64,000 bases of DNA, from contig JBEKKN010000002.1 in the NCBI GenBank assembly GCA_050010675.1, positions 14,277-78,276 of the forward strand. The letters run 5' to 3'. A program made the translations under genes and the position numbers. How positions within the stretch are numbered: the first letter of the stretch is position 1; each line of letters begins with the position of its first letter. The DNA is from Verrucomicrobiota bacterium (GTDB lineage: Bacteria > Verrucomicrobiota > Verrucomicrobiia > Limisphaerales > UBA11358). This document shows, one piece after another, positions 1 through 64,000 of the stretch. The notes beneath the pieces are model-generated. The model ran no database searches. It worked only from the letters and a program-made list of their open reading frames with translations, and was not told the origin of the DNA.

Positions 1-1178
1 TGGTTTTTAACAAACGACAACTCCTTGCCCAACGCGATTTCGTAACGCGGGTCCTGCTCGTGCCTCAACGCATCCGTGAGCGCGCACAAGAGCTCGGCCT
101 GTACCCACCAGATTTTTCCCGTGTCGGCCGCCGGGTGATCGTCAACGCCCCGATAATAAAGTCCGCCCCGCTGGTGGTCATATCCGTACTGGAGTGCGTG
201 GTCGAGCAGCGCGTAAAAATGATTCCACGACATTTTTTGGCCGAGCACATTTTCCGCGCGGATCATCAGCCAGGCAAATTCGACATTGTGGCCGTAGGAG
301 AGCCCTGCGGTGCCGGGGGCGGTCACCGGCTTCCAATCAAATTGCCGGTAAAAGGCGCACCGGGCCGGATCTCCCGGATAAAAAAACGTCGCATTGACAC
401 GCAAAGCCTCCACCAGTGATTTTTTAACGTCGGGGTCGTGGGTCGCGTCGTATAATTCGGTCAGTGCCTCCATCCAGTGCAAATGCGAGTTCGCGCTTTT
501 GTAACCGACCACTTCGACCGCGTTGCGCGGGTCACCGGGCGAAAGCAGTTTCCAGTTCCGATCCGCCTGTTCAAACCAGCCGTCGTTGGGGTCGTCGTGC
601 AAATGCGCCTGCACGGCGTGGTAAAGCTCCAGCGCGTGGTTCAACGCCTCCTTGTCACCGCTGGCACGGTAGTATTCGACGAAGGCATAAATCGTAAACG
701 CCTGACCATAAATAAATTTGCAGTCGTTCACCGGCTTCCCCGCCAGGTCGGTCGTCCAAAAGTAACCGCCGTTCTGCCGGTCAAGAAAGTGGTCCACCAG
801 AAAATGGTAACCCTGCGCGGCCGCCTGCAAATAATTCCGGTTGGTGTCGCTGTAACCCTCGATTTGGGCGAGCGAGAAGGCCCAGACCATGCGGCTTTGG
901 GTGACGATTTGTTTTTCCGACGGCGTGCCGCGGCCTTTGACGGCGTCATCGTCCAACAAATAACCGCCACGCCGGGTATCCTGCCCGGTGTCAAACCAGT
1001 AAGGGAGGATTTTCCCCGCCAACTGCGCCTTCATTTCGCGCGCCGGCGTGGAAAAATCCATGGCGCGTCCTGCGGTGGGCAGGACGAAAAAGATCGCCAG
1101 AACGATTGCCGGAAGCAGCCAAAGGGAGGGTCGGCAGCCGGGAAAAGCGGCCCGGGTGGCGAATGATTTGATGCACAT
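1..1178 (-). CDS. N-acylglucosamine 2-epimerase (AGE) family epimerase/isomerase; 3' end runs off the window
   Basis: Absent from the ORF track because there is no stop in the window. My manual minus-strand translation from the ATG at 1178 gives a signal-like N-terminus (MCIKSF...LPAIVLAIFFVL). It continues with GGYLLDDD, QSRMVWAFS, YGQAFTIYAFVEYY, NSHLHWMEAL, YGHNVEFAWLM and WWVQAE, which fits an AGE-type (alpha/alpha)6 pattern. The + strand ORFs 60-419 and 477-1166 look like antisense artefacts. Confidence 0.65.
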   Translation of the reverse strand, partial: MCIKSFATRAAFPGCRPSLWLLPAIVLAIFFVLPTAGRAMDFSTPAREMKAQLAGKILPYWFDTGQDTRRGGYLLDDDAVKGRGTPSEKQIVTQSRMVWAFSLAQIEGYSDTNRNYLQAAAQGYHFLVDHFLDRQNGGYFWTTDLAGKPVNDCKFIYGQAFTIYAFVEYYRASGDKEALNHALELYHAVQAHLHDDPNDGWFEQADRNWKLLSPGDPRNAVEVVGYKSANSHLHWMEALTELYDATHDPDVKKSLVEALRVNATFFYPGDPARCAFYRQFDWKPVTAPGTAGLSYGHNVEFAWLMIRAENVLGQKMSWNHFYALLDHALQYGYDHQRGGLYYRGVDDHPAADTGKIWWVQAELLCALTDALRHEQDPRYEIALGKELSFVKN

Positions 1179-1273
1179 GCGCAAAGGGTTACATTTTTAG
1201 AACGCCGCCTCAAGGTTCATCGAGTCATTTTCACTCTTGGCTTTCGCCGCTTCTCGGGTACACTAAAGGTTCC

Positions 1274-3109
1274 ATGATTGATACTGATATTGAATTGTTG
1301 AAGGGCATCGCCAATCAGTTGCGGATTCACTCGATCACCGCAACAACTGCGGCCGGCAGCGGCCATCCGACCTCATGCTGCTCGGCGGCGGATGTGGTGG
1401 CGGCTTTGTTTTTCGGTCACATGCGTTACGACGCGAAGAACCCCCACTACCATAACAATGATCGTTTCATTCTTTCCAAGGGCCATGCCGCACCGCTCCT
1501 CTACGCCGCGTGGGCGGAGACGGGCTTGTTCCCCGTCGACGATTTGTTGAAACTGCGCACGTTCGGCAGCGACCTCGAAGGCCATCCGACGCCGCGGCTG
1601 TCGTTCGTGGACGTGGCCACCGGTTCGCTGGGCCAGGGTTTGAGCGTCGGCGTTGGCATGGCGCTGGCCGCGCGGCTCGACAAGCTCGATTACAACACCT
1701 ACGTTCTGATGGGCGACGGCGAAATCGCCGAAGGCTCCGTGTGGGAGGCCGCATCGCTCGCCGGCGTTTACAAACTGAATAATCTCATTGCGATTGTGGA
1801 TGCGAACCGCCTCGGTCAAAGCCAGGCGACGGCGTTTGGCCACGACATTGGTGTTTATCGCAAGCGATTTGAAGCCTTTGGCTGGCGGGTGGAAGACATT
1901 GACGGTCATGATCTTGAGGAAATTTCGGAGGTGCTCGGCGGCGTCGGACTGAACGATCAACCGCTCGCCATCATCGCCAAGACCTACAAAGGGGCGGGCG
2001 TTTCATTTTTGCAGGATAAGGACGGGTGGCACGGCAAACCGTTGAACAAGGAAGAAGCCGCCAAGGCCATCGCCGAACTTCAGCCGAGCTCGAAGTCTGG
2101 TATCGGCGTCCCGATTACCGCGCCCAACCAACTGCCGGCGCCGAACCTCGCCGCACCCGCGGGCTATCCCCCGCCCAGTTACCAGATCGGCGATTCGGTC
2201 GCGACGCGCGAAGCTTACGGCAACGCCTTGGTGCGCCTGGGCGAGACCGATCAACGCCTGGTGGCGGTGGATGGTGATACCAAGAATTCCACCTACGCGG
2301 ACAAATTCTTCAAAAAATTTCCGGACCGTTCCATTGAATGTTACATTGCCGAACAAAACATGGTTGGCGTGGCCATGGGCTTCGGGGCGCGCGGCAAAGT
2401 ACCGTTCGCATCCACGTTCGCGTGTTTCTTCACGCGGGCGTTCGATCAAATCCGGGTCGCGGGCATTTCGCAGGCGAACCTGAAACTCGCCGGTTCACAC
2501 GTCGGCGTCAGCATCGGGGAGGACGGCCCGTCACAAATGGGCCTGGAAGATCTGGCCATGATGCGCGCCATTGTCGGCAGCACGGTGTTGTATCCCAGCG
2601 ACGCGGTGAGCACCGAAAAACTGGTCGAGCAGATGGCCCTGGCCAAAGGCGTTTGTTATCTGCGCACGTCACGCCCCAAAACGCCGGTCATTTACAAGAA
2701 TGACGAGGCTTTTCCCATTGGCGGTGCGAAGGTGTTGCGCCAAAACGCCGGTGACAAGGTCACCGTTATCGCCGGTGGCGTCACCTTGTTTGAAGCACTC
2801 AAAGCCGCTGATGTTTTGAAAAACGAAGGCGTCGGCATCACGGTCATTGACGCTTACAGCATCAAACCGCTGGCCAAGGATGTGATTCTGGCCGCGGCCA
2901 AAAAGACCGGCAACACGGTCATCACCGTGGAAGACCATTATGCCGAGGGCGGTCTGGGCGACGCGGTCGCCGGCGAACTCAGCACCGACGGCATCAAGGT
3001 CCACAAACTGGCCGTGACCGCGCTGCCGCGCTCCGGCAAGCCGGAGGAATTGCTGGCGCACTTCGGCATTGACGCCGCGGCGATTGTGAAAAAGGTCAAG
3101 GCCCTGTAA
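1274..3109 (+). CDS. tkt: Transketolase (fused N- and C-terminal halves)
   Basis: 611-aa ORF. It has a GSGHPTS thiamine-diphosphate motif, GDGEIAEGSVWEA, and a C-terminal pyrimidine-binding/transketolase C half (EQNMVGVAMG, GEDGPSQMGLEDLAMMR). Confidence 0.9.
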   Translation: MIDTDIELLKGIANQLRIHSITATTAAGSGHPTSCCSAADVVAALFFGHMRYDAKNPHYHNNDRFILSKGHAAPLLYAAWAETGLFPVDDLLKLRTFGSDLEGHPTPRLSFVDVATGSLGQGLSVGVGMALAARLDKLDYNTYVLMGDGEIAEGSVWEAASLAGVYKLNNLIAIVDANRLGQSQATAFGHDIGVYRKRFEAFGWRVEDIDGHDLEEISEVLGGVGLNDQPLAIIAKTYKGAGVSFLQDKDGWHGKPLNKEEAAKAIAELQPSSKSGIGVPITAPNQLPAPNLAAPAGYPPPSYQIGDSVATREAYGNALVRLGETDQRLVAVDGDTKNSTYADKFFKKFPDRSIECYIAEQNMVGVAMGFGARGKVPFASTFACFFTRAFDQIRVAGISQANLKLAGSHVGVSIGEDGPSQMGLEDLAMMRAIVGSTVLYPSDAVSTEKLVEQMALAKGVCYLRTSRPKTPVIYKNDEAFPIGGAKVLRQNAGDKVTVIAGGVTLFEALKAADVLKNEGVGITVIDAYSIKPLAKDVILAAAKKTGNTVITVEDHYAEGGLGDAVAGELSTDGIKVHKLAVTALPRSGKPEELLAHFGIDAAAIVKKVKAL

Positions 3110-3136
3110 CCGCGGGAACGCTTTCCCACCACCCCG

Positions 3137-3168
3137 AAAACGCGGAGAAACTTCTCCGCGTTTTTCTT
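3137..3168 (+). terminator. Rho-independent terminator after tkt
   Basis: Stem cgcggagaa (3141-3149) pairs with ttctccgcg (3152-3160) and is followed by a tttttcttt run. Confidence 0.7.
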
Positions 3169-3237
3169 TGGATTTCCCGCGTTCCGACGGTTTTCTTTTT
3201 GCCAATCCGGCGGGGTTGAGGCAGATTGACGTGGGAC

Positions 3238-3801
3238 ATGAGCGCGAACGGGAAATTCCTCAAAGGTCGGTTGCTGCTGGACGGTGGTAATTTGAGCGGT
3301 TCATTTTTCCACCAGTCGGTGGTTTTGATTTGCCAGCACGACGCCGACGGCGCGTTCGGCCTCGTGCTTAACCATTCACTGGGCAAAACGGTGGGTGAGA
3401 TGGTGGTGGCCGACCTGCCCGATCGGCTCAAGGAATCGCCTTTATATCTGGGCGGACCGGTCCAACCCGCGGCCTTGAGCTTTTTACATACGGATAATTT
3501 CATCCCCAACGCCGACGTGCTGCCGAATCTGGCGCTCGGGCATTCGATCGATGAACTGGTGGACATCGGCGAGTCATTCTCAACGGGCAAGCAGGTCAAA
3601 ATGTTTGCGGGTTACGCCGGCTGGTCACCCGGCCAGTTGGAGACCGAGATGAAACGCAAGTCATGGCTCACCTTTCCCGCCTCGCTGGAACTGGTCTTCG
3701 AAACACCTCCCGATCAACTCTGGCAAAAAATCCTGAAAAGCAAGGGGGGCTGGAAAAACAAACTCCTCTCCCAGACGCCGGACGATTTGTCACTGAATTG
3801 A
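3238..3801 (+). CDS. YqgE/AlgH family protein (UPF0301)
   Basis: Motifs SVVLICQHDADGAFGLVLN and FAGYAGWSPGQLETE are typical of the family. I chose the ATG at 3238 rather than the TTG at 3226. Confidence 0.8.
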   Translation: MSANGKFLKGRLLLDGGNLSGSFFHQSVVLICQHDADGAFGLVLNHSLGKTVGEMVVADLPDRLKESPLYLGGPVQPAALSFLHTDNFIPNADVLPNLALGHSIDELVDIGESFSTGKQVKMFAGYAGWSPGQLETEMKRKSWLTFPASLELVFETPPDQLWQKILKSKGGWKNKLLSQTPDDLSLN

Positions 3802-3808
3802 AAAACCC

Positions 3809-4015
3809 ATGAAGACCGGTTTTGTGGAAGGTGGCCTGTCCAGATTTCGCCGCAGCAAGGAATCCACACTGTGGAAATCCATTGAAGCGGAATATGCCGA
3901 CCGGCTCGCCTCGGCGTCCCCGCTGAAAAAGCTGCACATCAAATTACAGATGCAGCGGGCATTTCTACGGCGAAGAAAAAAGGGGCACGAGCCCTCACCG
4001 GGAACCCTGTGGTAG
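3809..4015 (+). CDS. Small basic hypothetical protein (68 aa)
   Basis: ATG is 8 nt after the yqgE-like stop, and codon third positions are fairly GC-rich. I recognise no family. Confidence 0.3.
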   Translation: MKTGFVEGGLSRFRRSKESTLWKSIEAEYADRLASASPLKKLHIKLQMQRAFLRRRKKGHEPSPGTLW

Positions 4016-4063
4016 GAACGCACGCCGCGGCACCCCGGTCGGCGGGCCACGCTGACCTTGCCC

Positions 4064-5035
4064 TCAATTCGCCTCGACGCGCAACCAGGCGGCGTCCGAT
4101 GTGGATAACATCTTCGTTTGCTCCAAACCCGCGGGCACCAGACAGAATTCGCCGGCGGCCAGTGCGACCGAAACCCGATCGCTCATGATTTCAAGCTGGC
4201 CGCGGACCACGGCAATGAGTTGAAGTCGGTGCGGCTTTAAATTCAGTCCGGCGCCGGCCCTCGTCTCCCCGGCTTCGACGTTGAAAAGGGGATCGGTTAC
4301 GAGCGGACGTAATTTGACATCACTGCCCGTGAACCGGTTTGGGACCAATGCCGGTTCGAAATCCCCGAAATCAATGCTTGCCAGTGATTCCGCGATGTGG
4401 AGTGCCCGCGGTTTGCCGTCCAGCCCCACGCGGTTCCAATCGAACACGCGGTAGGTGGTGTCTGAATTTTGCTGCATTTCAAAGATAACGAGGCCCGCGC
4501 CGATGGCATGGACGCGGCCGCTGGGTAGAAACATCGCGTCGCCGGCCTTCACCGGCAGGCGGTGAAAACATTCAGCCACACTGCCATCCCGGATTTTCTT
4601 CTCAAATTCCGCGCGGGTGACCCCGCGCTTGAGGCCCACGTACAATTCCGCGCCGGGTGCGGCGGCGGCAATGTACCACATCTCGGTTTTCGGCTCGCCG
4701 CCCAGCCCGGCCGCCTGATTCGCGGGGGGATGAACCTGGAGCGAAAGTTTTTCCTGCGCGTCGAGAATTTTGCACAGCAATGGAAAACGATTCCCCGTGG
4801 CCGCTTTTGCGCCGCCGAGCAGTTCGCGTGTGTGATGTTCCATGAGCCAACGCAGATTTTTTCCGGCGAGCGGACCGTTAGCAATAACGCTGGCGTAGCC
4901 GGGCCGGTCACTGATTTCCCACGATTCGCCGATGAGTACATCCGGCGGAAGCGGTTTGCCGTAGAGCCGCTCGATGCCGCGCCCGCCCCAGACGCGTTCC
5001 TTGAAAATCGGCTGAAAAGTGAACGGATAGAGCAC
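4064..5035 (-). CDS. manA: Class I mannose-6-phosphate isomerase
   Basis: Motifs KERVWGG, LSLQVHP, EMWYI and FLPSGRVHAIG indicate a cupin-type PMI. 323 aa. Confidence 0.8.
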   Translation of the reverse strand: MLYPFTFQPIFKERVWGGRGIERLYGKPLPPDVLIGESWEISDRPGYASVIANGPLAGKNLRWLMEHHTRELLGGAKAATGNRFPLLCKILDAQEKLSLQVHPPANQAAGLGGEPKTEMWYIAAAAPGAELYVGLKRGVTRAEFEKKIRDGSVAECFHRLPVKAGDAMFLPSGRVHAIGAGLVIFEMQQNSDTTYRVFDWNRVGLDGKPRALHIAESLASIDFGDFEPALVPNRFTGSDVKLRPLVTDPLFNVEAGETRAGAGLNLKPHRLQLIAVVRGQLEIMSDRVSVALAAGEFCLVPAGLEQTKMLSTSDAAWLRVEAN

Positions 5036-5041
5036 GGAGAT

Positions 5042-6082
5042 TTATGCCGTGGCCGCCGCGCGGGACAGGACACTGACCGCCGGGCTGAGCACCGGCCTGG
5101 CTTCCTCGGCCGGAGGCTGGGCTTTTTCGGAGAATTGCCCGTGGGCGCGGAATTTTTCGTAGCGCTTTTTCAAACGCACGGCGGGCGGCAGTGCCGCAAT
5201 TTCCTCCAGGTGCTTGAGCAGGTGCTTTTTCAGATTTAACGCCGTCGCGTCCGGATCGGTGTGTGCGCCACCGAGCGGTTCGGGCACGATTTCGTCCACG
5301 AGTTTGAGCTCGAACAAATCCTTGGCGGTAATTTTAAGGGCGGCGGCGGCTTTGGCGGCATGGGCCCGGTCCTTCCACAGGATCGCCGCGCAACCTTCCG
5401 GACTGATGACCGAGTAATAGGCGTTCTCGAGAATCAACACGCGATCGGCCACCCCGATGCCCAGTGCGCCGCCGGAACCGCCTTCGCCGATCACGGCGGT
5501 GATGATGGGCACTTCAAACAGCGTCATTTCACGGAGGTTGACGGCGATCGCCTCGGCGATATGGCGTTCCTCCGCACCGATGCCGGGAAAGGCGCCCGTC
5601 GTGTCAATGAGCGTGATGATGGGCAGGCCGAATTTGTTCGCCAGGCGCATCAACCGCAGCGCCTTGCGATAGCCTTCGGGATGGGCGCAACCGAAGTTGC
5701 GCATAATGTTATCCTTGGTGTCCCGACCTTTTTGCGTGCCGATGACCATCACCCGGTGTTCCCCGAGCCGGGCAAAGCCGCCCACCATGGCGCGATCCTC
5801 GGCAAACAGGCGGTCGCCGTGCAGTTCCTGAAAATCAGTGAACGTCTTTCCGAGGTAATCCAACGTGTAAGGCCGCTTGGGGTGCCGCGCCAATTGCACG
5901 CGCTGCCACGCGTTGAGGTTCGAGAAAATCTGCCGCCGGGTTTCCTCCAGCTTCTTTTCGATAAGCTGGATTTCCTCCTCGAAACTGATGCCCAACGAAT
6001 GTTTTTCCGGGTGTTCGCGGAGCTCATCGAGCTTGATCTGCAGTTCGATAATCGGTTTCTCGAAATCGAGCTGATGTTTCAT
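5042..6082 (-). CDS. accA: Acetyl-CoA carboxylase carboxyltransferase subunit alpha
   Basis: Motifs WQRVQLARHPKRPYTLDY, PIITLIDTTGAFPGIGAEERH and GEGGSGGALGIG. Confidence 0.9.
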   Translation of the reverse strand: MKHQLDFEKPIIELQIKLDELREHPEKHSLGISFEEEIQLIEKKLEETRRQIFSNLNAWQRVQLARHPKRPYTLDYLGKTFTDFQELHGDRLFAEDRAMVGGFARLGEHRVMVIGTQKGRDTKDNIMRNFGCAHPEGYRKALRLMRLANKFGLPIITLIDTTGAFPGIGAEERHIAEAIAVNLREMTLFEVPIITAVIGEGGSGGALGIGVADRVLILENAYYSVISPEGCAAILWKDRAHAAKAAAALKITAKDLFELKLVDEIVPEPLGGAHTDPDATALNLKKHLLKHLEEIAALPPAVRLKKRYEKFRAHGQFSEKAQPPAEEARPVLSPAVSVLSRAAATA

Positions 6083-6129
6083 GTGTCGGGGACTTTATCC
6101 GTTTTTGGCCTGACAATCAATCGGAATTC

Positions 6130-6166
6130 CACAAATGCGAAAGGCCGGACTTTCGTCCGGCCCCCG
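6130..6166 (-). terminator. GAAA-capped hairpin plus T-rich tract (minus strand), about 60 nt upstream of accA
   Basis: The minus strand reads ggccggac-gaaa-gtccggcc (6162-6143) followed by tttcgcattt. It could terminate pgl read-through or a small transcript, or attenuate accA. Confidence 0.45.
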
Positions 6167-6355
6167 CGATGACGAGGTTTATACGCCTTCACCAAGGCGC
6201 TCAGAAGGGTGACGCGACCAACTTGGGGGTCGCTGTTCGAGCCGCGTCACGAGCAAAACCCCTATGCCAACCCTAAACGAACAGCGAAATCCTCACTAAT
6301 CACACTATCATAGACGGCGGAAAACGCAAAAAGTTCAAAAAATATTCAAACTTTT

Positions 6356-7111
6356 TCAACCGGCTCGATTTAGCCTGATTTCACAGTAAATCCGGGTGTT
6401 TTGACGCAACTGGATAACCCGACCCAATGGGGTTTTTCCTGGAAAATCAAGCGATTCACGCAACGCCTTTTCCTTGCCCGCGCCCGAAATCAACACCCAA
6501 ACCTGTTTTGCGGCCGCAATCGCGACATAACTCAACGAAAGGCGCCGGGGGGGTAGTTTGGGCGAATTCTCCACTATCAGAAAGGGAGCGGTGTTCTGGA
6601 CGATTCCCGCCGGAGCGCCTGGAAATAGCGAAGCCACGTGGCCGTCCTCACCCATGCCGAGCAGAACCAGATCCAGAACCGGCTGGCCGGCAGGGTTTGC
6701 CGGAGCGAGCCGGCGAAGTTCCGCTTCGGCCTCCCTCACGGCAACGGCCGGCGCCTCTTCACCACGCAGGCGGTGTATCTGGTTTTCCGGGATTCCCAGC
6801 GGCGCGAATAGAAGATCCTTGGCCAGCTTAAAATTGCTTTCCGGATCGCCTGGCGGAACGCAGCGCTCGTCCGCCCAGAAAAAATGGACGTTGTCTGGAA
6901 GGGACGGCGTGCCGCCGTCCCCAATTTTTCGGGCCCTGGCCTGTTCGACGACCGACGCGAAAAACGTCTGCGCAATGCGGCCGCCAGACAGCGCGACGCA
7001 TTGCACTTTGCCGGCCCGGTTGGCTGACTCGACTTCGCCCAGCCAGGCGCTGGCGGCGGCCCGGGCCAGTTCGTCGGCGGTGGCGAAGGAAAGCAGCTCA
7101 AAGTTTTTCAT
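6356..7111 (-). CDS. pgl: 6-phosphogluconolactonase
   Basis: Motifs ALSGGRI, FFWADERCVPP and LLGMGEDGHVASLFP. It lies directly downstream of zwf. Confidence 0.85.
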   Translation of the reverse strand: MKNFELLSFATADELARAAASAWLGEVESANRAGKVQCVALSGGRIAQTFFASVVEQARARKIGDGGTPSLPDNVHFFWADERCVPPGDPESNFKLAKDLLFAPLGIPENQIHRLRGEEAPAVAVREAEAELRRLAPANPAGQPVLDLVLLGMGEDGHVASLFPGAPAGIVQNTAPFLIVENSPKLPPRRLSLSYVAIAAAKQVWVLISGAGKEKALRESLDFPGKTPLGRVIQLRQNTRIYCEIRLNRAG

Positions 7112-7118
7112 TTAATTT

Positions 7119-7755
7119 GGGAGGGACGGCGTGCGCCGTCCCTAATATTACCAAGGTAAAACATTCATTCGTCCTTGAAACAGCCATTCATCAGGTTGTT
7201 TTACCAAGCCGGCACGAACCGGATTTTCACGGACGTAAGTCCATTTCTGGTCATAATTTTCACTGCGCCGCAGACGTGTATCCCAGAAATCCCGCTGCCA
7301 TTGGCCAGTTTCGGGCAAATGAAGACAGCTCAATTCACGTTTCCAAAACGATACCCATCGTGGCAAGGTTACGGTCAAATCCCGCGGCGCACAAAACAGG
7401 TGCACGTGGTCCGGCATCAGCAAATAATCGCCGACAAGCCAGGTATCGGTTGACAGCCAGATTTTACGAAGTGCATCGTGGACATTGGGTTGTGGCAGCC
7501 ACGATTGACGGTCCTTGGTGCAAACGGTCAGAAAGACAATCGCCGGTTGTTGGAGAGAAATCAAAACGCCGTGTACCGGATGTTTTCGTCCGGGTTCTGA
7601 AAACAGCGCATAGTCTGGCGGCATAAAAAAAATTGCGGACGGACGCCGTGTCGGCGTCCCAAATCAATTCCGGGAGGGCTGGCGTGTCGCCGACCCCAAT
7701 TTCCGAATGATTATTTTGCAAAGAAATATGGGGACGGCGACACGCCGTCCCTCCC
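7119..7755. mobile_element. RAYT gene with flanking REP-like GC hairpins, inserted between zwf and pgl
   Basis: Hairpin agggacggcg-tg-cgccgtccct lies at 7122-7143. Hairpin ggacgccg-tgt-cggcgtcc lies at 7641-7659. A degenerate copy lies at 7672-7698. Hairpin gggacggcg-aca-cgccgtccc lies at 7731-7751. The outer two hairpins are inverted relative to each other. Confidence 0.7.
7148..7624 (-). CDS. REP-associated tyrosine transposase (RAYT; IS200/Y1 transposase-like)
   Basis: HUH motif MPDHVHLF and catalytic Tyr motif WTYVRENPVRAGLV. 158 aa, flanked by palindromic GC repeats. Confidence 0.8.
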   Translation of the reverse strand: MPPDYALFSEPGRKHPVHGVLISLQQPAIVFLTVCTKDRQSWLPQPNVHDALRKIWLSTDTWLVGDYLLMPDHVHLFCAPRDLTVTLPRWVSFWKRELSCLHLPETGQWQRDFWDTRLRRSENYDQKWTYVRENPVRAGLVKQPDEWLFQGRMNVLPW

Positions 7756-7761
7756 AAAAGC

Positions 7762-9396
7762 TTATTTTACCATCTGCGGCTCGTGCCAGACGTGGCCGCC
7801 CTGGGCCAGCAAATCGTCGGCGGCAATCGGGCCCCAGGTTCCGGCGGCGTAAAATTCCCGGTTTGTCAGCGGCTTGCCGTCCCAGCCGGTGCGAATGGAA
7901 TCCACAATCTGCCACGCGGTCTCCACCTCATCGCGGCGGATGAACAGGGTGGCATCGCCGGCAATGGCTTCGAGCAGCAGCCGTTCATAGGCCTCGGGCG
8001 TGTAGGCGCCAAACTCGGAATCGTAACTAAAATGCATCCGCACGGGTCGCACGCCCAGACTCATGCCCGGCACCTTGCCGTTGAACCGCAGATAGATGCC
8101 TTCATTCGGCTGGAGGCGCAATGCAATGGCGTTGGTGTCAAGATGTTGCCCGCATTGCGCGGCGAACAGCACGTGCGGTGTGGGGCGAAATTGGATGCGC
8201 ACTTCGCTGGCGCTCATGGGCAGGTTTTTGCCGGTGCGCAGATAAAACGGCACACCCGACCAGCGCCAGTTGTCGATGAGGAGCTTCAACGCGACGTAGG
8301 TTTCGACATTGGAATTCGGCTGCACCTTCGGCTCCTGCCGGTATCCGGGCCGCGCTTCGCCGTTGACGATGCCGGCAAAGTATTGTCCGCGCACGACCTG
8401 TCGGGCCACGTCCTCGGGCGTCAGCGCACGGATGGATTTGAGCAGCTTGACCTTTTCGTCGCGGACGGATTCGGCGGCGAGCGACACGGGCGGCTCCATG
8501 GTCACGAGCGACAGCACCTGAAGCATGTGGTTCTGCACCATGTCGCGCAAGGCACCGGCTTCCTCGTAATAACCGCCGCGGTCGCCCACGCCGATTTTTT
8601 CGCTGACGGTGATTTGCACGTGCTCCACGGATTCGCGGTTCCAGAGCCGTTCAAAAATCGAATTGGAAAAACGGAACATCAAGATGTTCTGGACCGTCTC
8701 CTTGCCGAGATAATGGTCAATGCGGCAGACCTGCTGCTCGTGGGCGTAGCGCGTCAATTCGCGGTTCAACATCTGGGCGGAGGCGAGATCGTGGCCGAAT
8801 GGTTTCTCCACCACGATGCGTTGCCAGCCGGCGCCGTCCTTGTGCAACAGACCGGCGCGATGGATTTGCTCAATAACTTCGCCGAACTGGCTCGGTTGTG
8901 TGGCGAGATATAACAGCAGATTTTCCCGCAGCGGACCGCTGCCGAACGAGGTCAGCAGTTCTTCCAGCTTTTTGTAGGCTGCGGCGTCGGTGAGGTCACC
9001 CCGGCAATAAAACAGATTTTTGGCGAATTCCTTCCACACCGCCTCGTCCACCGGCTGGGTCCGCGAGAATTGGTTGAGCTCCTCGCGCAATTCGTTCCGC
9101 CACGATTCGTCCGTCTTGTCGCGCCGGGCAAAGCCGATGACCCGGAACGCGGACGGCAGCTGCTTGTCCTTGCACAGATGATAAAACGCGGGGATGAGTT
9201 TGCGCGCGGTGAGGTCGCCGCTCGCGCCAAAGATGACGATGGAACAGGGTCCGGGCGGTTTGCGCTCGGCGCTGATGTTGCCCGTCGCCGGTTCCTCCAT
9301 GGAAATCGAAGTATTCACAGCGACAACCATGGCGCAAGCGGCGGACAAATTCAACGATTCTTGCAGCACGCGCCTCAAAAATTGTGCGGCGCTCAA
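7762..9396 (-). CDS. zwf: Glucose-6-phosphate dehydrogenase
   Basis: Motifs IFGASGDLTARKL, RIDHYLGKE and the Zwf C-terminal domain. The maximal ORF starts at TTG 9396. The ATGs at 9330 or 9300 are more likely true starts. Confidence 0.9.
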   Translation of the reverse strand: MSAAQFLRRVLQESLNLSAACAMVVAVNTSISMEEPATGNISAERKPPGPCSIVIFGASGDLTARKLIPAFYHLCKDKQLPSAFRVIGFARRDKTDESWRNELREELNQFSRTQPVDEAVWKEFAKNLFYCRGDLTDAAAYKKLEELLTSFGSGPLRENLLLYLATQPSQFGEVIEQIHRAGLLHKDGAGWQRIVVEKPFGHDLASAQMLNRELTRYAHEQQVCRIDHYLGKETVQNILMFRFSNSIFERLWNRESVEHVQITVSEKIGVGDRGGYYEEAGALRDMVQNHMLQVLSLVTMEPPVSLAAESVRDEKVKLLKSIRALTPEDVARQVVRGQYFAGIVNGEARPGYRQEPKVQPNSNVETYVALKLLIDNWRWSGVPFYLRTGKNLPMSASEVRIQFRPTPHVLFAAQCGQHLDTNAIALRLQPNEGIYLRFNGKVPGMSLGVRPVRMHFSYDSEFGAYTPEAYERLLLEAIAGDATLFIRRDEVETAWQIVDSIRTGWDGKPLTNREFYAAGTWGPIAADDLLAQGGHVWHEPQMVK

Positions 9397-9465
9397 AAAT
9401 TGCTCGCTCGACGCGGCGTTTTTTCACAAAATTCCCGCATCCGGCTCCGGATTCCCGGAGCGAAG

Positions 9466-9705
9466 ATGAAAGCAAAAATTGTCATAACTCCAAAGAAGGC
9501 CGTGGTGGATCCCCAGGGCAAAACCGTCCGGAACGCGCTGGAACAGATGGGCCACCAGGGCATCCAGGCCGTTCACGTCGGCAAATATCTGGAAATTGAA
9601 CTGGACGGCACGGACCGGGAAGCCGCGCGCAAGACCCTCGACGAGGCGTGCCACAAATTTTTAAGCAACCCGGTGATCGAGGATTATAGGCTGGAGATTG
9701 AATGA
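9466..9705 (+). CDS. purS: Phosphoribosylformylglycinamidine synthase subunit PurS
   Basis: 79-aa product MKAKIVITPKKAVVDPQGKTVRNALEQMG... lying upstream of purQ and purL. Confidence 0.85.
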   Translation: MKAKIVITPKKAVVDPQGKTVRNALEQMGHQGIQAVHVGKYLEIELDGTDREAARKTLDEACHKFLSNPVIEDYRLEIE

Positions 9706-9713
9706 ACCAGAAA

Positions 9714-9809
9714 GTGACAGGTGACAGGTGGCAGGTGACAAGAGGCTTCCCGCCCGTCAGTCATCGTGGTTGGTCTCTCTTGTCACACGTCACTTGTCAC
9801 ATGTCACGC
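9714..9809. repeat. Inverted pair of 7-nt-word tracts (gtgacag x4 / gtcacNN x4)
   Basis: Left tract 9714-9741 reads gtgacag gtgacag gtggcag gtgacaa. Right tract 9782-9809 reads gtcacac gtcactt gtcacat gtcacgc. The tracts are complementary, and the right tract ends 2 nt before the purQ ATG. Confidence 0.85.
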
Positions 9810-9811
9810 CC

Positions 9812-10525
9812 ATGAACTTCGCTGTTTTACAATTTCCCGCCTCCAACTGCGACCAGGACGCCATTCACGCCCTGCGCGATGTCTTCGGCCATTCCGCGCG
9901 CTACGTCTGGCACAAGGAAACCGCGCTCGGCGACACCGACGCCGTCATCGTGCCCGGCGGTTTCAGTTACGGCGATTATCTGCGTTGCGGCGCGATTGCG
10001 CGGTTCAGTCCGGTGATGCAGGCGGTGAAACAGTTCGCCGACAACGGCGGCCTGGTGCTCGGCATCTGCAACGGCTTTCAGGTGCTCACGGAAGCCGGCC
10101 TGCTGCCCGGCGCGCTCGTCCGCAACCGCGACCTGCAATTCCATTGTGAACATATTTTCCTGAAGACCGTCACGCCCGACTCGCCGTTTACGAGTAAAAT
10201 TCCCGCGGACAAATCGCTGAAAATTCCCATTGCCCATGGTGAAGGCTGCTATTTCGCCGACGATGAGACGCTGGCAAAACTCAAGGCGAACAACCAGATT
10301 TTGTGGCAATACTGTTCCGTCACCGGCGACGTGACCGAGGGTGCCAACCCGAACGGGTCGCTGCTGAACATTGCCGGCATCTGCAACCAGCGCCGGAACG
10401 TGGCCGGCCTGATGCCGCATCCCGAACGCGCCTGCGAACCGCTGCTCGCCAGCGACGATGGCCGCGGGGTTTTTGAAAGCATGATTGCCGCGTTGCAAAG
10501 GAAAACGGCAGCGAAGGCTGCGTGA
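9812..10525 (+). CDS. purQ: Phosphoribosylformylglycinamidine synthase I (glutaminase subunit)
   Basis: Motifs [32 protein letters not shown] and MPHPER. The ORF-track start at 9728 reads through the repeat; I chose the internal ATG at 9812. Confidence 0.9.
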
Positions 10526-10538
10526 GAAATTTTTCCCC

Positions 10539-12929
10539 ATGACCGAACCCGCCATCACCCCTGAACTGGTCGCCAAACACAATCTCACGCCGGAGGAGTA
10601 TGTCCGTGTCAAAGAAGTCCTCGGGCGCGTGCCGAGCTATACCGAGCTGGGCATTTTTTCGGTGATGTGGAGTGAACATTGCAGCTACAAAAACACCCGC
10701 CCGCTGCTCAAAACCTTTCCCACCAAATCCAGGAAAATCCTCGTCGGCGCGGGCGAAGAAAACGCCGGCATCATTGACATCGGCGACGGCCTGGCCATCG
10801 CGTTCAAGATTGAATCGCATAATCACCCGAGCGCGGTTGAGCCGTTCCAGGGCGCGGCCACGGGCGTCGGCGGCATCGTGCGCGATATTTTTACGATGGG
10901 CGCCCGGCCGATTTGCGCGGTCAATTCATTGCGCTTCGGCCCGATTACCGGGGAAAATGGTGCACAAAGCCAGGTTGCCAATAACAAGCGGCTGTTCTCT
11001 GGCGTCGTCAACGGCATTGCGCATTACGGCAATTGCTTCGGCATCCCGACCATCGCCGGCGAGGTTTACTTCGACAAATCCTACGAGGGCAATCCGCTGG
11101 TGAACGCCTTCTGCCTCGGCGTGCTGCGCCACGAACAAATCGCGCGCGGCGCGGCCAAAGGCATTGGCAATCCCGTTTTTTACGTCGGGCCGCCCACGGG
11201 CCGCGATGGCCTCGCAGGCGCGTCGTTCGCGTCGCAGGACTTGACCGAGGAATCCGCCGAGCAACAGCGCGGCGCGGTGCAGGTGGGCGATCCGTTCATG
11301 GAAAAGCTCGTGTGCGAAGCGTGCCTCGAACTGCTCGCCACCGGTGCGGTCGCGGGCATCCAGGACATGGGCGCGGCCGGCCTGACCTGCTCCACGTGCG
11401 AGACCGCCGCCCGCGCGGGCACGGGCATTGAGATTGAATTGGACAAGGTCCCGCAACGCGCGCCGAACATGACGAGCTACGACCTCATGCTGTCGGAATC
11501 GCAGGAGCGGATGCTCATTATCGTCCACAAGGGCCGTGAAGAGGAAGTGAAGCGAATTTTCGACAAATGGGATTTGCCATGGTCGGAAATCGGTTACGTC
11601 ACCGACACCGGCCGCATGGTGGTGAAACAGCACGGCCAGGTGGTTGCCGATATTCCGGCAAAAAAAATTGCCGACGAATCGCCGGTGTATCAGCGCGATG
11701 CCCGGGAACCGGCGTATTTGAAGGACGTCCGCGCGTTTCGGCTGGACCAAATTCCCGCAACGCAGGATGCCAAGGCCGATCTCCTAAAATTGCTCGCCTG
11801 GCCGACGATTGCGTCGAAGAACTGGGTTTACCGGCAATACGATCATATGGTGCGCGACGGTTCGGCGGTTTGTCCCGGCAGCGACGCAGCGGTGTTGCGC
11901 ATCAAGACCGATTCCTTGCCGGAATTGTCAACCCACAAACCTACGCCGGACAAATACATTGCGCTGACGGTGGATGGCAACGGCGCTTACGTTTACCTCG
12001 ATCCTTACGAAGGCGGGAAAATTGTCGTGACCGAGGCGGCGCGGAATCTGGCCTGTTCCGGCGCGGCGCCGTTGGGCGTGACGGACAACTTGAACTACGG
12101 CAACCCGTTCAAACCGGAACTGTTCTGGCAGCTCAAGGAATCGGTGCGCGGACTGGCCGACGCCTGCCAGGCCTTCAACGCGCCGGTCACCGGCGGCAAT
12201 TGCTCGCTTTACAATCAAAGTCCCGCCGGGCCGATTGACCCCACGCCCACGGTGGCGATGGTCGGCCTCATCGAAAAACCGGAGCACATCACGACGCAAT
12301 GGTTCAAGGATGAGGGCGATGCCGTCATTTTGCTTGGTGAACCAGTGGATACCGACGACCCGCTGCTGGGCCTTGGCGGTTCAGCCTGGTTGCAGGCCTT
12401 GCACGGAAAGAAAACCGGGACGCCGCCACGTTGCGATCTGGAACAAGCGAGAACCTTGCACACCACGCTGCTGGGCCTGATTCAGTCGGGCCTCATCAAG
12501 AGCGCGCATGATTGCAGCGAAGGCGGACTGGCGGTGTGTCTGGCCGAAAGTTGCATCAGCCAGCTGGTGGCGCGCGGAACGCCACGGTTGATGGGCGCGA
12601 CGGTGGATTTGTCCGCGGTAGCGGCACCTCGGCAGAGTGCCGCCGACTCATCCGAAGAAAAGAAGGCGGCGCTCTCCCGAGACACCGCTACGTTACGATT
12701 GGACGCCCTGTTATTCGGCGAAACACAAAGCCGCGTGGTCATCACCTGCCAACCGCTGGATGCGGTGAAGGTGGTGGAACGCGCCAAACTGCTCGGCGTG
12801 CCGGCGGTGACAATCGGCCGGGTGGGCGGTGAGCAATTGGCCATCAAGGCGGGCACCAGTGAAGTCAGCGTGCCGGTGACTGAACTGCACGATCGCTGGT
12901 GGAACGCGATCGCGCGGGCGATGGCGTGA
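10539..12929 (+). CDS. purL: Phosphoribosylformylglycinamidine synthase subunit PurL
   Basis: Motifs EHCSYK, ESHNHPS and [12 protein letters not shown]. The size is about 797 aa from the ATG at 10539. Confidence 0.9.
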
Positions 12930-13056
12930 ATTTCATTTTGAACAAAACGACCGGCCGGACGCTCCATTTTCCTGAAAACGCGATCACGGCCTGCCCGTTG
13001 AACGGATTAACCGCTGGCAATTTGTCGCCGACCGGTTAATCTGACGGGAATTTATC

Positions 13057-14019
13057 GTGCGACAATTTTTCACCATCGCCGCCAATGCCTTCATGGAACT
13101 GATCCGGCAACCCGTGTTTTTATTGCTGATGACGGGGTCGGTGGTTTTTGAAATTTTCCTGGCGGTGCCCTATTACTTTGCGCTGGGGGACGAACCCAAG
13201 CTGGTTGAAAACAGCGCCCTGGCGGTGATGCTGCTCTCGGGATTGTTTGGCGCCGTGCTGAGCGCTTCCTCGTCGCTGGCCCGTGAAATCCGCGTGGGCA
13301 CGGCGCTGGCGGTGCTGTCCAAGCCGATCGGGCGCGCGCAGTTCCTGCTGGGCAAATACGCCGGCTTGGCGGCCGCGCTGGTGTTGCTGACGTATGTCAA
13401 TCTCCTGGGTGTGTTGCTGTGCAGCAAAATGGCGTTTGATGCCTATGGCAGCACCGATCTGGCTGCGCTCGGCATTTTCGGGGCCGGCGTCACCCTCGCC
13501 TATGCGTTGGGCGGATTCAGCAATTTTTTCCTGCGCCGGCCGTTTGTGAGCGACGCGGTCATGGCCCTGGTGGTGATGGCGACCCTGGCCGCCTTCATCA
13601 TCATCCGGTTCACCCAACAGCAGGAGAGTCTGGGCACGATGGCGCAGGTGGACTGGCGGCTGGTGCCGGCGGGCATTTTAATTTTGTTTGCCGTATGGAT
13701 TCTGGCGGCGCTGGCGCTGGCGTGTTCGACGCGGCTGGACACCATCCCGACCCTGGCGGTTTGCTCGGCCTTTTTTCTGATCGGGCTGATGTCGGATTAT
13801 CTCTTTGGCCAGCGGGCGGAAGCAGGCCATTGGTGGGCTTCAACGCTTTACACCGTCATTCCAAACTGGCAGCTTTTCTGGCTCGCGGACGCCCTGGACA
13901 TGGGCAAAAGCACGTTTCACTGGGATTACGTGGCGAAGGCCTTTGGCTATACCGTCGGCTACGCGGGCGCGGCGCTGGCCATCGGCACGGCGTTGTTTGA
14001 AGAGCGCGAATTGAGCTGA
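13057..14019 (+). CDS. Polytopic membrane protein, ABC-2-type permease-like
   Basis: 320 aa with about 6-7 hydrophobic spans and a GTG start. There is no adjacent ATPase. It is the first gene of a tight same-strand block. Confidence 0.45.
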   Translation: MRQFFTIAANAFMELIRQPVFLLLMTGSVVFEIFLAVPYYFALGDEPKLVENSALAVMLLSGLFGAVLSASSSLAREIRVGTALAVLSKPIGRAQFLLGKYAGLAAALVLLTYVNLLGVLLCSKMAFDAYGSTDLAALGIFGAGVTLAYALGGFSNFFLRRPFVSDAVMALVVMATLAAFIIIRFTQQQESLGTMAQVDWRLVPAGILILFAVWILAALALACSTRLDTIPTLAVCSAFFLIGLMSDYLFGQRAEAGHWWASTLYTVIPNWQLFWLADALDMGKSTFHWDYVAKAFGYTVGYAGAALAIGTALFEERELS

Positions 14020-14101
14020 GCCGCAAATCCTCAACCGGTTGAACCGCTGAATCGGGCGGCCGGTTTGACGATGGGACAATTTAACGATTTAACGAAAATA
14101 A

Positions 14102-15985
14102 ATGGAACGCAACGTTCAAAAGAACGGCCTGGTGAATCTGGCGGCCGCGCTGGCGATTTTCATTGCCGCGTTTGCCGTGACCGCCTACGTGAATTCGCTG
14201 GCGGGCGAGGCCGCCGCGATTTTCCTCGGCCTGGGGACCCTGGTGGCGTTCGCGAGCTGGTTCCAGATGCGGCTGGAGGAAAACGAACGTCTGGAAAAGC
14301 TGGAGGTGGAGGAGCTGGCCCGCACCCGCGGTCAAACCACGCTGTTTGAAACGAAGGACGGGGAGGTTTTTCCGGCCCGGCACTCGCGTGAACTGTTTGA
14401 GAAATTTCTGGTGCCGGGTTTCAGCGTGCTGTTGTTGCTGCTCGAAGGCGGCGGCGCGTATCTGCTCTGGCGCTGGATTTCCCAAACCACCACCGGCATT
14501 GCCCCCGAACGCGCCATGCCGTCGCTGGCCTTGTTCGGCATTTTCGCGCTGGCGTTGTTTCTGGTCGGCCGTTTTTCCGTGACCATCGCGCGGCTGGAAA
14601 ACCACCGGTTGCTGCGGCCCGGCGCGAGTTTTCTGCTGGCCGGCGCTTATATCTGCTTTGTGACGGCGCTCGGCATTGCCGGGGTCAAGACGGAGTTCCC
14701 CCAGATTGATGCCTATCTGGCGCGTGCCTTGTGCGTGCTGCTGGCGTTGCTGGCGCTGGAAACCCTCATGATGTTGCTCCTGGAAATTTACCGCCCGCGG
14801 GTGAAGGGCAAGGTCGCCCGCCTGCTGTACGACAGCCGGATCGTCGGATTGCTGGCCCAGCCGGAGAGTCTGTTCACCACGGCGGCCCAGGCGCTGGATT
14901 ATCAATTTGGTTTCAAGGTTTCTGAAACCTGGTTCTTCCAATTGCTGAAGAAAAGCCTGCCCGTCCTGTTCCTGGCACAATTGGCGGCGCTGCTTTTGTC
15001 CACCTGCGTGGTCATCATCGAGCCGGGCGAACAGGGGGTGCTGGAACATTTTGGACGGCTGGCCGCCGGGCAGCCTGTTTTGGACCCGGGCGCGCATTTC
15101 AAATGGCCCTGGCCGGTGGATCAGGTCCGGCACTATCGCACGGGCCAGATCCAGACGTTTAACGTTGGCTTTACGCCCAATGCGCAAAGCGAAGCCGAGC
15201 CGACGGTTTTGTGGACCGTCACCCACACCGAGGAGGTCAATTTTCTGGTCGGCAACCGGGAAGCGGAGCTGGCGACCAATTCCAGCGGCAACCGCAGCGA
15301 CCGGCTGAAGGTGGCGCCGGTGGGCTTGATTGACATCAGCATTCCGGTGCAGTTTCAAATCACCAACGTGCTGGATTGGACCACCAACAACGCCGACCCG
15401 ACCAACCTGCTTCAGGACCTGGCCACCCGGGCGATTGTGCATTATCTCGCGGGCGCGGATTTGAACGCGGTGTTGTCAGAATCGCGGGTGGAGGCGGCCC
15501 GGCAGTTGCATGAAAAAATTCAAAATGATTCGAACCAGCACCAGCTCGGCGTCAAAATCCTTTTTGTCGGGGTCCAGGACCTGCACCCGCCGGTGAAGGT
15601 GGCGGGCGATTACGAAAAGGTCGTCGCGGCCACCCAGCAAAGGATAGCCCTGACGAACGCGGCGGTGGCCGAAGCCATCCAGACCAATGCGCTGGCCGGG
15701 GCCCAGGCGTTCACCGACGTCAGCCAGGCCGAGGCGCAACAGCAGCAGACCGAACTGGCGGCCCTGGCCCGGGCCGGCTTGTTCACCAACCAGATGGCCG
15801 CGTATGCGGCCGCACCCTCGGTTTACGGGCAGCGCGCGTATTTTCACATGTTTCCCGAAGCCACGGCCAACGCGCGCAAATACATCCTGCTCGTGACCAA
15901 CACGTACAACGTGCTCCAGTTTGATCTCGAGGATAAAATCCGCGAAGACCTTTTGAACCTGAATGTGTCCACCAATTCACCATGA
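14102..15985 (+). CDS. Multi-TM membrane protein with C-terminal SPFH (band 7) domain
   Basis: The N-terminal approx. 300 aa are hydrophobic. They are followed by IIEPGEQGVLEHFGR...GAHFKWPWPVDQV and a coiled-coil tail. Confidence 0.6.
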   Translation: MERNVQKNGLVNLAAALAIFIAAFAVTAYVNSLAGEAAAIFLGLGTLVAFASWFQMRLEENERLEKLEVEELARTRGQTTLFETKDGEVFPARHSRELFEKFLVPGFSVLLLLLEGGGAYLLWRWISQTTTGIAPERAMPSLALFGIFALALFLVGRFSVTIARLENHRLLRPGASFLLAGAYICFVTALGIAGVKTEFPQIDAYLARALCVLLALLALETLMMLLLEIYRPRVKGKVARLLYDSRIVGLLAQPESLFTTAAQALDYQFGFKVSETWFFQLLKKSLPVLFLAQLAALLLSTCVVIIEPGEQGVLEHFGRLAAGQPVLDPGAHFKWPWPVDQVRHYRTGQIQTFNVGFTPNAQSEAEPTVLWTVTHTEEVNFLVGNREAELATNSSGNRSDRLKVAPVGLIDISIPVQFQITNVLDWTTNNADPTNLLQDLATRAIVHYLAGADLNAVLSESRVEAARQLHEKIQNDSNQHQLGVKILFVGVQDLHPPVKVAGDYEKVVAATQQRIALTNAAVAEAIQTNALAGAQAFTDVSQAEAQQQQTELAALARAGLFTNQMAAYAAAPSVYGQRAYFHMFPEATANARKYILLVTNTYNVLQFDLEDKIREDLLNLNVSTNSP

Positions 15986-16893
15986 AACGGAACCTCATCA
16001 CCCTCATTACCGGCGCCGTGTTGATCGTCATTTTCGCGCTGCTGTTGTTCACCTTTCAAGTCCGCCAGTCGGAAGTGGCCGTGGTCACGACCTTCGGCCG
16101 GATCACGGGTCCGCGGTGTGAACCGGGCCTGCACCTGAGATGGCCCTGGCCGGTCCAGCAGGTCTACAAATTCGACGAGCGCATCCAGAACTTTCAGGAA
16201 AAATTCCGCGAGACCCTGACCGCTGACCAGATCAGCCTCATCACGAGCATTTATGTCGGCTGGAAGATTTCGAATCCGTCGGCGTTTTTGAACAGTTTCA
16301 AGGACGGTTCCGTGACCGCCGCCCAGGGCCAGCTCGAAAGCCTGCTGGCCAGCGACAACATCACCGTGGTGGGCCAACACCCGCTCTCGGATTTTGTGAA
16401 TGTTGACCCCAAGCAATTGCAGTTCGACCAGATTCAGGCGGAAATGGAACAAATGGTCCAGGGCGAGTTGCAGACCAACAACTATGGCATTCAAATCGAG
16501 TTTCTCGGCATCCAACAACTCGGCCTGCCCGAAAGCGTCACCCAGGCCGTGTTCGATCGCATGAAGTCGGAGCGCAACATCCTCATCAGCCGGGCGCAGA
16601 ATGAGGGCCAGGCCGAGGCCATCAAAATCAAGGCCAACGCCGACCGGCAGGCCAATGAGACCCTCGCCAACGCCCAGGCCGAGGCCACGCGCATTGAAGG
16701 CGAGGGCGTGGCGGAAGCCGCCAAAACGCTGCCCGTCTTCCAGGAAAATCCCGAGCTGGCCAATTTCCTGTTGAGCATTGATGCCATCAAACAGGCCCTC
16801 AATCAGCGTTCCATCCTGTTTTTCGACGATCGCGTCCCGCCGTTTGATTTGTTTCATGGCACCCTGACCAACCCGCCCAGCCATCGACCATGA
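15982..16893 (+). CDS. SPFH domain protein, HflC-like
   Basis: Motifs VRQSEVAVVTTFGRI and GLHLRWPWPVQQV, plus an Ala/Glu-rich helix (AQNEGQAEA...). There is a 4-nt overlap with the upstream gene. Confidence 0.65.
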   Translation: MKRNLITLITGAVLIVIFALLLFTFQVRQSEVAVVTTFGRITGPRCEPGLHLRWPWPVQQVYKFDERIQNFQEKFRETLTADQISLITSIYVGWKISNPSAFLNSFKDGSVTAAQGQLESLLASDNITVVGQHPLSDFVNVDPKQLQFDQIQAEMEQMVQGELQTNNYGIQIEFLGIQQLGLPESVTQAVFDRMKSERNILISRAQNEGQAEAIKIKANADRQANETLANAQAEATRIEGEGVAEAAKTLPVFQENPELANFLLSIDAIKQALNQRSILFFDDRVPPFDLFHGTLTNPPSHRP

Positions 16894-17981
16894 GCGACGA
16901 GCACAACCAGCACGATCCCGCACCCGAGCCTTCCGCGACCCCGATGGCGCAGGAAGACGCCGGTTCGCAGGCGTTGACCGAGGCGTTGCGCAGCAGCTTC
17001 GCCATCGTCAAATTTGTGATGGTGGCGCTGGTCGTGGTCTTTCTCGGTTCCGGATTTTTCCAGGTCGGGACCCAGGAAAAAGCGGTCATTTTGCGCTTCG
17101 GTAAAACCGTGGGTCAGGAGCAGGAAGCCTTGCTCGGACCGGGGTTGCACTGGTCGTTTCCCTATCCGATTGACGAAGTGGTCAAAATTCCGATTACGGA
17201 AATCCAGAAGATTTCCTCCACCGTCGGCTGGTTTGCCGAAACACCGGAACAGGAACTGAGCGGCAACCTGCCACCGCCCGGCCCTTCCTTGATTCCGGGT
17301 GTAGACGGCTACGTGATTACGGCCGATCGCAACATCATTCACACCCGCGCGACGCTTTATTATCAGGTGGACGACCCGATCCGCTATGTGTTTGGGTTCA
17401 CCTCGGCCTCCAACACCATCCAGAACGCGCTGAACAATGCGTTGCTGGACACCGCCGCGCAGTTCAAGGTGGACGACGTTCTCTACAGCGACGTGGCCGG
17501 GTTCCAGGAAGCGGTGCAACAGCGCGTCGGCGCCCAGGCCGACCTGCTCGGCATCACCGTCAAACAATGTAACGTGGAAAGCACCCCGCCGCGGCAGTTG
17601 AAGGACGTTTTTGACCAGGTCACCGAGGCGCGTCAGAATCAGAACAAGGTGTTGGACGACGCGCACAGCTACGAAAACCAGGCCACCAACAGCGCCGAGG
17701 CGCAGGCTTCAACCATCATCAACGAAGCCCGGAGCGCCCGCGCCCGTTACGTCCAATCCGTCCAGGCAGACGCGAAGGCCTTTAGCGACCTGCTGCCCAA
17801 TTACGAAATCAATCCGGGCCTGTTCCGCCAGCAGGAGCTGGTGCAGGTGATGGGACAGGCGCTGACCAACGTGGATTTCAAGACCTATTTGCCAACCACC
17901 GCCAATGGCAAACCCATCGAACTGAGGCTATTGTTGAACCGCGAGCCTCCGGGGACGAAAACCGCACCGGCGAATCCATAA
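16890..17981 (+). CDS. SPFH domain protein, HflK-like
   Basis: Motifs VGTQEKAVILRFGK, GLHWSFPYPIDEV and a C-terminal helical region. There is a 4-nt overlap with the upstream gene. Confidence 0.65.
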   Translation: MSDEHNQHDPAPEPSATPMAQEDAGSQALTEALRSSFAIVKFVMVALVVVFLGSGFFQVGTQEKAVILRFGKTVGQEQEALLGPGLHWSFPYPIDEVVKIPITEIQKISSTVGWFAETPEQELSGNLPPPGPSLIPGVDGYVITADRNIIHTRATLYYQVDDPIRYVFGFTSASNTIQNALNNALLDTAAQFKVDDVLYSDVAGFQEAVQQRVGAQADLLGITVKQCNVESTPPRQLKDVFDQVTEARQNQNKVLDDAHSYENQATNSAEAQASTIINEARSARARYVQSVQADAKAFSDLLPNYEINPGLFRQQELVQVMGQALTNVDFKTYLPTTANGKPIELRLLLNREPPGTKTAPANP

Positions 17982-17997
17982 ATCGTAATAAATTTGC

Positions 17998-19989
17998 ATG
18001 CAAGTCACATCACTGTTGAGCCGGCATGAACATGAGCACGGACCCGAATGCGGGTGCGGCCACGATCACGAACACTCGGTAACGCATCTCTGGCAGGCCG
18101 TCTTGGGCGTCGTGCTGGTCATCAATGCCTACGTGGTGGACGCGTTGTTTGGGCAGGGCGGCGCCGTCGCCAGTGCCAGCGCCTGCCTCGGCTCGATCAT
18201 TCTTGGCTACCCCATCGTCGTCACCGCCATCAAGGATTTGCGCGTCGGCCGCCTCAGCATCAATGAACTCGTCGCCATTGCCGTGCTGGCGGCGTTCGCG
18301 TCCGGCAATTACAAGATCGCCGGCATCGTCGCGTTTTTCATGCTCACCGGTGAAATCATCGAGAGCCGCACCGCCGAGGGCGCGCGCGCCTCGATTGAAT
18401 CGCTCATTCAACTCACGCCCACCAAGGCCCGCCGCCTCAAATCGGATGGCAGCGAGGAGGAGGTCGCCGCCAGCGAACTGGCCGTCGGGGACCTGATCCG
18501 CATCCGTCCCGGCGATAACGTCGCGGCGGACGGCGTCATCGTCAGCGGCCAGGGCTCGTTCAATCAGGCCACCATCACCGGCGAATCCCTGCCGGTGGAC
18601 AAAAAGACGGGCGACGAGGTTTTCGCCGGCACCCAAAACCTGACTGGCGTGCTGGAGATCAAGGTCAGCCGCGCCGGCACCGACACAACGCTCGGCCGGG
18701 TGCGCGAGCTGATTCTGGCGGCGGAAAAAACCAAGCTGCCCATCATGAAAATCGTGGACCAGTACATGGGCTTTTATACGCCGCTCGTGCTGGTCATCGG
18801 CGCGCTGGTCTGGGCGTTTACCCACGATTTAAACCGCGTGATTGCCGTGTTCGTGGTTTCCTGCCCGTGCGCTTTCATTCTGGCAACACCGACGGCGATG
18901 GTCGCCGCGCTGTCCGCCGCCGCGCGCCTGGGCATCTTGATCAAAAACGTCGCCGACATCGAACTCGCCGCCCGAATCAACGCCTTTGTATTCGACAAAA
19001 CTGGCACGCTCACCACCGGCCAGCTCGCCGTCAGCCGCCTGGCCCCGGCCGGCGAAATCAAACCTGCCGAACTGCTCCGACTGGCGGCATCGGCCGAAAA
19101 ATACAGCAATCACCCGACGGCCAAGGCACTCGCGCAACTGGCGACAGAAGCGAGCGTGCCGCTCCTCGAACCCAAGGACTTCAGCGAAGCCGCAGGGCGC
19201 GGCGTCAAGGCCCAGGTCCAGGGCACCACCGTGCTCGTCGGACGCGCGCAATGGCTGAAGGACAATGGGGTGACGCAGGATTTTCTCAAATCCGTTGACC
19301 TCAACGAGACCGAGGGGTGGAGTTTGATTTTTGTCGCGCGCGACCATCACTGCGTCGGCTGGATCGGTTTGCAGGACAAAACCCGCGCCGAAGCCAGAGA
19401 ATCCCTGGCCGGATTGAAGGAAAACGGCGTCCGGCGGGTGGCGATGATTTCCGGGGACCGCCAGGCCGTGGTGACGCGGGTGGCGGCGGAAATTGGCTGC
19501 GAAGAGGCCAAGGGCGATTGTTTGCCGCAAAACAAGGTCGAGTTTGTGCGCAGCATGAAGGCCAAAGGTTATCGCGTGGCAGTGGTGGGCGACGGCGTAA
19601 ACGACGCGCCGGCGCTGGCAGCGGGCGACATTGGCATCGCGATGGGCGCGGCGGGCAGCGAAGTGGCCATTCACACCGCGACGATCGCACTGATGAACAA
19701 TGACCTTCGCCGCTTGCCCTTCCTGGTGAAGCTCTCGCGCAGCACCCGGACCGTCATCAACCAGAACTTTCTGTTCGGCCTGCTGTTCATCGTCGTCGGT
19801 CTCACGGTCACGTCGCTGGGCTACATCGGCCCGATTCCCGCGGCCATCCTGCACAACGTCGGTTCGTTGATCGTGATTTTCAACAGCGCCCGGCTCGTGC
19901 GCAAAGGCGAGGAACTGGAACATTACCATCTTGAACCGGTTGAACCTCCGCGCGCCCAGACCGGACAGTTGACGCCCAAGATGGCGTGA
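17998..19989 (+). CDS. Heavy-metal-translocating P1B-type ATPase (Zn/Cd/Co-like)
   Basis: His/Cys-rich N-terminus HEHEHGPECGCGHDHEH, a CPC transmembrane motif, DKTGTLT, GDGVNDAP and TGES. Confidence 0.85.
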   Translation: MQVTSLLSRHEHEHGPECGCGHDHEHSVTHLWQAVLGVVLVINAYVVDALFGQGGAVASASACLGSIILGYPIVVTAIKDLRVGRLSINELVAIAVLAAFASGNYKIAGIVAFFMLTGEIIESRTAEGARASIESLIQLTPTKARRLKSDGSEEEVAASELAVGDLIRIRPGDNVAADGVIVSGQGSFNQATITGESLPVDKKTGDEVFAGTQNLTGVLEIKVSRAGTDTTLGRVRELILAAEKTKLPIMKIVDQYMGFYTPLVLVIGALVWAFTHDLNRVIAVFVVSCPCAFILATPTAMVAALSAAARLGILIKNVADIELAARINAFVFDKTGTLTTGQLAVSRLAPAGEIKPAELLRLAASAEKYSNHPTAKALAQLATEASVPLLEPKDFSEAAGRGVKAQVQGTTVLVGRAQWLKDNGVTQDFLKSVDLNETEGWSLIFVARDHHCVGWIGLQDKTRAEARESLAGLKENGVRRVAMISGDRQAVVTRVAAEIGCEEAKGDCLPQNKVEFVRSMKAKGYRVAVVGDGVNDAPALAAGDIGIAMGAAGSEVAIHTATIALMNNDLRRLPFLVKLSRSTRTVINQNFLFGLLFIVVGLTVTSLGYIGPIPAAILHNVGSLIVIFNSARLVRKGEELEHYHLEPVEPPRAQTGQLTPKMA

Positions 19990-20012
19990 TGCCGCAGCGT
20001 CCGCTTTAGCTT

Positions 20013-20999
20013 ATGCCCGTCACTGAACAAAATCCGCCATCCGCCATCCGTCATCCGCAGTCCGGCGGCGAGGTCGTCGTTTCCGTCCGTGGGCTGACGA
20101 AGGTCTTCAAGGATTTCTGGAACCGTCCGAAGGCCCGCGCGGTGGACAATGTGGATTTTGAAGTGCGACAGGGTGAAGTGTTCGGGCTGCTCGGACCCAA
20201 CGGTTCGGGCAAGTCCACGACGGTGAAGCTGATGCTCGGCTTGCTGTATCCCACCAAGGGGCACATCGAGGTCTTCGGCCATTCACCCCGGCACGTGCAG
20301 ACGAAATCGCGCATCGGCTATCTGCCGGAGGAATCGTATCTCTACCGCTACCTCAACTCGCGCGAGACCCTGGATTTTTTTGGAAATCTCTTTCACCTGC
20401 CCAAGGCCGAACGCCACCGTCGCACGGAGCAATTGCTCGAAATGGTCGGGCTGGGCAAAACCCAGACGCGGGTGATCGGCGAATTTTCCAAGGGCATGCA
20501 GCGCCGCATCGGGCTGGCGCAGGCCCTGATCAACGACCCCGATCTGGTGATTCTGGACGAGCCGACGGCCGGCCTCGATCCGATTGGCTGCCGCGAGGTG
20601 AAGGACTTGATTCTCGCGCTGGCGCGCCGCGGCAAGACGGTGATTCTGAGCAGCCATCTGCTCGCGGACGTGGAGGACGTCTGTGACCGCGTGGTGATTT
20701 ATTACGGCGGCAAAATCCAGGCGATGGGCACGCTCAAGGAACTGCTCGCCACGCCGGACACGCTGCGCATCACGACGCCGGTGCTGCCGCGTGCAGCGGG
20801 CGCGTCAGGCCGCCGCCGAAACGAGCGGCGCGATTTCGGGCGCCCGCGTGGCGCCGTATCTGCGGGCGGGCGCCCAGGAACCGCCGCCGGCCACGGAAAA
20901 AATCCTGGACCGGCTGGCCTTGCCGGAATCTGCCCGGCCGGTGGCCAAGCCACCGACCACCCCGTCGGCGGAACCCGCCGTGAACGAGCAAAAGCTTGA
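20013..20999 (+). CDS. ABC transporter ATP-binding protein; the reading frame probably changes near 20790
   Basis: Walker A GPNGSGKST, signature FSKGMQRR and Walker B LVILDEPT. After ...LRITTPVLPR the frame turns into Arg/Gly-rich junk with poor third-position GC. Confidence 0.8.
   Translation: MPVTEQNPPSAIRHPQSGGEVVVSVRGLTKVFKDFWNRPKARAVDNVDFEVRQGEVFGLLGPNGSGKSTTVKLMLGLLYPTKGHIEVFGHSPRHVQTKSRIGYLPEESYLYRYLNSRETLDFFGNLFHLPKAERHRRTEQLLEMVGLGKTQTRVIGEFSKGMQRRIGLAQALINDPDLVILDEPTAGLDPIGCREVKDLILALARRGKTVILSSHLLADVEDVCDRVVIYYGGKIQAMGTLKELLATPDTLRITTPVLPRAAGASGRRRNERRDFGRPRGAVSAGGRPGTAAGHGKNPGPAGLAGICPAGGQATDHPVGGTRRERAKA
20032..20066. repeat. 7-nt-word tract (atccgcc x5) inside the 5' end of the ABC ATPase ORF
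   Basis: The tract reads atccgcc atccgcc atccgtc atccgca gtccggc. Confidence 0.8.
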
Positions 21000-21126
21000 T
21001 ACCTTGACGAAAGCCGTGGAGCCGGCGGCCGCGCCGGCCCAAGCCGCTCCCGCCGCGAAGGAAGAGCCGGTGGATTTGTCGAAGGCGAATGAGACGCTTT
21101 CGTCGCTGCTCAAGAAATCAAAATAA
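20791..21126 (+). CDS. Ala/Pro-rich ORF; likely the frameshifted C-terminal continuation of the ABC ATPase, or a separate small protein
   Basis: Third-position GC is strong in this frame across the 20791-20999 overlap. The sequence is low-complexity (PAAKEEPVDLSKANETLSSLLKKSK). Confidence 0.4.
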   Translation: MQRARQAAAETSGAISGARVAPYLRAGAQEPPPATEKILDRLALPESARPVAKPPTTPSAEPAVNEQKLDTLTKAVEPAAAPAQAAPAAKEEPVDLSKANETLSSLLKKSK

Positions 21127-21188
21127 ACCGCGGATTGCGCGGATGATACAGACGATTTTGTATCCGTGTCATCCGCGAAATCTGCGGT
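21127..21188. repeat. Imperfect long hairpin built of approx. 9-10-nt words (gcggat-type)
   Basis: Left arm accgcggattgcgcggatgatacagac. The reverse complement of the right arm is accgcagatttcgcggatgacacggatac. Identity is about 85% with a short loop. Confidence 0.75.
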
Positions 21189-21197
21189 TAAAATAAA

Positions 21198-22574
21198 ATG
21201 CAAAGAATTCTTGCCATCGCCGGGTTGACCTGGAAAGCCGCGTTTCGGTTCCGGCTGTTCCTGGTGATTGCCGGGCTGTTGCTGGCGGCGGTCGTCGGGC
21301 TGCCGTTGCTGCTCAAGGACGACGGCACGGCGCGCGGGTTCACCCAGATTTTGATCACCTACACTTTGAGCGTCATCACGGCGCTGCTGGGTCTGTCCAC
21401 CCTCTGGCTTTCCTGCGGCACGCTGGCCCGGGACATCGAGGAATGCCAGATTCAGGTCGTCGCCACCAAACCGGTGGCGCGCTGGCAAATCTGGCTCGGC
21501 AAATGGCTGGGCATCGTGTCGCTCAACGCCGCGTTGCTGGCGTTGTCGGGCGCGAGTGTCTATGGCCTGCTGCAGTGGCGCGCCACCCGGTTGCCGGCGG
21601 CGGAGCAGGAAGTGTTGCGCACCGAGGTGCTCGTGGCGCGCGGGGTGGCGCGACCGGCGGACGTCAACGCGGACATTGACGCACAGACGGAGCAGCTGTT
21701 GCAGGCGCGTTTGAAACAGTCCCAGATTTCGGGCGTGAACCGGGCGTTGGCCCGGCAGCAAATGCGCGAGCAGGTCAAGGCGGTGTATCAACTGGTGCCG
21801 CCCAGTTATACCCGCGAATGGCAGATTGATCTGGGGTTCGCCAAAAATTCTCTGCAGGGCAAGCCGCTGCAACTCCGCGTGAAATTCAACACCGCCCAGG
21901 GCAGCGCCTCCGGCACCTTTGTCGGGTTGTGGCAGGTCGGCGTGCCGGGAACGGCCAACGTCTGGCGCAGCGAACCGATGAGCCTCTCGCCAAACACCTA
22001 TCACGAGTTTGAAATTCCACCGGATCTTTTCAACCGCCAGGGCGTGCTCACGATCGCCTTCTTGAACGCCAACAATACGACCATGTTGTTCCCCATCGAG
22101 GACGGGATGGAGGTGTGGTATCCCCGGGGCGGGTTCCTGCTGAATTTTGTTCGCGGCCTGGGAATCCTGTTCTGCTGGATGGCGTTGCTGGCGGCCATCG
22201 GGTTGACCTCGGCCAGTTTCCTGTCGTTTCCCGTCGCCACGTTCTTTTCGCTGGCCCTGCTGGTGTTGGTGTTCTCCGGGGGGGCGTTGACCAGCGCGGT
22301 GGAACTGGGCACGACCGGCCTCGGTACTCCGGGATCCGGACCTTCCCTGGCCGACCAGATCCTGCTTCCGCTTTACCACGGTATTCTGCCACTCATCAAG
22401 CTGGTGAAGGGGTTTTCGCCGATTGATTCATTGAGCACCGGCCGCGCCATTCCGTGGAGCGAACTGGGCGCGGCTTTCGGACAAATTGTGCTGCTGTTGG
22501 GCGGCGTCATCGGCGGGATTGGCATCCGATTGTTTACGCGGCGTGAACTGGCCACCGCGCAGGGGAACCAATGA
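21198..22574 (+). CDS. ABC-2-type permease-like membrane protein with a large extracytoplasmic loop
   Basis: 458 aa with hydrophobic spans at both ends. It follows the ABC ATPase on the same strand. Confidence 0.55.
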   Translation: MQRILAIAGLTWKAAFRFRLFLVIAGLLLAAVVGLPLLLKDDGTARGFTQILITYTLSVITALLGLSTLWLSCGTLARDIEECQIQVVATKPVARWQIWLGKWLGIVSLNAALLALSGASVYGLLQWRATRLPAAEQEVLRTEVLVARGVARPADVNADIDAQTEQLLQARLKQSQISGVNRALARQQMREQVKAVYQLVPPSYTREWQIDLGFAKNSLQGKPLQLRVKFNTAQGSASGTFVGLWQVGVPGTANVWRSEPMSLSPNTYHEFEIPPDLFNRQGVLTIAFLNANNTTMLFPIEDGMEVWYPRGGFLLNFVRGLGILFCWMALLAAIGLTSASFLSFPVATFFSLALLVLVFSGGALTSAVELGTTGLGTPGSGPSLADQILLPLYHGILPLIKLVKGFSPIDSLSTGRAIPWSELGAAFGQIVLLLGGVIGGIGIRLFTRRELATAQGNQ

Positions 22575-22605
22575 AAAGGCGCTCCGAGTTCCACTCCCGG
22601 TTGAA

Positions 22606-24162
22606 ATGAACAGTCGTTTAAAAAAAATCCTGTTGTGGCTGCTGGCCGCGGCCCTGCTGGCCGGCTCCGGACAGGTGCAGAAGTCGCTGAACCGCGACCG
22701 GCAGGAACTCGAGCTGACCCAAAACACGCCGCTTAAAAACGCACCGCCGCTGCTGGCGTTCACCACCGTGGCCTTGGGCGGTTTTCGCGGGTTGATTTCC
22801 AATTTCCTGTGGATTCGCGCCAATGACCTGCAACAGGAGGACAAATATTTTGAGATGGTGCAACTCGCCGACTGGATCACGGACCTGGAACCGCATTTTG
22901 AACAGGTCTGGGTTTTTCAAGCCTGGAACATGGCCTGGAACATCTCGGTCAACTTCAAGGATTTTTCCGACCGCTGGCGCTGGGTGGAGCGCGGAATGGA
23001 ATTGCTGCGGGACGGCGGGCTGCGTTACAACCCCAACAGCATCCTGCTCTACCAGCAGATGAGCTGGATTTTCCAGAGCAAAATGGGCCAAAACATGGAC
23101 GACGCCAATCAGTACTACAAGGAACAATGGGCCGGGGAAATGATGCCGTTTTTCGGTTCGAACGGAACGAATTTTGTCGACTTGATCAATCCCCAAACCG
23201 CCGAGGCCAGGGCCCGCGCCGCGTTATTGCGTGACAAATACAAGATGGATCCCGTCTTCGTGAAAAAAGTGGACGAAGATTGGGGCCCGTTCGACTGGCG
23301 GTTGCCGGAGGCGAGCGCGATCTACTGGGCCGCGCTCGGCCTGGAAAGGGCGAAGGAAAGCCCGGGGAAAATAGCCAAGCCATCCGAATTGATCACACTC
23401 CGCCGCTCCATTTACCAGTCCATGCTTCAGGCGCTTTATCATGGGCGACTGGTCATCAATCCCTTTGACCAATCGTACGCCCTTTACCCGGACCTCGATC
23501 TGACTGCCAAACTCAACGAGGCCTACAACACCATGTACGCCGAGGAGCCCGACCCCGGCCAGAAGGACAGCATCCGGTCCGCGCAACGGAATTTCCTGCG
23601 GGACGCCATTTATTTTCTGTACGAGGCCGACCGCCTGGCTGAAGCCGCGAAATGGTTGCGCTACCTGGCGGATCAGTATCCCGGCCAGTTGCTCGTCGAT
23701 TCGGATCCCCATTCCCTGCCGTCCCAGATGACCCTCGACCAATATGCCATCGCGCGCGTGCAGGCGGACATCGGCGAGACGGACCAAAACCGCATCATGA
23801 CCGCCGTCGAAGGCTTGCTCTCCCAGGCCTATTATGAACTGGCCATCGGCCAGGATGACCGCTACGCCGGGTTCAAACTGCTGGCCGGCAAAATTTACTC
23901 GAATTATCAATCCAAGGTCTCCTCGTTTCAGGGGCAATCGCGCGTCGGGTTGCCGCCGTTCGCCGACATCAATCGCACGGTGCTCAACCAACTGCTGGAT
24001 CCCAAACAGGGAATGCCCTTCGCCGCGCGCGCCGTGGTCCGCACGCAACTGCAACTGCCCCCGGAAACTGTTTCCACCAACCCGGCGCCGGCCGCGATCC
24101 TGGACACCAACGCGCCACCGGCTCAAACTAATTCTCCAATTGAACCACTGGTGGGCCAGTAA
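22606..24162 (+). CDS. Hypothetical signal-anchored helical protein
   Basis: The N-terminus MNSRLKKILLWLLAAALLAGSG is followed by W/Y-rich helical segments. No family recognised. I chose the ATG at 22606 over the overlapping upstream start at 22486. Confidence 0.5.
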   Translation: MNSRLKKILLWLLAAALLAGSGQVQKSLNRDRQELELTQNTPLKNAPPLLAFTTVALGGFRGLISNFLWIRANDLQQEDKYFEMVQLADWITDLEPHFEQVWVFQAWNMAWNISVNFKDFSDRWRWVERGMELLRDGGLRYNPNSILLYQQMSWIFQSKMGQNMDDANQYYKEQWAGEMMPFFGSNGTNFVDLINPQTAEARARAALLRDKYKMDPVFVKKVDEDWGPFDWRLPEASAIYWAALGLERAKESPGKIAKPSELITLRRSIYQSMLQALYHGRLVINPFDQSYALYPDLDLTAKLNEAYNTMYAEEPDPGQKDSIRSAQRNFLRDAIYFLYEADRLAEAAKWLRYLADQYPGQLLVDSDPHSLPSQMTLDQYAIARVQADIGETDQNRIMTAVEGLLSQAYYELAIGQDDRYAGFKLLAGKIYSNYQSKVSSFQGQSRVGLPPFADINRTVLNQLLDPKQGMPFAARAVVRTQLQLPPETVSTNPAPAAILDTNAPPAQTNSPIEPLVGQ

Positions 24163-24460
24163 ATCCGGCCAAACCCGCCGGCAGGGCAGGTTTTCGCCAA
24201 TGTTCCCGATTTTTATAAGCCTCTTACCATCAAAACCATGCCCCACAGCTCCGCTCCCGTTGTCCCCAGTTCTCGTGACAAGACATCCGGCAGATTGATG
24301 GATAGTATCAAGTCATCGCGCAATGCCTTGGCAGGCAGGTTGTAACTCCATATTTCAACCTAGCTAAAAATGAGTCTTTGCGAGATTCAGTCAACGGGCG
24401 ACAACCCGATGCTGTTCTGGATGGAACGAGTTGTCGCCCAGCAAAAACGTAGTCAATATT

Positions 24461-25198
24461 ATGAAACAAAATCAGATTATTCTGGCAACCTTGGTTGCCA
24501 CGGGTTTGGCCGCCGCATCGGCTCAGGCCCAGTACTTGAACACATTCGACACCTCCGGTTCGTTTGTCACCGGTGCCGTCAATCGCACCTATAATCCGCC
24601 CCCCGCGTGGATCGGGTTTGATTATGGCACCGCCACGGCCACAGCCTCGGCCTCGGTTGCTTGGGCGTCCGGTCCGACTTATGATGCCGGCGGCAGTGCT
24701 CTTTCCGGGTCAGCCGCGCTCAGTTGGAACTTTAACACCACCGCCGACGGGGCCGGCTCCGCGGCTTTCACGATGGATCTCTACGGTGCCGCACAAAATT
24801 ATTCCGGCGGAACGCTTTCATTTGACATCTATCTGGCTCCCAACTCGACGCCCGGCGTATATGGTGATTATGGTTACTTTCAAGTATTCACCCGCGACGG
24901 CTCCTACAACGACAACGCCACCAGTTTGGGCGAGGGGCTGCTGACGGCCGCCGGCGGGGCGGCGGGTCAGTGGGCACTGGTGAGCATTCCGCTGGGAGCG
25001 GGCGCCGATTCTTCAATTCGCGCAATTACCTTCCAGGACTACACCGGTGGCGCCTCGGATCGAAACATTAACGGGCCGGAAACCATTTACATTGATAATG
25101 TTCGCTTGACGACCGCCGTGCCGGAGCCGGCCACGCTGGCACTCACGGGCCTTGGCCTCGCGGGATTGCTCGGCCTTCGCCGCAAACGGAACCGCTGA
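24461..25198 (+). CDS. PEP-CTERM sorting-domain secreted protein
   Basis: Signal peptide MKQNQIILATLVATGLAAASAQA. The C-terminus VPEPATLALTGLGLAGLLGLRRKRNR matches the PEP motif, TM helix and basic tail. Confidence 0.8.
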   Translation: MKQNQIILATLVATGLAAASAQAQYLNTFDTSGSFVTGAVNRTYNPPPAWIGFDYGTATATASASVAWASGPTYDAGGSALSGSAALSWNFNTTADGAGSAAFTMDLYGAAQNYSGGTLSFDIYLAPNSTPGVYGDYGYFQVFTRDGSYNDNATSLGEGLLTAAGGAAGQWALVSIPLGAGADSSIRAITFQDYTGGASDRNINGPETIYIDNVRLTTAVPEPATLALTGLGLAGLLGLRRKRNR

Positions 25199-25215
25199 CC
25201 AAATCTTAACCCCAT

Positions 25216-25250
25216 ACGGCATCGGTCAAAAACCGATGCCGTTTTTGTTT
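25216..25250 (+). terminator. Rho-independent terminator after the PEP-CTERM gene
   Basis: Stem acggcatcggt pairs with accgatgccgt across a short loop and is followed by ttttgtttt. Confidence 0.75.
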
Positions 25251-25310
25251 TATCCCGCCATTTTTCCCGGAATTGCCTCGTGCCCAGGCATCGCGTAAAC
25301 TTTCGCGTTT

Positions 25311-27035
<1,725 letters not shown>

Positions 27036-28475
27036 ATGAGCAAACCGACCAAATCGCAATGGGACTTCGGCGAATTGTTTCCGGCTTCGCCGGGAAACTC
27101 CGGCGCGAACGGTCCGACGGAGTCCCCCAGCGCGGGACGAACGGTTCTGTCCGTCTCGGAACTGACGACACAGGTCAAGCGGATGCTCGAAAAATCGGTC
27201 GGTTCGGTCTGGGTGACGGGCGAGATCACCAATTTGCGGGCGCAGAGTTCCGGTCACATGTACTTCACGCTCAAGGACGCCGGGGCGCAACTGAGTTGCG
27301 TGCTGTTCCGGGGTGAAGCGGTCAGGAACCGCAGCGTGTTGCAGGACGGCCAAAAGCTCCTGCTGCAAGGCGACGTGACGGTTTACGAGGCGCGCGGACA
27401 ATACCAGCTCATCGTGCGGGCGGTGGAGTTGCAGGGCATCGGCGCGCTGCAGATTGCCTTTGAAAAACTGAAGCAAAAGCTCGCGGCGGAAGGATTATTT
27501 GCGCCGGAGCGGAAGCGTCCTCTGCCCGAGTATCCGCAACGCATCGGCCTGGTCACCTCACTGACCGGCGCGGCGATTCGTGATGTGCTGCACGTGGTGC
27601 ACCGGCGGAATCCGGCGCTGGAAATCATTCTCGCGCCGTGCCGCGTGCAAGGTGACGGCGCGGCCGAGGAGATCGCGGCGGCCATCCGGTTGTTGAATGA
27701 GTTCAACACTCAACATTCCACGTTCAACCTTCAACTCATCTTAGTCACTCGCGGTGGCGGTTCGCTGGAGGATTTGTGGGCGTTCAACGAGGAAGCCGTG
27801 GCCCGGGCGATTTTTGAATCGGCCATTCCGGTGGTATCAGCGGTGGGGCACGAGATTGATTTCACCATCAGCGATTTTGTGGCGGACGTGCGCGCGGCCA
27901 CGCCGAGTGCGGCGGCGGAAATCATCACGGAAGGCGTGTTTGCCAGCCGCGAGTTTGTGGCCGAGGCGGCGGGTCTGCTGCGACGAAAAGTCCGGCAACG
28001 ATTGGAAGGCGCGGTCACGGAATTCGAGCAGCTTCAGGGACGCTTGACGCGGGCGCATCCGCGCCGGCGGTTGGATGAATTTCTGCAGCGACTGGATGAT
28101 TTGCAAACCGGCCTGTCGCGTTGCGCGAAACAGGGCGTCAAGGAACGGCAGGTGGCCTGGCAGAACCTGGCGACGCGCTTTTTGCGCGTGCGTCCGGCGC
28201 AATTATTGCGACAGCGGCACGAGCTTTTGAAAGCCAGCCGGCACCGGCTGCGCGAGCTGGCGCAGAACGGTTTGCGCGACCGGCAGAATCGTTTCGGCGC
28301 GACGGAGGCGCGGCTGCGTTTGCTCGGTCCGGAGCAGGTTTTGGCGCGCGGTTATTCCATCACCACCAACGCCGCAACCGGGAAAGTATTGCGCGAGGCT
28401 GCCGAGGTGAAATCCGGACAGCGATTGAAAACGCGGTTGAAGACCGGTGAAATCTTCAGCCGGACCGAGGAATAG
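27036..28475 (+). CDS. xseA: Exodeoxyribonuclease VII large subunit
   Basis: OB-fold N-terminus VWVTGEISN...SGHMYFTLKD, then RGGGSLEDLWAFNEE and a C-terminal coiled coil. Confidence 0.9.
   Translation: MSKPTKSQWDFGELFPASPGNSGANGPTESPSAGRTVLSVSELTTQVKRMLEKSVGSVWVTGEITNLRAQSSGHMYFTLKDAGAQLSCVLFRGEAVRNRSVLQDGQKLLLQGDVTVYEARGQYQLIVRAVELQGIGALQIAFEKLKQKLAAEGLFAPERKRPLPEYPQRIGLVTSLTGAAIRDVLHVVHRRNPALEIILAPCRVQGDGAAEEIAAAIRLLNEFNTQHSTFNLQLILVTRGGGSLEDLWAFNEEAVARAIFESAIPVVSAVGHEIDFTISDFVADVRAATPSAAAEIITEGVFASREFVAEAAGLLRRKVRQRLEGAVTEFEQLQGRLTRAHPRRRLDEFLQRLDDLQTGLSRCAKQGVKERQVAWQNLATRFLRVRPAQLLRQRHELLKASRHRLRELAQNGLRDRQNRFGATEARLRLLGPEQVLARGYSITTNAATGKVLREAAEVKSGQRLKTRLKTGEIFSRTEE
27701..27735. repeat. 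7-nt-word tract (NttcaAc x5) in-frame in xseA
   Basis: The tract reads gttcaac actcaac attccac gttcaac cttcaac. It encodes FNTQHSTFNLQL just before the RGGGS motif. Confidence 0.8.
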
Positions 28476-28538
28476 ACGCGGTGATTCGCGCCTGACTCCG
28501 CGCTGGACGGGCACAGCGGTTTTCCTTATCCTGTCGGC

Positions 28539-28805
28539 ATGTCAAAATCAGCCAAGGCCGACGCGGGCAAAGGCGGGCTGCCGTTTGAAGAGGCCTTGAA
28601 GAAGCTCGAAGGCATCGTCGAAGCGATGGAGTCCGAGGACTTGCCGCTCGAATCCCTCCTGGCCCGGTATGAAGAGGGCACCCGGCTGGCGAAAGTCTGC
28701 CAGGAAAAGCTGGCCGAGGCGGAATTGAAGATTCAGCAATTGGAAAAAAACACGGCCGGCGACCTGAAGCTCAAGCCACTGTCGCCAGAATTGGCCGAAG
28801 ATTGA
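28539..28805 (+). CDS. xseB: Exodeoxyribonuclease VII small subunit
   Basis: 88 aa with FEEALKKLEGIVEAMESEDLPLE..., typical of XseB. It follows xseA. Confidence 0.85.
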   Translation: MSKSAKADAGKGGLPFEEALKKLEGIVEAMESEDLPLESLLARYEEGTRLAKVCQEKLAEAELKIQQLEKNTAGDLKLKPLSPELAED

Positions 28806-28809
28806 TTTT

Positions 28810-28844
28810 CCAAAACCGAGAACCCAGACCCAAGACCTAAAATT
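28810..28844. repeat. 7-nt-word tract (cNagacc x5) ending 1 nt before the dxs ATG
   Basis: The tract reads ccaaaac cgagaac ccagacc caagacc taaaatt. Confidence 0.7.
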
Positions 28845-28845
28845 T

Positions 28846-30834
28846 ATGAGCCGATATCTCGACATGGTGGACGGACCGGAGCACGTGAAGAAACTCACGA
28901 TGCCGCAACTGCAGGAACTGGCCGCCGAAATCCGGCAAGACCTCATCTCGGTCCTGGCCCGGAACGGCGGGCACCTTGGCCCGAACCTCGGCGTGGTGGA
29001 ACTGACGCTCGCCCTGCACCGCGTTTTCAACACGCCCAAGGACAAATTCGTCTGGGACGTGAGCCACCAGGTATATGTTCACAAACTGCTGACCGGCCGC
29101 AAAAACCGTTTCCCGGCCATCCGCCAGACGGGCGGCCTGAACGGGTTCGCCCTGCGCACGGAGAGCGAACACGATTGTTACGGCGCCGGCCACGCGGGCA
29201 CGGCGCTGTCCGCGGCCCTCGGCATGGCGGCGGCACGTGACAAAAAGGGCACGGACGAAAATGTCGTCTGCATTTTTGGTGATGCGGCGCTGACCAACGG
29301 CATTTCCTACGAGGCGCTCAATAACATCGGCCACACGACGAAAAAGTTCATCGGCATCCTGAACGACAATGAATGGAGCATCGCCAAGAACGTCGGTGCG
29401 ATTTCAAATTACCTGAACAAGCTCATCACCAACCCGCGTTACAACAAACTGGCCACCGATTTCCAGAATTTCCTGCGCCGGCTGCCCAAGGGCGACGTGG
29501 CCATCAAACTCGCCCGCAAGGCCGAGGAAGGTGTCAAGGGCGCCATCACCGACGTCGGCCTGCATCAAACCGGCAGTCTGGTGGATGCCGATGGCCGCGG
29601 CGGTTACGGCAGCCCGGTTATTTTCGAGGAAATGGGGATGCGCTACCTGGGACCGATCAACGGACACGATCTGCCGCTGCTCATCAGCACGCTGGAATTT
29701 GCCAAGACGTGCAATCATCCCATCGTCATCCACATCCTGACCCAAAAGGGCAAGGGCTTTGACGCCGCGATCAAGTTTCCGGAAAAATTCCACGGCACCG
29801 GTCCTTACGACGTGAAAACCGGCGATTCCCCGCCCGCCAAGGCCGGCACACCGCCGATGTATCAGGACGTGATGGGCCAGACGCTGGTGAAACTTTGCCA
29901 GAAAAACAACACGCTCGTCGGCATCACCGCCGCCATGCCCAGCGGCACCGGCTTGAAACATCTGGAACGGGCGATGCCCGACCGCTATTACGACGTGGGC
30001 ATTGCCGAGGAACACGCCGTCATTTTCGCCGCCGGCATGGCGACGATGGGATTCCATCCGGTGGTCGCGATTTATTCCACATTCCTGCAACGCGCCTATG
30101 ACTGCATTCATCACGATATTTGCCTGCAGGATTTGCCGGTGATTTTCTGCATGGACCGCGCCGGGCTCTCCGCCAATGACGGCCCGACGCATCATGGCCT
30201 GTTCGACATTGCCTACCTGCGCTGCATGCCCAACCTCATCGCCATGGCGCCGAAGGACGAGGACGAACTGGCGGACATGATGTTCACCGCCACACATCAA
30301 AATCATCCCACCTTCATCCGTTACCCGCGCGGCGCGGCGGAAGGCGTGCCGATCAAGGACCAGCCGGAATTGCTCGAAATCGGCAAAGCGGAGGTCATTC
30401 AGAACTTTTCCAGCAATGGGAAACGCAAGGTGGCGCTGTTCGGCCTCGGCCCGCTGAACACGCTGGCGCGCAAAGCCGCCGAGCAACTGGCGACGGAAGG
30501 TTTTGACTGCGCCGTCATCAATCCGCGTTTCACCAAACCGCTCGATGCCGGCACGCACGAATTTTTCGGCAAGGCCGCCGACCTGGTCGTGACCCTGGAA
30601 GATCATGCCTTGATGGGCGGCTACGGCTCGGCCGTATTGGAATTGTTCAGCGAAAAGGGCGTGACCACGCCCGTCGTCCGCATCGGCTGGCCCGACCAGT
30701 TCATCGAACACGCCACCACGCAGGACGAACTGCGCAAGAAATACGGCCTGTCGGTTGAGAACACCGTGGCCAGGGTGAAGGCGCAATTCGGCGAGGCTCC
30801 GGCCAAGGTGACGCAGTTGGTTGACGTAGCTTGA
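28846..30834 (+). CDS. dxs: 1-deoxy-D-xylulose-5-phosphate synthase
   Basis: Motifs [36 protein letters not shown] and DGPTHHG. Confidence 0.95.
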
Positions 30835-31550
30835 TGAAAGTTCAACGGCCAAAAGTTCAACTGGCGTTTACGCTGATTGAACTTCTGGTTGTTATCTCTG
30901 TCATCGGAATTTTAGCGGCTCTGGTGTTGCCAGTGCTTTCTCAAGCTAAAAAACGAGCGCAACGAATTCAGTGCGTCGGCAATCTGCGTCAATTAGGTGT
31001 CGGCTTGCAAGTGGTTGTTGCCAGCGACCATGCTTATCCATTGCTTTTTGAAAATACCAACGGTGTTTGGATTAAAACAGTAGCCATTGAAGGGCTTGGC
31101 CTTTCGCAGCCGATAACCGACTATATTGTTACCGGTGTCTGGCGTTGTCCATCACCGGTACTCTGGTTACGTCCGGACACAAATTTATTAGCGATTTGCT
31201 ATGGATATAATTCAGGTGGAGTTGTTTCAGATGAGAATGCTGATGATAATTTTGGGCTTGGTGGCCGTCCAAGCACACAAACACCGTTGAAAGATTCCGA
31301 AGTGCTTAATCCGAGTGAAATGATGGCGATTGGTGATGTTTTTACACAAAGACCCGCGCTTACGCGTGAATCGGTTTATGGACTTGCATTACTCGCATAC
31401 CAACGTCATCAAGGCCGCGCCAATGTCGTTTTTTGCGACGGTCACGTTGAATCGCCGACGCTGAATTTTCTGTTTGTAGATACGAGTGATGCCGCCTTGA
31501 GCCGCTGGAACCTTGATCACCAGCCCCACCGCGAACTACTGGCCCCGTAA
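30834..31550 (+). CDS. Prepilin-type N-terminal cleavage/methylation domain protein, DUF1559-like
   Basis: N-terminal [22 protein letters not shown] and C-terminal [11 protein letters not shown]. The gene is visibly lower in GC than its neighbours. Its ATG overlaps the dxs stop (TGATG). Confidence 0.8.
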
Positions 31551-31566
31551 AGTCGGATTGTTGTCC

Positions 31567-31717
31567 CCCCTCAACCCGGCCTGCTCCTCGGGAAGAAGGA
31601 GAATCGTTTGCCGCCGCTTTCGAAATCCACGTGACGGGATTTGCTGGACTGTCATCCTTAATATGAGGAGCGGCCAATTGCTGTCCCTTCTCCCGGGGGA
31701 GAAGGCCAGGTTGAGGG
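31567..31717. repeat. Imperfect inverted repeat (approx. 35-nt arms, approx. 80-nt spacer); MITE-like or structured-RNA-like
   Basis: Left arm cccctcaacccggcctgctcctcgggaagaaggaga. Right arm tcccttctcccgggggagaaggccaggttgaggg. The arms are about 80% complementary. The right arm contains the perfect palindrome cttctcccgggggagaag. Confidence 0.6.
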
Positions 31718-31839
31718 CGAATGTTCATTTCTCAATCACATCATTTTCTTTCCTTGCTTTCCCCGGTTTTCGACCCAATTCTACGCGCATTAAGGTTTTG
31801 AAAATCGTCAATCGCGAATCATAAATCAGGAATCCGAAC

Positions 31840-33108
31840 ATGGCCTACAAAGACGTGACGCCGCCTGCGGGCGGAAAGATTTCAATTCAGAACGGCAAGC
31901 TCAGCGTGCCGGAAAACCCCATTCTGCCGTTCATCCGCGGCGACGGCACCGGCCCGGACATTTGGGCGGCCAGCGTGCGCGTGTTCGACGCCGCCGTGCA
32001 GAAGGCCTATGGCGGCAAACGCAAGATTTCCTGGTTTGAAGTGTTCGCCGGCGAGGCGGCCAAGCACAAATTCGATAACTGGCTGCCGGACGACACGGTG
32101 GAGGCGTTCAAGGAATATCTGGTGGGCATCAAAGGCCCGCTCACCACGCCCGTCGGCGGCGGCATCCGCTCACTGAATGTCGCACTCCGCCAAATGCTCG
32201 ACCTCTACGTCTGCCTGCGCCCGGTGCAATGGTTCACCGGCGTCCCGTCGCCCGTGAAGCATCCGGAGAAGGTGAACATGGTCATCTTCCGCGAGAACAC
32301 CGAGGACATTTACGCGGGCATTGATTTTGAGGCGGGCAAGGAAGCCGCGCTCAAGACCCTGGAATTTCTAAAAACGAATTACCCGAAGGACTTCAAAAAG
32401 ATCCGGTTTGGCGCGGAAACGCCGGATCTGGTCGGCATCGGCATCAAGCCCGTGTCGAAGACCGGCACCCAGCGTCTGGTGCGGTCGGCCATCCAATATG
32501 CCATCGCGCAGAAGCAGAAGTCAGTGACGATTGTCCACAAGGGCAACATCATGAAATACACCGAAGGCGCGTTCCGGGATTGGAGTTATGAGCTGGCAAA
32601 AAGCGAATTCGGCGCGGTGGAGATTGACGGAGGGCCGTGGTGCAAGATTCCCGAAGGCAAACCCGGTGCGGGCCTGGTCATCAAGGACGCCATTGCCGAT
32701 ATCGTGCTGCAACAGGTGCTGACGCGCCCGACGGACTTCGACGTCATCGCCACGCTGAACCTGAACGGCGATTACCTGAGCGACGCGCTGGCAGCGCAGG
32801 TCGGCGGCATCGGCATCGCGCCTGGCGGCAACATCAATTACATCAGTGGCCACGCCATTTTTGAGGCGACGCACGGCACTGCGCCGAAATACGCGAACAA
32901 GGACGTGGTGAATCCGGGCTCGGTGGTGTTAAGCGGCGAGATGATGTTCCGTTACCTGGGCTGGACGGAAGCCGCGGACTTGATTTTGAAAGGCTTGAAC
33001 GGCGCGATCGGCAGCAAGCGCGTCACCTACGATTTCGCGCGCCAGATGGAAGGCGCAACGGAAATCAAATGCTCGCAGTTTGGCGATAATATCATCGCGC
33101 ACATGTAG
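31840..33108 (+). CDS. icd: NADP-dependent isocitrate dehydrogenase
   Basis: Motifs [40 protein letters not shown] and HGTAPKYA. Confidence 0.95.
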
Positions 33109-33129
33109 CGCCTTTGACTGGGAGACCGG

Positions 33130-33672
33130 TTATTGCGCGGTTGAATTGTTGTTCCCGGATTGGAGCTTCTCCACCTGCTTCACCAAATCGTTGTATTTGC
33201 TGACGATGTCGTTCCGGTCTTTTACTTCGTCATTGTATTTCTGCACCAGGTCGTTGCGCTGGGCGACCAGGTTGGAGATGGTTCCGTTCTGCCGGTCGAG
33301 GCCGGCATAGGCGTCCTTCAGCTTTGCTTCCAATGCGTCCACGCCGGCCTGGTATTGGGCAATCTCGTTGGTGGCATTTTCGTTGGCGAATTTCAGCTGC
33401 CCGATTTCGGTTTTTTGCGAAATGATCAGTTGCTCATTCGTCGCCGCGACGGCCTTCATTTCGGTAAGGCTTGCGTCCATTTGATCCACCTGATGATTCA
33501 GCGTGGCGAGCGAGTTGGTGTCGGCCTGGATGGCGGCATCGCGGTCATAAACCATCCGGTTGAGGGTCTGGATTTCGGTACGCTGGACGGTTTGTTCATA
33601 CCATTGCCACGCGCAAAGGCCGCAGAGGCCGATGGCGAGAACAATAAACAGGTTCACTTGAAGGTTTTTCAT
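33130..33672 (-). CDS. Membrane-anchored coiled-coil protein (last gene of the Ton cluster)
   Basis: N-terminal TM helix FIVLAIGLCGLCAWQW followed by heptad-rich Q/N/E/K sequence. There is a 4-nt overlap with the upstream exbD. Confidence 0.5.
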   Translation of the reverse strand: MKNLQVNLFIVLAIGLCGLCAWQWYEQTVQRTEIQTLNRMVYDRDAAIQADTNSLATLNHQVDQMDASLTEMKAVAATNEQLIISQKTEIGQLKFANENATNEIAQYQAGVDALEAKLKDAYAGLDRQNGTISNLVAQRNDLVQKYNDEVKDRNDIVSKYNDLVKQVEKLQSGNNNSTAQ

Positions 33673-34094
33673 GGCGTTGGGTGGTTGGGTGCCGCCTGGA
33701 CGGCGATAGCGACGTGCTGGATGCCGGCACGTTTCACCAGATCGAGCACGAACATCACCGAGCCGTGCGTGGCATCCTGCGCGCCGGTGATATAAACCGG
33801 CAGGTTGGTGTTCAGGCTGTAACGGTTGGTGAGCAGCGTGAACAATTCCGGGAAGGCGATGGGCTTCTCGTCTACGGAAACCTGGCCATCCGGGTTCACG
33901 GTCAGGTTCACGATGTCGGGCTTCTTCGTGGGGATGGCGAGCGTGGCGGTGGGCAGATTGGACTTGAGCGTGCGGACAATCTGCATCTGCAACGTGACCA
34001 TCATGAATGACGCCAGCAGGAAAAACATGATGTCAATGAGCGGGATGATTTCCAGTCGCGACTTTTTTTCCGGGATGGGCGTGCGGATTTTCAT
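33669..34094 (-). CDS. exbD: ExbD/TolR family biopolymer transport protein
   Basis: 141 aa with LEIIPLIDIMFFLLASFM and a periplasmic domain. Confidence 0.8.
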   Translation of the reverse strand: MKIRTPIPEKKSRLEIIPLIDIMFFLLASFMMVTLQMQIVRTLKSNLPTATLAIPTKKPDIVNLTVNPDGQVSVDEKPIAFPELFTLLTNRYSLNTNLPVYITGAQDATHGSVMFVLDLVKRAGIQHVAIAVQAAPNHPTP

Positions 34095-34102
34095 TTCATT
34101 TT

Positions 34103-34225
34103 AACCACGGATAAACACGGATGGACACGGATGCAAAAATGTTTGGCGCGAATTGCGCGAATTTTCATTAATTGAATTCGCGTTAATTCGTGAAATTCGT
34201 GTTTATCTGTGTTCATTCGTGGTTT
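34103..34225. repeat. Long imperfect hairpin of approx. 10-nt words (cacggat / gcgcgaatt types) between the two exbD genes
   Basis: Left arm aaccacggataaacacggatggacacggatg...gcgcgaattgcgcgaatt. Right arm aattcgcgttaattcgtgaaattcgtgtttatctgtgttcattcgtggttt. It belongs to the same word family as 57438-57528. Confidence 0.8.
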
Positions 34226-34229
34226 GCTT

Positions 34230-34655
34230 TCAATTGGCGTTTTTACTGTCGGTCATGAACGCAACCTTCTGGATGCCGACCGCGCGGACGGTTTGATACA
34301 CCTTCACCATGTCGCCGTGCCGCGTATCGCGGTCGCCGCTGATATAAACCGGGAGATCGGGATTGGCATGGAATCGGCCCTTCAACACCGAGGCAAGGTC
34401 CGGCAGCGAAATCTGCTTTTTCTCCAGCCAGACGGCGCCGGTTTTGTCCACGGCGATGTCGACCATGTCCGGCCGGTAATCCTGCTTTGACTGCGCGGCG
34501 GACGGCAAATTGACCTTGATGTTCTCGGACTTGCTCATCTCCAGGGCCAACATCATGAACGACGCGAGCAGGAAGAACATGATGTCAATCAACGGAATGA
34601 TGACAATCCGCGAGCGGCGTCGGGGAATGGGCGAGGGAATTTTCATCGGCAACAA
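34230..34655 (-). CDS. exbD: ExbD/TolR family biopolymer transport protein
   Basis: 141 aa with IVIIPLIDIMFFLLASFM. It is a paralogue of the downstream exbD gene. Confidence 0.8.
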   Translation of the reverse strand: MLPMKIPSPIPRRRSRIVIIPLIDIMFFLLASFMMLALEMSKSENIKVNLPSAAQSKQDYRPDMVDIAVDKTGAVWLEKKQISLPDLASVLKGRFHANPDLPVYISGDRDTRHGDMVKVYQTVRAVGIQKVAFMTDSKNAN

Positions 34656-34657
34656 TT

Positions 34658-35335
34658 TTAGTGACTCGTGGCCTGGCCCGGCGATTCCGGCTTACGCAGA
34701 TGGACGGTGTCGCCCGTTTTTCCGGCACCGACCAGGACTTCGACATTCGTCGCCGCCGTTTCCAGGTCGAATTGCAACTGCGTCACCCGGGCGGAAAAGT
34801 AATTGAACGGAACCAGCGAGAAGATGGCGATGGCCAGTCCGCAAGCCGTGGCAATCAGCGCCTCGCCGATGCCGCCGGTGACGCCCACGACGGATATTTC
34901 CGCGCTGCCGATGTTCAGAAAGGCACGCATGAGGCCGGTGACGGTGCCGAGCAGACCGAGCAATGGCGCCAGCGTGACAAGCGTGTCCATGACGGTGAGG
35001 AAGCGACCGGCGCGCTTCAATTCGATGCCCGCGGCCAATTGCAGCGCACCGATCAACGAACCATGCGCGTGGCCGATGTGGTTCAGACCGTGATGAATCA
35101 CGCGGATGATGGGGTCGTCCGAGCCGGCGGCGATTTGCCGGGCGGCGGGCACGTCGGAATTTTCCAGCGCCGCCAGCAATTGCTCCATTTTTTGAGGGTC
35201 CCGCTTCTGGCTTTCGCGCCACCACCAGAAGGCGCGTTCGCCGACGACGGCGACGGCGACGATGGCGCTGACCAGAATCGGCCACATGACCGGGCCGCCT
35301 TTGAGAAAGAATTGGAGAACGATGTTTGCGAGCAT
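34658..35335 (-). CDS. exbB: MotA/TolQ/ExbB proton-channel family protein
   Basis: Three TM helices and the motif LGLLGTVTGLMRAF...GGIGEALIATACGL. Confidence 0.85.
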   Translation of the reverse strand: MLANIVLQFFLKGGPVMWPILVSAIVAVAVVGERAFWWWRESQKRDPQKMEQLLAALENSDVPAARQIAAGSDDPIIRVIHHGLNHIGHAHGSLIGALQLAAGIELKRAGRFLTVMDTLVTLAPLLGLLGTVTGLMRAFLNIGSAEISVVGVTGGIGEALIATACGLAIAIFSLVPFNYFSARVTQLQFDLETAATNVEVLVGAGKTGDTVHLRKPESPGQATSH

Positions 35336-35350
35336 AATATTCGTTTGGTT

Positions 35351-36022
35351 TCAGTTGAGTTGCAGTTGGTAGGTGATGCTGGTCTGGAAAAGCCGCGTAC
35401 CCGAGTCGGTTGGCAGCCGCCAATGATGTTTGATAAAATCCACCGTCGCCCGGTCGAGGACGGGAAAACCGGACGATTCCTTCACGACCACGGAAATGAC
35501 ATTGCCTTCGTCGTCGCCGCTCAACACCAGAACGACCGTGCCTTGCTCGCCCGTTTGCAAGGCAATGGGAGGATACGGCGGTTCGGGCCGTTCACCGCCC
35601 GCGCCGGTGTTGGAGAGCGAACCGATATGCAGCGCGGCCACCTGCGGTGCGGAGGCAAGCGCGGCGTCTGTGACCAGCGTGCCAGCGGTCGGAACTCCGA
35701 AATTGACGTTCGGCGCATTCGGCAAGGCGACGAGGACACGGGGCTGGTTGCTTGGTTGTGCCTGCTCCGGTTTGGGGGCAACGGCCTGTGGCGGCAACAC
35801 CGCGGGCTGGACAACAACGGGCACCTCTTCCCGGACGGGCGGGACCGGCTTGATGGCAATGACGCCCTGCCGCGCGCCGAGAATGCCAATCAGCAGGAAA
35901 AGGATGCAAATCGAATTCACCCAGGCGAGTTTGCGTTCCGGCTCGCGGCTGCCCATGGACAGGCACAGCCGCGCCAGTTCATCCTTCAACTCGTAACCGG
36001 GCGCTGTTCGATTTGCATCCAT
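35351..36022 (-). CDS. tonB: Energy transducer TonB family protein
   Basis: N-terminal TM helix, Pro-rich spacer and C-terminal PPYPPIALQTGEQGTVVLVL...VKESSGFPVLD. Confidence 0.75.
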   Translation of the reverse strand: MDANRTAPGYELKDELARLCLSMGSREPERKLAWVNSICILFLLIGILGARQGVIAIKPVPPVREEVPVVVQPAVLPPQAVAPKPEQAQPSNQPRVLVALPNAPNVNFGVPTAGTLVTDAALASAPQVAALHIGSLSNTGAGGERPEPPYPPIALQTGEQGTVVLVLSGDDEGNVISVVVKESSGFPVLDRATVDFIKHHWRLPTDSGTRLFQTSITYQLQLN

Positions 36023-36047
36023 GTGGGTTATCGGTTAGTCGATTTGT

Positions 36048-38327
36048 TCAGAATGTCAAACTCAGCGAGCCGAAAAAGCCGAGCCGCTCGCCGTATTGCG
36101 CGGCGTTGACGCCGACGCCGGAACCGCTGCGGAGCTGGTAGATGTTGTCCGTAAGGTTGACGACATCAAGCCGCGCCACCAATGTCTGGTCGTGGGGCAG
36201 TTTGAAACTCTGCGCCGCACCGAGGTTGATGGAATAATACGCCGGCACACTGGCGCCGTTGGGAACCGGGTCACCCGCGGGATCGATTGTTCCGCCACCA
36301 TCCTGCCGCAATCCGCTGCCATAGATCGCGTCGGTATAGAGCTGCGTACCGTAGTGGATGCCTTCATGCCATGTGTAGGATATGCCGAACGAGCCGGTCA
36401 CCCGTTGGTCGTGGTCGAGATATATCCAATGATTTTGCACATAAGCCAGAGCATTTGGATCAAACAGGAACTGCGCCGATTCCCAGTCCTTGCCCTGCGC
36501 CGCCGACCAGGCGAGGTTGGCGTAGGCGGAAAAGCCACCTTGATTGTACGAGCCGGTGAATTCCACGCCATAAATCCGACCTTTGGCATAATTGAACGCC
36601 GAAAGGACGAGCGATTGCCCGAACAAGCCGTCATCCAACTGATGACGAGCGGTTTTGTAATAGCCGTCCACGCCCACTTGCAGGTGGGATGTGATTTTCT
36701 GGCTGATGCCGGCGTCGAAATAATTTGCGCGCTCGGCTTGGACCGGACTGTCCTGCGTAACCTGGGGAGTGTTGGAGTTGGGAACGGCGGTGAACGCGGC
36801 AACGCTGCTCGCGGGGACGTTTTCCAATGGCGGCGGCGTGAAGTAACGCGCGTAACCGGCGTGCAGCGTCGTCCAGTCCGTCGGCTGATAAATCACGTTC
36901 ACGCGCGGACTCGGCTGATTGGCTTTGAGGAAGGAGGAATAATATTGGTCAAAGCGCGCGCCGTAATTGATGGTCACTTCCGGCAGGATTTTCCATTCAT
37001 CCTGTAGATACGCCCCGGCAAACAAACCATGAAGCACTGCATTGTCGGGGATGGGAAATGCAGGACCGGTTGGATTGCCGGCACCGTCCACGGGAAACAC
37101 TGTCGTGGTTGAATCGGCTGAAACGTATTCGTCCAGCAAAAGAACGCCGCCGCGGATGGTGTGTTTGTCGCCAAGGGCATAACTGGCATCAGCCTGCAAT
37201 CCGCCGGAGTAGAGATCGCGGGCCACATCACTGGCCACGCCATTGAAGTAAAGGTCGCCCATCGGGTCCGGCGTGAAATGCACGCCACTGTTGCGGCCGA
37301 AAACGGAGGCTTGAAAATTCAAATCGCCCGCCGATTTCTGGTAGGTAACCACGCCGTAGTAGTTTTGTTCGTTTTGATTTTCATTTAGGTCAACGGAATT
37401 GAAACTGGTCGCCGACTGGCCTGGCATTTGTGTGTACCATGGAACAGCCGTGGGATTGTCTGTCGTTGGGGTATTGCCTGGAACCGCACCCGGCGTGTTG
37501 GGCACCTGAAAGTCGCTATCAGATGCACTGCCCATCACCGTAACCCGGCTCGTGTCGCTCAAAATGCGCGAGGCATAGAGGAACGATTTGTACTGGTCCG
37601 TCTGGTCGTGGATCGCGTTTTTGCTGCCGGTTGGATTTTCAATGCCGAGGCTGTTCTGGTCGAAACTGCCGTCCACAAAGTAATCCCATTTCCCCTGCGA
37701 CCCGCCGTATTCAAAGCTCGGCCGGAAGGTGTCGTAGCTGCCGCCATATATTCCCATCTGGCCGCCGTTTTCAAACGCACCGCTTTTGGTGTGAATATCC
37801 ACGACGCCGGCGGTGCGGAAGCCGTAGGCCGCTGGTAATGCGCCGGTGATGAGTTCCATGGAATCCACGAACCGCGGGTCCAATTCCAACCCGAACCCGG
37901 TAATGCCTTCCGGCAACAGCACGTCGTTGATGCGGTATTGCAGGTTTGCGTGCTCGCCACGCACGTGCAAGTCGCCATTCACCGCCGAATCCTGCGCCAC
38001 GCCCGGCGCGCGCAGGATGACCTCATTAAATGGCGCATTGGCGCCCTGGGACAGGGTTTGGATTTGTTCCTTGGTGAAGGTATGGGCCGTTGCGCCCAGG
38101 TCGGGAATGATTTGATCCCGTGCCTTGTCCAATTTGCCAATGACAGTGATGTTGCCGAGATTGGCAACATTCGTCGAATTGTCTGACACGCCGGCATTGG
38201 CCGCCGACACCGCGTTGGTCTGGGCCCAAGCTGTCCCGCCACCGGACAGGGCCACCGAAGAGATGACCGCCCAATAAACTCCACCCTTTCTACGCTTCAA
38301 CATTTTCTGCTCTCCAAAAATTTTCAT
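36048..38327 (-). CDS. TonB-dependent outer-membrane receptor
   Basis: Plug-domain motifs (VILRAPGV, GDLHVRGE), a long beta-barrel and a terminal ...SLSLTF aromatic residue. Confidence 0.85.
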   Translation of the reverse strand: MKIFGEQKMLKRRKGGVYWAVISSVALSGGGTAWAQTNAVSAANAGVSDNSTNVANLGNITVIGKLDKARDQIIPDLGATAHTFTKEQIQTLSQGANAPFNEVILRAPGVAQDSAVNGDLHVRGEHANLQYRINDVLLPEGITGFGLELDPRFVDSMELITGALPAAYGFRTAGVVDIHTKSGAFENGGQMGIYGGSYDTFRPSFEYGGSQGKWDYFVDGSFDQNSLGIENPTGSKNAIHDQTDQYKSFLYASRILSDTSRVTVMGSASDSDFQVPNTPGAVPGNTPTTDNPTAVPWYTQMPGQSATSFNSVDLNENQNEQNYYGVVTYQKSAGDLNFQASVFGRNSGVHFTPDPMGDLYFNGVASDVARDLYSGGLQADASYALGDKHTIRGGVLLLDEYVSADSTTTVFPVDGAGNPTGPAFPIPDNAVLHGLFAGAYLQDEWKILPEVTINYGARFDQYYSSFLKANQPSPRVNVIYQPTDWTTLHAGYARYFTPPPLENVPASSVAAFTAVPNSNTPQVTQDSPVQAERANYFDAGISQKITSHLQVGVDGYYKTARHQLDDGLFGQSLVLSAFNYAKGRIYGVEFTGSYNQGGFSAYANLAWSAAQGKDWESAQFLFDPNALAYVQNHWIYLDHDQRVTGSFGISYTWHEGIHYGTQLYTDAIYGSGLRQDGGGTIDPAGDPVPNGASVPAYYSINLGAAQSFKLPHDQTLVARLDVVNLTDNIYQLRSGSGVGVNAAQYGERLGFFGSLSLTF

Positions 38328-38473
38328 ATATTCAATGGGTTAAAATTTTCAAAACACTTCCGCGAATCTCCACGGACCCGCGCTTTGCGAAATGCCACAC
38401 GGCACCGCACAAAGATTTGGTTTAAGGAACACCTTCAGACCCGCCGATGGCCAAAGTCTGAATCCGACGGGAA

Positions 38474-38800
38474 TTAAGAAACGGAACGGAGAGCGGGCGG
38501 GGCGCGGCCCTGGGGAAGATTTTCAATGGCCGGACTGAAAACAGAAATGGTAAAATGCCGGTCGGATTCAACCGAAGCCGTCGGCGGGGGAATGATGATA
38601 TCGCAAACAGCCGAATCCATTTTCCCCGCAGCGAGCATCGTGACCGCGCAATCGTGATCCTCCTTGCCCGCGTCGTGGTGAATCATTTCGTGCAGCGCGG
38701 GGCACGCGGCCATCGCGTCCAACAACAAGACGATGCCCACCAGCAAGGCGGCCAGGGCCGGTTTGCCGAGCGGAACAATATGGCTCTTTACGTATTGCAA
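38474..38800 (-). CDS. Small membrane-anchored His/Cys-rich protein (possible metal-binding accessory protein)
   Basis: One TM helix, then CPALHEMIHHDAGKEDHDCAV. It has a TTG start and lies between the ZIP and receptor genes. Confidence 0.4.
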   Translation of the reverse strand: MQYVKSHIVPLGKPALAALLVGIVLLLDAMAACPALHEMIHHDAGKEDHDCAVTMLAAGKMDSAVCDIIIPPPTASVESDRHFTISVFSPAIENLPQGRAPPALRSVS

Positions 38801-38811
38801 ATCATTCGCAA
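38795..38811. promoter_or_regulatory. 8-1-8 palindrome ttgcaaat-c-attcgcaa (candidate Fur/Zur-family operator)
   Basis: The palindrome overlaps the start of the small His/Cys ORF and lies upstream of the receptor gene. 7 of 8 arm positions are complementary, with an AATCATT core. Confidence 0.3.
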
Positions 38812-38890
38812 ATTAGCAGGCAACGTGCCATTGACAAGCGATTTTTGAAGACACCGTATTCCTGGCCCGCCGCCACAGGAAACGCGGCTT

Positions 38891-39802
38891 TTATGGGATT
38901 CCATTAGTTTGTTGGGCGGCTGGAGAGATGGAGGTCGGCGCCGGTTGACCCTCCGCTTCGAACTGTTTGATGAGCACCGCGATACTCAAACCCGCCAGCA
39001 GGGCAGCTGATAGTTTGAAACGATCGTGGGAATGAAATTGCAGTTCCGGCAGCAAATCACTGCTGGCGATGCACAGGAACGTGCCGGCGCAGAACGCCAG
39101 CGCCCCGCCGAGGAAGGTCGCATCCGACCCGGCAAAATGACTCGCGCCCAGATAGAACAGAACCGCACCCAGCGGGCTGGCGAGTGCAAACAGCCCGTTT
39201 AACAGGTGCCGGGAGAACCGCGAACTGCCGCCGGCCGTCATCAAGGTGGAGATGGCCAGCGCATCGAACGGTTTGTGGAGAATCACCACCAGGGCCACAC
39301 CCAGGCCCGCCAGTCGGACGTGGTTGTGCGCGCCGGCCTCGACCGCGGCGGCCAGCGCCAGGCCGTCGAGCAGCGAGTGAAAGGTCAAACCGAGTGCCGT
39401 GCCCACCCAGGACAGTTGCTGGGCGGATTTGTCGGCCAGCGTGTGGGCATGATGGGCAGCGTCATGATCATGGTCGTCGGGCGCGAATTGCCCGTGGTCG
39501 CAATCTTCCGGATCGCCTTCCGCCGAATCATGATGATGAAAATGAAAGAACCGCTGCAGGAAGAACATGGCCAGGAACCCGCCGAGCATCCACGCCGCCA
39601 CGCGGTCCAGCGAGTGCAATTGTTCGTTGGCATCCGGCAGGAAATGCAGCAGGGCGATGCCGAGCATGAGGCCGGCCACGAAACTGATGGCCATCTGGAT
39701 GCGCCGGTGGGTGGGACGGATAATCAGCAACAGCCAGCCGCCCGCCAGCGACGCCAGCAATACCAGCAGACAATAGAGGGTCAATAAACAGGCCGGCGTC
39801 AT
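38891..39802 (-). CDS. ZIP family divalent-metal transporter
   Basis: His-rich loop FHFHHHDS...DHDHDAAHHAH, plus HSLLDGLA and HKPFDALA motifs. I chose the ATG at 39802 (MTPACLL...) over the upstream alternative start at 39859. Confidence 0.8.
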   Translation of the reverse strand: MTPACLLTLYCLLVLLASLAGGWLLLIIRPTHRRIQMAISFVAGLMLGIALLHFLPDANEQLHSLDRVAAWMLGGFLAMFFLQRFFHFHHHDSAEGDPEDCDHGQFAPDDHDHDAAHHAHTLADKSAQQLSWVGTALGLTFHSLLDGLALAAAVEAGAHNHVRLAGLGVALVVILHKPFDALAISTLMTAGGSSRFSRHLLNGLFALASPLGAVLFYLGASHFAGSDATFLGGALAFCAGTFLCIASSDLLPELQFHSHDRFKLSAALLAGLSIAVLIKQFEAEGQPAPTSISPAAQQTNGIP

Positions 39803-39902
39803 GGGTTTAATTGCGAATCGTTTGCAATTTAACAAATCGGCGGACAACCGCAAGTCCAATCTGGCAACGCCGCGGGAGGGAGCGCGCCGGGGAGCGGCTG
39901 TC

Positions 39903-42900
39903 CTATTTGCCGCAGCAATGCTTGAACTTCTTCCCGCTACCGCAGGGACAGGGATCGTTGCGGCCCACTTTGGGACCGGTGCGGACGGGCTTCACCTTTT
40001 CCGCGGCCGCCGCCGCCTCGCTGACCACGTCGCTCGGTTTGGTTTGATCCGGATTGGGCGGCTGGCCGAAGGCGCTGGCGGATTGATGCAAGGTCTGTTG
40101 CGGAACGTTCCGCAGGAAATTTTCAAACGCCATCATGGAGGACGCGCTGCGGAAGATGTTGTGGCAAATCTCGCTTTTGACGCTGACCATCAATTCGTCG
40201 AAAATTTTGTAGGCCTCGGCCTTGTATTCAACGAGGGGGTCGCGCTGGCCGTAACCGCGCAGGCCGATGCTGTAACGCAGGCTGTCCATCTCGTAAAGGT
40301 GCTCCTGCCAGAGCTTGTCAATTGCGCTCAGAATCGTGTAGCGCTCAACCACCGCGAGTTTCTCGGGCTGTTCAAAACTGATTTTCACCTCGTACGCCTT
40401 GCGGATGTTGTCGCTGATGAAATTGCAGACGGCGAATTGCGCCGGGCTGAGGCCCGCGAAAATCGAGCCGGGCACGGGCGTTTCCTTGCCGGAATCGGCG
40501 GCCTTGATGATTTCGGCCTCGGGCATGCCCAGCGGAAAATTCAAATTCACCCAGTCGGCCAGTTGCCGCACCTTCCATTCGCCGGGCTCGGTGTCGACAT
40601 CGGTGAATTGCTCGACCTTCAGGATGACGACCTCCTCGAGGATATCCATGAGCCGGTCGCGCACGTCGGCGGCGTTGATGATTTCGTTGCGGAAGCCATA
40701 GATGACCTCGCGCTGCTTGTTCATCACGTCGTCGTATTCGAGCGTGCGTTTGCGGATCTGGAAATTGTGCTGTTCGACGCGCTTTTGCGCCTGCTGGATG
40801 GAGCGGTTCAGGAGCGGATGGGACAATTCCTGGCCCTCCTCGAGGCCCATTTTCTCCATCATTTTCACGATGCGATCGGAACCGAACAGCCGCATCAAAT
40901 CATCCTCGAGCGAAATGAAAAAGTGCGACGAGCCGGGGTCGCCCTGGCGCGAGCAACGACCGCGCAACTGGCGGTCAATGCGCCGCGATTCATGACGTTC
41001 GGTGCCCAGCACATGCAGGCCGCCCACCTCCGTCACGCCCGGTCCCAGCTTGATGTCCGTGCCGCGGCCGGCCATGTTGGTGGCAATCGTGACCGCGCCG
41101 CGCTGGCCCGCGCGCGAGATGATTTCGGCCTCCTGCTCGTGGTATTTCGCGTTGAGGACGGAGTGAATCAAGCCTTCCCGCTTCAACATCCGGGAGAGCA
41201 TTTCGCTGGCCTCCACGCTGACGGTGCCGACGAGAATCGGCCGGCCCAAGGCGTGCAACTCCTTGATTTCCCCAACCACGGCGATGAATTTCTCGCGCCG
41301 GGTTTTATAGACCGAGTCATGCGTGTCCTTGCGGATGTTCGGCTGGTTGGTGGGAATGGTCAGCACCCCGAGCTTGTAAATGTCGAGGAATTCCGTCGCC
41401 TCGGTTTCCGCCGTGCCGGTCATGCCGGCCAGCTTTTTGTAGAGCCGGAAATAATTTTGAATGGTGATGGTCGCCAGCGTCTGGGTTTCGCGCTCAATCT
41501 CGACACCTTCCTTGGCCTCCACGGCCTGGTGCAAGCCGTCGCTCCAGCGGCGGCCGGTCATGAGCCGGCCGGTGTGTTCGTCCACAATGATGACCTTGTT
41601 GGCCTGCACGACGTATTCCACGTCCTTTTGGTAAAGACTGTACGCCTTGAGCAACTGCGAAATGGAGTGGATTTTCTGGGCCTTCGTCTCAAAATCCTGC
41701 TGCAATTTGGTCTTGGCCTCCATGCGTTTGCGCGCATCGGTCTCCGGCCCCGTATCAATTTCGTGCAGCAGCGTCGTCAAATCAGGCAGGACAAAGGCTT
41801 CGGGGTCCTTGGGGCTGACCACATTGCGGCCTTTTTCGGTGAGATCAGCCTCGTGACTCTTTTCATCAATGGCAAACAGCAGCTCCTCTTTTTCCCGGTA
41901 AAGATCCACCTTCTTCTGGTCCCGGTGCAAATCCAGCTCGGCCTGGTTCATCAACCGCAGATTTTCGGGATTTTCCAGCAGTTTGAGCAGACCTTCAGAT
42001 TTTGGCTGCCCGGTTTTGACGCGAAACAGCAGCCGGCCGATTTCACTTTCCAGCGCGGCGCCGTCCGGCACATTGGAACCGTCGGCCGGATTTAATTTCT
42101 TCATCAACGACTCGGCTTCGGACAGAAACCGGCCGCACAGCCGTTCCTGGGCGCGGACGAGCGACTCCACGGTGGATTTCCATTGCGCGTATTGTTCGTC
42201 AAACGTGTGCAGGGACGGACCGCTGATGATGAGCGGCGTCCGGGCCTCGTCGATGAGGATCGAGTCCACTTCGTCCACAATCGCGTAAAAATGCCCGCGC
42301 TGAACCTGATCCTCCTTGCGCACCGCCATGCCATTGTCGCGCAGATAATCGAAACCGAATTCGGCGTTGGTGCCGTAGGCGATGTCGCACTGGTATTGTT
42401 CGCGGCGGACTTGCGGCGTCTGGTCATGCAGGATGCAGCCGACGGAGAGGCCGAGAAATTTGTAAATCGCGCCCATCCATTCCGAGTCGCGCGCCGCCAG
42501 ATAATCGTTCACCGTCACCACATGCACACCGCGGCCGGTGAGCGCATTGAGATAGATCGGCATGGTGGCAACGAGCGTCTTGCCTTCACCGGTAGCCATT
42601 TCGGCAATTTTCCCACGGTGCAAGGCCATCCCGCCGATGAGTTGCACATCAAACGGAATCATCTCCCAAATGACCGGACGTCCGCGCACGACCACTTCCG
42701 CCTTCCGCTCGGTCAGGCGGCGACAGGCGTTTTTAACCACGGCAAAGGCTTCGGGCAAAATTTCATCGAGGGCGCCAGCCAGCTCCTTCCGGTCCTGAAT
42801 TTGCGCCAGGCGCGCCTTCCAGTCGGCGGTTTTTTGACGGAGTTCGTCGTCGGAGAGTTTCTGGAGTCCGGCCTCAAGCTCGTTGATGCGGCGGACGACC

Positions 42901-42965
42901 GGCCAGAATTTTTTTACCTCGCGGTCGTTCCTCGACCCGAAGATCATTTTTATGAGCCCAATCAT
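39903..42965 (-). CDS. secA: Preprotein translocase ATPase SecA
   Basis: Motifs MATGEGKTL, DEVDSILIDEARTPLIISG, GRGTDIKLG and the C-terminal zinc motif CPCGSGKKFKHCCG. Confidence 0.95.
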   Translation of the reverse strand: MIGLIKMIFGSRNDREVKKFWPVVRRINELEAGLQKLSDDELRQKTADWKARLAQIQDRKELAGALDEILPEAFAVVKNACRRLTERKAEVVVRGRPVIWEMIPFDVQLIGGMALHRGKIAEMATGEGKTLVATMPIYLNALTGRGVHVVTVNDYLAARDSEWMGAIYKFLGLSVGCILHDQTPQVRREQYQCDIAYGTNAEFGFDYLRDNGMAVRKEDQVQRGHFYAIVDEVDSILIDEARTPLIISGPSLHTFDEQYAQWKSTVESLVRAQERLCGRFLSEAESLMKKLNPADGSNVPDGAALESEIGRLLFRVKTGQPKSEGLLKLLENPENLRLMNQAELDLHRDQKKVDLYREKEELLFAIDEKSHEADLTEKGRNVVSPKDPEAFVLPDLTTLLHEIDTGPETDARKRMEAKTKLQQDFETKAQKIHSISQLLKAYSLYQKDVEYVVQANKVIIVDEHTGRLMTGRRWSDGLHQAVEAKEGVEIERETQTLATITIQNYFRLYKKLAGMTGTAETEATEFLDIYKLGVLTIPTNQPNIRKDTHDSVYKTRREKFIAVVGEIKELHALGRPILVGTVSVEASEMLSRMLKREGLIHSVLNAKYHEQEAEIISRAGQRGAVTIATNMAGRGTDIKLGPGVTEVGGLHVLGTERHESRRIDRQLRGRCSRQGDPGSSHFFISLEDDLMRLFGSDRIVKMMEKMGLEEGQELSHPLLNRSIQQAQKRVEQHNFQIRKRTLEYDDVMNKQREVIYGFRNEIINAADVRDRLMDILEEVVILKVEQFTDVDTEPGEWKVRQLADWVNLNFPLGMPEAEIIKAADSGKETPVPGSIFAGLSPAQFAVCNFISDNIRKAYEVKISFEQPEKLAVVERYTILSAIDKLWQEHLYEMDSLRYSIGLRGYGQRDPLVEYKAEAYKIFDELMVSVKSEICHNIFRSASSMMAFENFLRNVPQQTLHQSASAFGQPPNPDQTKPSDVVSEAAAAAEKVKPVRTGPKVGRNDPCPCGSGKKFKHCCGK

Positions 42966-43170
42966 GACAATTTGCGGAAATGGCAGGTGACACGCTACGC
43001 GAGGAACCGCCCACCGTCAAAATGAATCGGCGGCAGCCGGGGTATCACCGGCGAGGAATGGAAGCGCGCATAACGCCAACCCACGAAGCCGGCGACCTGA
43101 TCATTTCTGGCTTGCGTTAAAGCGGGTTACCTTACAGGCTCGGCGGCTGGAATTGACGGCGTATTTTTTA

Positions 43171-43473
43171 ATGAGCAATCCCGCGGAACTCAAACGGCAA
43201 ATCAAACGCATGTTGGTGGAAAACCTCATGCTTCAGAGCACAGCGGATGAAATCGGCGACGACCAGCCGCTCTTCGGTCCGGGCGGTCTGGGATTGGATT
43301 CGGTGGACGCGCTCCAGATCGTGGTCGCGCTCGATAAAAATTACGGCCTGAAAATTCCCGACCCGGAAACGGCGCGGAAGATTATTCATAGCGTCAACAC
43401 CATCGCCGCCGCCGTCGAAAACCGCCAATCCGAAGGTTCGGGAGCGGTGAAGACTCCCGTGACACCCGGGTAA
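43171..43473 (+). CDS. Acyl/peptidyl carrier protein-like (phosphopantetheine attachment site)
   Basis: The motif GLDSVDALQIVVALD carries the carrier Ser. The gene is isolated from any lipid or NRPS genes. Confidence 0.65.
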   Translation: MSNPAELKRQIKRMLVENLMLQSTADEIGDDQPLFGPGGLGLDSVDALQIVVALDKNYGLKIPDPETARKIIHSVNTIAAAVENRQSEGSGAVKTPVTPG

Positions 43474-43503
43474 AACACAACCCCATGTAACGGAAGCGGG
43501 CGC

Positions 43504-43692
43504 TTAGACCCACCCCATGATTTCACGCTCGGCTTGCAGCCAGTCATCCATTTCATGACCCGGCTCGGCGCCGCGGTTGAGGTAAATCTCGTGGGCGCGG
43601 GCTTCGATTTGCTCGTGGAGGGAAGTATCCTCAAAAATGCCGATCTTTCGATTCGGCGATTTTTTTTCGCTTTTCTTGCTGATTGTTTGCAT
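43504..43692 (-). CDS. DUF2934 family small protein
   Basis: The motif IEARAHEIYLNRGAEPGHEMDDWLQAEREI is typical of this family, as far as I recall. Confidence 0.65.
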   Translation of the reverse strand: MQTISKKSEKKSPNRKIGIFEDTSLHEQIEARAHEIYLNRGAEPGHEMDDWLQAEREIMGWV

Positions 43693-43915
43693 GGTCGGTT
43701 TTCGCTTCGGTTTAACAGGTTGAGGTTAAAAAAATCAATACGGCTGGCCCGATTTCAGCACCTTCCGTGCCGGGACGGAGCATGATCGAAAACCTGATGG
43801 AAATCCCTGAACTGACAATGTGTTCTGCGGACACTGATTCTTTCCATCAGTTTTTTAAAATTGTTCCCGAAAACCACTGTTCCCGGCCAAATCAGCATAA
43901 AAAACGTGCAAATTT

Positions 43916-43931
43916 TGGCACGAGTGGTGCT
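43916..43931 (+). promoter_or_regulatory. Candidate sigma-54 (-24/-12) promoter
   Basis: TGGCACGagtgGTGCT matches TGGCACG-N4-TTGCW in the GG and GC positions and spacing. It lies about 110 nt upstream of the response-regulator ATG. Confidence 0.4.
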
Positions 43932-44039
43932 TTTTCATGGCCTAGCAAGCTGGTTACGAGTTGTAACTGCGCCGGGTCATCCTGGGTGAATCGAGTTGTG
44001 CCGCTCGTCGCAGAGTTAATGCGGTGAAAAATTGGAACC

Positions 44040-46970
44040 ATGATAAGTGTTAAAACCATTCTTTTTGTTGAGAACGACCCGGTTTCCCAGACCATGTACC
44101 AAAAACGTCTGGAGCGCGAAGGGTTTCATCTCGAGTGCGCGCAAGACGGACAGGCGGCCCTCGATATTCTTTCCGAGCGCGCGCCCGATCTGGTCTTGCT
44201 GGACCTGATGCTGCCCAAGGTCAGCGGCGCCGACGTGCTCAAATACATGAACGCGGATCCGCGCCTGACGACGGTGCCCGTGATTATTTTTTCCAACGCT
44301 CCGATGACCGAGGTGCCGCCGGACAGCCCGCTGGCCCGGAGCGCCAAGCGTTTGCTTAAAAGCGACTGCACCTTCCCCAAACTGCTTGAGACCATCCAGG
44401 AGACCCTTGCCGTCACCCCTGAATTTGTGGTGATCGAAGCGGGCAAATCGTCCCCCACCCAGTCCAATGGGGGAACCAATGGGGAAAGCAAGAATGGCCG
44501 TTCCAGCATCACCCTGGCCACTGATTCCGAAACCAAGGCCGCAAAGCTACGCGCGGAATTTCTCAAGGAGGCTTTGCCGGTCATGCCGAAAATTCGCGAG
44601 CACAGCATGGGATACATCAAAGCCCCGGAGTCACCCGCCAGCCAGGCCCACCTTTCCGGACTGCACCAGCGCGTGCATTTGCTAAACACCGCCGCCACGC
44701 AAGCCGATTGCGCGCGCGTCGCCTTGTTGACACATACCTTCGATGCCTTGCTGTCCGGGATTCTAGACAAACCATCGACCGTGACTCCGTCGGTGCTGCA
44801 AACCATCGCCCAGGCGGTGGATGGTCTTGATGGTTTGTTGAAAAACAAGGACGGCTATTCCACCGGCCCGGCATTCCAGGCCAGAGTGCTGGTGGTGGAC
44901 GACGACACCGTCTGCAATCACGTCAATGTGACCTCCCTCAAGCGCGTCAATTTTGATACCGTCGGCGTCAAGGATCCGGCCGCGGCGTTGAGCCTGCTGG
45001 AAACCACTGAATTCGACCTGGTCGTGCTCGACATCAACATGCCCGGCATGACGGGCTTTGATGTTTGCGAGAAAATGCGCAAGCTGCCGCATTGCAAGAA
45101 GACCCCGGTCATTTTTGTCACCGCGTTCAGCAACTTTGACAACCGCAAACAAAGCGTGCTCAGCGGCGGCAATGACTTTGTTTCAAAACCCGTTTCCCCC
45201 CTGGAATTGGCGCTGAAAGTAACAGTTAATTTAATCAAGGCACGGGTGCAAGGCGTCCATGCGACATCATCGCAAAATGGCTCCACCCCGGTGAACGGTT
45301 CCTCACACGCGCCCCAGCCTGCGGCCAAGCCCAAAGCCGACCGGCCGGTCGAAGCCGAAACGCAGCCCCCGGAACCTCCTTCCCGGTTAACGCTGAACGC
45401 CGGGTTGGGAGTTAAAGATGCCAAAATCACCAACCCTCCCCCCGAGATCAGCCCCGAACCCAAAGCCCGTCCGGCCGGCGCACCCGCACCGCCCCAGCCA
45501 TCCAAAGGTTCGCCACCCGCCCGCCCACCGGGCAATGCTCAGCCGCGAAGCGGGGAAATTATCGAACGCCTGCGCCAAAGCACCGCGGGCCTGGAACAGG
45601 CCAAGGCCGGCCTGGAACAGGAATCCACTGAGCGGGTACGCGTCGAGTCGCAATGGCGTCAGCAACTGAGCGAAGCCCGGGCCCTGCTCGGACAGACCGA
45701 GGGCGTCATCAAGGAAAAGGAAGTCCGATGTGGCCAGTTGGAGAAGGAACTGGCCGAATTGCGACAGGTCCGCGACGATTTACAGAACAAGCTCAAAGTC
45801 GAGCAGCAGACCACGGCAAAATCGCAACAGGAAATCAAGGAAGTCCAGGAACGATTGCGCCAGGGCACCGCCGAATTGGAAAGCACCAAAGCCAATTTGG
45901 AAAAACAATCCGCCGAGCGAACCCGGCTGGAATCGGAATGGCGCGAGCAATTGAATGCGACCAAGGCGGCCGCCAGCCAGACCGAAGCCACGCTGAAGGA
46001 AAAAGTGGCCCAATCCGGCCAATTGGAAAAGGAACTGGCCGGAATCCGGCAGGTCCGCGACGAGCTGCAAAACAAATTTACGACGGAGCAACAGGCCGTC
46101 GCCAAGGCCCAACAGGAAATCAAGGAACTCCAGGCCAGCTTGGGACAACAGGCTGCGGAGCGGGTGCGCCTGGAATCGGAATGGCACGAACAATTGAATG
46201 CCGCGAAGGCGTCCGTCGCCAGGACGGAAACCGCCCTCAAGGATAAAGAAGCCCGGTGCGGCCAGTTGGAAAAGGAATTGGGCGGATTGCAGCAGGTCCG
46301 TGATGAGCTGCAGAACAAATTCGCGGCTGAGCAACAGGCGGTAGCGAAGGCCCAACAGGAGATCAAGGAACTCCAGGAGCGCCAGCGCCAAAGCGTGGCG
46401 GAATTGGAACGCGCCAAAACGGCCCTGGAACAACAGTCCGCCGAGCGAACCCGTCTGGAATCGGAATGGCGCGAGCAGTTAAACGCGGCGAAGACGGCCA
46501 CGGGCCAGATGGAAAATGCTCTCAAGGAAAAGGCGTCCCATTGCGGCCAACTGGAAACGGAGCTGGCCGGACTGCAACAGGCACGGACTGAGTTGCAAAA
46601 CAAATTTACAGCCGAGCAACAGGCCACGGCGAAATCCCAACAGGAGATCAAGAGCCTCAACGAACGCCTGCAACAGAGCGCCACAGAATTGGAACGCACC
46701 AGGGCCGGCCTGGAACAGGAGTCCGCCAAACGCACGCGGCTGGAATCGGAGAACCAAAATCTGGTGCAAACCCGGGAAGCGCTGAATCTCGAATTACGCG
46801 GCCTGCGCGAGAGCCAGGCGGCGCGTGAGGCTGAACTGCGGGACCGGCAGCGGAAACTGGCTGAAGGTTTGCGCGAAAACATTCAACTGTTGCAGTCGAG
46901 GTTGCAGGAAGCCGAGGCTTTTGGCGGTGACTCCAACGGTGCCCCCCATGGCAAGTCCAACGGGCGTTAA
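44040..46970 (+). CDS. REC - Hpt-like - REC response regulator with long repetitive coiled-coil tail (FrzS-like architecture)
   Basis: There are two receiver domains (LVLLDLMLPKVSG and LVVLDINMPGMTG...SKP). A helical segment with conserved His lies between them. A Pro-rich linker and roughly 450 aa of coiled coil follow. Confidence 0.75.
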   Translation: MISVKTILFVENDPVSQTMYQKRLEREGFHLECAQDGQAALDILSERAPDLVLLDLMLPKVSGADVLKYMNADPRLTTVPVIIFSNAPMTEVPPDSPLARSAKRLLKSDCTFPKLLETIQETLAVTPEFVVIEAGKSSPTQSNGGTNGESKNGRSSITLATDSETKAAKLRAEFLKEALPVMPKIREHSMGYIKAPESPASQAHLSGLHQRVHLLNTAATQADCARVALLTHTFDALLSGILDKPSTVTPSVLQTIAQAVDGLDGLLKNKDGYSTGPAFQARVLVVDDDTVCNHVNVTSLKRVNFDTVGVKDPAAALSLLETTEFDLVVLDINMPGMTGFDVCEKMRKLPHCKKTPVIFVTAFSNFDNRKQSVLSGGNDFVSKPVSPLELALKVTVNLIKARVQGVHATSSQNGSTPVNGSSHAPQPAAKPKADRPVEAETQPPEPPSRLTLNAGLGVKDAKITNPPPEISPEPKARPAGAPAPPQPSKGSPPARPPGNAQPRSGEIIERLRQSTAGLEQAKAGLEQESTERVRVESQWRQQLSEARALLGQTEGVIKEKEVRCGQLEKELAELRQVRDDLQNKLKVEQQTTAKSQQEIKEVQERLRQGTAELESTKANLEKQSAERTRLESEWREQLNATKAAASQTEATLKEKVAQSGQLEKELAGIRQVRDELQNKFTTEQQAVAKAQQEIKELQASLGQQAAERVRLESEWHEQLNAAKASVARTETALKDKEARCGQLEKELGGLQQVRDELQNKFAAEQQAVAKAQQEIKELQERQRQSVAELERAKTALEQQSAERTRLESEWREQLNAAKTATGQMENALKEKASHCGQLETELAGLQQARTELQNKFTAEQQATAKSQQEIKSLNERLQQSATELERTRAGLEQESAKRTRLESENQNLVQTREALNLELRGLRESQAAREAELRDRQRKLAEGLRENIQLLQSRLQEAEAFGGDSNGAPHGKSNGR
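45564..46760 (+). repeat. In-frame tandem repeats (285, 285, 243, 285 nt plus a partial unit) encoding coiled-coil units
   Basis: Units start at 45564, 45849, 46134, 46377 and 46662. Each carries ...RLESEWREQLN...GQLEKELAG..QVRDELQNKF..EQQ..AK.QQEIKELQ. Confidence 0.85.
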
Positions 46971-47172
46971 ACCAGCTTCCCACCCGTGACCATTCCGCGG
47001 ATCGGCAGGTTCTGACCCGGCCCGGGCGGGCTTTTGCATTTGAGGCCGCTCCCGCAAACAAACTTGCCTGCGGCCCATATTCATGTGAAATACCTGTCCG
47101 ATGAATTGTGTCGGACCCAAAGCCAATGCCGGCAAAGGGTTCGTCAATGACATCTCATTCAAAACCAATAAA

Positions 47173-47248
47173 GTCCCCGTAGCTCAAATGGATAGAGCAG
47201 CGGTTTCCTAAACCGTTGATCCCAGTTCAATTCCGGGCGGGGACGCCA
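47173..47248 (+). tRNA. tRNA-Arg (anticodon CCU), CCA encoded
   Basis: My manual fold gives acceptor gtccccg/cggggac, D arm gctc/gagc and anticodon arm gcggt-ttCCTaa-accgt. The T arm has loop ttcaatt and one A-C mismatch. Total length 76 nt. Confidence 0.9.
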
Positions 47249-47358
47249 TTTTAATCCGCCGTCTGGCAAAATGCCGCCACGGTTGAATGCTTTTACCAAC
47301 AACCGGTCGAATTAAATGGGGTTATATGATATGGTGCAGACGACAACCCGGCCGCCAC

Positions 47359-49236
47359 ATGAAAAAAACCACTTCACTCAAATTCATTTTAGGCCCGGCG
47401 ATCCTGGCGTGGGCATTGATGGGCGATCACTCAGTGCAAAACGCCCAGGCTCAAATAGCATCAACAACAACAGCAACTGTTCCCGGGCCCAGCAGCACCG
47501 ATCTCATCACCTCCGCTTCGCCGGACAATGCGACCACTGCCGGCACGCTGCCGCCGGACGTTGATCCCAACAGCCCGCTCGCACAGGTCATCCGGCTGGT
47601 GCAGGCTGGTGTCGAGCAAAGCGTCATCCTGACGTACATCAGCAACTCCGCCGGCCCGTTCGGCCTCAATTCGGACGAGATTATTTACCTGAATGATCTT
47701 GGCGCACCTTCGGAAATCGCCAATACGATGCTTCAACACGACCAGCAATTGCAGCAAGCGGGTGTGACGGCGAACGCACCCCCGGCAACACCGCAGAACA
47801 CCGCGGAGAGCCCGGCGGCGGCGCCCGCTGACACAGCCGAAGCCACGACGGCACCGCCGGCTGACGTCACGGTGAATTATTTTTATGACACGCTCACACC
47901 TTATGGCGGATGGGTGAACGTAGCCGGTTACGGCTGGTGCTGGCGGCCAACGATCGTCGCTTACCACGCCGGCTGGCAACCCTATTGCGACGACGGACAT
48001 TGGGTCTATACCGACTGCGGCTGGTATTGGATTTCCGGCTATTCCTGGGGTTGGGCAACCTTTCACTACGGCCGCTGGTTTCAAATTCCCCGCTACGGCT
48101 GGTGTTGGTGGCCGGACACGACCTGGTCGCCGTCCTGGGTGTGCTGGCGCCACGACCGGGATTACTGCGGCTGGGCGCCATTACCACCCCATGCGGTATA
48201 TCAATCCGGCGTCGGGTTCGTTTATCAAGGCCATGCCGTCAGTGCCGGTTTTGATTTTGGCTTGAGCGCCGGCGTCTTCACATTTGTGCCGACACGGGAT
48301 TTCTGCGACCCCCATCCGGAGCGTTTTCGCATCAAAGCAGATGGGGTCACGCATATCTACAACCAGACCACGGCCATCAATAACTTCAATTTTGACAGCC
48401 GCCACCAAGGCATCGTCAATGCCGGCATCCCGCCGCAAGAGATCACTGCGGTCACCCGACAGGCGATTCACCCGGTTACCATTCGCGCCGGAAATGGAAG
48501 TGTGGCCTGGAACGGGCGGGGTGAACAATTTGAGCGCAACGACAACACGCTGACCGTAAATCGCCCGCACTTTGTCGGCACTCCGGTCCTGACTTTGCAT
48601 CAGGGCACTCCCCCGGCAACCGACCGCGGCCAGAATGATTTTCACCCGGTCGTTCCGGGGAATCAAAATTCCGTTTCCCCGCACCCGGTAAATCCCGGTC
48701 AAAACAATCTCCCGCACCAGGACATAAGACAAAATTCGCAACCGAACCTTTATCGAACCCCGCCGCGGGTACCGCAGACCCAGCAACCGGACGCGATCCA
48801 CGTCACCCCGTCCAATCCGCAGGGCAACAACAACCATACGGTGACTGTGCCGACCCGAAATTACCTGACCGGGCCGACCGAAAATCAGACGCCAAATCAT
48901 AATGACAACTCCAACGGCAGGGTTTTGTCCCCGCGGGCGACTGGTTCCGGACCGCAACCACCATCCGGGACCACCTATAACTCTCAACCGCGGGGCAACG
49001 CGGCAACGGGACAACCTTCTTACAGCCCTCCGCCCGTCAATCATTACTCTCCGCCACCAAATATTAATAATGGCGTACCGGCGAATGAAGCGCACAATGA
49101 CAACCAGCACTTGAATCATTCCGATCCGCCGCCACGGGCGGTTCAACCACATTCATACCCCTCTTCCCCATCACCGTCGCCGCAACCACCCAACAATCAG
49201 GGTCAGGACAGGGACAAGGACCAAAACGGACATTGA
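47359..49236 (+). CDS. Secreted protein with Trp/Tyr/Gly/Cys-rich (YxWGxW-like) repeats and a long Pro/Asn/Gln-rich tail
   Basis: Signal peptide MKKTTSLKFILGPAILAWALMG. The core reads GYGWCWRP...GWYWISGYSWGWATFHYGRWF...YGWCWWP. The C-terminal approx. 250 aa are low-complexity. Confidence 0.6.
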   Translation: MKKTTSLKFILGPAILAWALMGDHSVQNAQAQIASTTTATVPGPSSTDLITSASPDNATTAGTLPPDVDPNSPLAQVIRLVQAGVEQSVILTYISNSAGPFGLNSDEIIYLNDLGAPSEIANTMLQHDQQLQQAGVTANAPPATPQNTAESPAAAPADTAEATTAPPADVTVNYFYDTLTPYGGWVNVAGYGWCWRPTIVAYHAGWQPYCDDGHWVYTDCGWYWISGYSWGWATFHYGRWFQIPRYGWCWWPDTTWSPSWVCWRHDRDYCGWAPLPPHAVYQSGVGFVYQGHAVSAGFDFGLSAGVFTFVPTRDFCDPHPERFRIKADGVTHIYNQTTAINNFNFDSRHQGIVNAGIPPQEITAVTRQAIHPVTIRAGNGSVAWNGRGEQFERNDNTLTVNRPHFVGTPVLTLHQGTPPATDRGQNDFHPVVPGNQNSVSPHPVNPGQNNLPHQDIRQNSQPNLYRTPPRVPQTQQPDAIHVTPSNPQGNNNHTVTVPTRNYLTGPTENQTPNHNDNSNGRVLSPRATGSGPQPPSGTTYNSQPRGNAATGQPSYSPPPVNHYSPPPNINNGVPANEAHNDNQHLNHSDPPPRAVQPHSYPSSPSPSPQPPNNQGQDRDKDQNGH

Positions 49237-49441
49237 AGTTCCACTGGTCGGAGTGGCCAGTGTACGCTGGAAGCCGGACGGCTTTTTGCTTTCACAACTT
49301 TTCCGCGGCAGGCAAAGTGGGCGCGTGAGCATCACCCGTCGGCAATTCGAACAAATGCAACAGCGGCTGGGCGGCGCGACGACGCGCGCGGCCGCACCGG
49401 TATTGGCGGCCGACTTGCGGGCGCCCCTCTCCGCCCATGGC

Positions 49442-49936
49442 GTGATCCTGGGGGTTGACCCGTCACTCCGCGGCACCGGCTATGGCGTCATTCGCCTCGC
49501 CAAACCGCATCCGCTGACCCTCTGCCACGGCACCATCTCCTGTCCGCAAAACTGGGAACGCTCGCGTTGCCTCGTCAAAATCGTGGAAACCTTGCGCGAG
49601 GTCTTGAAACAAAACCAGCCGACGGTCTGCGTCGTCGAGGGACTTTTTTACGCGCAGAACCTGCAAACCGCCATCATCATGGGCGAAGCGCGCGGCGCCG
49701 CGCTGGCGGCCATCGCCGAAGCCGGCCTGGAGATTTTCGAAATCGCGCCCCGCAAAGTGAAGCAGGCCATCGTCGGTTACGGCGCGGCACAGAAATCCGC
49801 CGTGGCCAAAATGGTCCAGCGCCTGTTGGACCTGCCGAAACCACCCGCGCCCGATGCCGCCGACGCGCTGGCGCTGGCCCTGGCGCACGCCCAGGGAAAT
49901 TCGCGCCACCAACTGACGCCGTCGAAGCGAATATGA
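49442..49936 (+). CDS. ruvC: Crossover junction endodeoxyribonuclease RuvC
   Basis: Motifs ILGVDPSLRGTGYGVI, VVEGLFY and PDAADALALALAH. The start is uncertain: the ORF is open from 49253, an ATG lies at 49355, and the GTG at 49442 gives the usual size. Confidence 0.85.
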   Translation: MILGVDPSLRGTGYGVIRLAKPHPLTLCHGTISCPQNWERSRCLVKIVETLREVLKQNQPTVCVVEGLFYAQNLQTAIIMGEARGAALAAIAEAGLEIFEIAPRKVKQAIVGYGAAQKSAVAKMVQRLLDLPKPPAPDAADALALALAHAQGNSRHQLTPSKRI

Positions 49937-49958
49937 ATATTTTTCACTCTGCCTTCGC

Positions 49959-50564
49959 ATGATCACCTTTCTCCACGGCACACTGGTTGAGGCGCTGCCC
50001 ACGCAGGTGATCATTGACGTCAACGGCGTCGGTTACGAAGCGCTCATTCCCCTGTCGTCGTTCGACAAGCTGCCGCCACCCGGTGGGGACGTGAAACTGC
50101 TCACGCAACTGGTCATCCGCGAGGACGCCCACACGCTGTATGGATTCATGACGGTGGCGGAACGGGACCTGTTCCGGCTGCTGGTCAATTCCGTCTCCGG
50201 TATCGGGCCGAAAACCGCGCTGAATATCCTGAGCGGCATGAACCCGGTCGCCTTTCGCGGCGCGGTGGCCAACAGCGATGTGAAATCGCTTTCACAGATC
50301 TCTGGCGTCGGCAGGAAAACCGCCGAACGCATCGTCGTCGAATTGCGCGATAAAATCGGCGCCGCCGGCGCCTGGGAGGCGGCCAGCGCCCGACACGCAC
50401 TTTCGCCGGATGACCAAAAAATCAACGACGCCGCGCTGGCCCTCATGGCGCTCGGGTTCAAGCAGGTTGAGGCGCACGACGCCGTCCGCGCCTCCCAGAC
50501 AATGCTCGGTGCCAGGGCCACCGTGGAAGAACTGGTCCGGGCTTGTTTGAAAAAAGGAGCGTGA
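49959..50564 (+). CDS. ruvA: Holliday junction branch-migration complex subunit RuvA
   Basis: Motifs MITFLHGTL, VNGVGYE, LYGF, GIGPKTAL and GVGRKTAERI. Confidence 0.9.
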   Translation: MITFLHGTLVEALPTQVIIDVNGVGYEALIPLSSFDKLPPPGGDVKLLTQLVIREDAHTLYGFMTVAERDLFRLLVNSVSGIGPKTALNILSGMNPVAFRGAVANSDVKSLSQISGVGRKTAERIVVELRDKIGAAGAWEAASARHALSPDDQKINDAALALMALGFKQVEAHDAVRASQTMLGARATVEELVRACLKKGA

Positions 50565-51289
50565 TGGTCACCGGAAATCCTCAATCACCAGTGCCGGCCG
50601 CCCGTCGCGAGCCCCGAAAATCCGGTGTGGTCGTGCCGAATTTGCCGAAAGGGTACCAACGGCTCGGCGCCTGGGTGGTTTGGGCCGCCCTGCGCCTGGT
50701 GGCGGCGACGCTGCGTTACCGGATCCATGATCCGCACGGATTCATGGGCCAAAAGGATTTCGGACCGGCGATTTACTGTGTCTGGCATAACCGTCTCGCG
50801 CTCTGCCTGAAAGTATACTTTACCTTCGGCCGCTGTCGCCACCGGGCCGCCGGGCTGGCCGCAATGGTCAGTGCCAGCAAGGACGGGGCGTTTCTCGCGG
50901 CGATTCTGGAACGTTTCGGCGTGCAACCCGTGCGCGGTTCATCGAGCCGGCGCGGACCGCAGGCGTTACTGGAACTGACCACCTGGGCCGAGCGCGGCTA
51001 CGACCTGGCCATCACGCCCGATGGACCGCGCGGACCGCGCTACGTGGTGCAGGAAGGCGCCATGGCACTCGCCCAAATCACCGGGCTGCCCCTGGTTCCC
51101 GCGTCGTATCATTTGCACTGGAAAATCCAGTTGAAAAGCTGGGACCGCTTTCAAATTCCACTGCCGTTTTCGCGTTGCGATGTCTTTGCCGGCCGGATCA
51201 CCTCGGTGCCACGCAAAACCACGGACACCGAGCGCGAGGAATTGCGCAGGCAGTTCGAGGCCGAATTGCGTGCCCTGACGCGCGATTGA
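50564..51289 (+). CDS. DUF374-type lysophospholipid acyltransferase family protein
   Basis: The motifs VSASKDGAFLAAILERFGVQPVRGSSSRRG and ITPDGPRGP match the family. The ATG overlaps the ruvA stop. Confidence 0.7.
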   Translation: MVTGNPQSPVPAARREPRKSGVVVPNLPKGYQRLGAWVVWAALRLVAATLRYRIHDPHGFMGQKDFGPAIYCVWHNRLALCLKVYFTFGRCRHRAAGLAAMVSASKDGAFLAAILERFGVQPVRGSSSRRGPQALLELTTWAERGYDLAITPDGPRGPRYVVQEGAMALAQITGLPLVPASYHLHWKIQLKSWDRFQIPLPFSRCDVFAGRITSVPRKTTDTEREELRRQFEAELRALTRD

Positions 51290-51295
51290 CGAGCC

Positions 51296-54211
<2,916 letters not shown>

Positions 54212-54249
54212 GGCCAGAGACATGAAGGGTCGTTGCTTCTGGCGTGAAA

Positions 54250-54852
54250 CTATTGGTTGAGACCGGCCAGCAGCGTTTCCAGTCCCTGGCGGCGTGGTTC
54301 CAGACTTTTCTGCACCGCGTACTGGTTCAACCGGTAAATCCCCCAGTAAACCAGGGCGACAAACAGGGCGGAAATCACTCCGATCATCAGTGCCGGAAAA
54401 CCCGGGTTTGACGTGCGCCAGACCGAATGGCCGATGGAAATCCCCAAAGCCACAGTGAACGGCATCAAATACCACCAAAGGACGTTCTTCAGGAGCCAAA
54501 TCTGGTGATTGACCTGCAGCAATGAACCTTCAATGCAAGTTTTGAGGGAATCGCTTGAGGCGGGTTGTTTGCTGCGCTGAAGCAGGCGATCCACCACCAT
54601 AAAGGTGCCGACGCCGAAGCACGCCAATGCCAGCACGGCATCGGTCCAATCGTGATGCCGCATGCCCAGATACAGAAATAATACCGTCAACAAAAAGGCC
54701 ACACCGACTTCCCGCACATCGCGCCAGAATATGGTCATGCGGAATTGCCGTTGATTGCGCCGGACTTCATTCAACAACCCGTCGGCGTTGATCAGCACCT
54801 TCGCGCCCGGGTCCTGGCATTGCCAGGCTTTTTGCAGTTCTTCAAAGTTCAT
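54250..54852 (-). CDS. Membrane protein co-transcribed with the ECF sigma factor (possible anti-sigma/partner)
   Basis: 200 aa with 4 hydrophobic spans. It overlaps the sigma-factor gene by 11 nt. Confidence 0.45.
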   Translation of the reverse strand: MNFEELQKAWQCQDPGAKVLINADGLLNEVRRNQRQFRMTIFWRDVREVGVAFLLTVLFLYLGMRHHDWTDAVLALACFGVGTFMVVDRLLQRSKQPASSDSLKTCIEGSLLQVNHQIWLLKNVLWWYLMPFTVALGISIGHSVWRTSNPGFPALMIGVISALFVALVYWGIYRLNQYAVQKSLEPRRQGLETLLAGLNQ

Positions 54853-55369
54853 CGTTTGCTCCTTTCAGTTGGTCCGCCAGTTGTTTGCGGATGCGGTTGA
54901 GTTTTACGCCAATGTAGTTTTCCGAAATGCCCAGCACCTCGGCCATCTCCTGGTAACTCAGGCCGTCGAGGTGCATAAGCGCCAGCGAAGCGTCCACCTT
55001 GGGCAGCTGGCGGATGGCCGCGTAAAGCCGTTCCACCAGCTCCCGTTCCGGTAACGAATCCAGATGACTCGGCTGTAACTGGGGCGACACGTCAAACTTC
55101 AAAAACTTCTCATGCCCCCTTCGCCGCCGCCATTCTCCGCGCCGCCACGCCATCGTCGTGTTGAAGGCCACGCGATAAATCCAGGTCGTCTCCCTGGCCT
55201 CGCCACGAAACGCGCGGATGGAGGACCAGACGTTCACGAGCACTTCCTGGAACAAATCGTCCTGGTCCTCCGGGGTGGCCGCGCCGGCACGCACCAGTTT
55301 TAACATCAATCCGAGATGGTCGTTTAACCATCGGCGAAAGATCGTTTCCTGTTCTTCAGCGTTCATCAA
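54842..55369 (-). CDS. ECF-type RNA polymerase sigma-70 family factor
   Basis: Region 2 reads DLFQEVLVNVW...YRVAFN. Region 4 HTH reads LSYQEMAEVLGISENYIGVKLNRIRKQL. Confidence 0.85.
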   Translation of the reverse strand: MMNAEEQETIFRRWLNDHLGLMLKLVRAGAATPEDQDDLFQEVLVNVWSSIRAFRGEARETTWIYRVAFNTTMAWRRGEWRRRRGHEKFLKFDVSPQLQPSHLDSLPERELVERLYAAIRQLPKVDASLALMHLDGLSYQEMAEVLGISENYIGVKLNRIRKQLADQLKGANDEL

Positions 55370-55489
55370 ATGTATCCGTATTCAATTAAAATAGTGACGG
55401 CCGACCTCATTTTCTTACAAAAAAAATCAACTTGTCAGCGGTCGGCGACATTGATTCGGTAAATATGAAGTGAATTAGATATTGAACCA

Positions 55490-55702
55490 TTGTCCTCTTT
55501 GAATCATATCGGTCGTGTGAAAGCGACTACGAAGCGACACGCCAAATCCGAGGCTGAATTGCTGGATCACGCCACGAACAACCTATTGCGTGGACTCAAA
55601 CGCCATATACAGAAGAAGATCGGTCGCGTGGACTACGACGAGCTCCGCAAAAAAGGCTACAGTGATCGCTTGCTAAACCAACTGGAACAAACACGCAATT
55701 AA
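55490..55702 (+). CDS. Small basic hypothetical protein in the low-GC islet
   Basis: 70 aa with a TTG start. It is convergent with the next gene and overlaps it by 4 nt. No family recognised. Confidence 0.3.
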   Translation: MSSLNHIGRVKATTKRHAKSEAELLDHATNNLLRGLKRHIQKKIGRVDYDELRKKGYSDRLLNQLEQTRN

Positions 55703-56595
55703 CTTATTTTGCAATAATTTTCATCGAGGGCGAATGAACCAGTCAGCCTCGGCATAGAATCAGCAAAAACGACGTATCGAAAATCATCCAATTGTTTCTT
55801 GGGCTCCGGAGACATACGATCAACTAAGTGGAAGTAAAATCGAGCTTGCAACCCTGCATGAGGAAATAAAGGGGCTCCAAGGTGGTTAGAAAATGTCAGA
55901 CGGTAACTTTCACCCTCTTCAGATCGGTCATGAATTGCTTCCTTATATGCAATTAGCTTACCGTGAATTCGGATAGGAGCATTTACGATAATACTTACAT
56001 AGCGAGCAAGAAGATCACTCTCATTGTTGATACTAAAATTTAACGCCCCAGCTGCGCCGTCTTCATTGAGGCGTGGAAAAACAACAAACTTCGCACTTAC
56101 AGAAACACGAGGGTGCGTCTTGCGATTCATCACATCTCGAATTTCATAATCCTCCATTGGAAGATTATTAAAATTATGCCGCTTGTAGTAAATATGGTCA
56201 CGGGCTTGATGAGCAGTATGCGATTGTGGAACTTCGACCACATAGCAAACAAGACTTTGTGGCTCATCGATCGTAACGGGATGGATAACTATGCCTTCAA
56301 CTCGTGGCTGAATAGTTTGAATTACTTGCTCAATCCATTCTTTGGAAATTTCTTCGCGATTTATCGGGTCTAGCCGCTCTGGAAGGTGGCGTTTGGCTTT
56401 GTCATCTGGCTCAGCGATCCCATAAATCAAGACTCCACCCGATGAATTGGCAAATGCAGAAATATCTCTTACAAGTTCAGCTTTTTTGCCGTCGGACTTG
56501 ATAAGTGAATCCGCGCGTTTGTAATCAAGGGTTAGGTTCTCCTCAACCCCATCGGCAATCATTTGTTCCAACTTTGGTTTCGTCCACTCACTCAT
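55699..56595 (-). CDS. AlbA_2 / Schlafen-like putative DNA-binding domain protein with an unassigned C-terminal half
   Basis: The N-terminus E-ENLTLDYKR...ELVRDISAFANSSGGVLIYGI matches the AlbA_2 pattern. There is no HTH or ATPase tail. The gene is markedly AT-richer than its surroundings. Confidence 0.55.
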   Translation of the reverse strand: MSEWTKPKLEQMIADGVEENLTLDYKRADSLIKSDGKKAELVRDISAFANSSGGVLIYGIAEPDDKAKRHLPERLDPINREEISKEWIEQVIQTIQPRVEGIVIHPVTIDEPQSLVCYVVEVPQSHTAHQARDHIYYKRHNFNNLPMEDYEIRDVMNRKTHPRVSVSAKFVVFPRLNEDGAAGALNFSINNESDLLARYVSIIVNAPIRIHGKLIAYKEAIHDRSEEGESYRLTFSNHLGAPLFPHAGLQARFYFHLVDRMSPEPKKQLDDFRYVVFADSMPRLTGSFALDENYCKIS

Positions 56596-56612
56596 AATCC
56601 ATAGTGTTAGGT

Positions 56613-57173
56613 TTAAGGCGTGACCTTAATTCCCCGCTGCCACAAATCGAAGTGATACAGCGCGACGACGACGAGGGAGTGGCCGATTTTTTCGTCGGCG
56701 ACGAGTTTCGGAATATCCGACACCGGCACCAGCCGTGTCACCAGGTCCTCGCCGTGATCCCAATCGACCTCATGCTGCAACCGGCAATTTTCAATCAGCA
56801 CGGTAAAGGTGGTGTTGCTCAGGATGGCCGGATTTGACCAGATTTTGCCCAGCAGCCGCGCGTTTTCGCCGGCATAACCGGTTTCCTCGCGCAATTCGCG
56901 CACGGCCGTCGCCACCGGGTCGGTCTCACCCGCGTCCATCATGCCGCCGGGAATCTCCAGTTCCACCGTATTCGAGCCGTGCCGGAATTGCTCGACCATC
57001 ACCAGCTTTTGATCGGGCGTGACGGCGATGACGTTGACCCAGTTGACGCTGTCGAGGACGAAGAAGTCGTGTTCCCGGCCGGTGCGCGGCGAGATTTTTA
57101 CGTCCGAACGCAGTTTGAAGATGCGGAAATCGCCGATGGGCGTCGAACGGACTTTTTTCCAAGGCCTGATCAT
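56613..57173 (-). CDS. NUDIX hydrolase (ADP-ribose pyrophosphatase-like)
   Basis: Nudix box GGMMDAGETDPVATAVRELREETGY. Confidence 0.85.
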   Translation of the reverse strand: MIRPWKKVRSTPIGDFRIFKLRSDVKISPRTGREHDFFVLDSVNWVNVIAVTPDQKLVMVEQFRHGSNTVELEIPGGMMDAGETDPVATAVRELREETGYAGENARLLGKIWSNPAILSNTTFTVLIENCRLQHEVDWDHGEDLVTRLVPVSDIPKLVADEKIGHSLVVVALYHFDLWQRGIKVTP

Positions 57174-57206
57174 TTACGATTGATGATTTACGATTTACGA
57201 TGGTGG
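57172..57206. repeat. 7-nt-word tract (atttacg x5) abutting the NUDIX start codon
   Basis: The tract reads atttacg attgatg atttacg atttacg atggtgg on the + strand, directly 5' of the minus-strand ATG at 57173-57171. Confidence 0.8.
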
Positions 57207-57238
57207 TCAACACATACCGCCCGCGCGCGGTTCAATCA

Positions 57239-57427
57239 TCAATTTTTGGGCGCGGCCCAGCCTTGCTTCATCAGGTTGAGCAGATGCTGCAAGGCTTCCT
57301 CGTAACTGCGGCCCTTTTGGGCGGCCAGCTGGTGCGCGCGCTTGTCCAGTTGCGCGGCCATCTCACCCGATTTCCCGGCGGGACAGCCGAGCGCGGTGAG
57401 GACCTGGGCAAGTTCGGAAATTTCCAC
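57239..57427 (-). CDS. Small hypothetical protein (approx. 62 aa)
   Basis: The product reads ...ISELAQVLTALGCPAGKSGEMAAQLDKRAHQLAAQKGRSYEEALQHLLNLMKQGW. The longer ORF-track version (to 57655) reads through the hairpin repeat, so I chose GTG 57427 or TTG 57439. Confidence 0.35.
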   Translation of the reverse strand: MEISELAQVLTALGCPAGKSGEMAAQLDKRAHQLAAQKGRSYEEALQHLLNLMKQGWAAPKN

Positions 57428-57437
57428 AGAAATATTC

Positions 57438-57528
57438 AACCACGGATGCTCACAGATAAACGCGGATAAACAGGCTTCGCCGCGTAAGCCGTTGGAAATC
57501 CGTGTCCATCTGTGTTCATCCGTGGTTT
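57438..57528. repeat. Long imperfect hairpin of approx. 10-nt ACACGGAT-type words
   Basis: Left arm aaccacggatgctcacagataaacgcggataaacagg. The reverse complement of the right arm is aaaccacggatgaacacagatggacacggatttcc. It belongs to the same family as 34103-34225. Confidence 0.8.
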
Positions 57529-57533
57529 GAAAC

Positions 57534-58055
57534 TCATTTCGCGGTGGCGGGAACGATTTTGACACTGACGACGCCGACCCGCTTCTGCGGCTTGCTCGGC
57601 TCGCCGGAACCGCTCGCCCCCACGGGCGTGCCGGCGATTTTCGCCAGCACGTCATCGCCTTTGATCAATTTGCCGAACGCGGTGTATTGGCGGTCGAGAA
57701 AGGAGGCGTCGCCGTCGCAGATGAAAAACTGGCTGCCGGCGGAATCGGGGTTGGCACTGCGCGCCATGGAAATGACGCCCCGCTGGTGCGAGCGGTCGTT
57801 GAACTCGGCCTTGATCTGATAGCCGGGTCCGCCGGTGCCCCAGTGATGTTCCTTGGCGGCATCCTTGGTCAGCGGATCGCCACCCTGAATCATGAAACCC
57901 TTGATGATGCGGTGAAAACAGGTGCCGTCGTAAAAACCCTTTTGGGCGAGGGTCTTGAAGTTCTCGACCGTCTTGGGCGCGACGTCGGGCCAGAATTCAA
58001 TGACCAGTTCGCCTTCGGTGGTGGTGATTTGGGCCAGTTCGCTCATAAAATTCAA
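57534..58055 (-). CDS. ppiB: Cyclophilin-type peptidyl-prolyl cis-trans isomerase (cytoplasmic form)
   Basis: Motifs FHRIIKGFMIQGGDP, SMARS..PDSAGSQFFI and YTAFG. Confidence 0.9.
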   Translation of the reverse strand: MNFMSELAQITTTEGELVIEFWPDVAPKTVENFKTLAQKGFYDGTCFHRIIKGFMIQGGDPLTKDAAKEHHWGTGGPGYQIKAEFNDRSHQRGVISMARSANPDSAGSQFFICDGDASFLDRQYTAFGKLIKGDDVLAKIAGTPVGASGSGEPSKPQKRVGVVSVKIVPATAK

Positions 58056-58062
58056 GATGGGT

Positions 58063-58725
58063 TTACTTCACGGCGTCGGCAGGAACGATTTTTATGCTGA
58101 TGACACCGATGCGATTGAGGGGCGCGCTGTTTTCACCCGAAGGGCTTGGCCCAACGGGCGTATCACCAATTTTTTGGAGCACCTCAACACCCTTGATCAA
58201 GTGACCAAACGCGGTGTATTGATGGTCCAGAAACGATGCGTCGCCGTCGCAGATGAAAAACTGGCTGCCGGCGGAATTCGGATCCGAACTGCGCGCCATG
58301 GAAATGACCCCCAGCTGATGGGAGTGGTTGTTGAACTCGGCGTTGATGCTGTAGCCCGGCCCGCCCGTGCCCCAAGCCGCCTTCGCCGCCGGCATTTTGG
58401 TCAACGGGTCGCCGCCCTGGACCATAAAACCCTTGATGATGCGATGGAAACAGGTGCCGTTGTAAAATCCTCGTTCGGCGAGTTTCTTGAAATTCGCAAC
58501 GGTATTGGGAGCGGCGTCGGACCAGAAGGCGATCACCATTTCACCTTCGGTGGTGTTGATGACGGCGACTTCGTTGGCAGCCGGTGGTGGGGCCATCGGC
58601 ACGGTGGCCTGGGAGTTCGTATTGGTGTCAGCCGCTGAAGCCGTTGCCAGCCCCGCAACCAGACCGATGGCGCAAATTAAATTCCATGCTTTCATGGGGG
58701 AAGAATTTTCCATGCGCACGACCAA
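58063..58725 (-). CDS. ppiA: Cyclophilin-type peptidyl-prolyl cis-trans isomerase (secreted form)
   Basis: It has the same motifs as the adjacent paralogue plus an N-terminal signal peptide MKAWNLICAIGLVAGLATASA. Confidence 0.9.
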   Translation of the reverse strand: MVVRMENSSPMKAWNLICAIGLVAGLATASAADTNTNSQATVPMAPPPAANEVAVINTTEGEMVIAFWSDAAPNTVANFKKLAERGFYNGTCFHRIIKGFMVQGGDPLTKMPAAKAAWGTGGPGYSINAEFNNHSHQLGVISMARSSDPNSAGSQFFICDGDASFLDHQYTAFGHLIKGVEVLQKIGDTPVGPSPSGENSAPLNRIGVISIKIVPADAVK

Positions 58726-58740
58726 AAGTCACGCCCGGAA

Positions 58741-59820
58741 TCAATCCTTTTTCATGGCACGCGTAATGAGACTTCCCCGGCTGGTCCGCCGCGAACGGAC
58801 CAGCACAAACACGATCAACACGACCGCGGCAACCAGGAGTCCCGCACCAACGGCCAGCGCGCCGTGGCGGCTCAGGCCGGAGGGTCCTCCCGACGGCGCC
58901 GGAGCGTTCGTCTGCATTTCCGCGATTTTAGGCGGGGCGGCATTCGTCGAAATTGCATTCGTTGAATTCGACAGCGATTCAACCACCGGTGGCGGATTGG
59001 GTTCCACCCTGGCGGGCGGCGGATTGGGCAGCACCGCTCGAGGCGGAACCGAAGGGAGTGGATTGGTACCGACATTGGTGCCAATAATGATGAGCGGCGT
59101 GGCTGGGATGACCGGTGGTGGTGAAGGCTTGCGCGGTGGCGGGGTTGGATTGGTTTGGACTGGCGTCACAGGTTGAGGAGGCGCCGGCAAGGGCGGAAAT
59201 CCGGGCAAATTCACCCCAATCGCCGAAGAGTTTACGGTGTAACCAATGTACCGGCCCAACTGCGCCCGCAAAACGACAATGAACGTCTCGTCCGACTTGC
59301 TCAAGGCTCTCTCGTTTTGCTTGAGCAGGGTGTTGATCGCGTTGTCGAACGGTGTCCCTTTGATTTCCCCGTCACCATCACAAAAAATCAGCACCGTCAG
59401 CCGCTGGGAATCCTGCACCAGGTTATTGACCTCCGGCATGATCACGTCAAAACTTGTGCTTTTGGAATAGTGCTGGAGCCTTACCAGGTTGGTGATATCC
59501 GACGCAATCGTCGCTGCGTTTTCCGGCAGCCAGCGCTGCAACGGAAATTGTCCCTGGCGCAATTTACGGTCAAAGGCCCACACGCCAATGCTGTCACCCG
59601 GTTGGAATTGCCCGTTCATCATGGAAAGGAAAAGCCGCTCCACGACGTATTGTGTCGCCGGCACGCGTGACTTCATGGCCGATGACGTGTCGAAAACGAG
59701 CAGATAACGGCTGTCAACGCTGCTCACCGCCGGCTGTGCGAGCGCGACCGAGACCAAAATAAATCCGGCGCCCAGCGTGGCGAGAACCCGCGCGCATCGG
59801 GCAAATGGATTCGAAGACAT
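58741..59820 (-). CDS. Secreted VWA-like domain protein with Pro-rich spacer and C-terminal TM anchor
   Basis: Signal peptide, MIDAS-like LLVFDTSSAM, a PPPxP-rich region and a terminal hydrophobic helix with basic tail. Confidence 0.5.
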   Translation of the reverse strand: MSSNPFARCARVLATLGAGFILVSVALAQPAVSSVDSRYLLVFDTSSAMKSRVPATQYVVERLFLSMMNGQFQPGDSIGVWAFDRKLRQGQFPLQRWLPENAATIASDITNLVRLQHYSKSTSFDVIMPEVNNLVQDSQRLTVLIFCDGDGEIKGTPFDNAINTLLKQNERALSKSDETFIVVLRAQLGRYIGYTVNSSAIGVNLPGFPPLPAPPQPVTPVQTNPTPPPRKPSPPPVIPATPLIIIGTNVGTNPLPSVPPRAVLPNPPPARVEPNPPPVVESLSNSTNAISTNAAPPKIAEMQTNAPAPSGGPSGLSRHGALAVGAGLLVAAVVLIVFVLVRSRRTSRGSLITRAMKKD

Positions 59821-59838
59821 TTTTATGGGCCTTTGTTT

Positions 59839-60306
59839 TTACGGCCGGCGGAAACGATTTCGTTCCGCCCGGTTGTAATTTCGCAATTCGTCCTGCAATT
59901 CCACCAGCGCGCCCTCGATCGTGCGAATAAAATTCGCGCAACTCGACGCCAGGCCGCCCATGCCCGTCACCGTATCGCGTTCGGCATGATCGTCCGTCAC
60001 CACCAGCACTTCGCCATAATCCTGAAACCGGTGCGCCGCGCGTTCGATCATTTCATCGGCGGTCTGGCCCGCGCGCGAAAATAAAACCTCCACCGCCGTG
60101 CCGGATTCCTTCGCCGGGATGTGGGGCGGCGCCCCCGCGCCGTCAAAAAAGACCGTGATCGGCTCGCCGGTCGCGTCGTGATAGCGGGTCAGGACGTGAA
60201 TCAGTTCGTCACGCGCCCGCGCCGAATGCCGCGGTTGGCCCGGAGCCAGCTCCGGCCAGTTATGCAACAGGCTGTAGCCGTCCACCAGGATGCGCGCCAA
60301 CGCCAT
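59839..60306 (-). CDS. NYN domain ribonuclease-like protein (YacP/Rae1 family)
   Basis: Motifs ILVDGYSLLH, ITVFFDG, VLFSRAGQTADEMIE and VVTDD. I chose the ATG at 60306; the longer ORF reads through the repeat. Confidence 0.75.
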   Translation of the reverse strand: MALARILVDGYSLLHNWPELAPGQPRHSARARDELIHVLTRYHDATGEPITVFFDGAGAPPHIPAKESGTAVEVLFSRAGQTADEMIERAAHRFQDYGEVLVVTDDHAERDTVTGMGGLASSCANFIRTIEGALVELQDELRNYNRAERNRFRRP

Positions 60307-60330
60307 GTCGCCAAGGTAGTCAAAAGGGCC

Positions 60331-60397
60331 CAAAGTCCAAAGCCCAAAGTCGCGGCTGGCTTGACTTTGGACTTTGGACTTTGGACTGTAGACTTGA
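60331..60397. repeat. Hairpin of 7-nt-word tracts (caaagNc x3 / gactttg x5) in the divergent yacP-lspA spacer
   Basis: Left tract caaagtc caaagcc caaagtc, then an 11-nt loop. Right tract gactttg gactttg gactttg gactgta gacttga. The right tract ends immediately before the lspA ATG at 60398. Confidence 0.85.
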
Positions 60398-60928
60398 ATG
60401 TCTGCCGCCCAATCCATTTTTCAGGTCTCGAACCGCCGCATCGCCGTCATTGCGCTGGTGGTATTCGTGCTCGACCAGTTCACCAAATGGCTGGTGCTGC
60501 GGATGCTGCCGCCGGGTTACGAAAAAATCATCATCAATGGCTTTTTCAAATTCGTTCATTGGGGCAACACCGGCGCGGCCTGGAGCCTCTTTCGCGGCAA
60601 TAACAACACGCTCGCACTCGTCGCGTTGCTCGCCCTGGTGGCGCTGTTTCTCACGCGGCATCATTTCAGTTCAAACACCCTCCCCGGCCAGATCGCCTTC
60701 GGGCTGATTTTTGGCGGCATCGCCGGAAACCTCACCGACCGCCTCCTGCCGGGACGACACGAGGTCATCGATTTCATCTATTTTTACATCCAGCAACGCA
60801 GTGGTGATGAAGTCGGCTTCCCGGCGTTCAATGTCGCCGACACCGCGATTTGCACCGGGGTGGCGCTAATTTTTCTCATCACCTGGAAAAGCGAGCATAC
60901 AACAAAAAACGTGACCAGTGACGTGTGA
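60398..60928 (+). CDS. lspA: Lipoprotein signal peptidase (signal peptidase II)
   Basis: Motifs [28 protein letters not shown] and [11 protein letters not shown]. Confidence 0.85.
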
Positions 60929-61003
60929 CCAGTGACATGAGCCATTCCCCACCGCCACCCGCCCGGCACTTCCTGCCGCCTTTCACTTGTCACCGGTCAC
61001 GCT
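60911..61003. repeat. 7-nt-word tracts (gtgacNN x4-5 and tcacNNg x3) spanning the lspA stop and the rluD leader
   Basis: The first tract reads gtgacca gtgacgt gtgacca gtgacat gagccat and encodes the last 5 residues (VTSDV) and the stop codon of lspA. Its partial inverted partner tcacttg tcaccgg tcacgct lies at 60983-61003. Confidence 0.8.
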
Positions 61004-61010
61004 GAAAGCA

Positions 61011-61958
61011 ATGTCCAGTCGCACGGAAAGTTTAACGGTTGAAAAATCGCTCCCGTCCGAGCGGCTGGACACGTTTCTGCGCCGGCAATTTCCCGCCGTC
61101 TCCCGGGTCGCGCTGCAGCGGTTGATGGAAGCCGGCCACATTCGTGTCAACAGCCGGACGGTCAAACCGACGCACGCGCCGCGCGCGGGTGAGGAAATCG
61201 AAATTCACTGGCCGGAAGCCACGCCCGCCACCGCGCAGCCCGAGGACATTCCGTTTGACGTTCTTTTCGAGGACCGGTCGCTGCTGGTGCTGAACAAACC
61301 CGCCGGACTGGTCGTGCATCCAGCCGCCGGAAATGAGGAACACACCCTGGTCAACGCGCTGCTGCACCACTGCGGTGACGAACTCAGCGGCATTGGCGGC
61401 GTGGCGCGACCGGGCATTGTCCACCGGCTCGACAAGGAAACCAGCGGCTGCCTGGTCGTCGCCAAAAATGATGAAACGCACGTGGCGCTGTCCGCGCAGT
61501 TCGCCGGGCGGAAAGTCAGAAAAATTTACCACGCCATTGTGTGCGGCGAACCCGTCCGCGAGGCGGGCGAAATCCACGCGGCCATCGCCCGCCATCCGTC
61601 GCATCGCAAACGCATGGCCGTCCAGGATGATCATTCCGGCCGCGCCGCGCACACGAGCTGGCATGTGCTCAAGCGACTGAACGCCGCCACGCTGGTGGAG
61701 GCGCAATTGCACACGGGCCGCACGCACCAAATCCGGGTGCATTTCCAATTTCTCGGCCATCCGCTGGCGGGCGACGCCACCTACGGCGCGCGGCAAAACC
61801 GGAGGCTCACGGAACTGACCGGCTACGAACCGCCGCGCGTGATGCTGCATGCGCGCGAGCTTTCATTCATCCATCCGCGAACCGGGAAACTCATGAGCTT
61901 TGAAGCGCCGCTGCCAAAGGACTTTCAGAAGGCACTGAAATCTTTGACAGTCAGGTAG
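61011..61958 (+). CDS. rluD: RluA-family 23S rRNA pseudouridine synthase (RluD-like)
   Basis: S4 domain (RLDTFL...), HRLDKETSGCLVVAK and QLHTGRTHQIRVH. Confidence 0.85.
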   Translation: MSSRTESLTVEKSLPSERLDTFLRRQFPAVSRVALQRLMEAGHIRVNSRTVKPTHAPRAGEEIEIHWPEATPATAQPEDIPFDVLFEDRSLLVLNKPAGLVVHPAAGNEEHTLVNALLHHCGDELSGIGGVARPGIVHRLDKETSGCLVVAKNDETHVALSAQFAGRKVRKIYHAIVCGEPVREAGEIHAAIARHPSHRKRMAVQDDHSGRAAHTSWHVLKRLNAATLVEAQLHTGRTHQIRVHFQFLGHPLAGDATYGARQNRRLTELTGYEPPRVMLHARELSFIHPRTGKLMSFEAPLPKDFQKALKSLTVR

Positions 61959-62027
61959 GGTCGCCCCGCCGTTTGTCTTCAGAAAATTTATTCGCCTGCG
62001 GCGCATAATTTTCGCATCCTGCGGGCG

Positions 62028-62909
62028 ATGAAATCCATGACGGGCTACGGCCGCGGCGGATGCGCGCGAAACGGCTTCAAAATCACGGTCGAGTTGAGCG
62101 CGGTGAACCGCCGGCAATCCGAGATTTCCCTGAATCTGCCGCGGGAACTGGAAATGCTGGAGGCGCCCATTCGCGACGCCATCAATGCCAAAATCGCGCG
62201 CGGCCGCGTCGTGGCACGGGTTTCAGTCCACGCCGGCGCCGGCAAATTGTCCGCCCGGATGCACCTCAATCTCCCGCTCGCCCGGGCCTATGCCACCGAA
62301 CTGAACCGCCTCGCCCGGCAGCTCAAGCTCACGGGCGAAGTGACGCTGGACCAGCTGGTGCGCGCGCCGGGCGTTCTCCAGACGGACGAGGAACTGGTGG
62401 AAGCCGAAAAAATCTGGCCGGTCATTGAACAGGCGTTGAAACCGGCGCTCACCGCGCTGGTGAAAATGCGCGAGCGTGAAGGCGCGCACCTCGCGCGGGA
62501 CCTGGCCGCGCGCATCGCCCTCATGAGCAAAGCCGTCGGAAAAATTCAGAAACAGGCGCCGCAGACGGTGGAAAATTACCGTCAGCAATTGATCGGGCGC
62601 ATCCAGAGCGCCGGCATTGAAAACCTGGCGCCGGATGACGAGCGGCTCCTGAAGGAAATTGTACTGTTCGCCGACCGATCGGACATCTCGGAGGAACTGA
62701 CACGGCTGCAAAGCCATTTCCAGCAGTTCGAGGATTGCCGGAAATCGAAGGAACCGGTTGGACGCACCCTGGATTTTCTGGCGCAGGAGATGAACCGTGA
62801 AGTCAATACCATCGGCTCAAAAGCCAACGACGCCGTCATCGCGCGCGAGGTCGTCACCCTGAAGGCGGAACTGGAAAAATTTCGCGAACAGGCGCAGAAC
62901 GTCGAATGA
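62028..62909 (+). CDS. yicC: YicC/YloC family stress-induced endoribonuclease
   Basis: Motifs MKSMTGYGR and the C-terminal GRTLDFLAQEMNREVNTIGSKAND. Confidence 0.85.
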   Translation: MKSMTGYGRGGCARNGFKITVELSAVNRRQSEISLNLPRELEMLEAPIRDAINAKIARGRVVARVSVHAGAGKLSARMHLNLPLARAYATELNRLARQLKLTGEVTLDQLVRAPGVLQTDEELVEAEKIWPVIEQALKPALTALVKMREREGAHLARDLAARIALMSKAVGKIQKQAPQTVENYRQQLIGRIQSAGIENLAPDDERLLKEIVLFADRSDISEELTRLQSHFQQFEDCRKSKEPVGRTLDFLAQEMNREVNTIGSKANDAVIAREVVTLKAELEKFREQAQNVE

Positions 62910-63598
62910 AAACCCGAAGCCAGCAGCCAGCAGCCAGAGGTCGGAAGTCAAAAGCTGGAAATCCGACATCGGACCTCGGTTCGCTGGCGTCTGATCTCCG
63001 ACCCCTGCTGATTCTTATTTCCGCGCCATCGGGCGGCGGCAAGACCACGCTCTGCCAGCAATTGCTGGCGGCGCGACCGGACATGACCCGCGCCATCACC
63101 TGCACCACCCGTCCGCCGCGACCGGGAGAAACGAATGGCGTGGATTATCATTTTCTTGAGACGGCGGAATTTGAACGGCGCGTCCAGGCGGGTGAGTTTA
63201 TCGAGCACGCCACGGTCTTTGGCCGGAGTTATGGCACGTTGCGCTCCGAACTGTTGGACAAACTGCAGGCGGGCCGGGACGTGCTGCTCAACGTGGACGT
63301 GCAGGGCGCGGCGGCGATCCGCGACCGCGCGCGGACCGAGCCGGAATTGCAACGTGCGCTGGTGACGGTATTTCTGACGCCGCCGTCGGTTGCCGTGCTG
63401 GCGGAACGTTTGAACAAGCGCAACACGGAGGCGGCGGCGGAAATCCAAAAACGCCTGGCCCTGGCGCGGCAGGAAATCGCGCAGTGGCGGCATTTTGATT
63501 ACCTTTTGCTCAGTTCAACGATCCCGGAGGATCTGCGCCGGATGCTGGTGATTGTTGAGGCGGAGAAGATGCGCACGGCGCGGACGCCGGCGTTTTAA
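62906..63598 (+). CDS. gmk: Guanylate kinase with a 30-odd-aa N-terminal extension encoded by heptad tracts
   Basis: P-loop SAPSGGGKTTL, then TTRPPRPGE.NGVDYHF, GRSYGT and LERRL-type C-terminus. The only ATG/GTG/TTG start in frame upstream of the P-loop is the ATG at 62906 (ATGA overlap with yicC). Confidence 0.9.
   Translation: MKTRSQQPAARGRKSKAGNPTSDLGSLASDLRPLLILISAPSGGGKTTLCQQLLAARPDMTRAITCTTRPPRPGETNGVDYHFLETAEFERRVQAGEFIEHATVFGRSYGTLRSELLDKLQAGRDVLLNVDVQGAAAIRDRARTEPELQRALVTVFLTPPSVAVLAERLNKRNTEAAAEIQKRLALARQEIAQWRHFDYLLLSSTIPEDLRRMLVIVEAEKMRTARTPAF
62916..63006. repeat. 13 consecutive G-phased heptads in the 5' end of gmk
   Basis: The heptads read gaagcca gcagcca gcagcca gaggtcg gaagtca aaagctg gaaatcc gacatcg gacctcg gttcgct ggcgtct gatctcc gacccct. 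An internal hairpin pairs gaggtcggaagtc with gacatcggacctc. Confidence 0.75.
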
Positions 63599-63628
63599 CC
63601 GCTAATCTGCGCTCATCCCCGCTGATTT

Positions 63629-64000
63629 ATGAAAACGGAAATCTACCAAGGTGAGGGCTACAACCTGATGGGTGCAGCGTTTGAAGTTTATAATGAACAA
63701 GGTTACGGGCTGGCTGAAGAGATTTACCAGGAGAGCCTCGAAATTGAACTGGAGTCGTGTGAAATTCCCTTTCGCTCCAAACAGGAGTTGAAATGTTTCT
63801 ACAAAGGACGCGAGTTGAAGAAGCATTACGTTCCCGACTTGTTTGCGTTCGAATCACTGGTTGTCGAACTAAAATCCGTTTCCCAGCTGTTGCCCGAACA
63901 CGAAGCGCAACTCATCAACTACCTGCGAATCACCAAACAGCCGGTCGGGTATCTCCTCAACTTCGGCCACCGGGATACACTTGAATGGAAGCGATTTATA
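63629..64000 (+). CDS. GxxExxY protein (PD-(D/E)XK-like), 3' end runs off the window
   Basis: Absent from the ORF track because there is no stop in the window. My manual translation gives MKTEIYQGEGYNLMGAAFEVYNEQGYGLAEEIYQESLEIEL...PDLFAFESLVVELKSV...QLINYLRITK. The gene is lower in GC than its neighbours. Confidence 0.75.
   Translation, partial: MKTEIYQGEGYNLMGAAFEVYNEQGYGLAEEIYQESLEIELESCEIPFRSKQELKCFYKGRELKKHYVPDLFAFESLVVELKSVSQLLPEHEAQLINYLRITKQPVGYLLNFGHRDTLEWKRFI

What the first reader, a model, noticed from the sequence alone, without database searches (positions are those of the whole stretch)
9714..63006. Family of approx. 35-nt tracts built from five tandem 7-nt words, with a different word at every locus
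By eye I find at least 11 loci with 21-35-nt tracts, plus one 91-nt run, made of 3-5 tandem heptamers. In each tract a 3-5-nt core is conserved and the remaining positions drift. The tracts are gtgacag x4 (9714), gtcacNN x4 (9782), atccgcc x5 (20032), acatNca x5 (25718) and caatcgg x5 (25875). They continue with aactctc x5 (26843), NttcaAc x5 (27701), cNagacc x5 (28810), gtccNNN (53941) and gacNNNN (53993). The rest are atttacg x5 (57172), caaagNc / gactttg (60331 / 60363), gtgacNN (60911), tcacNNg (60983) and 13 G-phased heptads (62916-63006). The word is locus-specific, but the 7-nt period and the 5-unit length recur. Some tracts form inverted, hairpin-capable pairs (9714/9782, 53941/53993, 60331/60363, 60911/60983). 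Others are single or paired with a non-complementary tract (25718/25875). They lie at gene boundaries or in-frame within conserved enzymes. A period of 7 is not a codon multiple, so selection on a peptide repeat does not explain them. REP/BIME, MITE, ERIC or CRISPR elements as I know them share sequence between copies, whereas here only the architecture is shared. By inference, one possibility is that they are footprints of a reiterative templated-synthesis or slippage process. Others are hairpin-type transcription or translation punctuation, or arrays for a modular nucleic-acid-binding protein.
Basis: seen in the sequence. Interest (0 to 1): 0.75.

Follow-up and report, generated by a model that had tools for sequence, protein, structure and literature searches.

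The report
Five-unit heptanucleotide repeat arrays in Verrucomicrobia
The window, from a soil or peat Verrucomicrobium, really is peppered with short tandem arrays of 7-base words about 32 bases long; these belong to the already described but unexplained class of bacterial heptanucleotide repeats, and here they occupy conserved permissive spots between and inside housekeeping genes.

Summary
Period-7 tandem tracts are strongly enriched in the window: 7 tracts at score >=12, against 0 for every other period except the 14-nt harmonic. They are also enriched in 80 related Pedosphaerales/Limisphaerales loci (125 tracts against at most 14 for any other period in 1.3 Mb). An E. coli control has none.

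The tracts lie in operon spacers, 5' leaders, N-terminal extensions and interdomain linkers, where they are translated as peptides with a 7-residue period.

Three sites in RimO and one in an ABC ATPase carry tracts in dozens of orthologs with different but in-register related words. This indicates concerted evolution at persistent hot spots.

Near-identical strains show an exact 14-nt indel, a 7-nt indel and a two-unit conversion, so slipped-strand dynamics operate.

The words are not fully locus-specific. The vocabulary is limited and shares a loose A-R-T-C core. Arrays typically start and end on that core, giving five cores and a sharp length mode of about 32 nt. This was replicated in independent metagenome and IMG/VR samples. 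Half of the closely adjacent tracts form complementary hairpin pairs.

The class is known: heptanucleotide long simple sequence repeats, cyanobacterial STRR, and the Geobacter 4-5x heptamer elements. The mechanism behind the 7-nt unit and the five-core size remains open.

The parts
9714..9740 (.). GTGACAG x3.9. Left arm of an inverted pair in the purS-purQ spacer.
   Evidence: TRF; lag scan; hairpin 9706-9814 with dG -55.5 and z -6.8; PurS and PurQ assigned by Pfam; identical in 10 strains.
9779..9807 (.). GTCACNN x3.9. Right arm of the pair, ending 4 nt before the purQ ATG at 9812.
20032..20064 (+). ATCCGCC x~4.7, read in frame as codons 7-17 of an ABC-transporter ATPase (peptide NPPSAIRHPQS).
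   Evidence: Orthologous N-termini in at least 10 related genomes carry AATCCGC, AAATCGK, CACTCCG or CCGCAAT tracts.
25717..25750 (+). AACATYC x4.9 in the RimO linker after the UPF0004 domain (hot-spot site 1).
   Evidence: Thirty-four orthologs carry a tract here with different words.
25875..25906 (+). CAATCGG x4.6 in the RimO linker before the radical-SAM domain (hot-spot site 2).
   Evidence: Twenty-three orthologs carry tracts here. The array starts and ends on CAAT.
26843..26874 (+). AACTCTC x4.6 in the RimO linker before the TRAM domain (hot-spot site 3).
   Evidence: Fifteen orthologs carry in-register related words. Strain L089 shows the same TC->CA change in units 2 and 4.
27701..27735 (+). 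Degenerate (G)TTCAAC x5 in a variable loop of exonuclease VII large subunit.
   Evidence: L001 has a perfect TTCAACC x4.9 at the same site.
28810..28840 (+). Degenerate AACCSAG-type tract that fills the 40-nt xseB-dxs spacer.
   Evidence: (lag-7 identity 0.75).
53941..53968 (+). GTCCNNN x4. First half of a weak inverted pair inside an approximately 20-aa insert in the PriA C-terminal domain.
   Evidence: lag-7 identity 0.67, p<0.0005; z -2.8; the PriA_C match spans 115 aa against a 95-position profile.
53993..54020 (+). GACNNNN x4. Second half of the PriA pair.
57172..57201 (-). ATTTACG x4.3 (CGTAAAT on the gene strand), abutting the start codon of a NUDIX gene.
   Evidence: Strains L093 and L095 lack exactly 14 nt (2 units) here.
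60330..60351 (.). CCAAAGY x3.1. Left arm of a hairpin in the divergent yacP/lspA spacer.
   Evidence: Invariant in 10 strains.
60363..60395 (.). GACTTTG x4.7. Right arm, ending 3 nt before the lspA ATG.
   Evidence: This is the commonest word in the clade and in metagenomes.
60911..60937 (.). GTGACNN x3.7. Left arm of a pair in the lspA-rluD spacer; it overlaps the lspA stop codon.
60981..61003 (.). NNGTCAC x~3. Right arm, ending 8 nt before the rluD ATG.
   Evidence: p=0.0015.
62916..63006 (+). Thirteen G-phased heptads (AGCCAGC x3, then degenerate units) forming the 30-aa N-terminal extension of guanylate kinase at the yicC/gmk junction.
   Evidence: lag-7 identity 0.60; the Pfam match starts at residue 35. 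L004 and L032 have a GAATGAA/CATTCTT hairpin pair at the same junction. Strain L094 has a 7-nt deletion here.

Best explanation
The tracts are heptanucleotide simple-sequence arrays, the bacterial 'heptamer long SSR / STRR-like' class, in a Pedosphaerales/Limisphaerales verrucomicrobium.

Shown: arrays change by whole-unit steps. Events seen are indels of 7 and 14 nt and spread of a variant to alternate units. Arrays are kept periodic while their word drifts, which is concerted evolution. The propensity to carry arrays differs between lineages.

Inferred: the arrays arise and are homogenised by slipped-strand misalignment and intra-array conversion in a 7-nt register, seeded on a short A-R-T-C-like direct repeat. 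They survive only where extra sequence is tolerated: operon spacers, leaders just upstream of start codons, N-terminal extensions and interdomain linkers. In coding sequence they are simply translated as hydrophilic peptides with a 7-residue period, so selection on the peptide filters which words and which strand are allowed at each site.

Array size is held at five cores plus four spacers (about 32 nt) by a constraint not yet identified. One possibility is rapid contraction once misaligned homology exceeds about 28 nt.

Inverted pairs are the same arrays duplicated in opposite orientation. Their arms would be kept complementary by template switching or by selection for a hairpin.
For: - Enrichment specific to period 7: in the window; in 1.3 Mb of related genomes, 125 tracts against at most 14 for any other period; none in an E. 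coli control.
- Unit-step events between strains of 96-99.98% identity: a 14-nt deletion at 57172 in two strains, a 7-nt deletion in the gmk run, and the same dinucleotide change in units 2 and 4 at 26843. About 3 indel events fall in 409 tract nt, against 25 gapped positions in 16.9 kb elsewhere.
- Period-14 substructure is common (tract lists).
- Hot spots with word turnover: three RimO linkers, the ABC ATPase N-terminus and the yicC-gmk junction.
- Words at one site are related in register. Mean Hamming distance is 2.96 against 5.07 out of register at site 3, 3.99 against 5.04 at site 1, and 4.26 against 4.84 at site 2.
- Genome-level propensity: 0.74 tracts per 10 kb outside RimO in loci whose RimO has a tract, against 0.28 in loci without one; p=9e-4.
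- Site-specific word composition matches linker amino-acid preferences: K/S/Q-rich at site 1, P/S-rich at site 2.
- Substitution polymorphism in tracts is 3.2%, equal to the regional average and below third codon positions at 5.6%.
- Published precedent for heptamer excess, with a polymerase-slippage proposal.
Against: - A plain slippage birth-death process predicts many 2-3-unit arrays and a smooth tail. Instead there is no excess at 14-16 nt. There is a sharp mode at 31-33 nt, almost no arrays of 26-28 nt when seeded with three perfect units, and a collapse above 35 nt in this clade.
- Array ends are phase-specific. Among AATCCGC arrays, 78% start on (C)AAT or AATC and 76% end on CAAT or AATC. 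Among CCAAAGT arrays, 30 of 84 end on GTC.
- The vocabulary is limited and shares a loose consensus: information content 5.38 bits against a null of 4.04 +/- 0.17.
- Inverted pairs are far too frequent for chance: 10 of about 20 close pairs.
- Five of six intergenic tract units in the window end within 10 nt of a start codon.
- Most tracts show no length polymorphism among 10 strains.

These features hint at a ruler or a binding partner that the slippage model does not supply.
Confidence: 0.55

Rival explanations
1. The arrays are binding sites for an oligomeric or multi-domain protein that binds single-stranded nucleic acid. Such a protein would read a short core every 7 nt and ignore the spacer. 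HutP does this with XAG-N4 repeats, and cold-shock or S1-type OB folds cover about 7 nt each. Five cores would be the full site. The arrays would then act in translation initiation, RNA chaperoning or attenuation. Hairpin pairs would be switchable structures that the protein opens.
For: - Five-core architecture with a sharp 32-nt mode, seen in three independent samples.
- Arrays begin and end on the same A-R-T-C-like core.
- Words share a loose consensus.
- Many intergenic arrays abut start codons.
- Precedents: HutP binds three XAG motifs with sequence-independent 4-nt spacers, in 7-mer units. The B. subtilis CspB heptamer consensus GTCTTTG/T is one base from the commonest word here, GACTTTG. 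Cold-shock proteins were already suggested as binders for TAACTGA heptamer repeats.
Against: - Within arrays, the putative core phases are not better conserved than the spacer phases. Mismatch rates are 5.5-6.6% at the T-C-S phases against 3.7-5.8% elsewhere.
- Many arrays lie inside coding sequence, where the strand is dictated by the peptide.
- The tracts show no lower substitution polymorphism than the regional average.
- No candidate protein was identified.
- The core is very loose; about a third of the window's words do not fit it.
Confidence: 0.2
2. The inverted pairs, and possibly single arrays as well, act as REP-like RNA or DNA hairpin punctuation. They would be stable stem-loops within operons that protect upstream mRNA, direct processing, or occlude the downstream start region. 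The heptamer periodicity would be only a by-product of how the arms are generated.
For: - Strong predicted hairpins lie exactly in the purS-purQ, yacP/lspA and lspA-rluD spacers.
- Complementary-word pairs recur in related genomes with gaps of 13-59 nt.
- The yicC-gmk junction holds a hairpin pair in L004 and L032.
- Both arms keep the same word despite word turnover.
- The hairpins are invariant in 10 strains.
- Inverted heptamer pairs are also reported in Xanthomonas.
Against: - Most tracts are solitary and cannot fold on themselves.
- No T-run follows the stems, so they are not intrinsic terminators (sequence).
- There is no Rfam match.
- The 60911 and PriA pairs fold only weakly, at z -2.5 and -2.8.
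- Compensatory changes could not be demonstrated from the strain data.
Confidence: 0.15
3. The arrays are footprints of a dedicated enzymatic process. The process would write a patch of fixed length, about 32 nt, by copying a local 7-nt template repeatedly. Candidates are a reverse-transcriptase or primase-like stuttering activity, or a nicking or HUH enzyme acting at RTC cores. Repeated insertion and excision of an element with 7-bp target duplications is an alternative.
For: - Fixed patch length that is not an integer number of units.
- At RimO site 3, a conserved ancestral non-periodic 11-aa segment (ETDxHTAQLKGRY) is replaced by a periodic 12-aa segment rather than simply interrupted.
- Presence is patchy at lineage level.
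- The same hot spots also hold palindromic in-frame mini-elements in other genomes.
- A RAYT-like Y1 domain flanked by GC-rich inverted hairpins sits inside priA in this window.
Against: - No element, terminal repeat or enzyme gene is associated with the tracts.
- In-register relatedness of words at a site argues for descent with modification rather than repeated de novo writing.
- The events observed between strains are simple unit indels and conversions.
- The link to the Y1 domain is pure co-occurrence in one window.
Confidence: 0.07
4. The tracts are chance patterns or assembly artefacts.
For: None found.
Against: - Shuffle controls and other-period controls exclude chance.
- The same tracts are present base for base in independent assemblies from JGI, ENA and NCBI.
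Confidence: 0.01

Closest known systems
Heptanucleotide long simple sequence repeats of prokaryotes (Mrazek, Guo & Shah 2007, as summarised in PMC4679880 and PMC4692102)
   Same: Both are tandem 7-nt units over-represented relative to other unit sizes. Distribution across lineages is patchy. Many different words occur. No function is known, and polymerase slippage in a 7-nt register has been proposed.
   Different: - Many of the arrays here sit in frame inside housekeeping genes, whereas that survey noted that coding-region repeats are mostly codon multiples.
- The arrays here persist at orthologous hot spots with word turnover.
- They show a sharp five-core (about 32 nt) size and phase-specific ends.
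Geobacter metallireducens elements of four or five tandem heptanucleotides (PMC2700814)
   Same: The architecture is the same, with 4-5 units. [quoted passage not shown] They have been interpreted as possible regulatory RNA elements or regulator sites.
   Different: Each Geobacter family has one consensus word (GGGACCG or MTYCTGA) in 16-49 copies. Here there are dozens of words with only a loose common core.
Cyanobacterial STRR heptamers and Nostoc GGGGAYT / Xanthomonas GGGAATC repeats (PMC4692102)
   Same: These are also heptamer tandem arrays. They are mostly intergenic. Length and sequence vary between related species at the same intergenic position. Occasional inverted pairs are capable of forming stem-loops.
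   Different: Those arrays are G-rich, can form quadruplexes and reach more than 20 units. The arrays here are A/C-rich on the sense strand, are capped near five units in this clade and are often coding.
Beggiatoaceae/cyanobacterial TAACTGA direct repeats (PMC4679880)
   Same: They have 2-6 copies, lie directly upstream of start codons, and are occasionally translated in reverse orientation. Their phylogenetic spread is wide and unexplained.
   Different: They use a single word that carries stop codons in the forward orientation. The arrays here use many words free of stop codons.
REP/BIME/REPIN elements
   Same: The inverted pairs are intergenic, occupy spacers within operons, and form stable hairpins.
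   Different: There is no shared sequence between copies, the arms are themselves tandem repeats, and no demonstrated partner transposase exists.
HutP XAG-N4 RNA sites and CspB heptamer binding (PMC2425495, PMC1904285)
   Same: Both show a 7-nt register in which a short core is read and the spacer is free. The CspB consensus GTCTTTG/T resembles GACTTTG.
   Different: This is only a resemblance in format. There are three units per HutP face, against five here, and no binding was tested.
Rickettsia palindromic elements (from my own knowledge, not checked here)
   Same: Both are selfish or neutral DNA tolerated in frame within conserved proteins, at surface loops.
   Different: Those elements are 100-150-nt palindromic mobile elements with a shared sequence, not tandem heptamers.

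Membership tests
Heptanucleotide long simple sequence repeats (prokaryotic LSSR) | Head-to-tail copies of a 7-nt unit. | tested here: met
   TRF; lag scans.
Heptanucleotide long simple sequence repeats (prokaryotic LSSR) | Arrays longer or more frequent than expected from composition, and in excess over other unit sizes. | tested here: met
   Dinucleotide shuffles and period spectrum.
Heptanucleotide long simple sequence repeats (prokaryotic LSSR) | Evolution by gain or loss of whole units (slipped-strand behaviour). | tested here: met
   14-nt and 7-nt indels and a two-unit conversion between strains. Most sites were nevertheless invariant.
Cyanobacterial STRR | Specific heptamer families (for example CCCCAGT, TTGGTCA, CAACAGT; recalled from memory) in heterocystous cyanobacteria. 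| tested here: not met
   The organism is a verrucomicrobium. None of the 76 canonical words is an STRR word.
Geobacter-type 4-5x heptanucleotide elements | Four or five tandem heptamers, located within and between genes. | tested here: met
   Length mode of 4.4-4.7 units; coding and intergenic positions.
Geobacter-type 4-5x heptanucleotide elements | One consensus word shared by all copies of a family. | tested here: not met
   76 canonical words among 157 tracts, with only a loose consensus.
REP/BIME/REPIN | Imperfect palindrome able to form a hairpin in an intergenic position. | tested here: met
   Met for the inverted pairs only.
REP/BIME/REPIN | Sequence consensus shared between dispersed copies. 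| tested here: not met
   The pairs use different words. Only the two GTGAC pairs resemble each other, and no GTGAC array was found in 90 other loci.
REP/BIME/REPIN | Cognate RAYT transposase acting on the repeats. | not testable with these tools
   A Y1_Tnp domain lies inside PriA, but no link to the tracts can be tested.
Phase-variable contingency loci | Repeat-number changes switch a gene's reading frame or promoter on and off within populations. | tested here: not met
   Coding tracts are identical in length in all strains at 96-99.98% identity, and they lie in housekeeping genes. The one 7-nt coding deletion, in L094, is accompanied by a downstream compensating change.
CRISPR arrays | Identical repeats of 24-48 nt separated by unique spacers of similar length. 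| tested here: not met
   The units are contiguous 7-mers.
Known structured RNA families (Rfam 15) | Match to a curated covariance model at gathering score. | tested here: not met
   The only hit in the window is a tRNA at 47173-47245.
Phased-core RNA sites of oligomeric binders (HutP/TRAP type) | Core conserved and spacer free within an array. | tested here: inconclusive
   Array ends fall on the core. However, within-array mismatch rates are not lower at the core phases.
Phased-core RNA sites of oligomeric binders (HutP/TRAP type) | A cognate protein that binds the array. | not testable with these tools
   This needs biochemistry or whole-genome phylogenetic profiling.

The most novel reading that the evidence does not exclude
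The arrays are not mere slippage debris but a defined element: five A-R-T-C-like cores phased at 7 nt, about 32 nt in all. A trans-acting system would write or maintain them, and it would be present in some lineages and absent in close relatives. That system could be a ruler-like single-strand binding protein, or a nicking or primase-type enzyme. The same system would then underlie the long-unexplained excess of heptamer repeats in many bacterial phyla and in some phage-like contigs.
Probability: 0.15. Interest if true: 0.8.

Novelty: new member of a known kind. Interest (0 to 1): 0.5.

Why it matters
Why 7-nt units dominate long simple repeats in many bacteria has been an open question since the cyanobacterial STRR reports and the 2007 survey.

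This lineage gives a clean handle on it, in three ways:
- There are dozens of orthologous hot spots where arrays persist while their word turns over.
- The five-core size of about 32 nt, with phase-specific ends, was replicated in metagenomes with GC content from 23 to 70%.
- Closely related lineages differ in whether they carry arrays, so phylogenetic profiling for a responsible factor becomes feasible.

There are also two practical consequences. Non-codon-multiple repeats are routinely translated as linker peptides in housekeeping enzymes, which matters for annotation and for alignment-based phylogeny. These arrays also create N-terminal extensions and fill operon spacers next to start codons.

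Tried and rejected
- Rfam scan of the window: only a tRNA was found, so the hairpin pairs are not a described RNA family.
- Search for further GTGAC-type arrays in 90 related loci: none were found, so this is not a dispersed family within reach.
- Core-versus-spacer conservation within arrays: core phases are not less variable, so this gives no support for selection on the core.
- Orientation of solitary tracts relative to transcription: the A-rich strand is mostly the sense strand. This matches the general sense-strand A>T skew and peptide constraints, so the test is uninformative.
- XseA ortholog comparison for presence or absence: only 4 loci keep rimO-xseA synteny, which is too few.
- Intrinsic-terminator reading of the pairs: rejected, because no T-run follows the stems.
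- Target-site-duplication or mobile-element footprint: no associated element or terminal repeats were seen.
- CRISPR and phase-variation readings: rejected (see the membership test).
- The Mrazek 2007 paper itself is not held. It is cited through two papers that summarise it.
- Literature search for heptamer repeats in Verrucomicrobia: nothing relevant was found.
- The first Pfam calls failed on wrong coordinates and were repeated successfully.

Full report

Yes.

An independent lag-match scan finds 7 tracts with score >=12 at period 7. It finds none at any other period from 3 to 15 except three at the 14-nt harmonic. At a lower threshold there are 12 period-7 tracts, against a mean of 1.8 (maximum 6) in 30 dinucleotide-preserving shuffles.

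The degenerate tracts are also real. At 53941, 53993, 60983, 28810, 27701 and the 13-heptad run 62916-63006, lag-7 identity is 0.53-0.79 while other lags stay near 0.25, with shuffle p <= 0.0015.

A 50-kb stretch of E. coli K-12 scanned in the same way has no period-7 tract.

The tracts are not assembly artefacts. They are identical in independent JGI, ENA and NCBI assemblies of the same species.

**2. Where are the tracts?**

The organism is a member of Verrucomicrobiota, Pedosphaerales/Limisphaerales. Pfam annotation and the ORF maps give the following positions:

- The 9714/9782 pair fills the purS-purQ spacer.
- 20032 encodes residues 7-17 of an ABC ATPase.
- 25717, 25875 and 26843 lie in three interdomain linkers of the methylthiotransferase RimO.
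- 27701 lies in a loop of exonuclease VII large subunit.
- 28810 fills the xseB-dxs spacer.
- 53941/53993 lie in an insert in the PriA C-terminal domain.
- 57172 abuts the start codon of a NUDIX gene.
- The 60330/60363 pair fills the divergent yacP/lspA spacer.
- The 60911/60983 pair fills the lspA-rluD spacer.
- 62916-63006 forms the 30-residue N-terminal extension of guanylate kinase.

All of these are places where extra sequence is tolerated. In coding regions the 7-nt repeat is read through all three frames, giving peptides with a 7-residue period such as NSQLSTL or NPQSAIR.

**3. Hairpins.**

The 9706-9814 and 60322-60400 regions fold into long perfect stems. The first has z -6.8; the second has z -5.7 on the + strand and -8.3 on the - strand. 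The 60905-61014 and PriA pairs fold weakly, at z -2.5 and -2.8.

Across the window and 80 related loci, about 20 adjacent tract pairs have a gap <= 60 nt. Ten of these have reverse-complementary words with at most one mismatch. The chance expectation is about 1% per pair.

None of the pairs matches an Rfam family. None is followed by a T-run.

**4. A property of the clade, with persistent hot spots.**

In 80 loci around RimO orthologs (1.30 Mb), period 7 gives 125 tracts against 0-14 for every other period.

Three positions in RimO carry tracts in 34, 23 and 15 orthologs respectively, with many different words. The ABC ATPase N-terminus behaves in the same way, and so does the yicC-gmk junction.

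Words at one site are related when compared in register. At site 3 the mean Hamming distance is 2.96 in register against 5.07 out of register. At site 1 the values are 3.99 against 5.04, and at site 2 they are 4.26 against 4.84. The words therefore descend from one another. The arrays are kept periodic while the word drifts, which is concerted evolution.

At site 3, many lineages keep a conserved non-periodic segment (ETDxHTAQLKGRY). In other lineages a periodic segment one residue longer replaces it.

Word composition follows the amino-acid taste of each linker, so peptide selection filters the words.

Lineages differ in propensity. Loci whose RimO has a tract carry 0.74 further tracts per 10 kb, against 0.28 in loci whose RimO has none (p = 9e-4).

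**5. Microevolution.**

Thirty contigs of the same species, at 96-99.98% identity, were recovered through exact matches to XseB, LspA and PurS. Most tracts are invariant in them. The events seen were:

- an exact 14-nt (two-unit) deletion in the 57172 tract in two strains;
- a 7-nt deletion with a downstream compensating change in the gmk run;
- the same TC->CA change in units 2 and 4 of the 26843 tract.

Substitution polymorphism in tracts is 3.2%. This equals the regional mean and is lower than at third codon positions, where it is 5.6%. Indel events are strongly concentrated in tracts.

Period-14 substructure is frequent.

This is slipped-strand and conversion behaviour, but at a modest rate. 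These are not contingency loci.

**6. Features that simple slippage does not explain.**

(a) Size. In this clade the excess of period-7 tracts is absent at 14-16 nt, flat from 20 to 34 nt, and collapses above 35 nt. Perfect arrays peak at 31 nt.

A metagenome scan seeded with only three perfect CCAAAGT units returned more than 120 hits. In the 80 loci fetched (GC 35-69%), array lengths peak sharply at 29-34 nt: 49 of 88 arrays, with the mode at 32. None falls at 26-28 nt, and a thin tail reaches 129 nt.

The same mode at 32-33 nt appears for AATCCGC and CGTAAAT arrays in IMG/VR contigs. In all three sets, the flanking DNA is itself rich in other period-7 tracts: 81-105 against at most 28 for any other period.

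(b) Ends. Arrays start and end on the same part of the word. Among AATCCGC arrays, 78% start with CAAT or AATC and 76% end with CAAT or AATC. Among CCAAAGT arrays, 30 of 84 end on GTC and 42 of 84 start with (A)GTCC. The typical array is therefore five cores plus four spacers.

(c) Vocabulary. The 116 independent word-site combinations use only 76 canonical words; random expectation is 109. The commonest word, AAAGTCC/GGACTTT, occurs at 7 independent sites.

After optimal rotation and strand choice, the words share a loose consensus C-S-N-A-A-R-T. That is an A-R-T-C core with an A-rich spacer. Information content is 5.38 bits against 4.04 +/- 0.17 for random words.

Against a binding-core reading, within-array mismatches are not rarer at the core phases.

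**7. What is known.**

Heptanucleotide repeats were reported as the most abundant long simple-sequence-repeat class in most prokaryotic genomes examined. Polymerase slippage in a 7-nt register was proposed as the cause (Mrazek et al. 2007, as summarised).

Related cases:
- cyanobacterial heptamer repeats, and Xanthomonas GGGAATC arrays with inverted pairs and species-level turnover;
- Beggiatoaceae TAACTGA arrays of 2-6 copies just upstream of start codons;
- Geobacter metallireducens elements of four or five tandem heptanucleotides within and between genes.

I found no description for Verrucomicrobia.

Two formal analogues exist for a register of 7-nt core plus spacer. HutP sites are XAG-N4, in 7-mer units, with sequence-independent spacers. 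The CspB heptamer consensus GTCTTTG/T is one base from GACTTTG. These are leads, not tests.

**8. Verdict.**

The tracts are a new lineage-level instance of the known heptanucleotide simple-repeat class. The evidence is good that they evolve by unit slippage and conversion at permissive sites.

The five-core size, the phase-specific ends, the limited vocabulary and the abundance of hairpin pairs are not accounted for by that model. They keep open a binding-array reading or a dedicated-process reading.

My confidence is about 0.55 in the mutational explanation, about 0.35 combined in the functional array or hairpin rivals, and less than 0.1 in a dedicated writing enzyme.

Noticed in passing
window 51950-52549 (inside the priA ORF 51296-54211): PriA carries an in-frame IS200/RAYT-like Y1_Tnp domain (Pfam residues 259-345; HUH motif 'HVHLL', 'YIWNNP') between its 3'-DNA-binding domain and the helicase core. 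The insert is flanked by GC-rich hairpins at 51950-51994 and 52499-52549. These two flanks are also complementary to each other (duplex -66.7 kcal/mol). The arrangement looks like a RAYT-with-REP unit domesticated or tolerated inside a replication-restart helicase.
   Followed up: partly
window 12621-12704 (PurL C-terminal region); L004, L007, L009, L013 and L021 at RimO site 2: A palindromic in-frame mini-element is translated as '[24 protein letters not shown]' in PurL; its hairpin has dG -41 kcal/mol. It recurs as 'SRQSAAIPSVKETSAALYRDAAT' at the RimO site-2 hot spot in other genomes. A second GC-rich palindromic insert ('SSAGVPPAPGQRGK..GRRDACA') occupies RimO site 3 in L005, L007 and L013. 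The same permissive sites therefore take heptamer arrays or palindromic inserts.
   Followed up: partly
window 25311-27035 and all 80 orthologs: RimO in this order is about 560-580 aa long. It has a clade-specific insert of about 100 aa between the UPF0004 and radical-SAM domains. The insert contains a conserved mini-domain (GKITGRLAELEK...LRGTDKFGKTKTVV) bracketed by the two variable linkers.
   Followed up: no
window 45927-46750 (ORF 44040-46970): There are two overlapping long tandem repeats (243 and 285 nt, 75-82% identity). They lie in the coiled-coil part of a 976-aa response-regulator-domain protein.
   Followed up: no
window 57646-58028 and 58178-58560: Two adjacent peptidyl-prolyl isomerase genes are about 81% identical at the DNA level, indicating a tandem gene duplication. 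One strain (L094) has a rearranged version of this region.
   Followed up: no
L081 1-2190, corresponding to window 18615-20791: In a strain otherwise 99.5% identical, the segment covering the end of the P-type ATPase and the start of the ABC ATPase is only 87.6% identical, with 44 gaps. This suggests recombinational replacement. The heptamer tract at the ABC N-terminus is degenerate there.
   Followed up: partly
L231-L327 (IMG/VR contigs): Contigs classified as viral, including some giant-virus MAG bins, carry CGTAAAT and AATCCGC arrays with the same 32-nt mode. They also carry many other period-7 tracts. Either these are misbinned bacterial DNA, or the process also shapes phage genomes in these hosts.
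   Followed up: no
L123, L125, L154, L156 and L266 (metagenome and IMG/VR loci): A minority of arrays of the same words reach 90-169 nt. The five-unit cap is therefore typical but not universal across source genomes.
   Followed up: no
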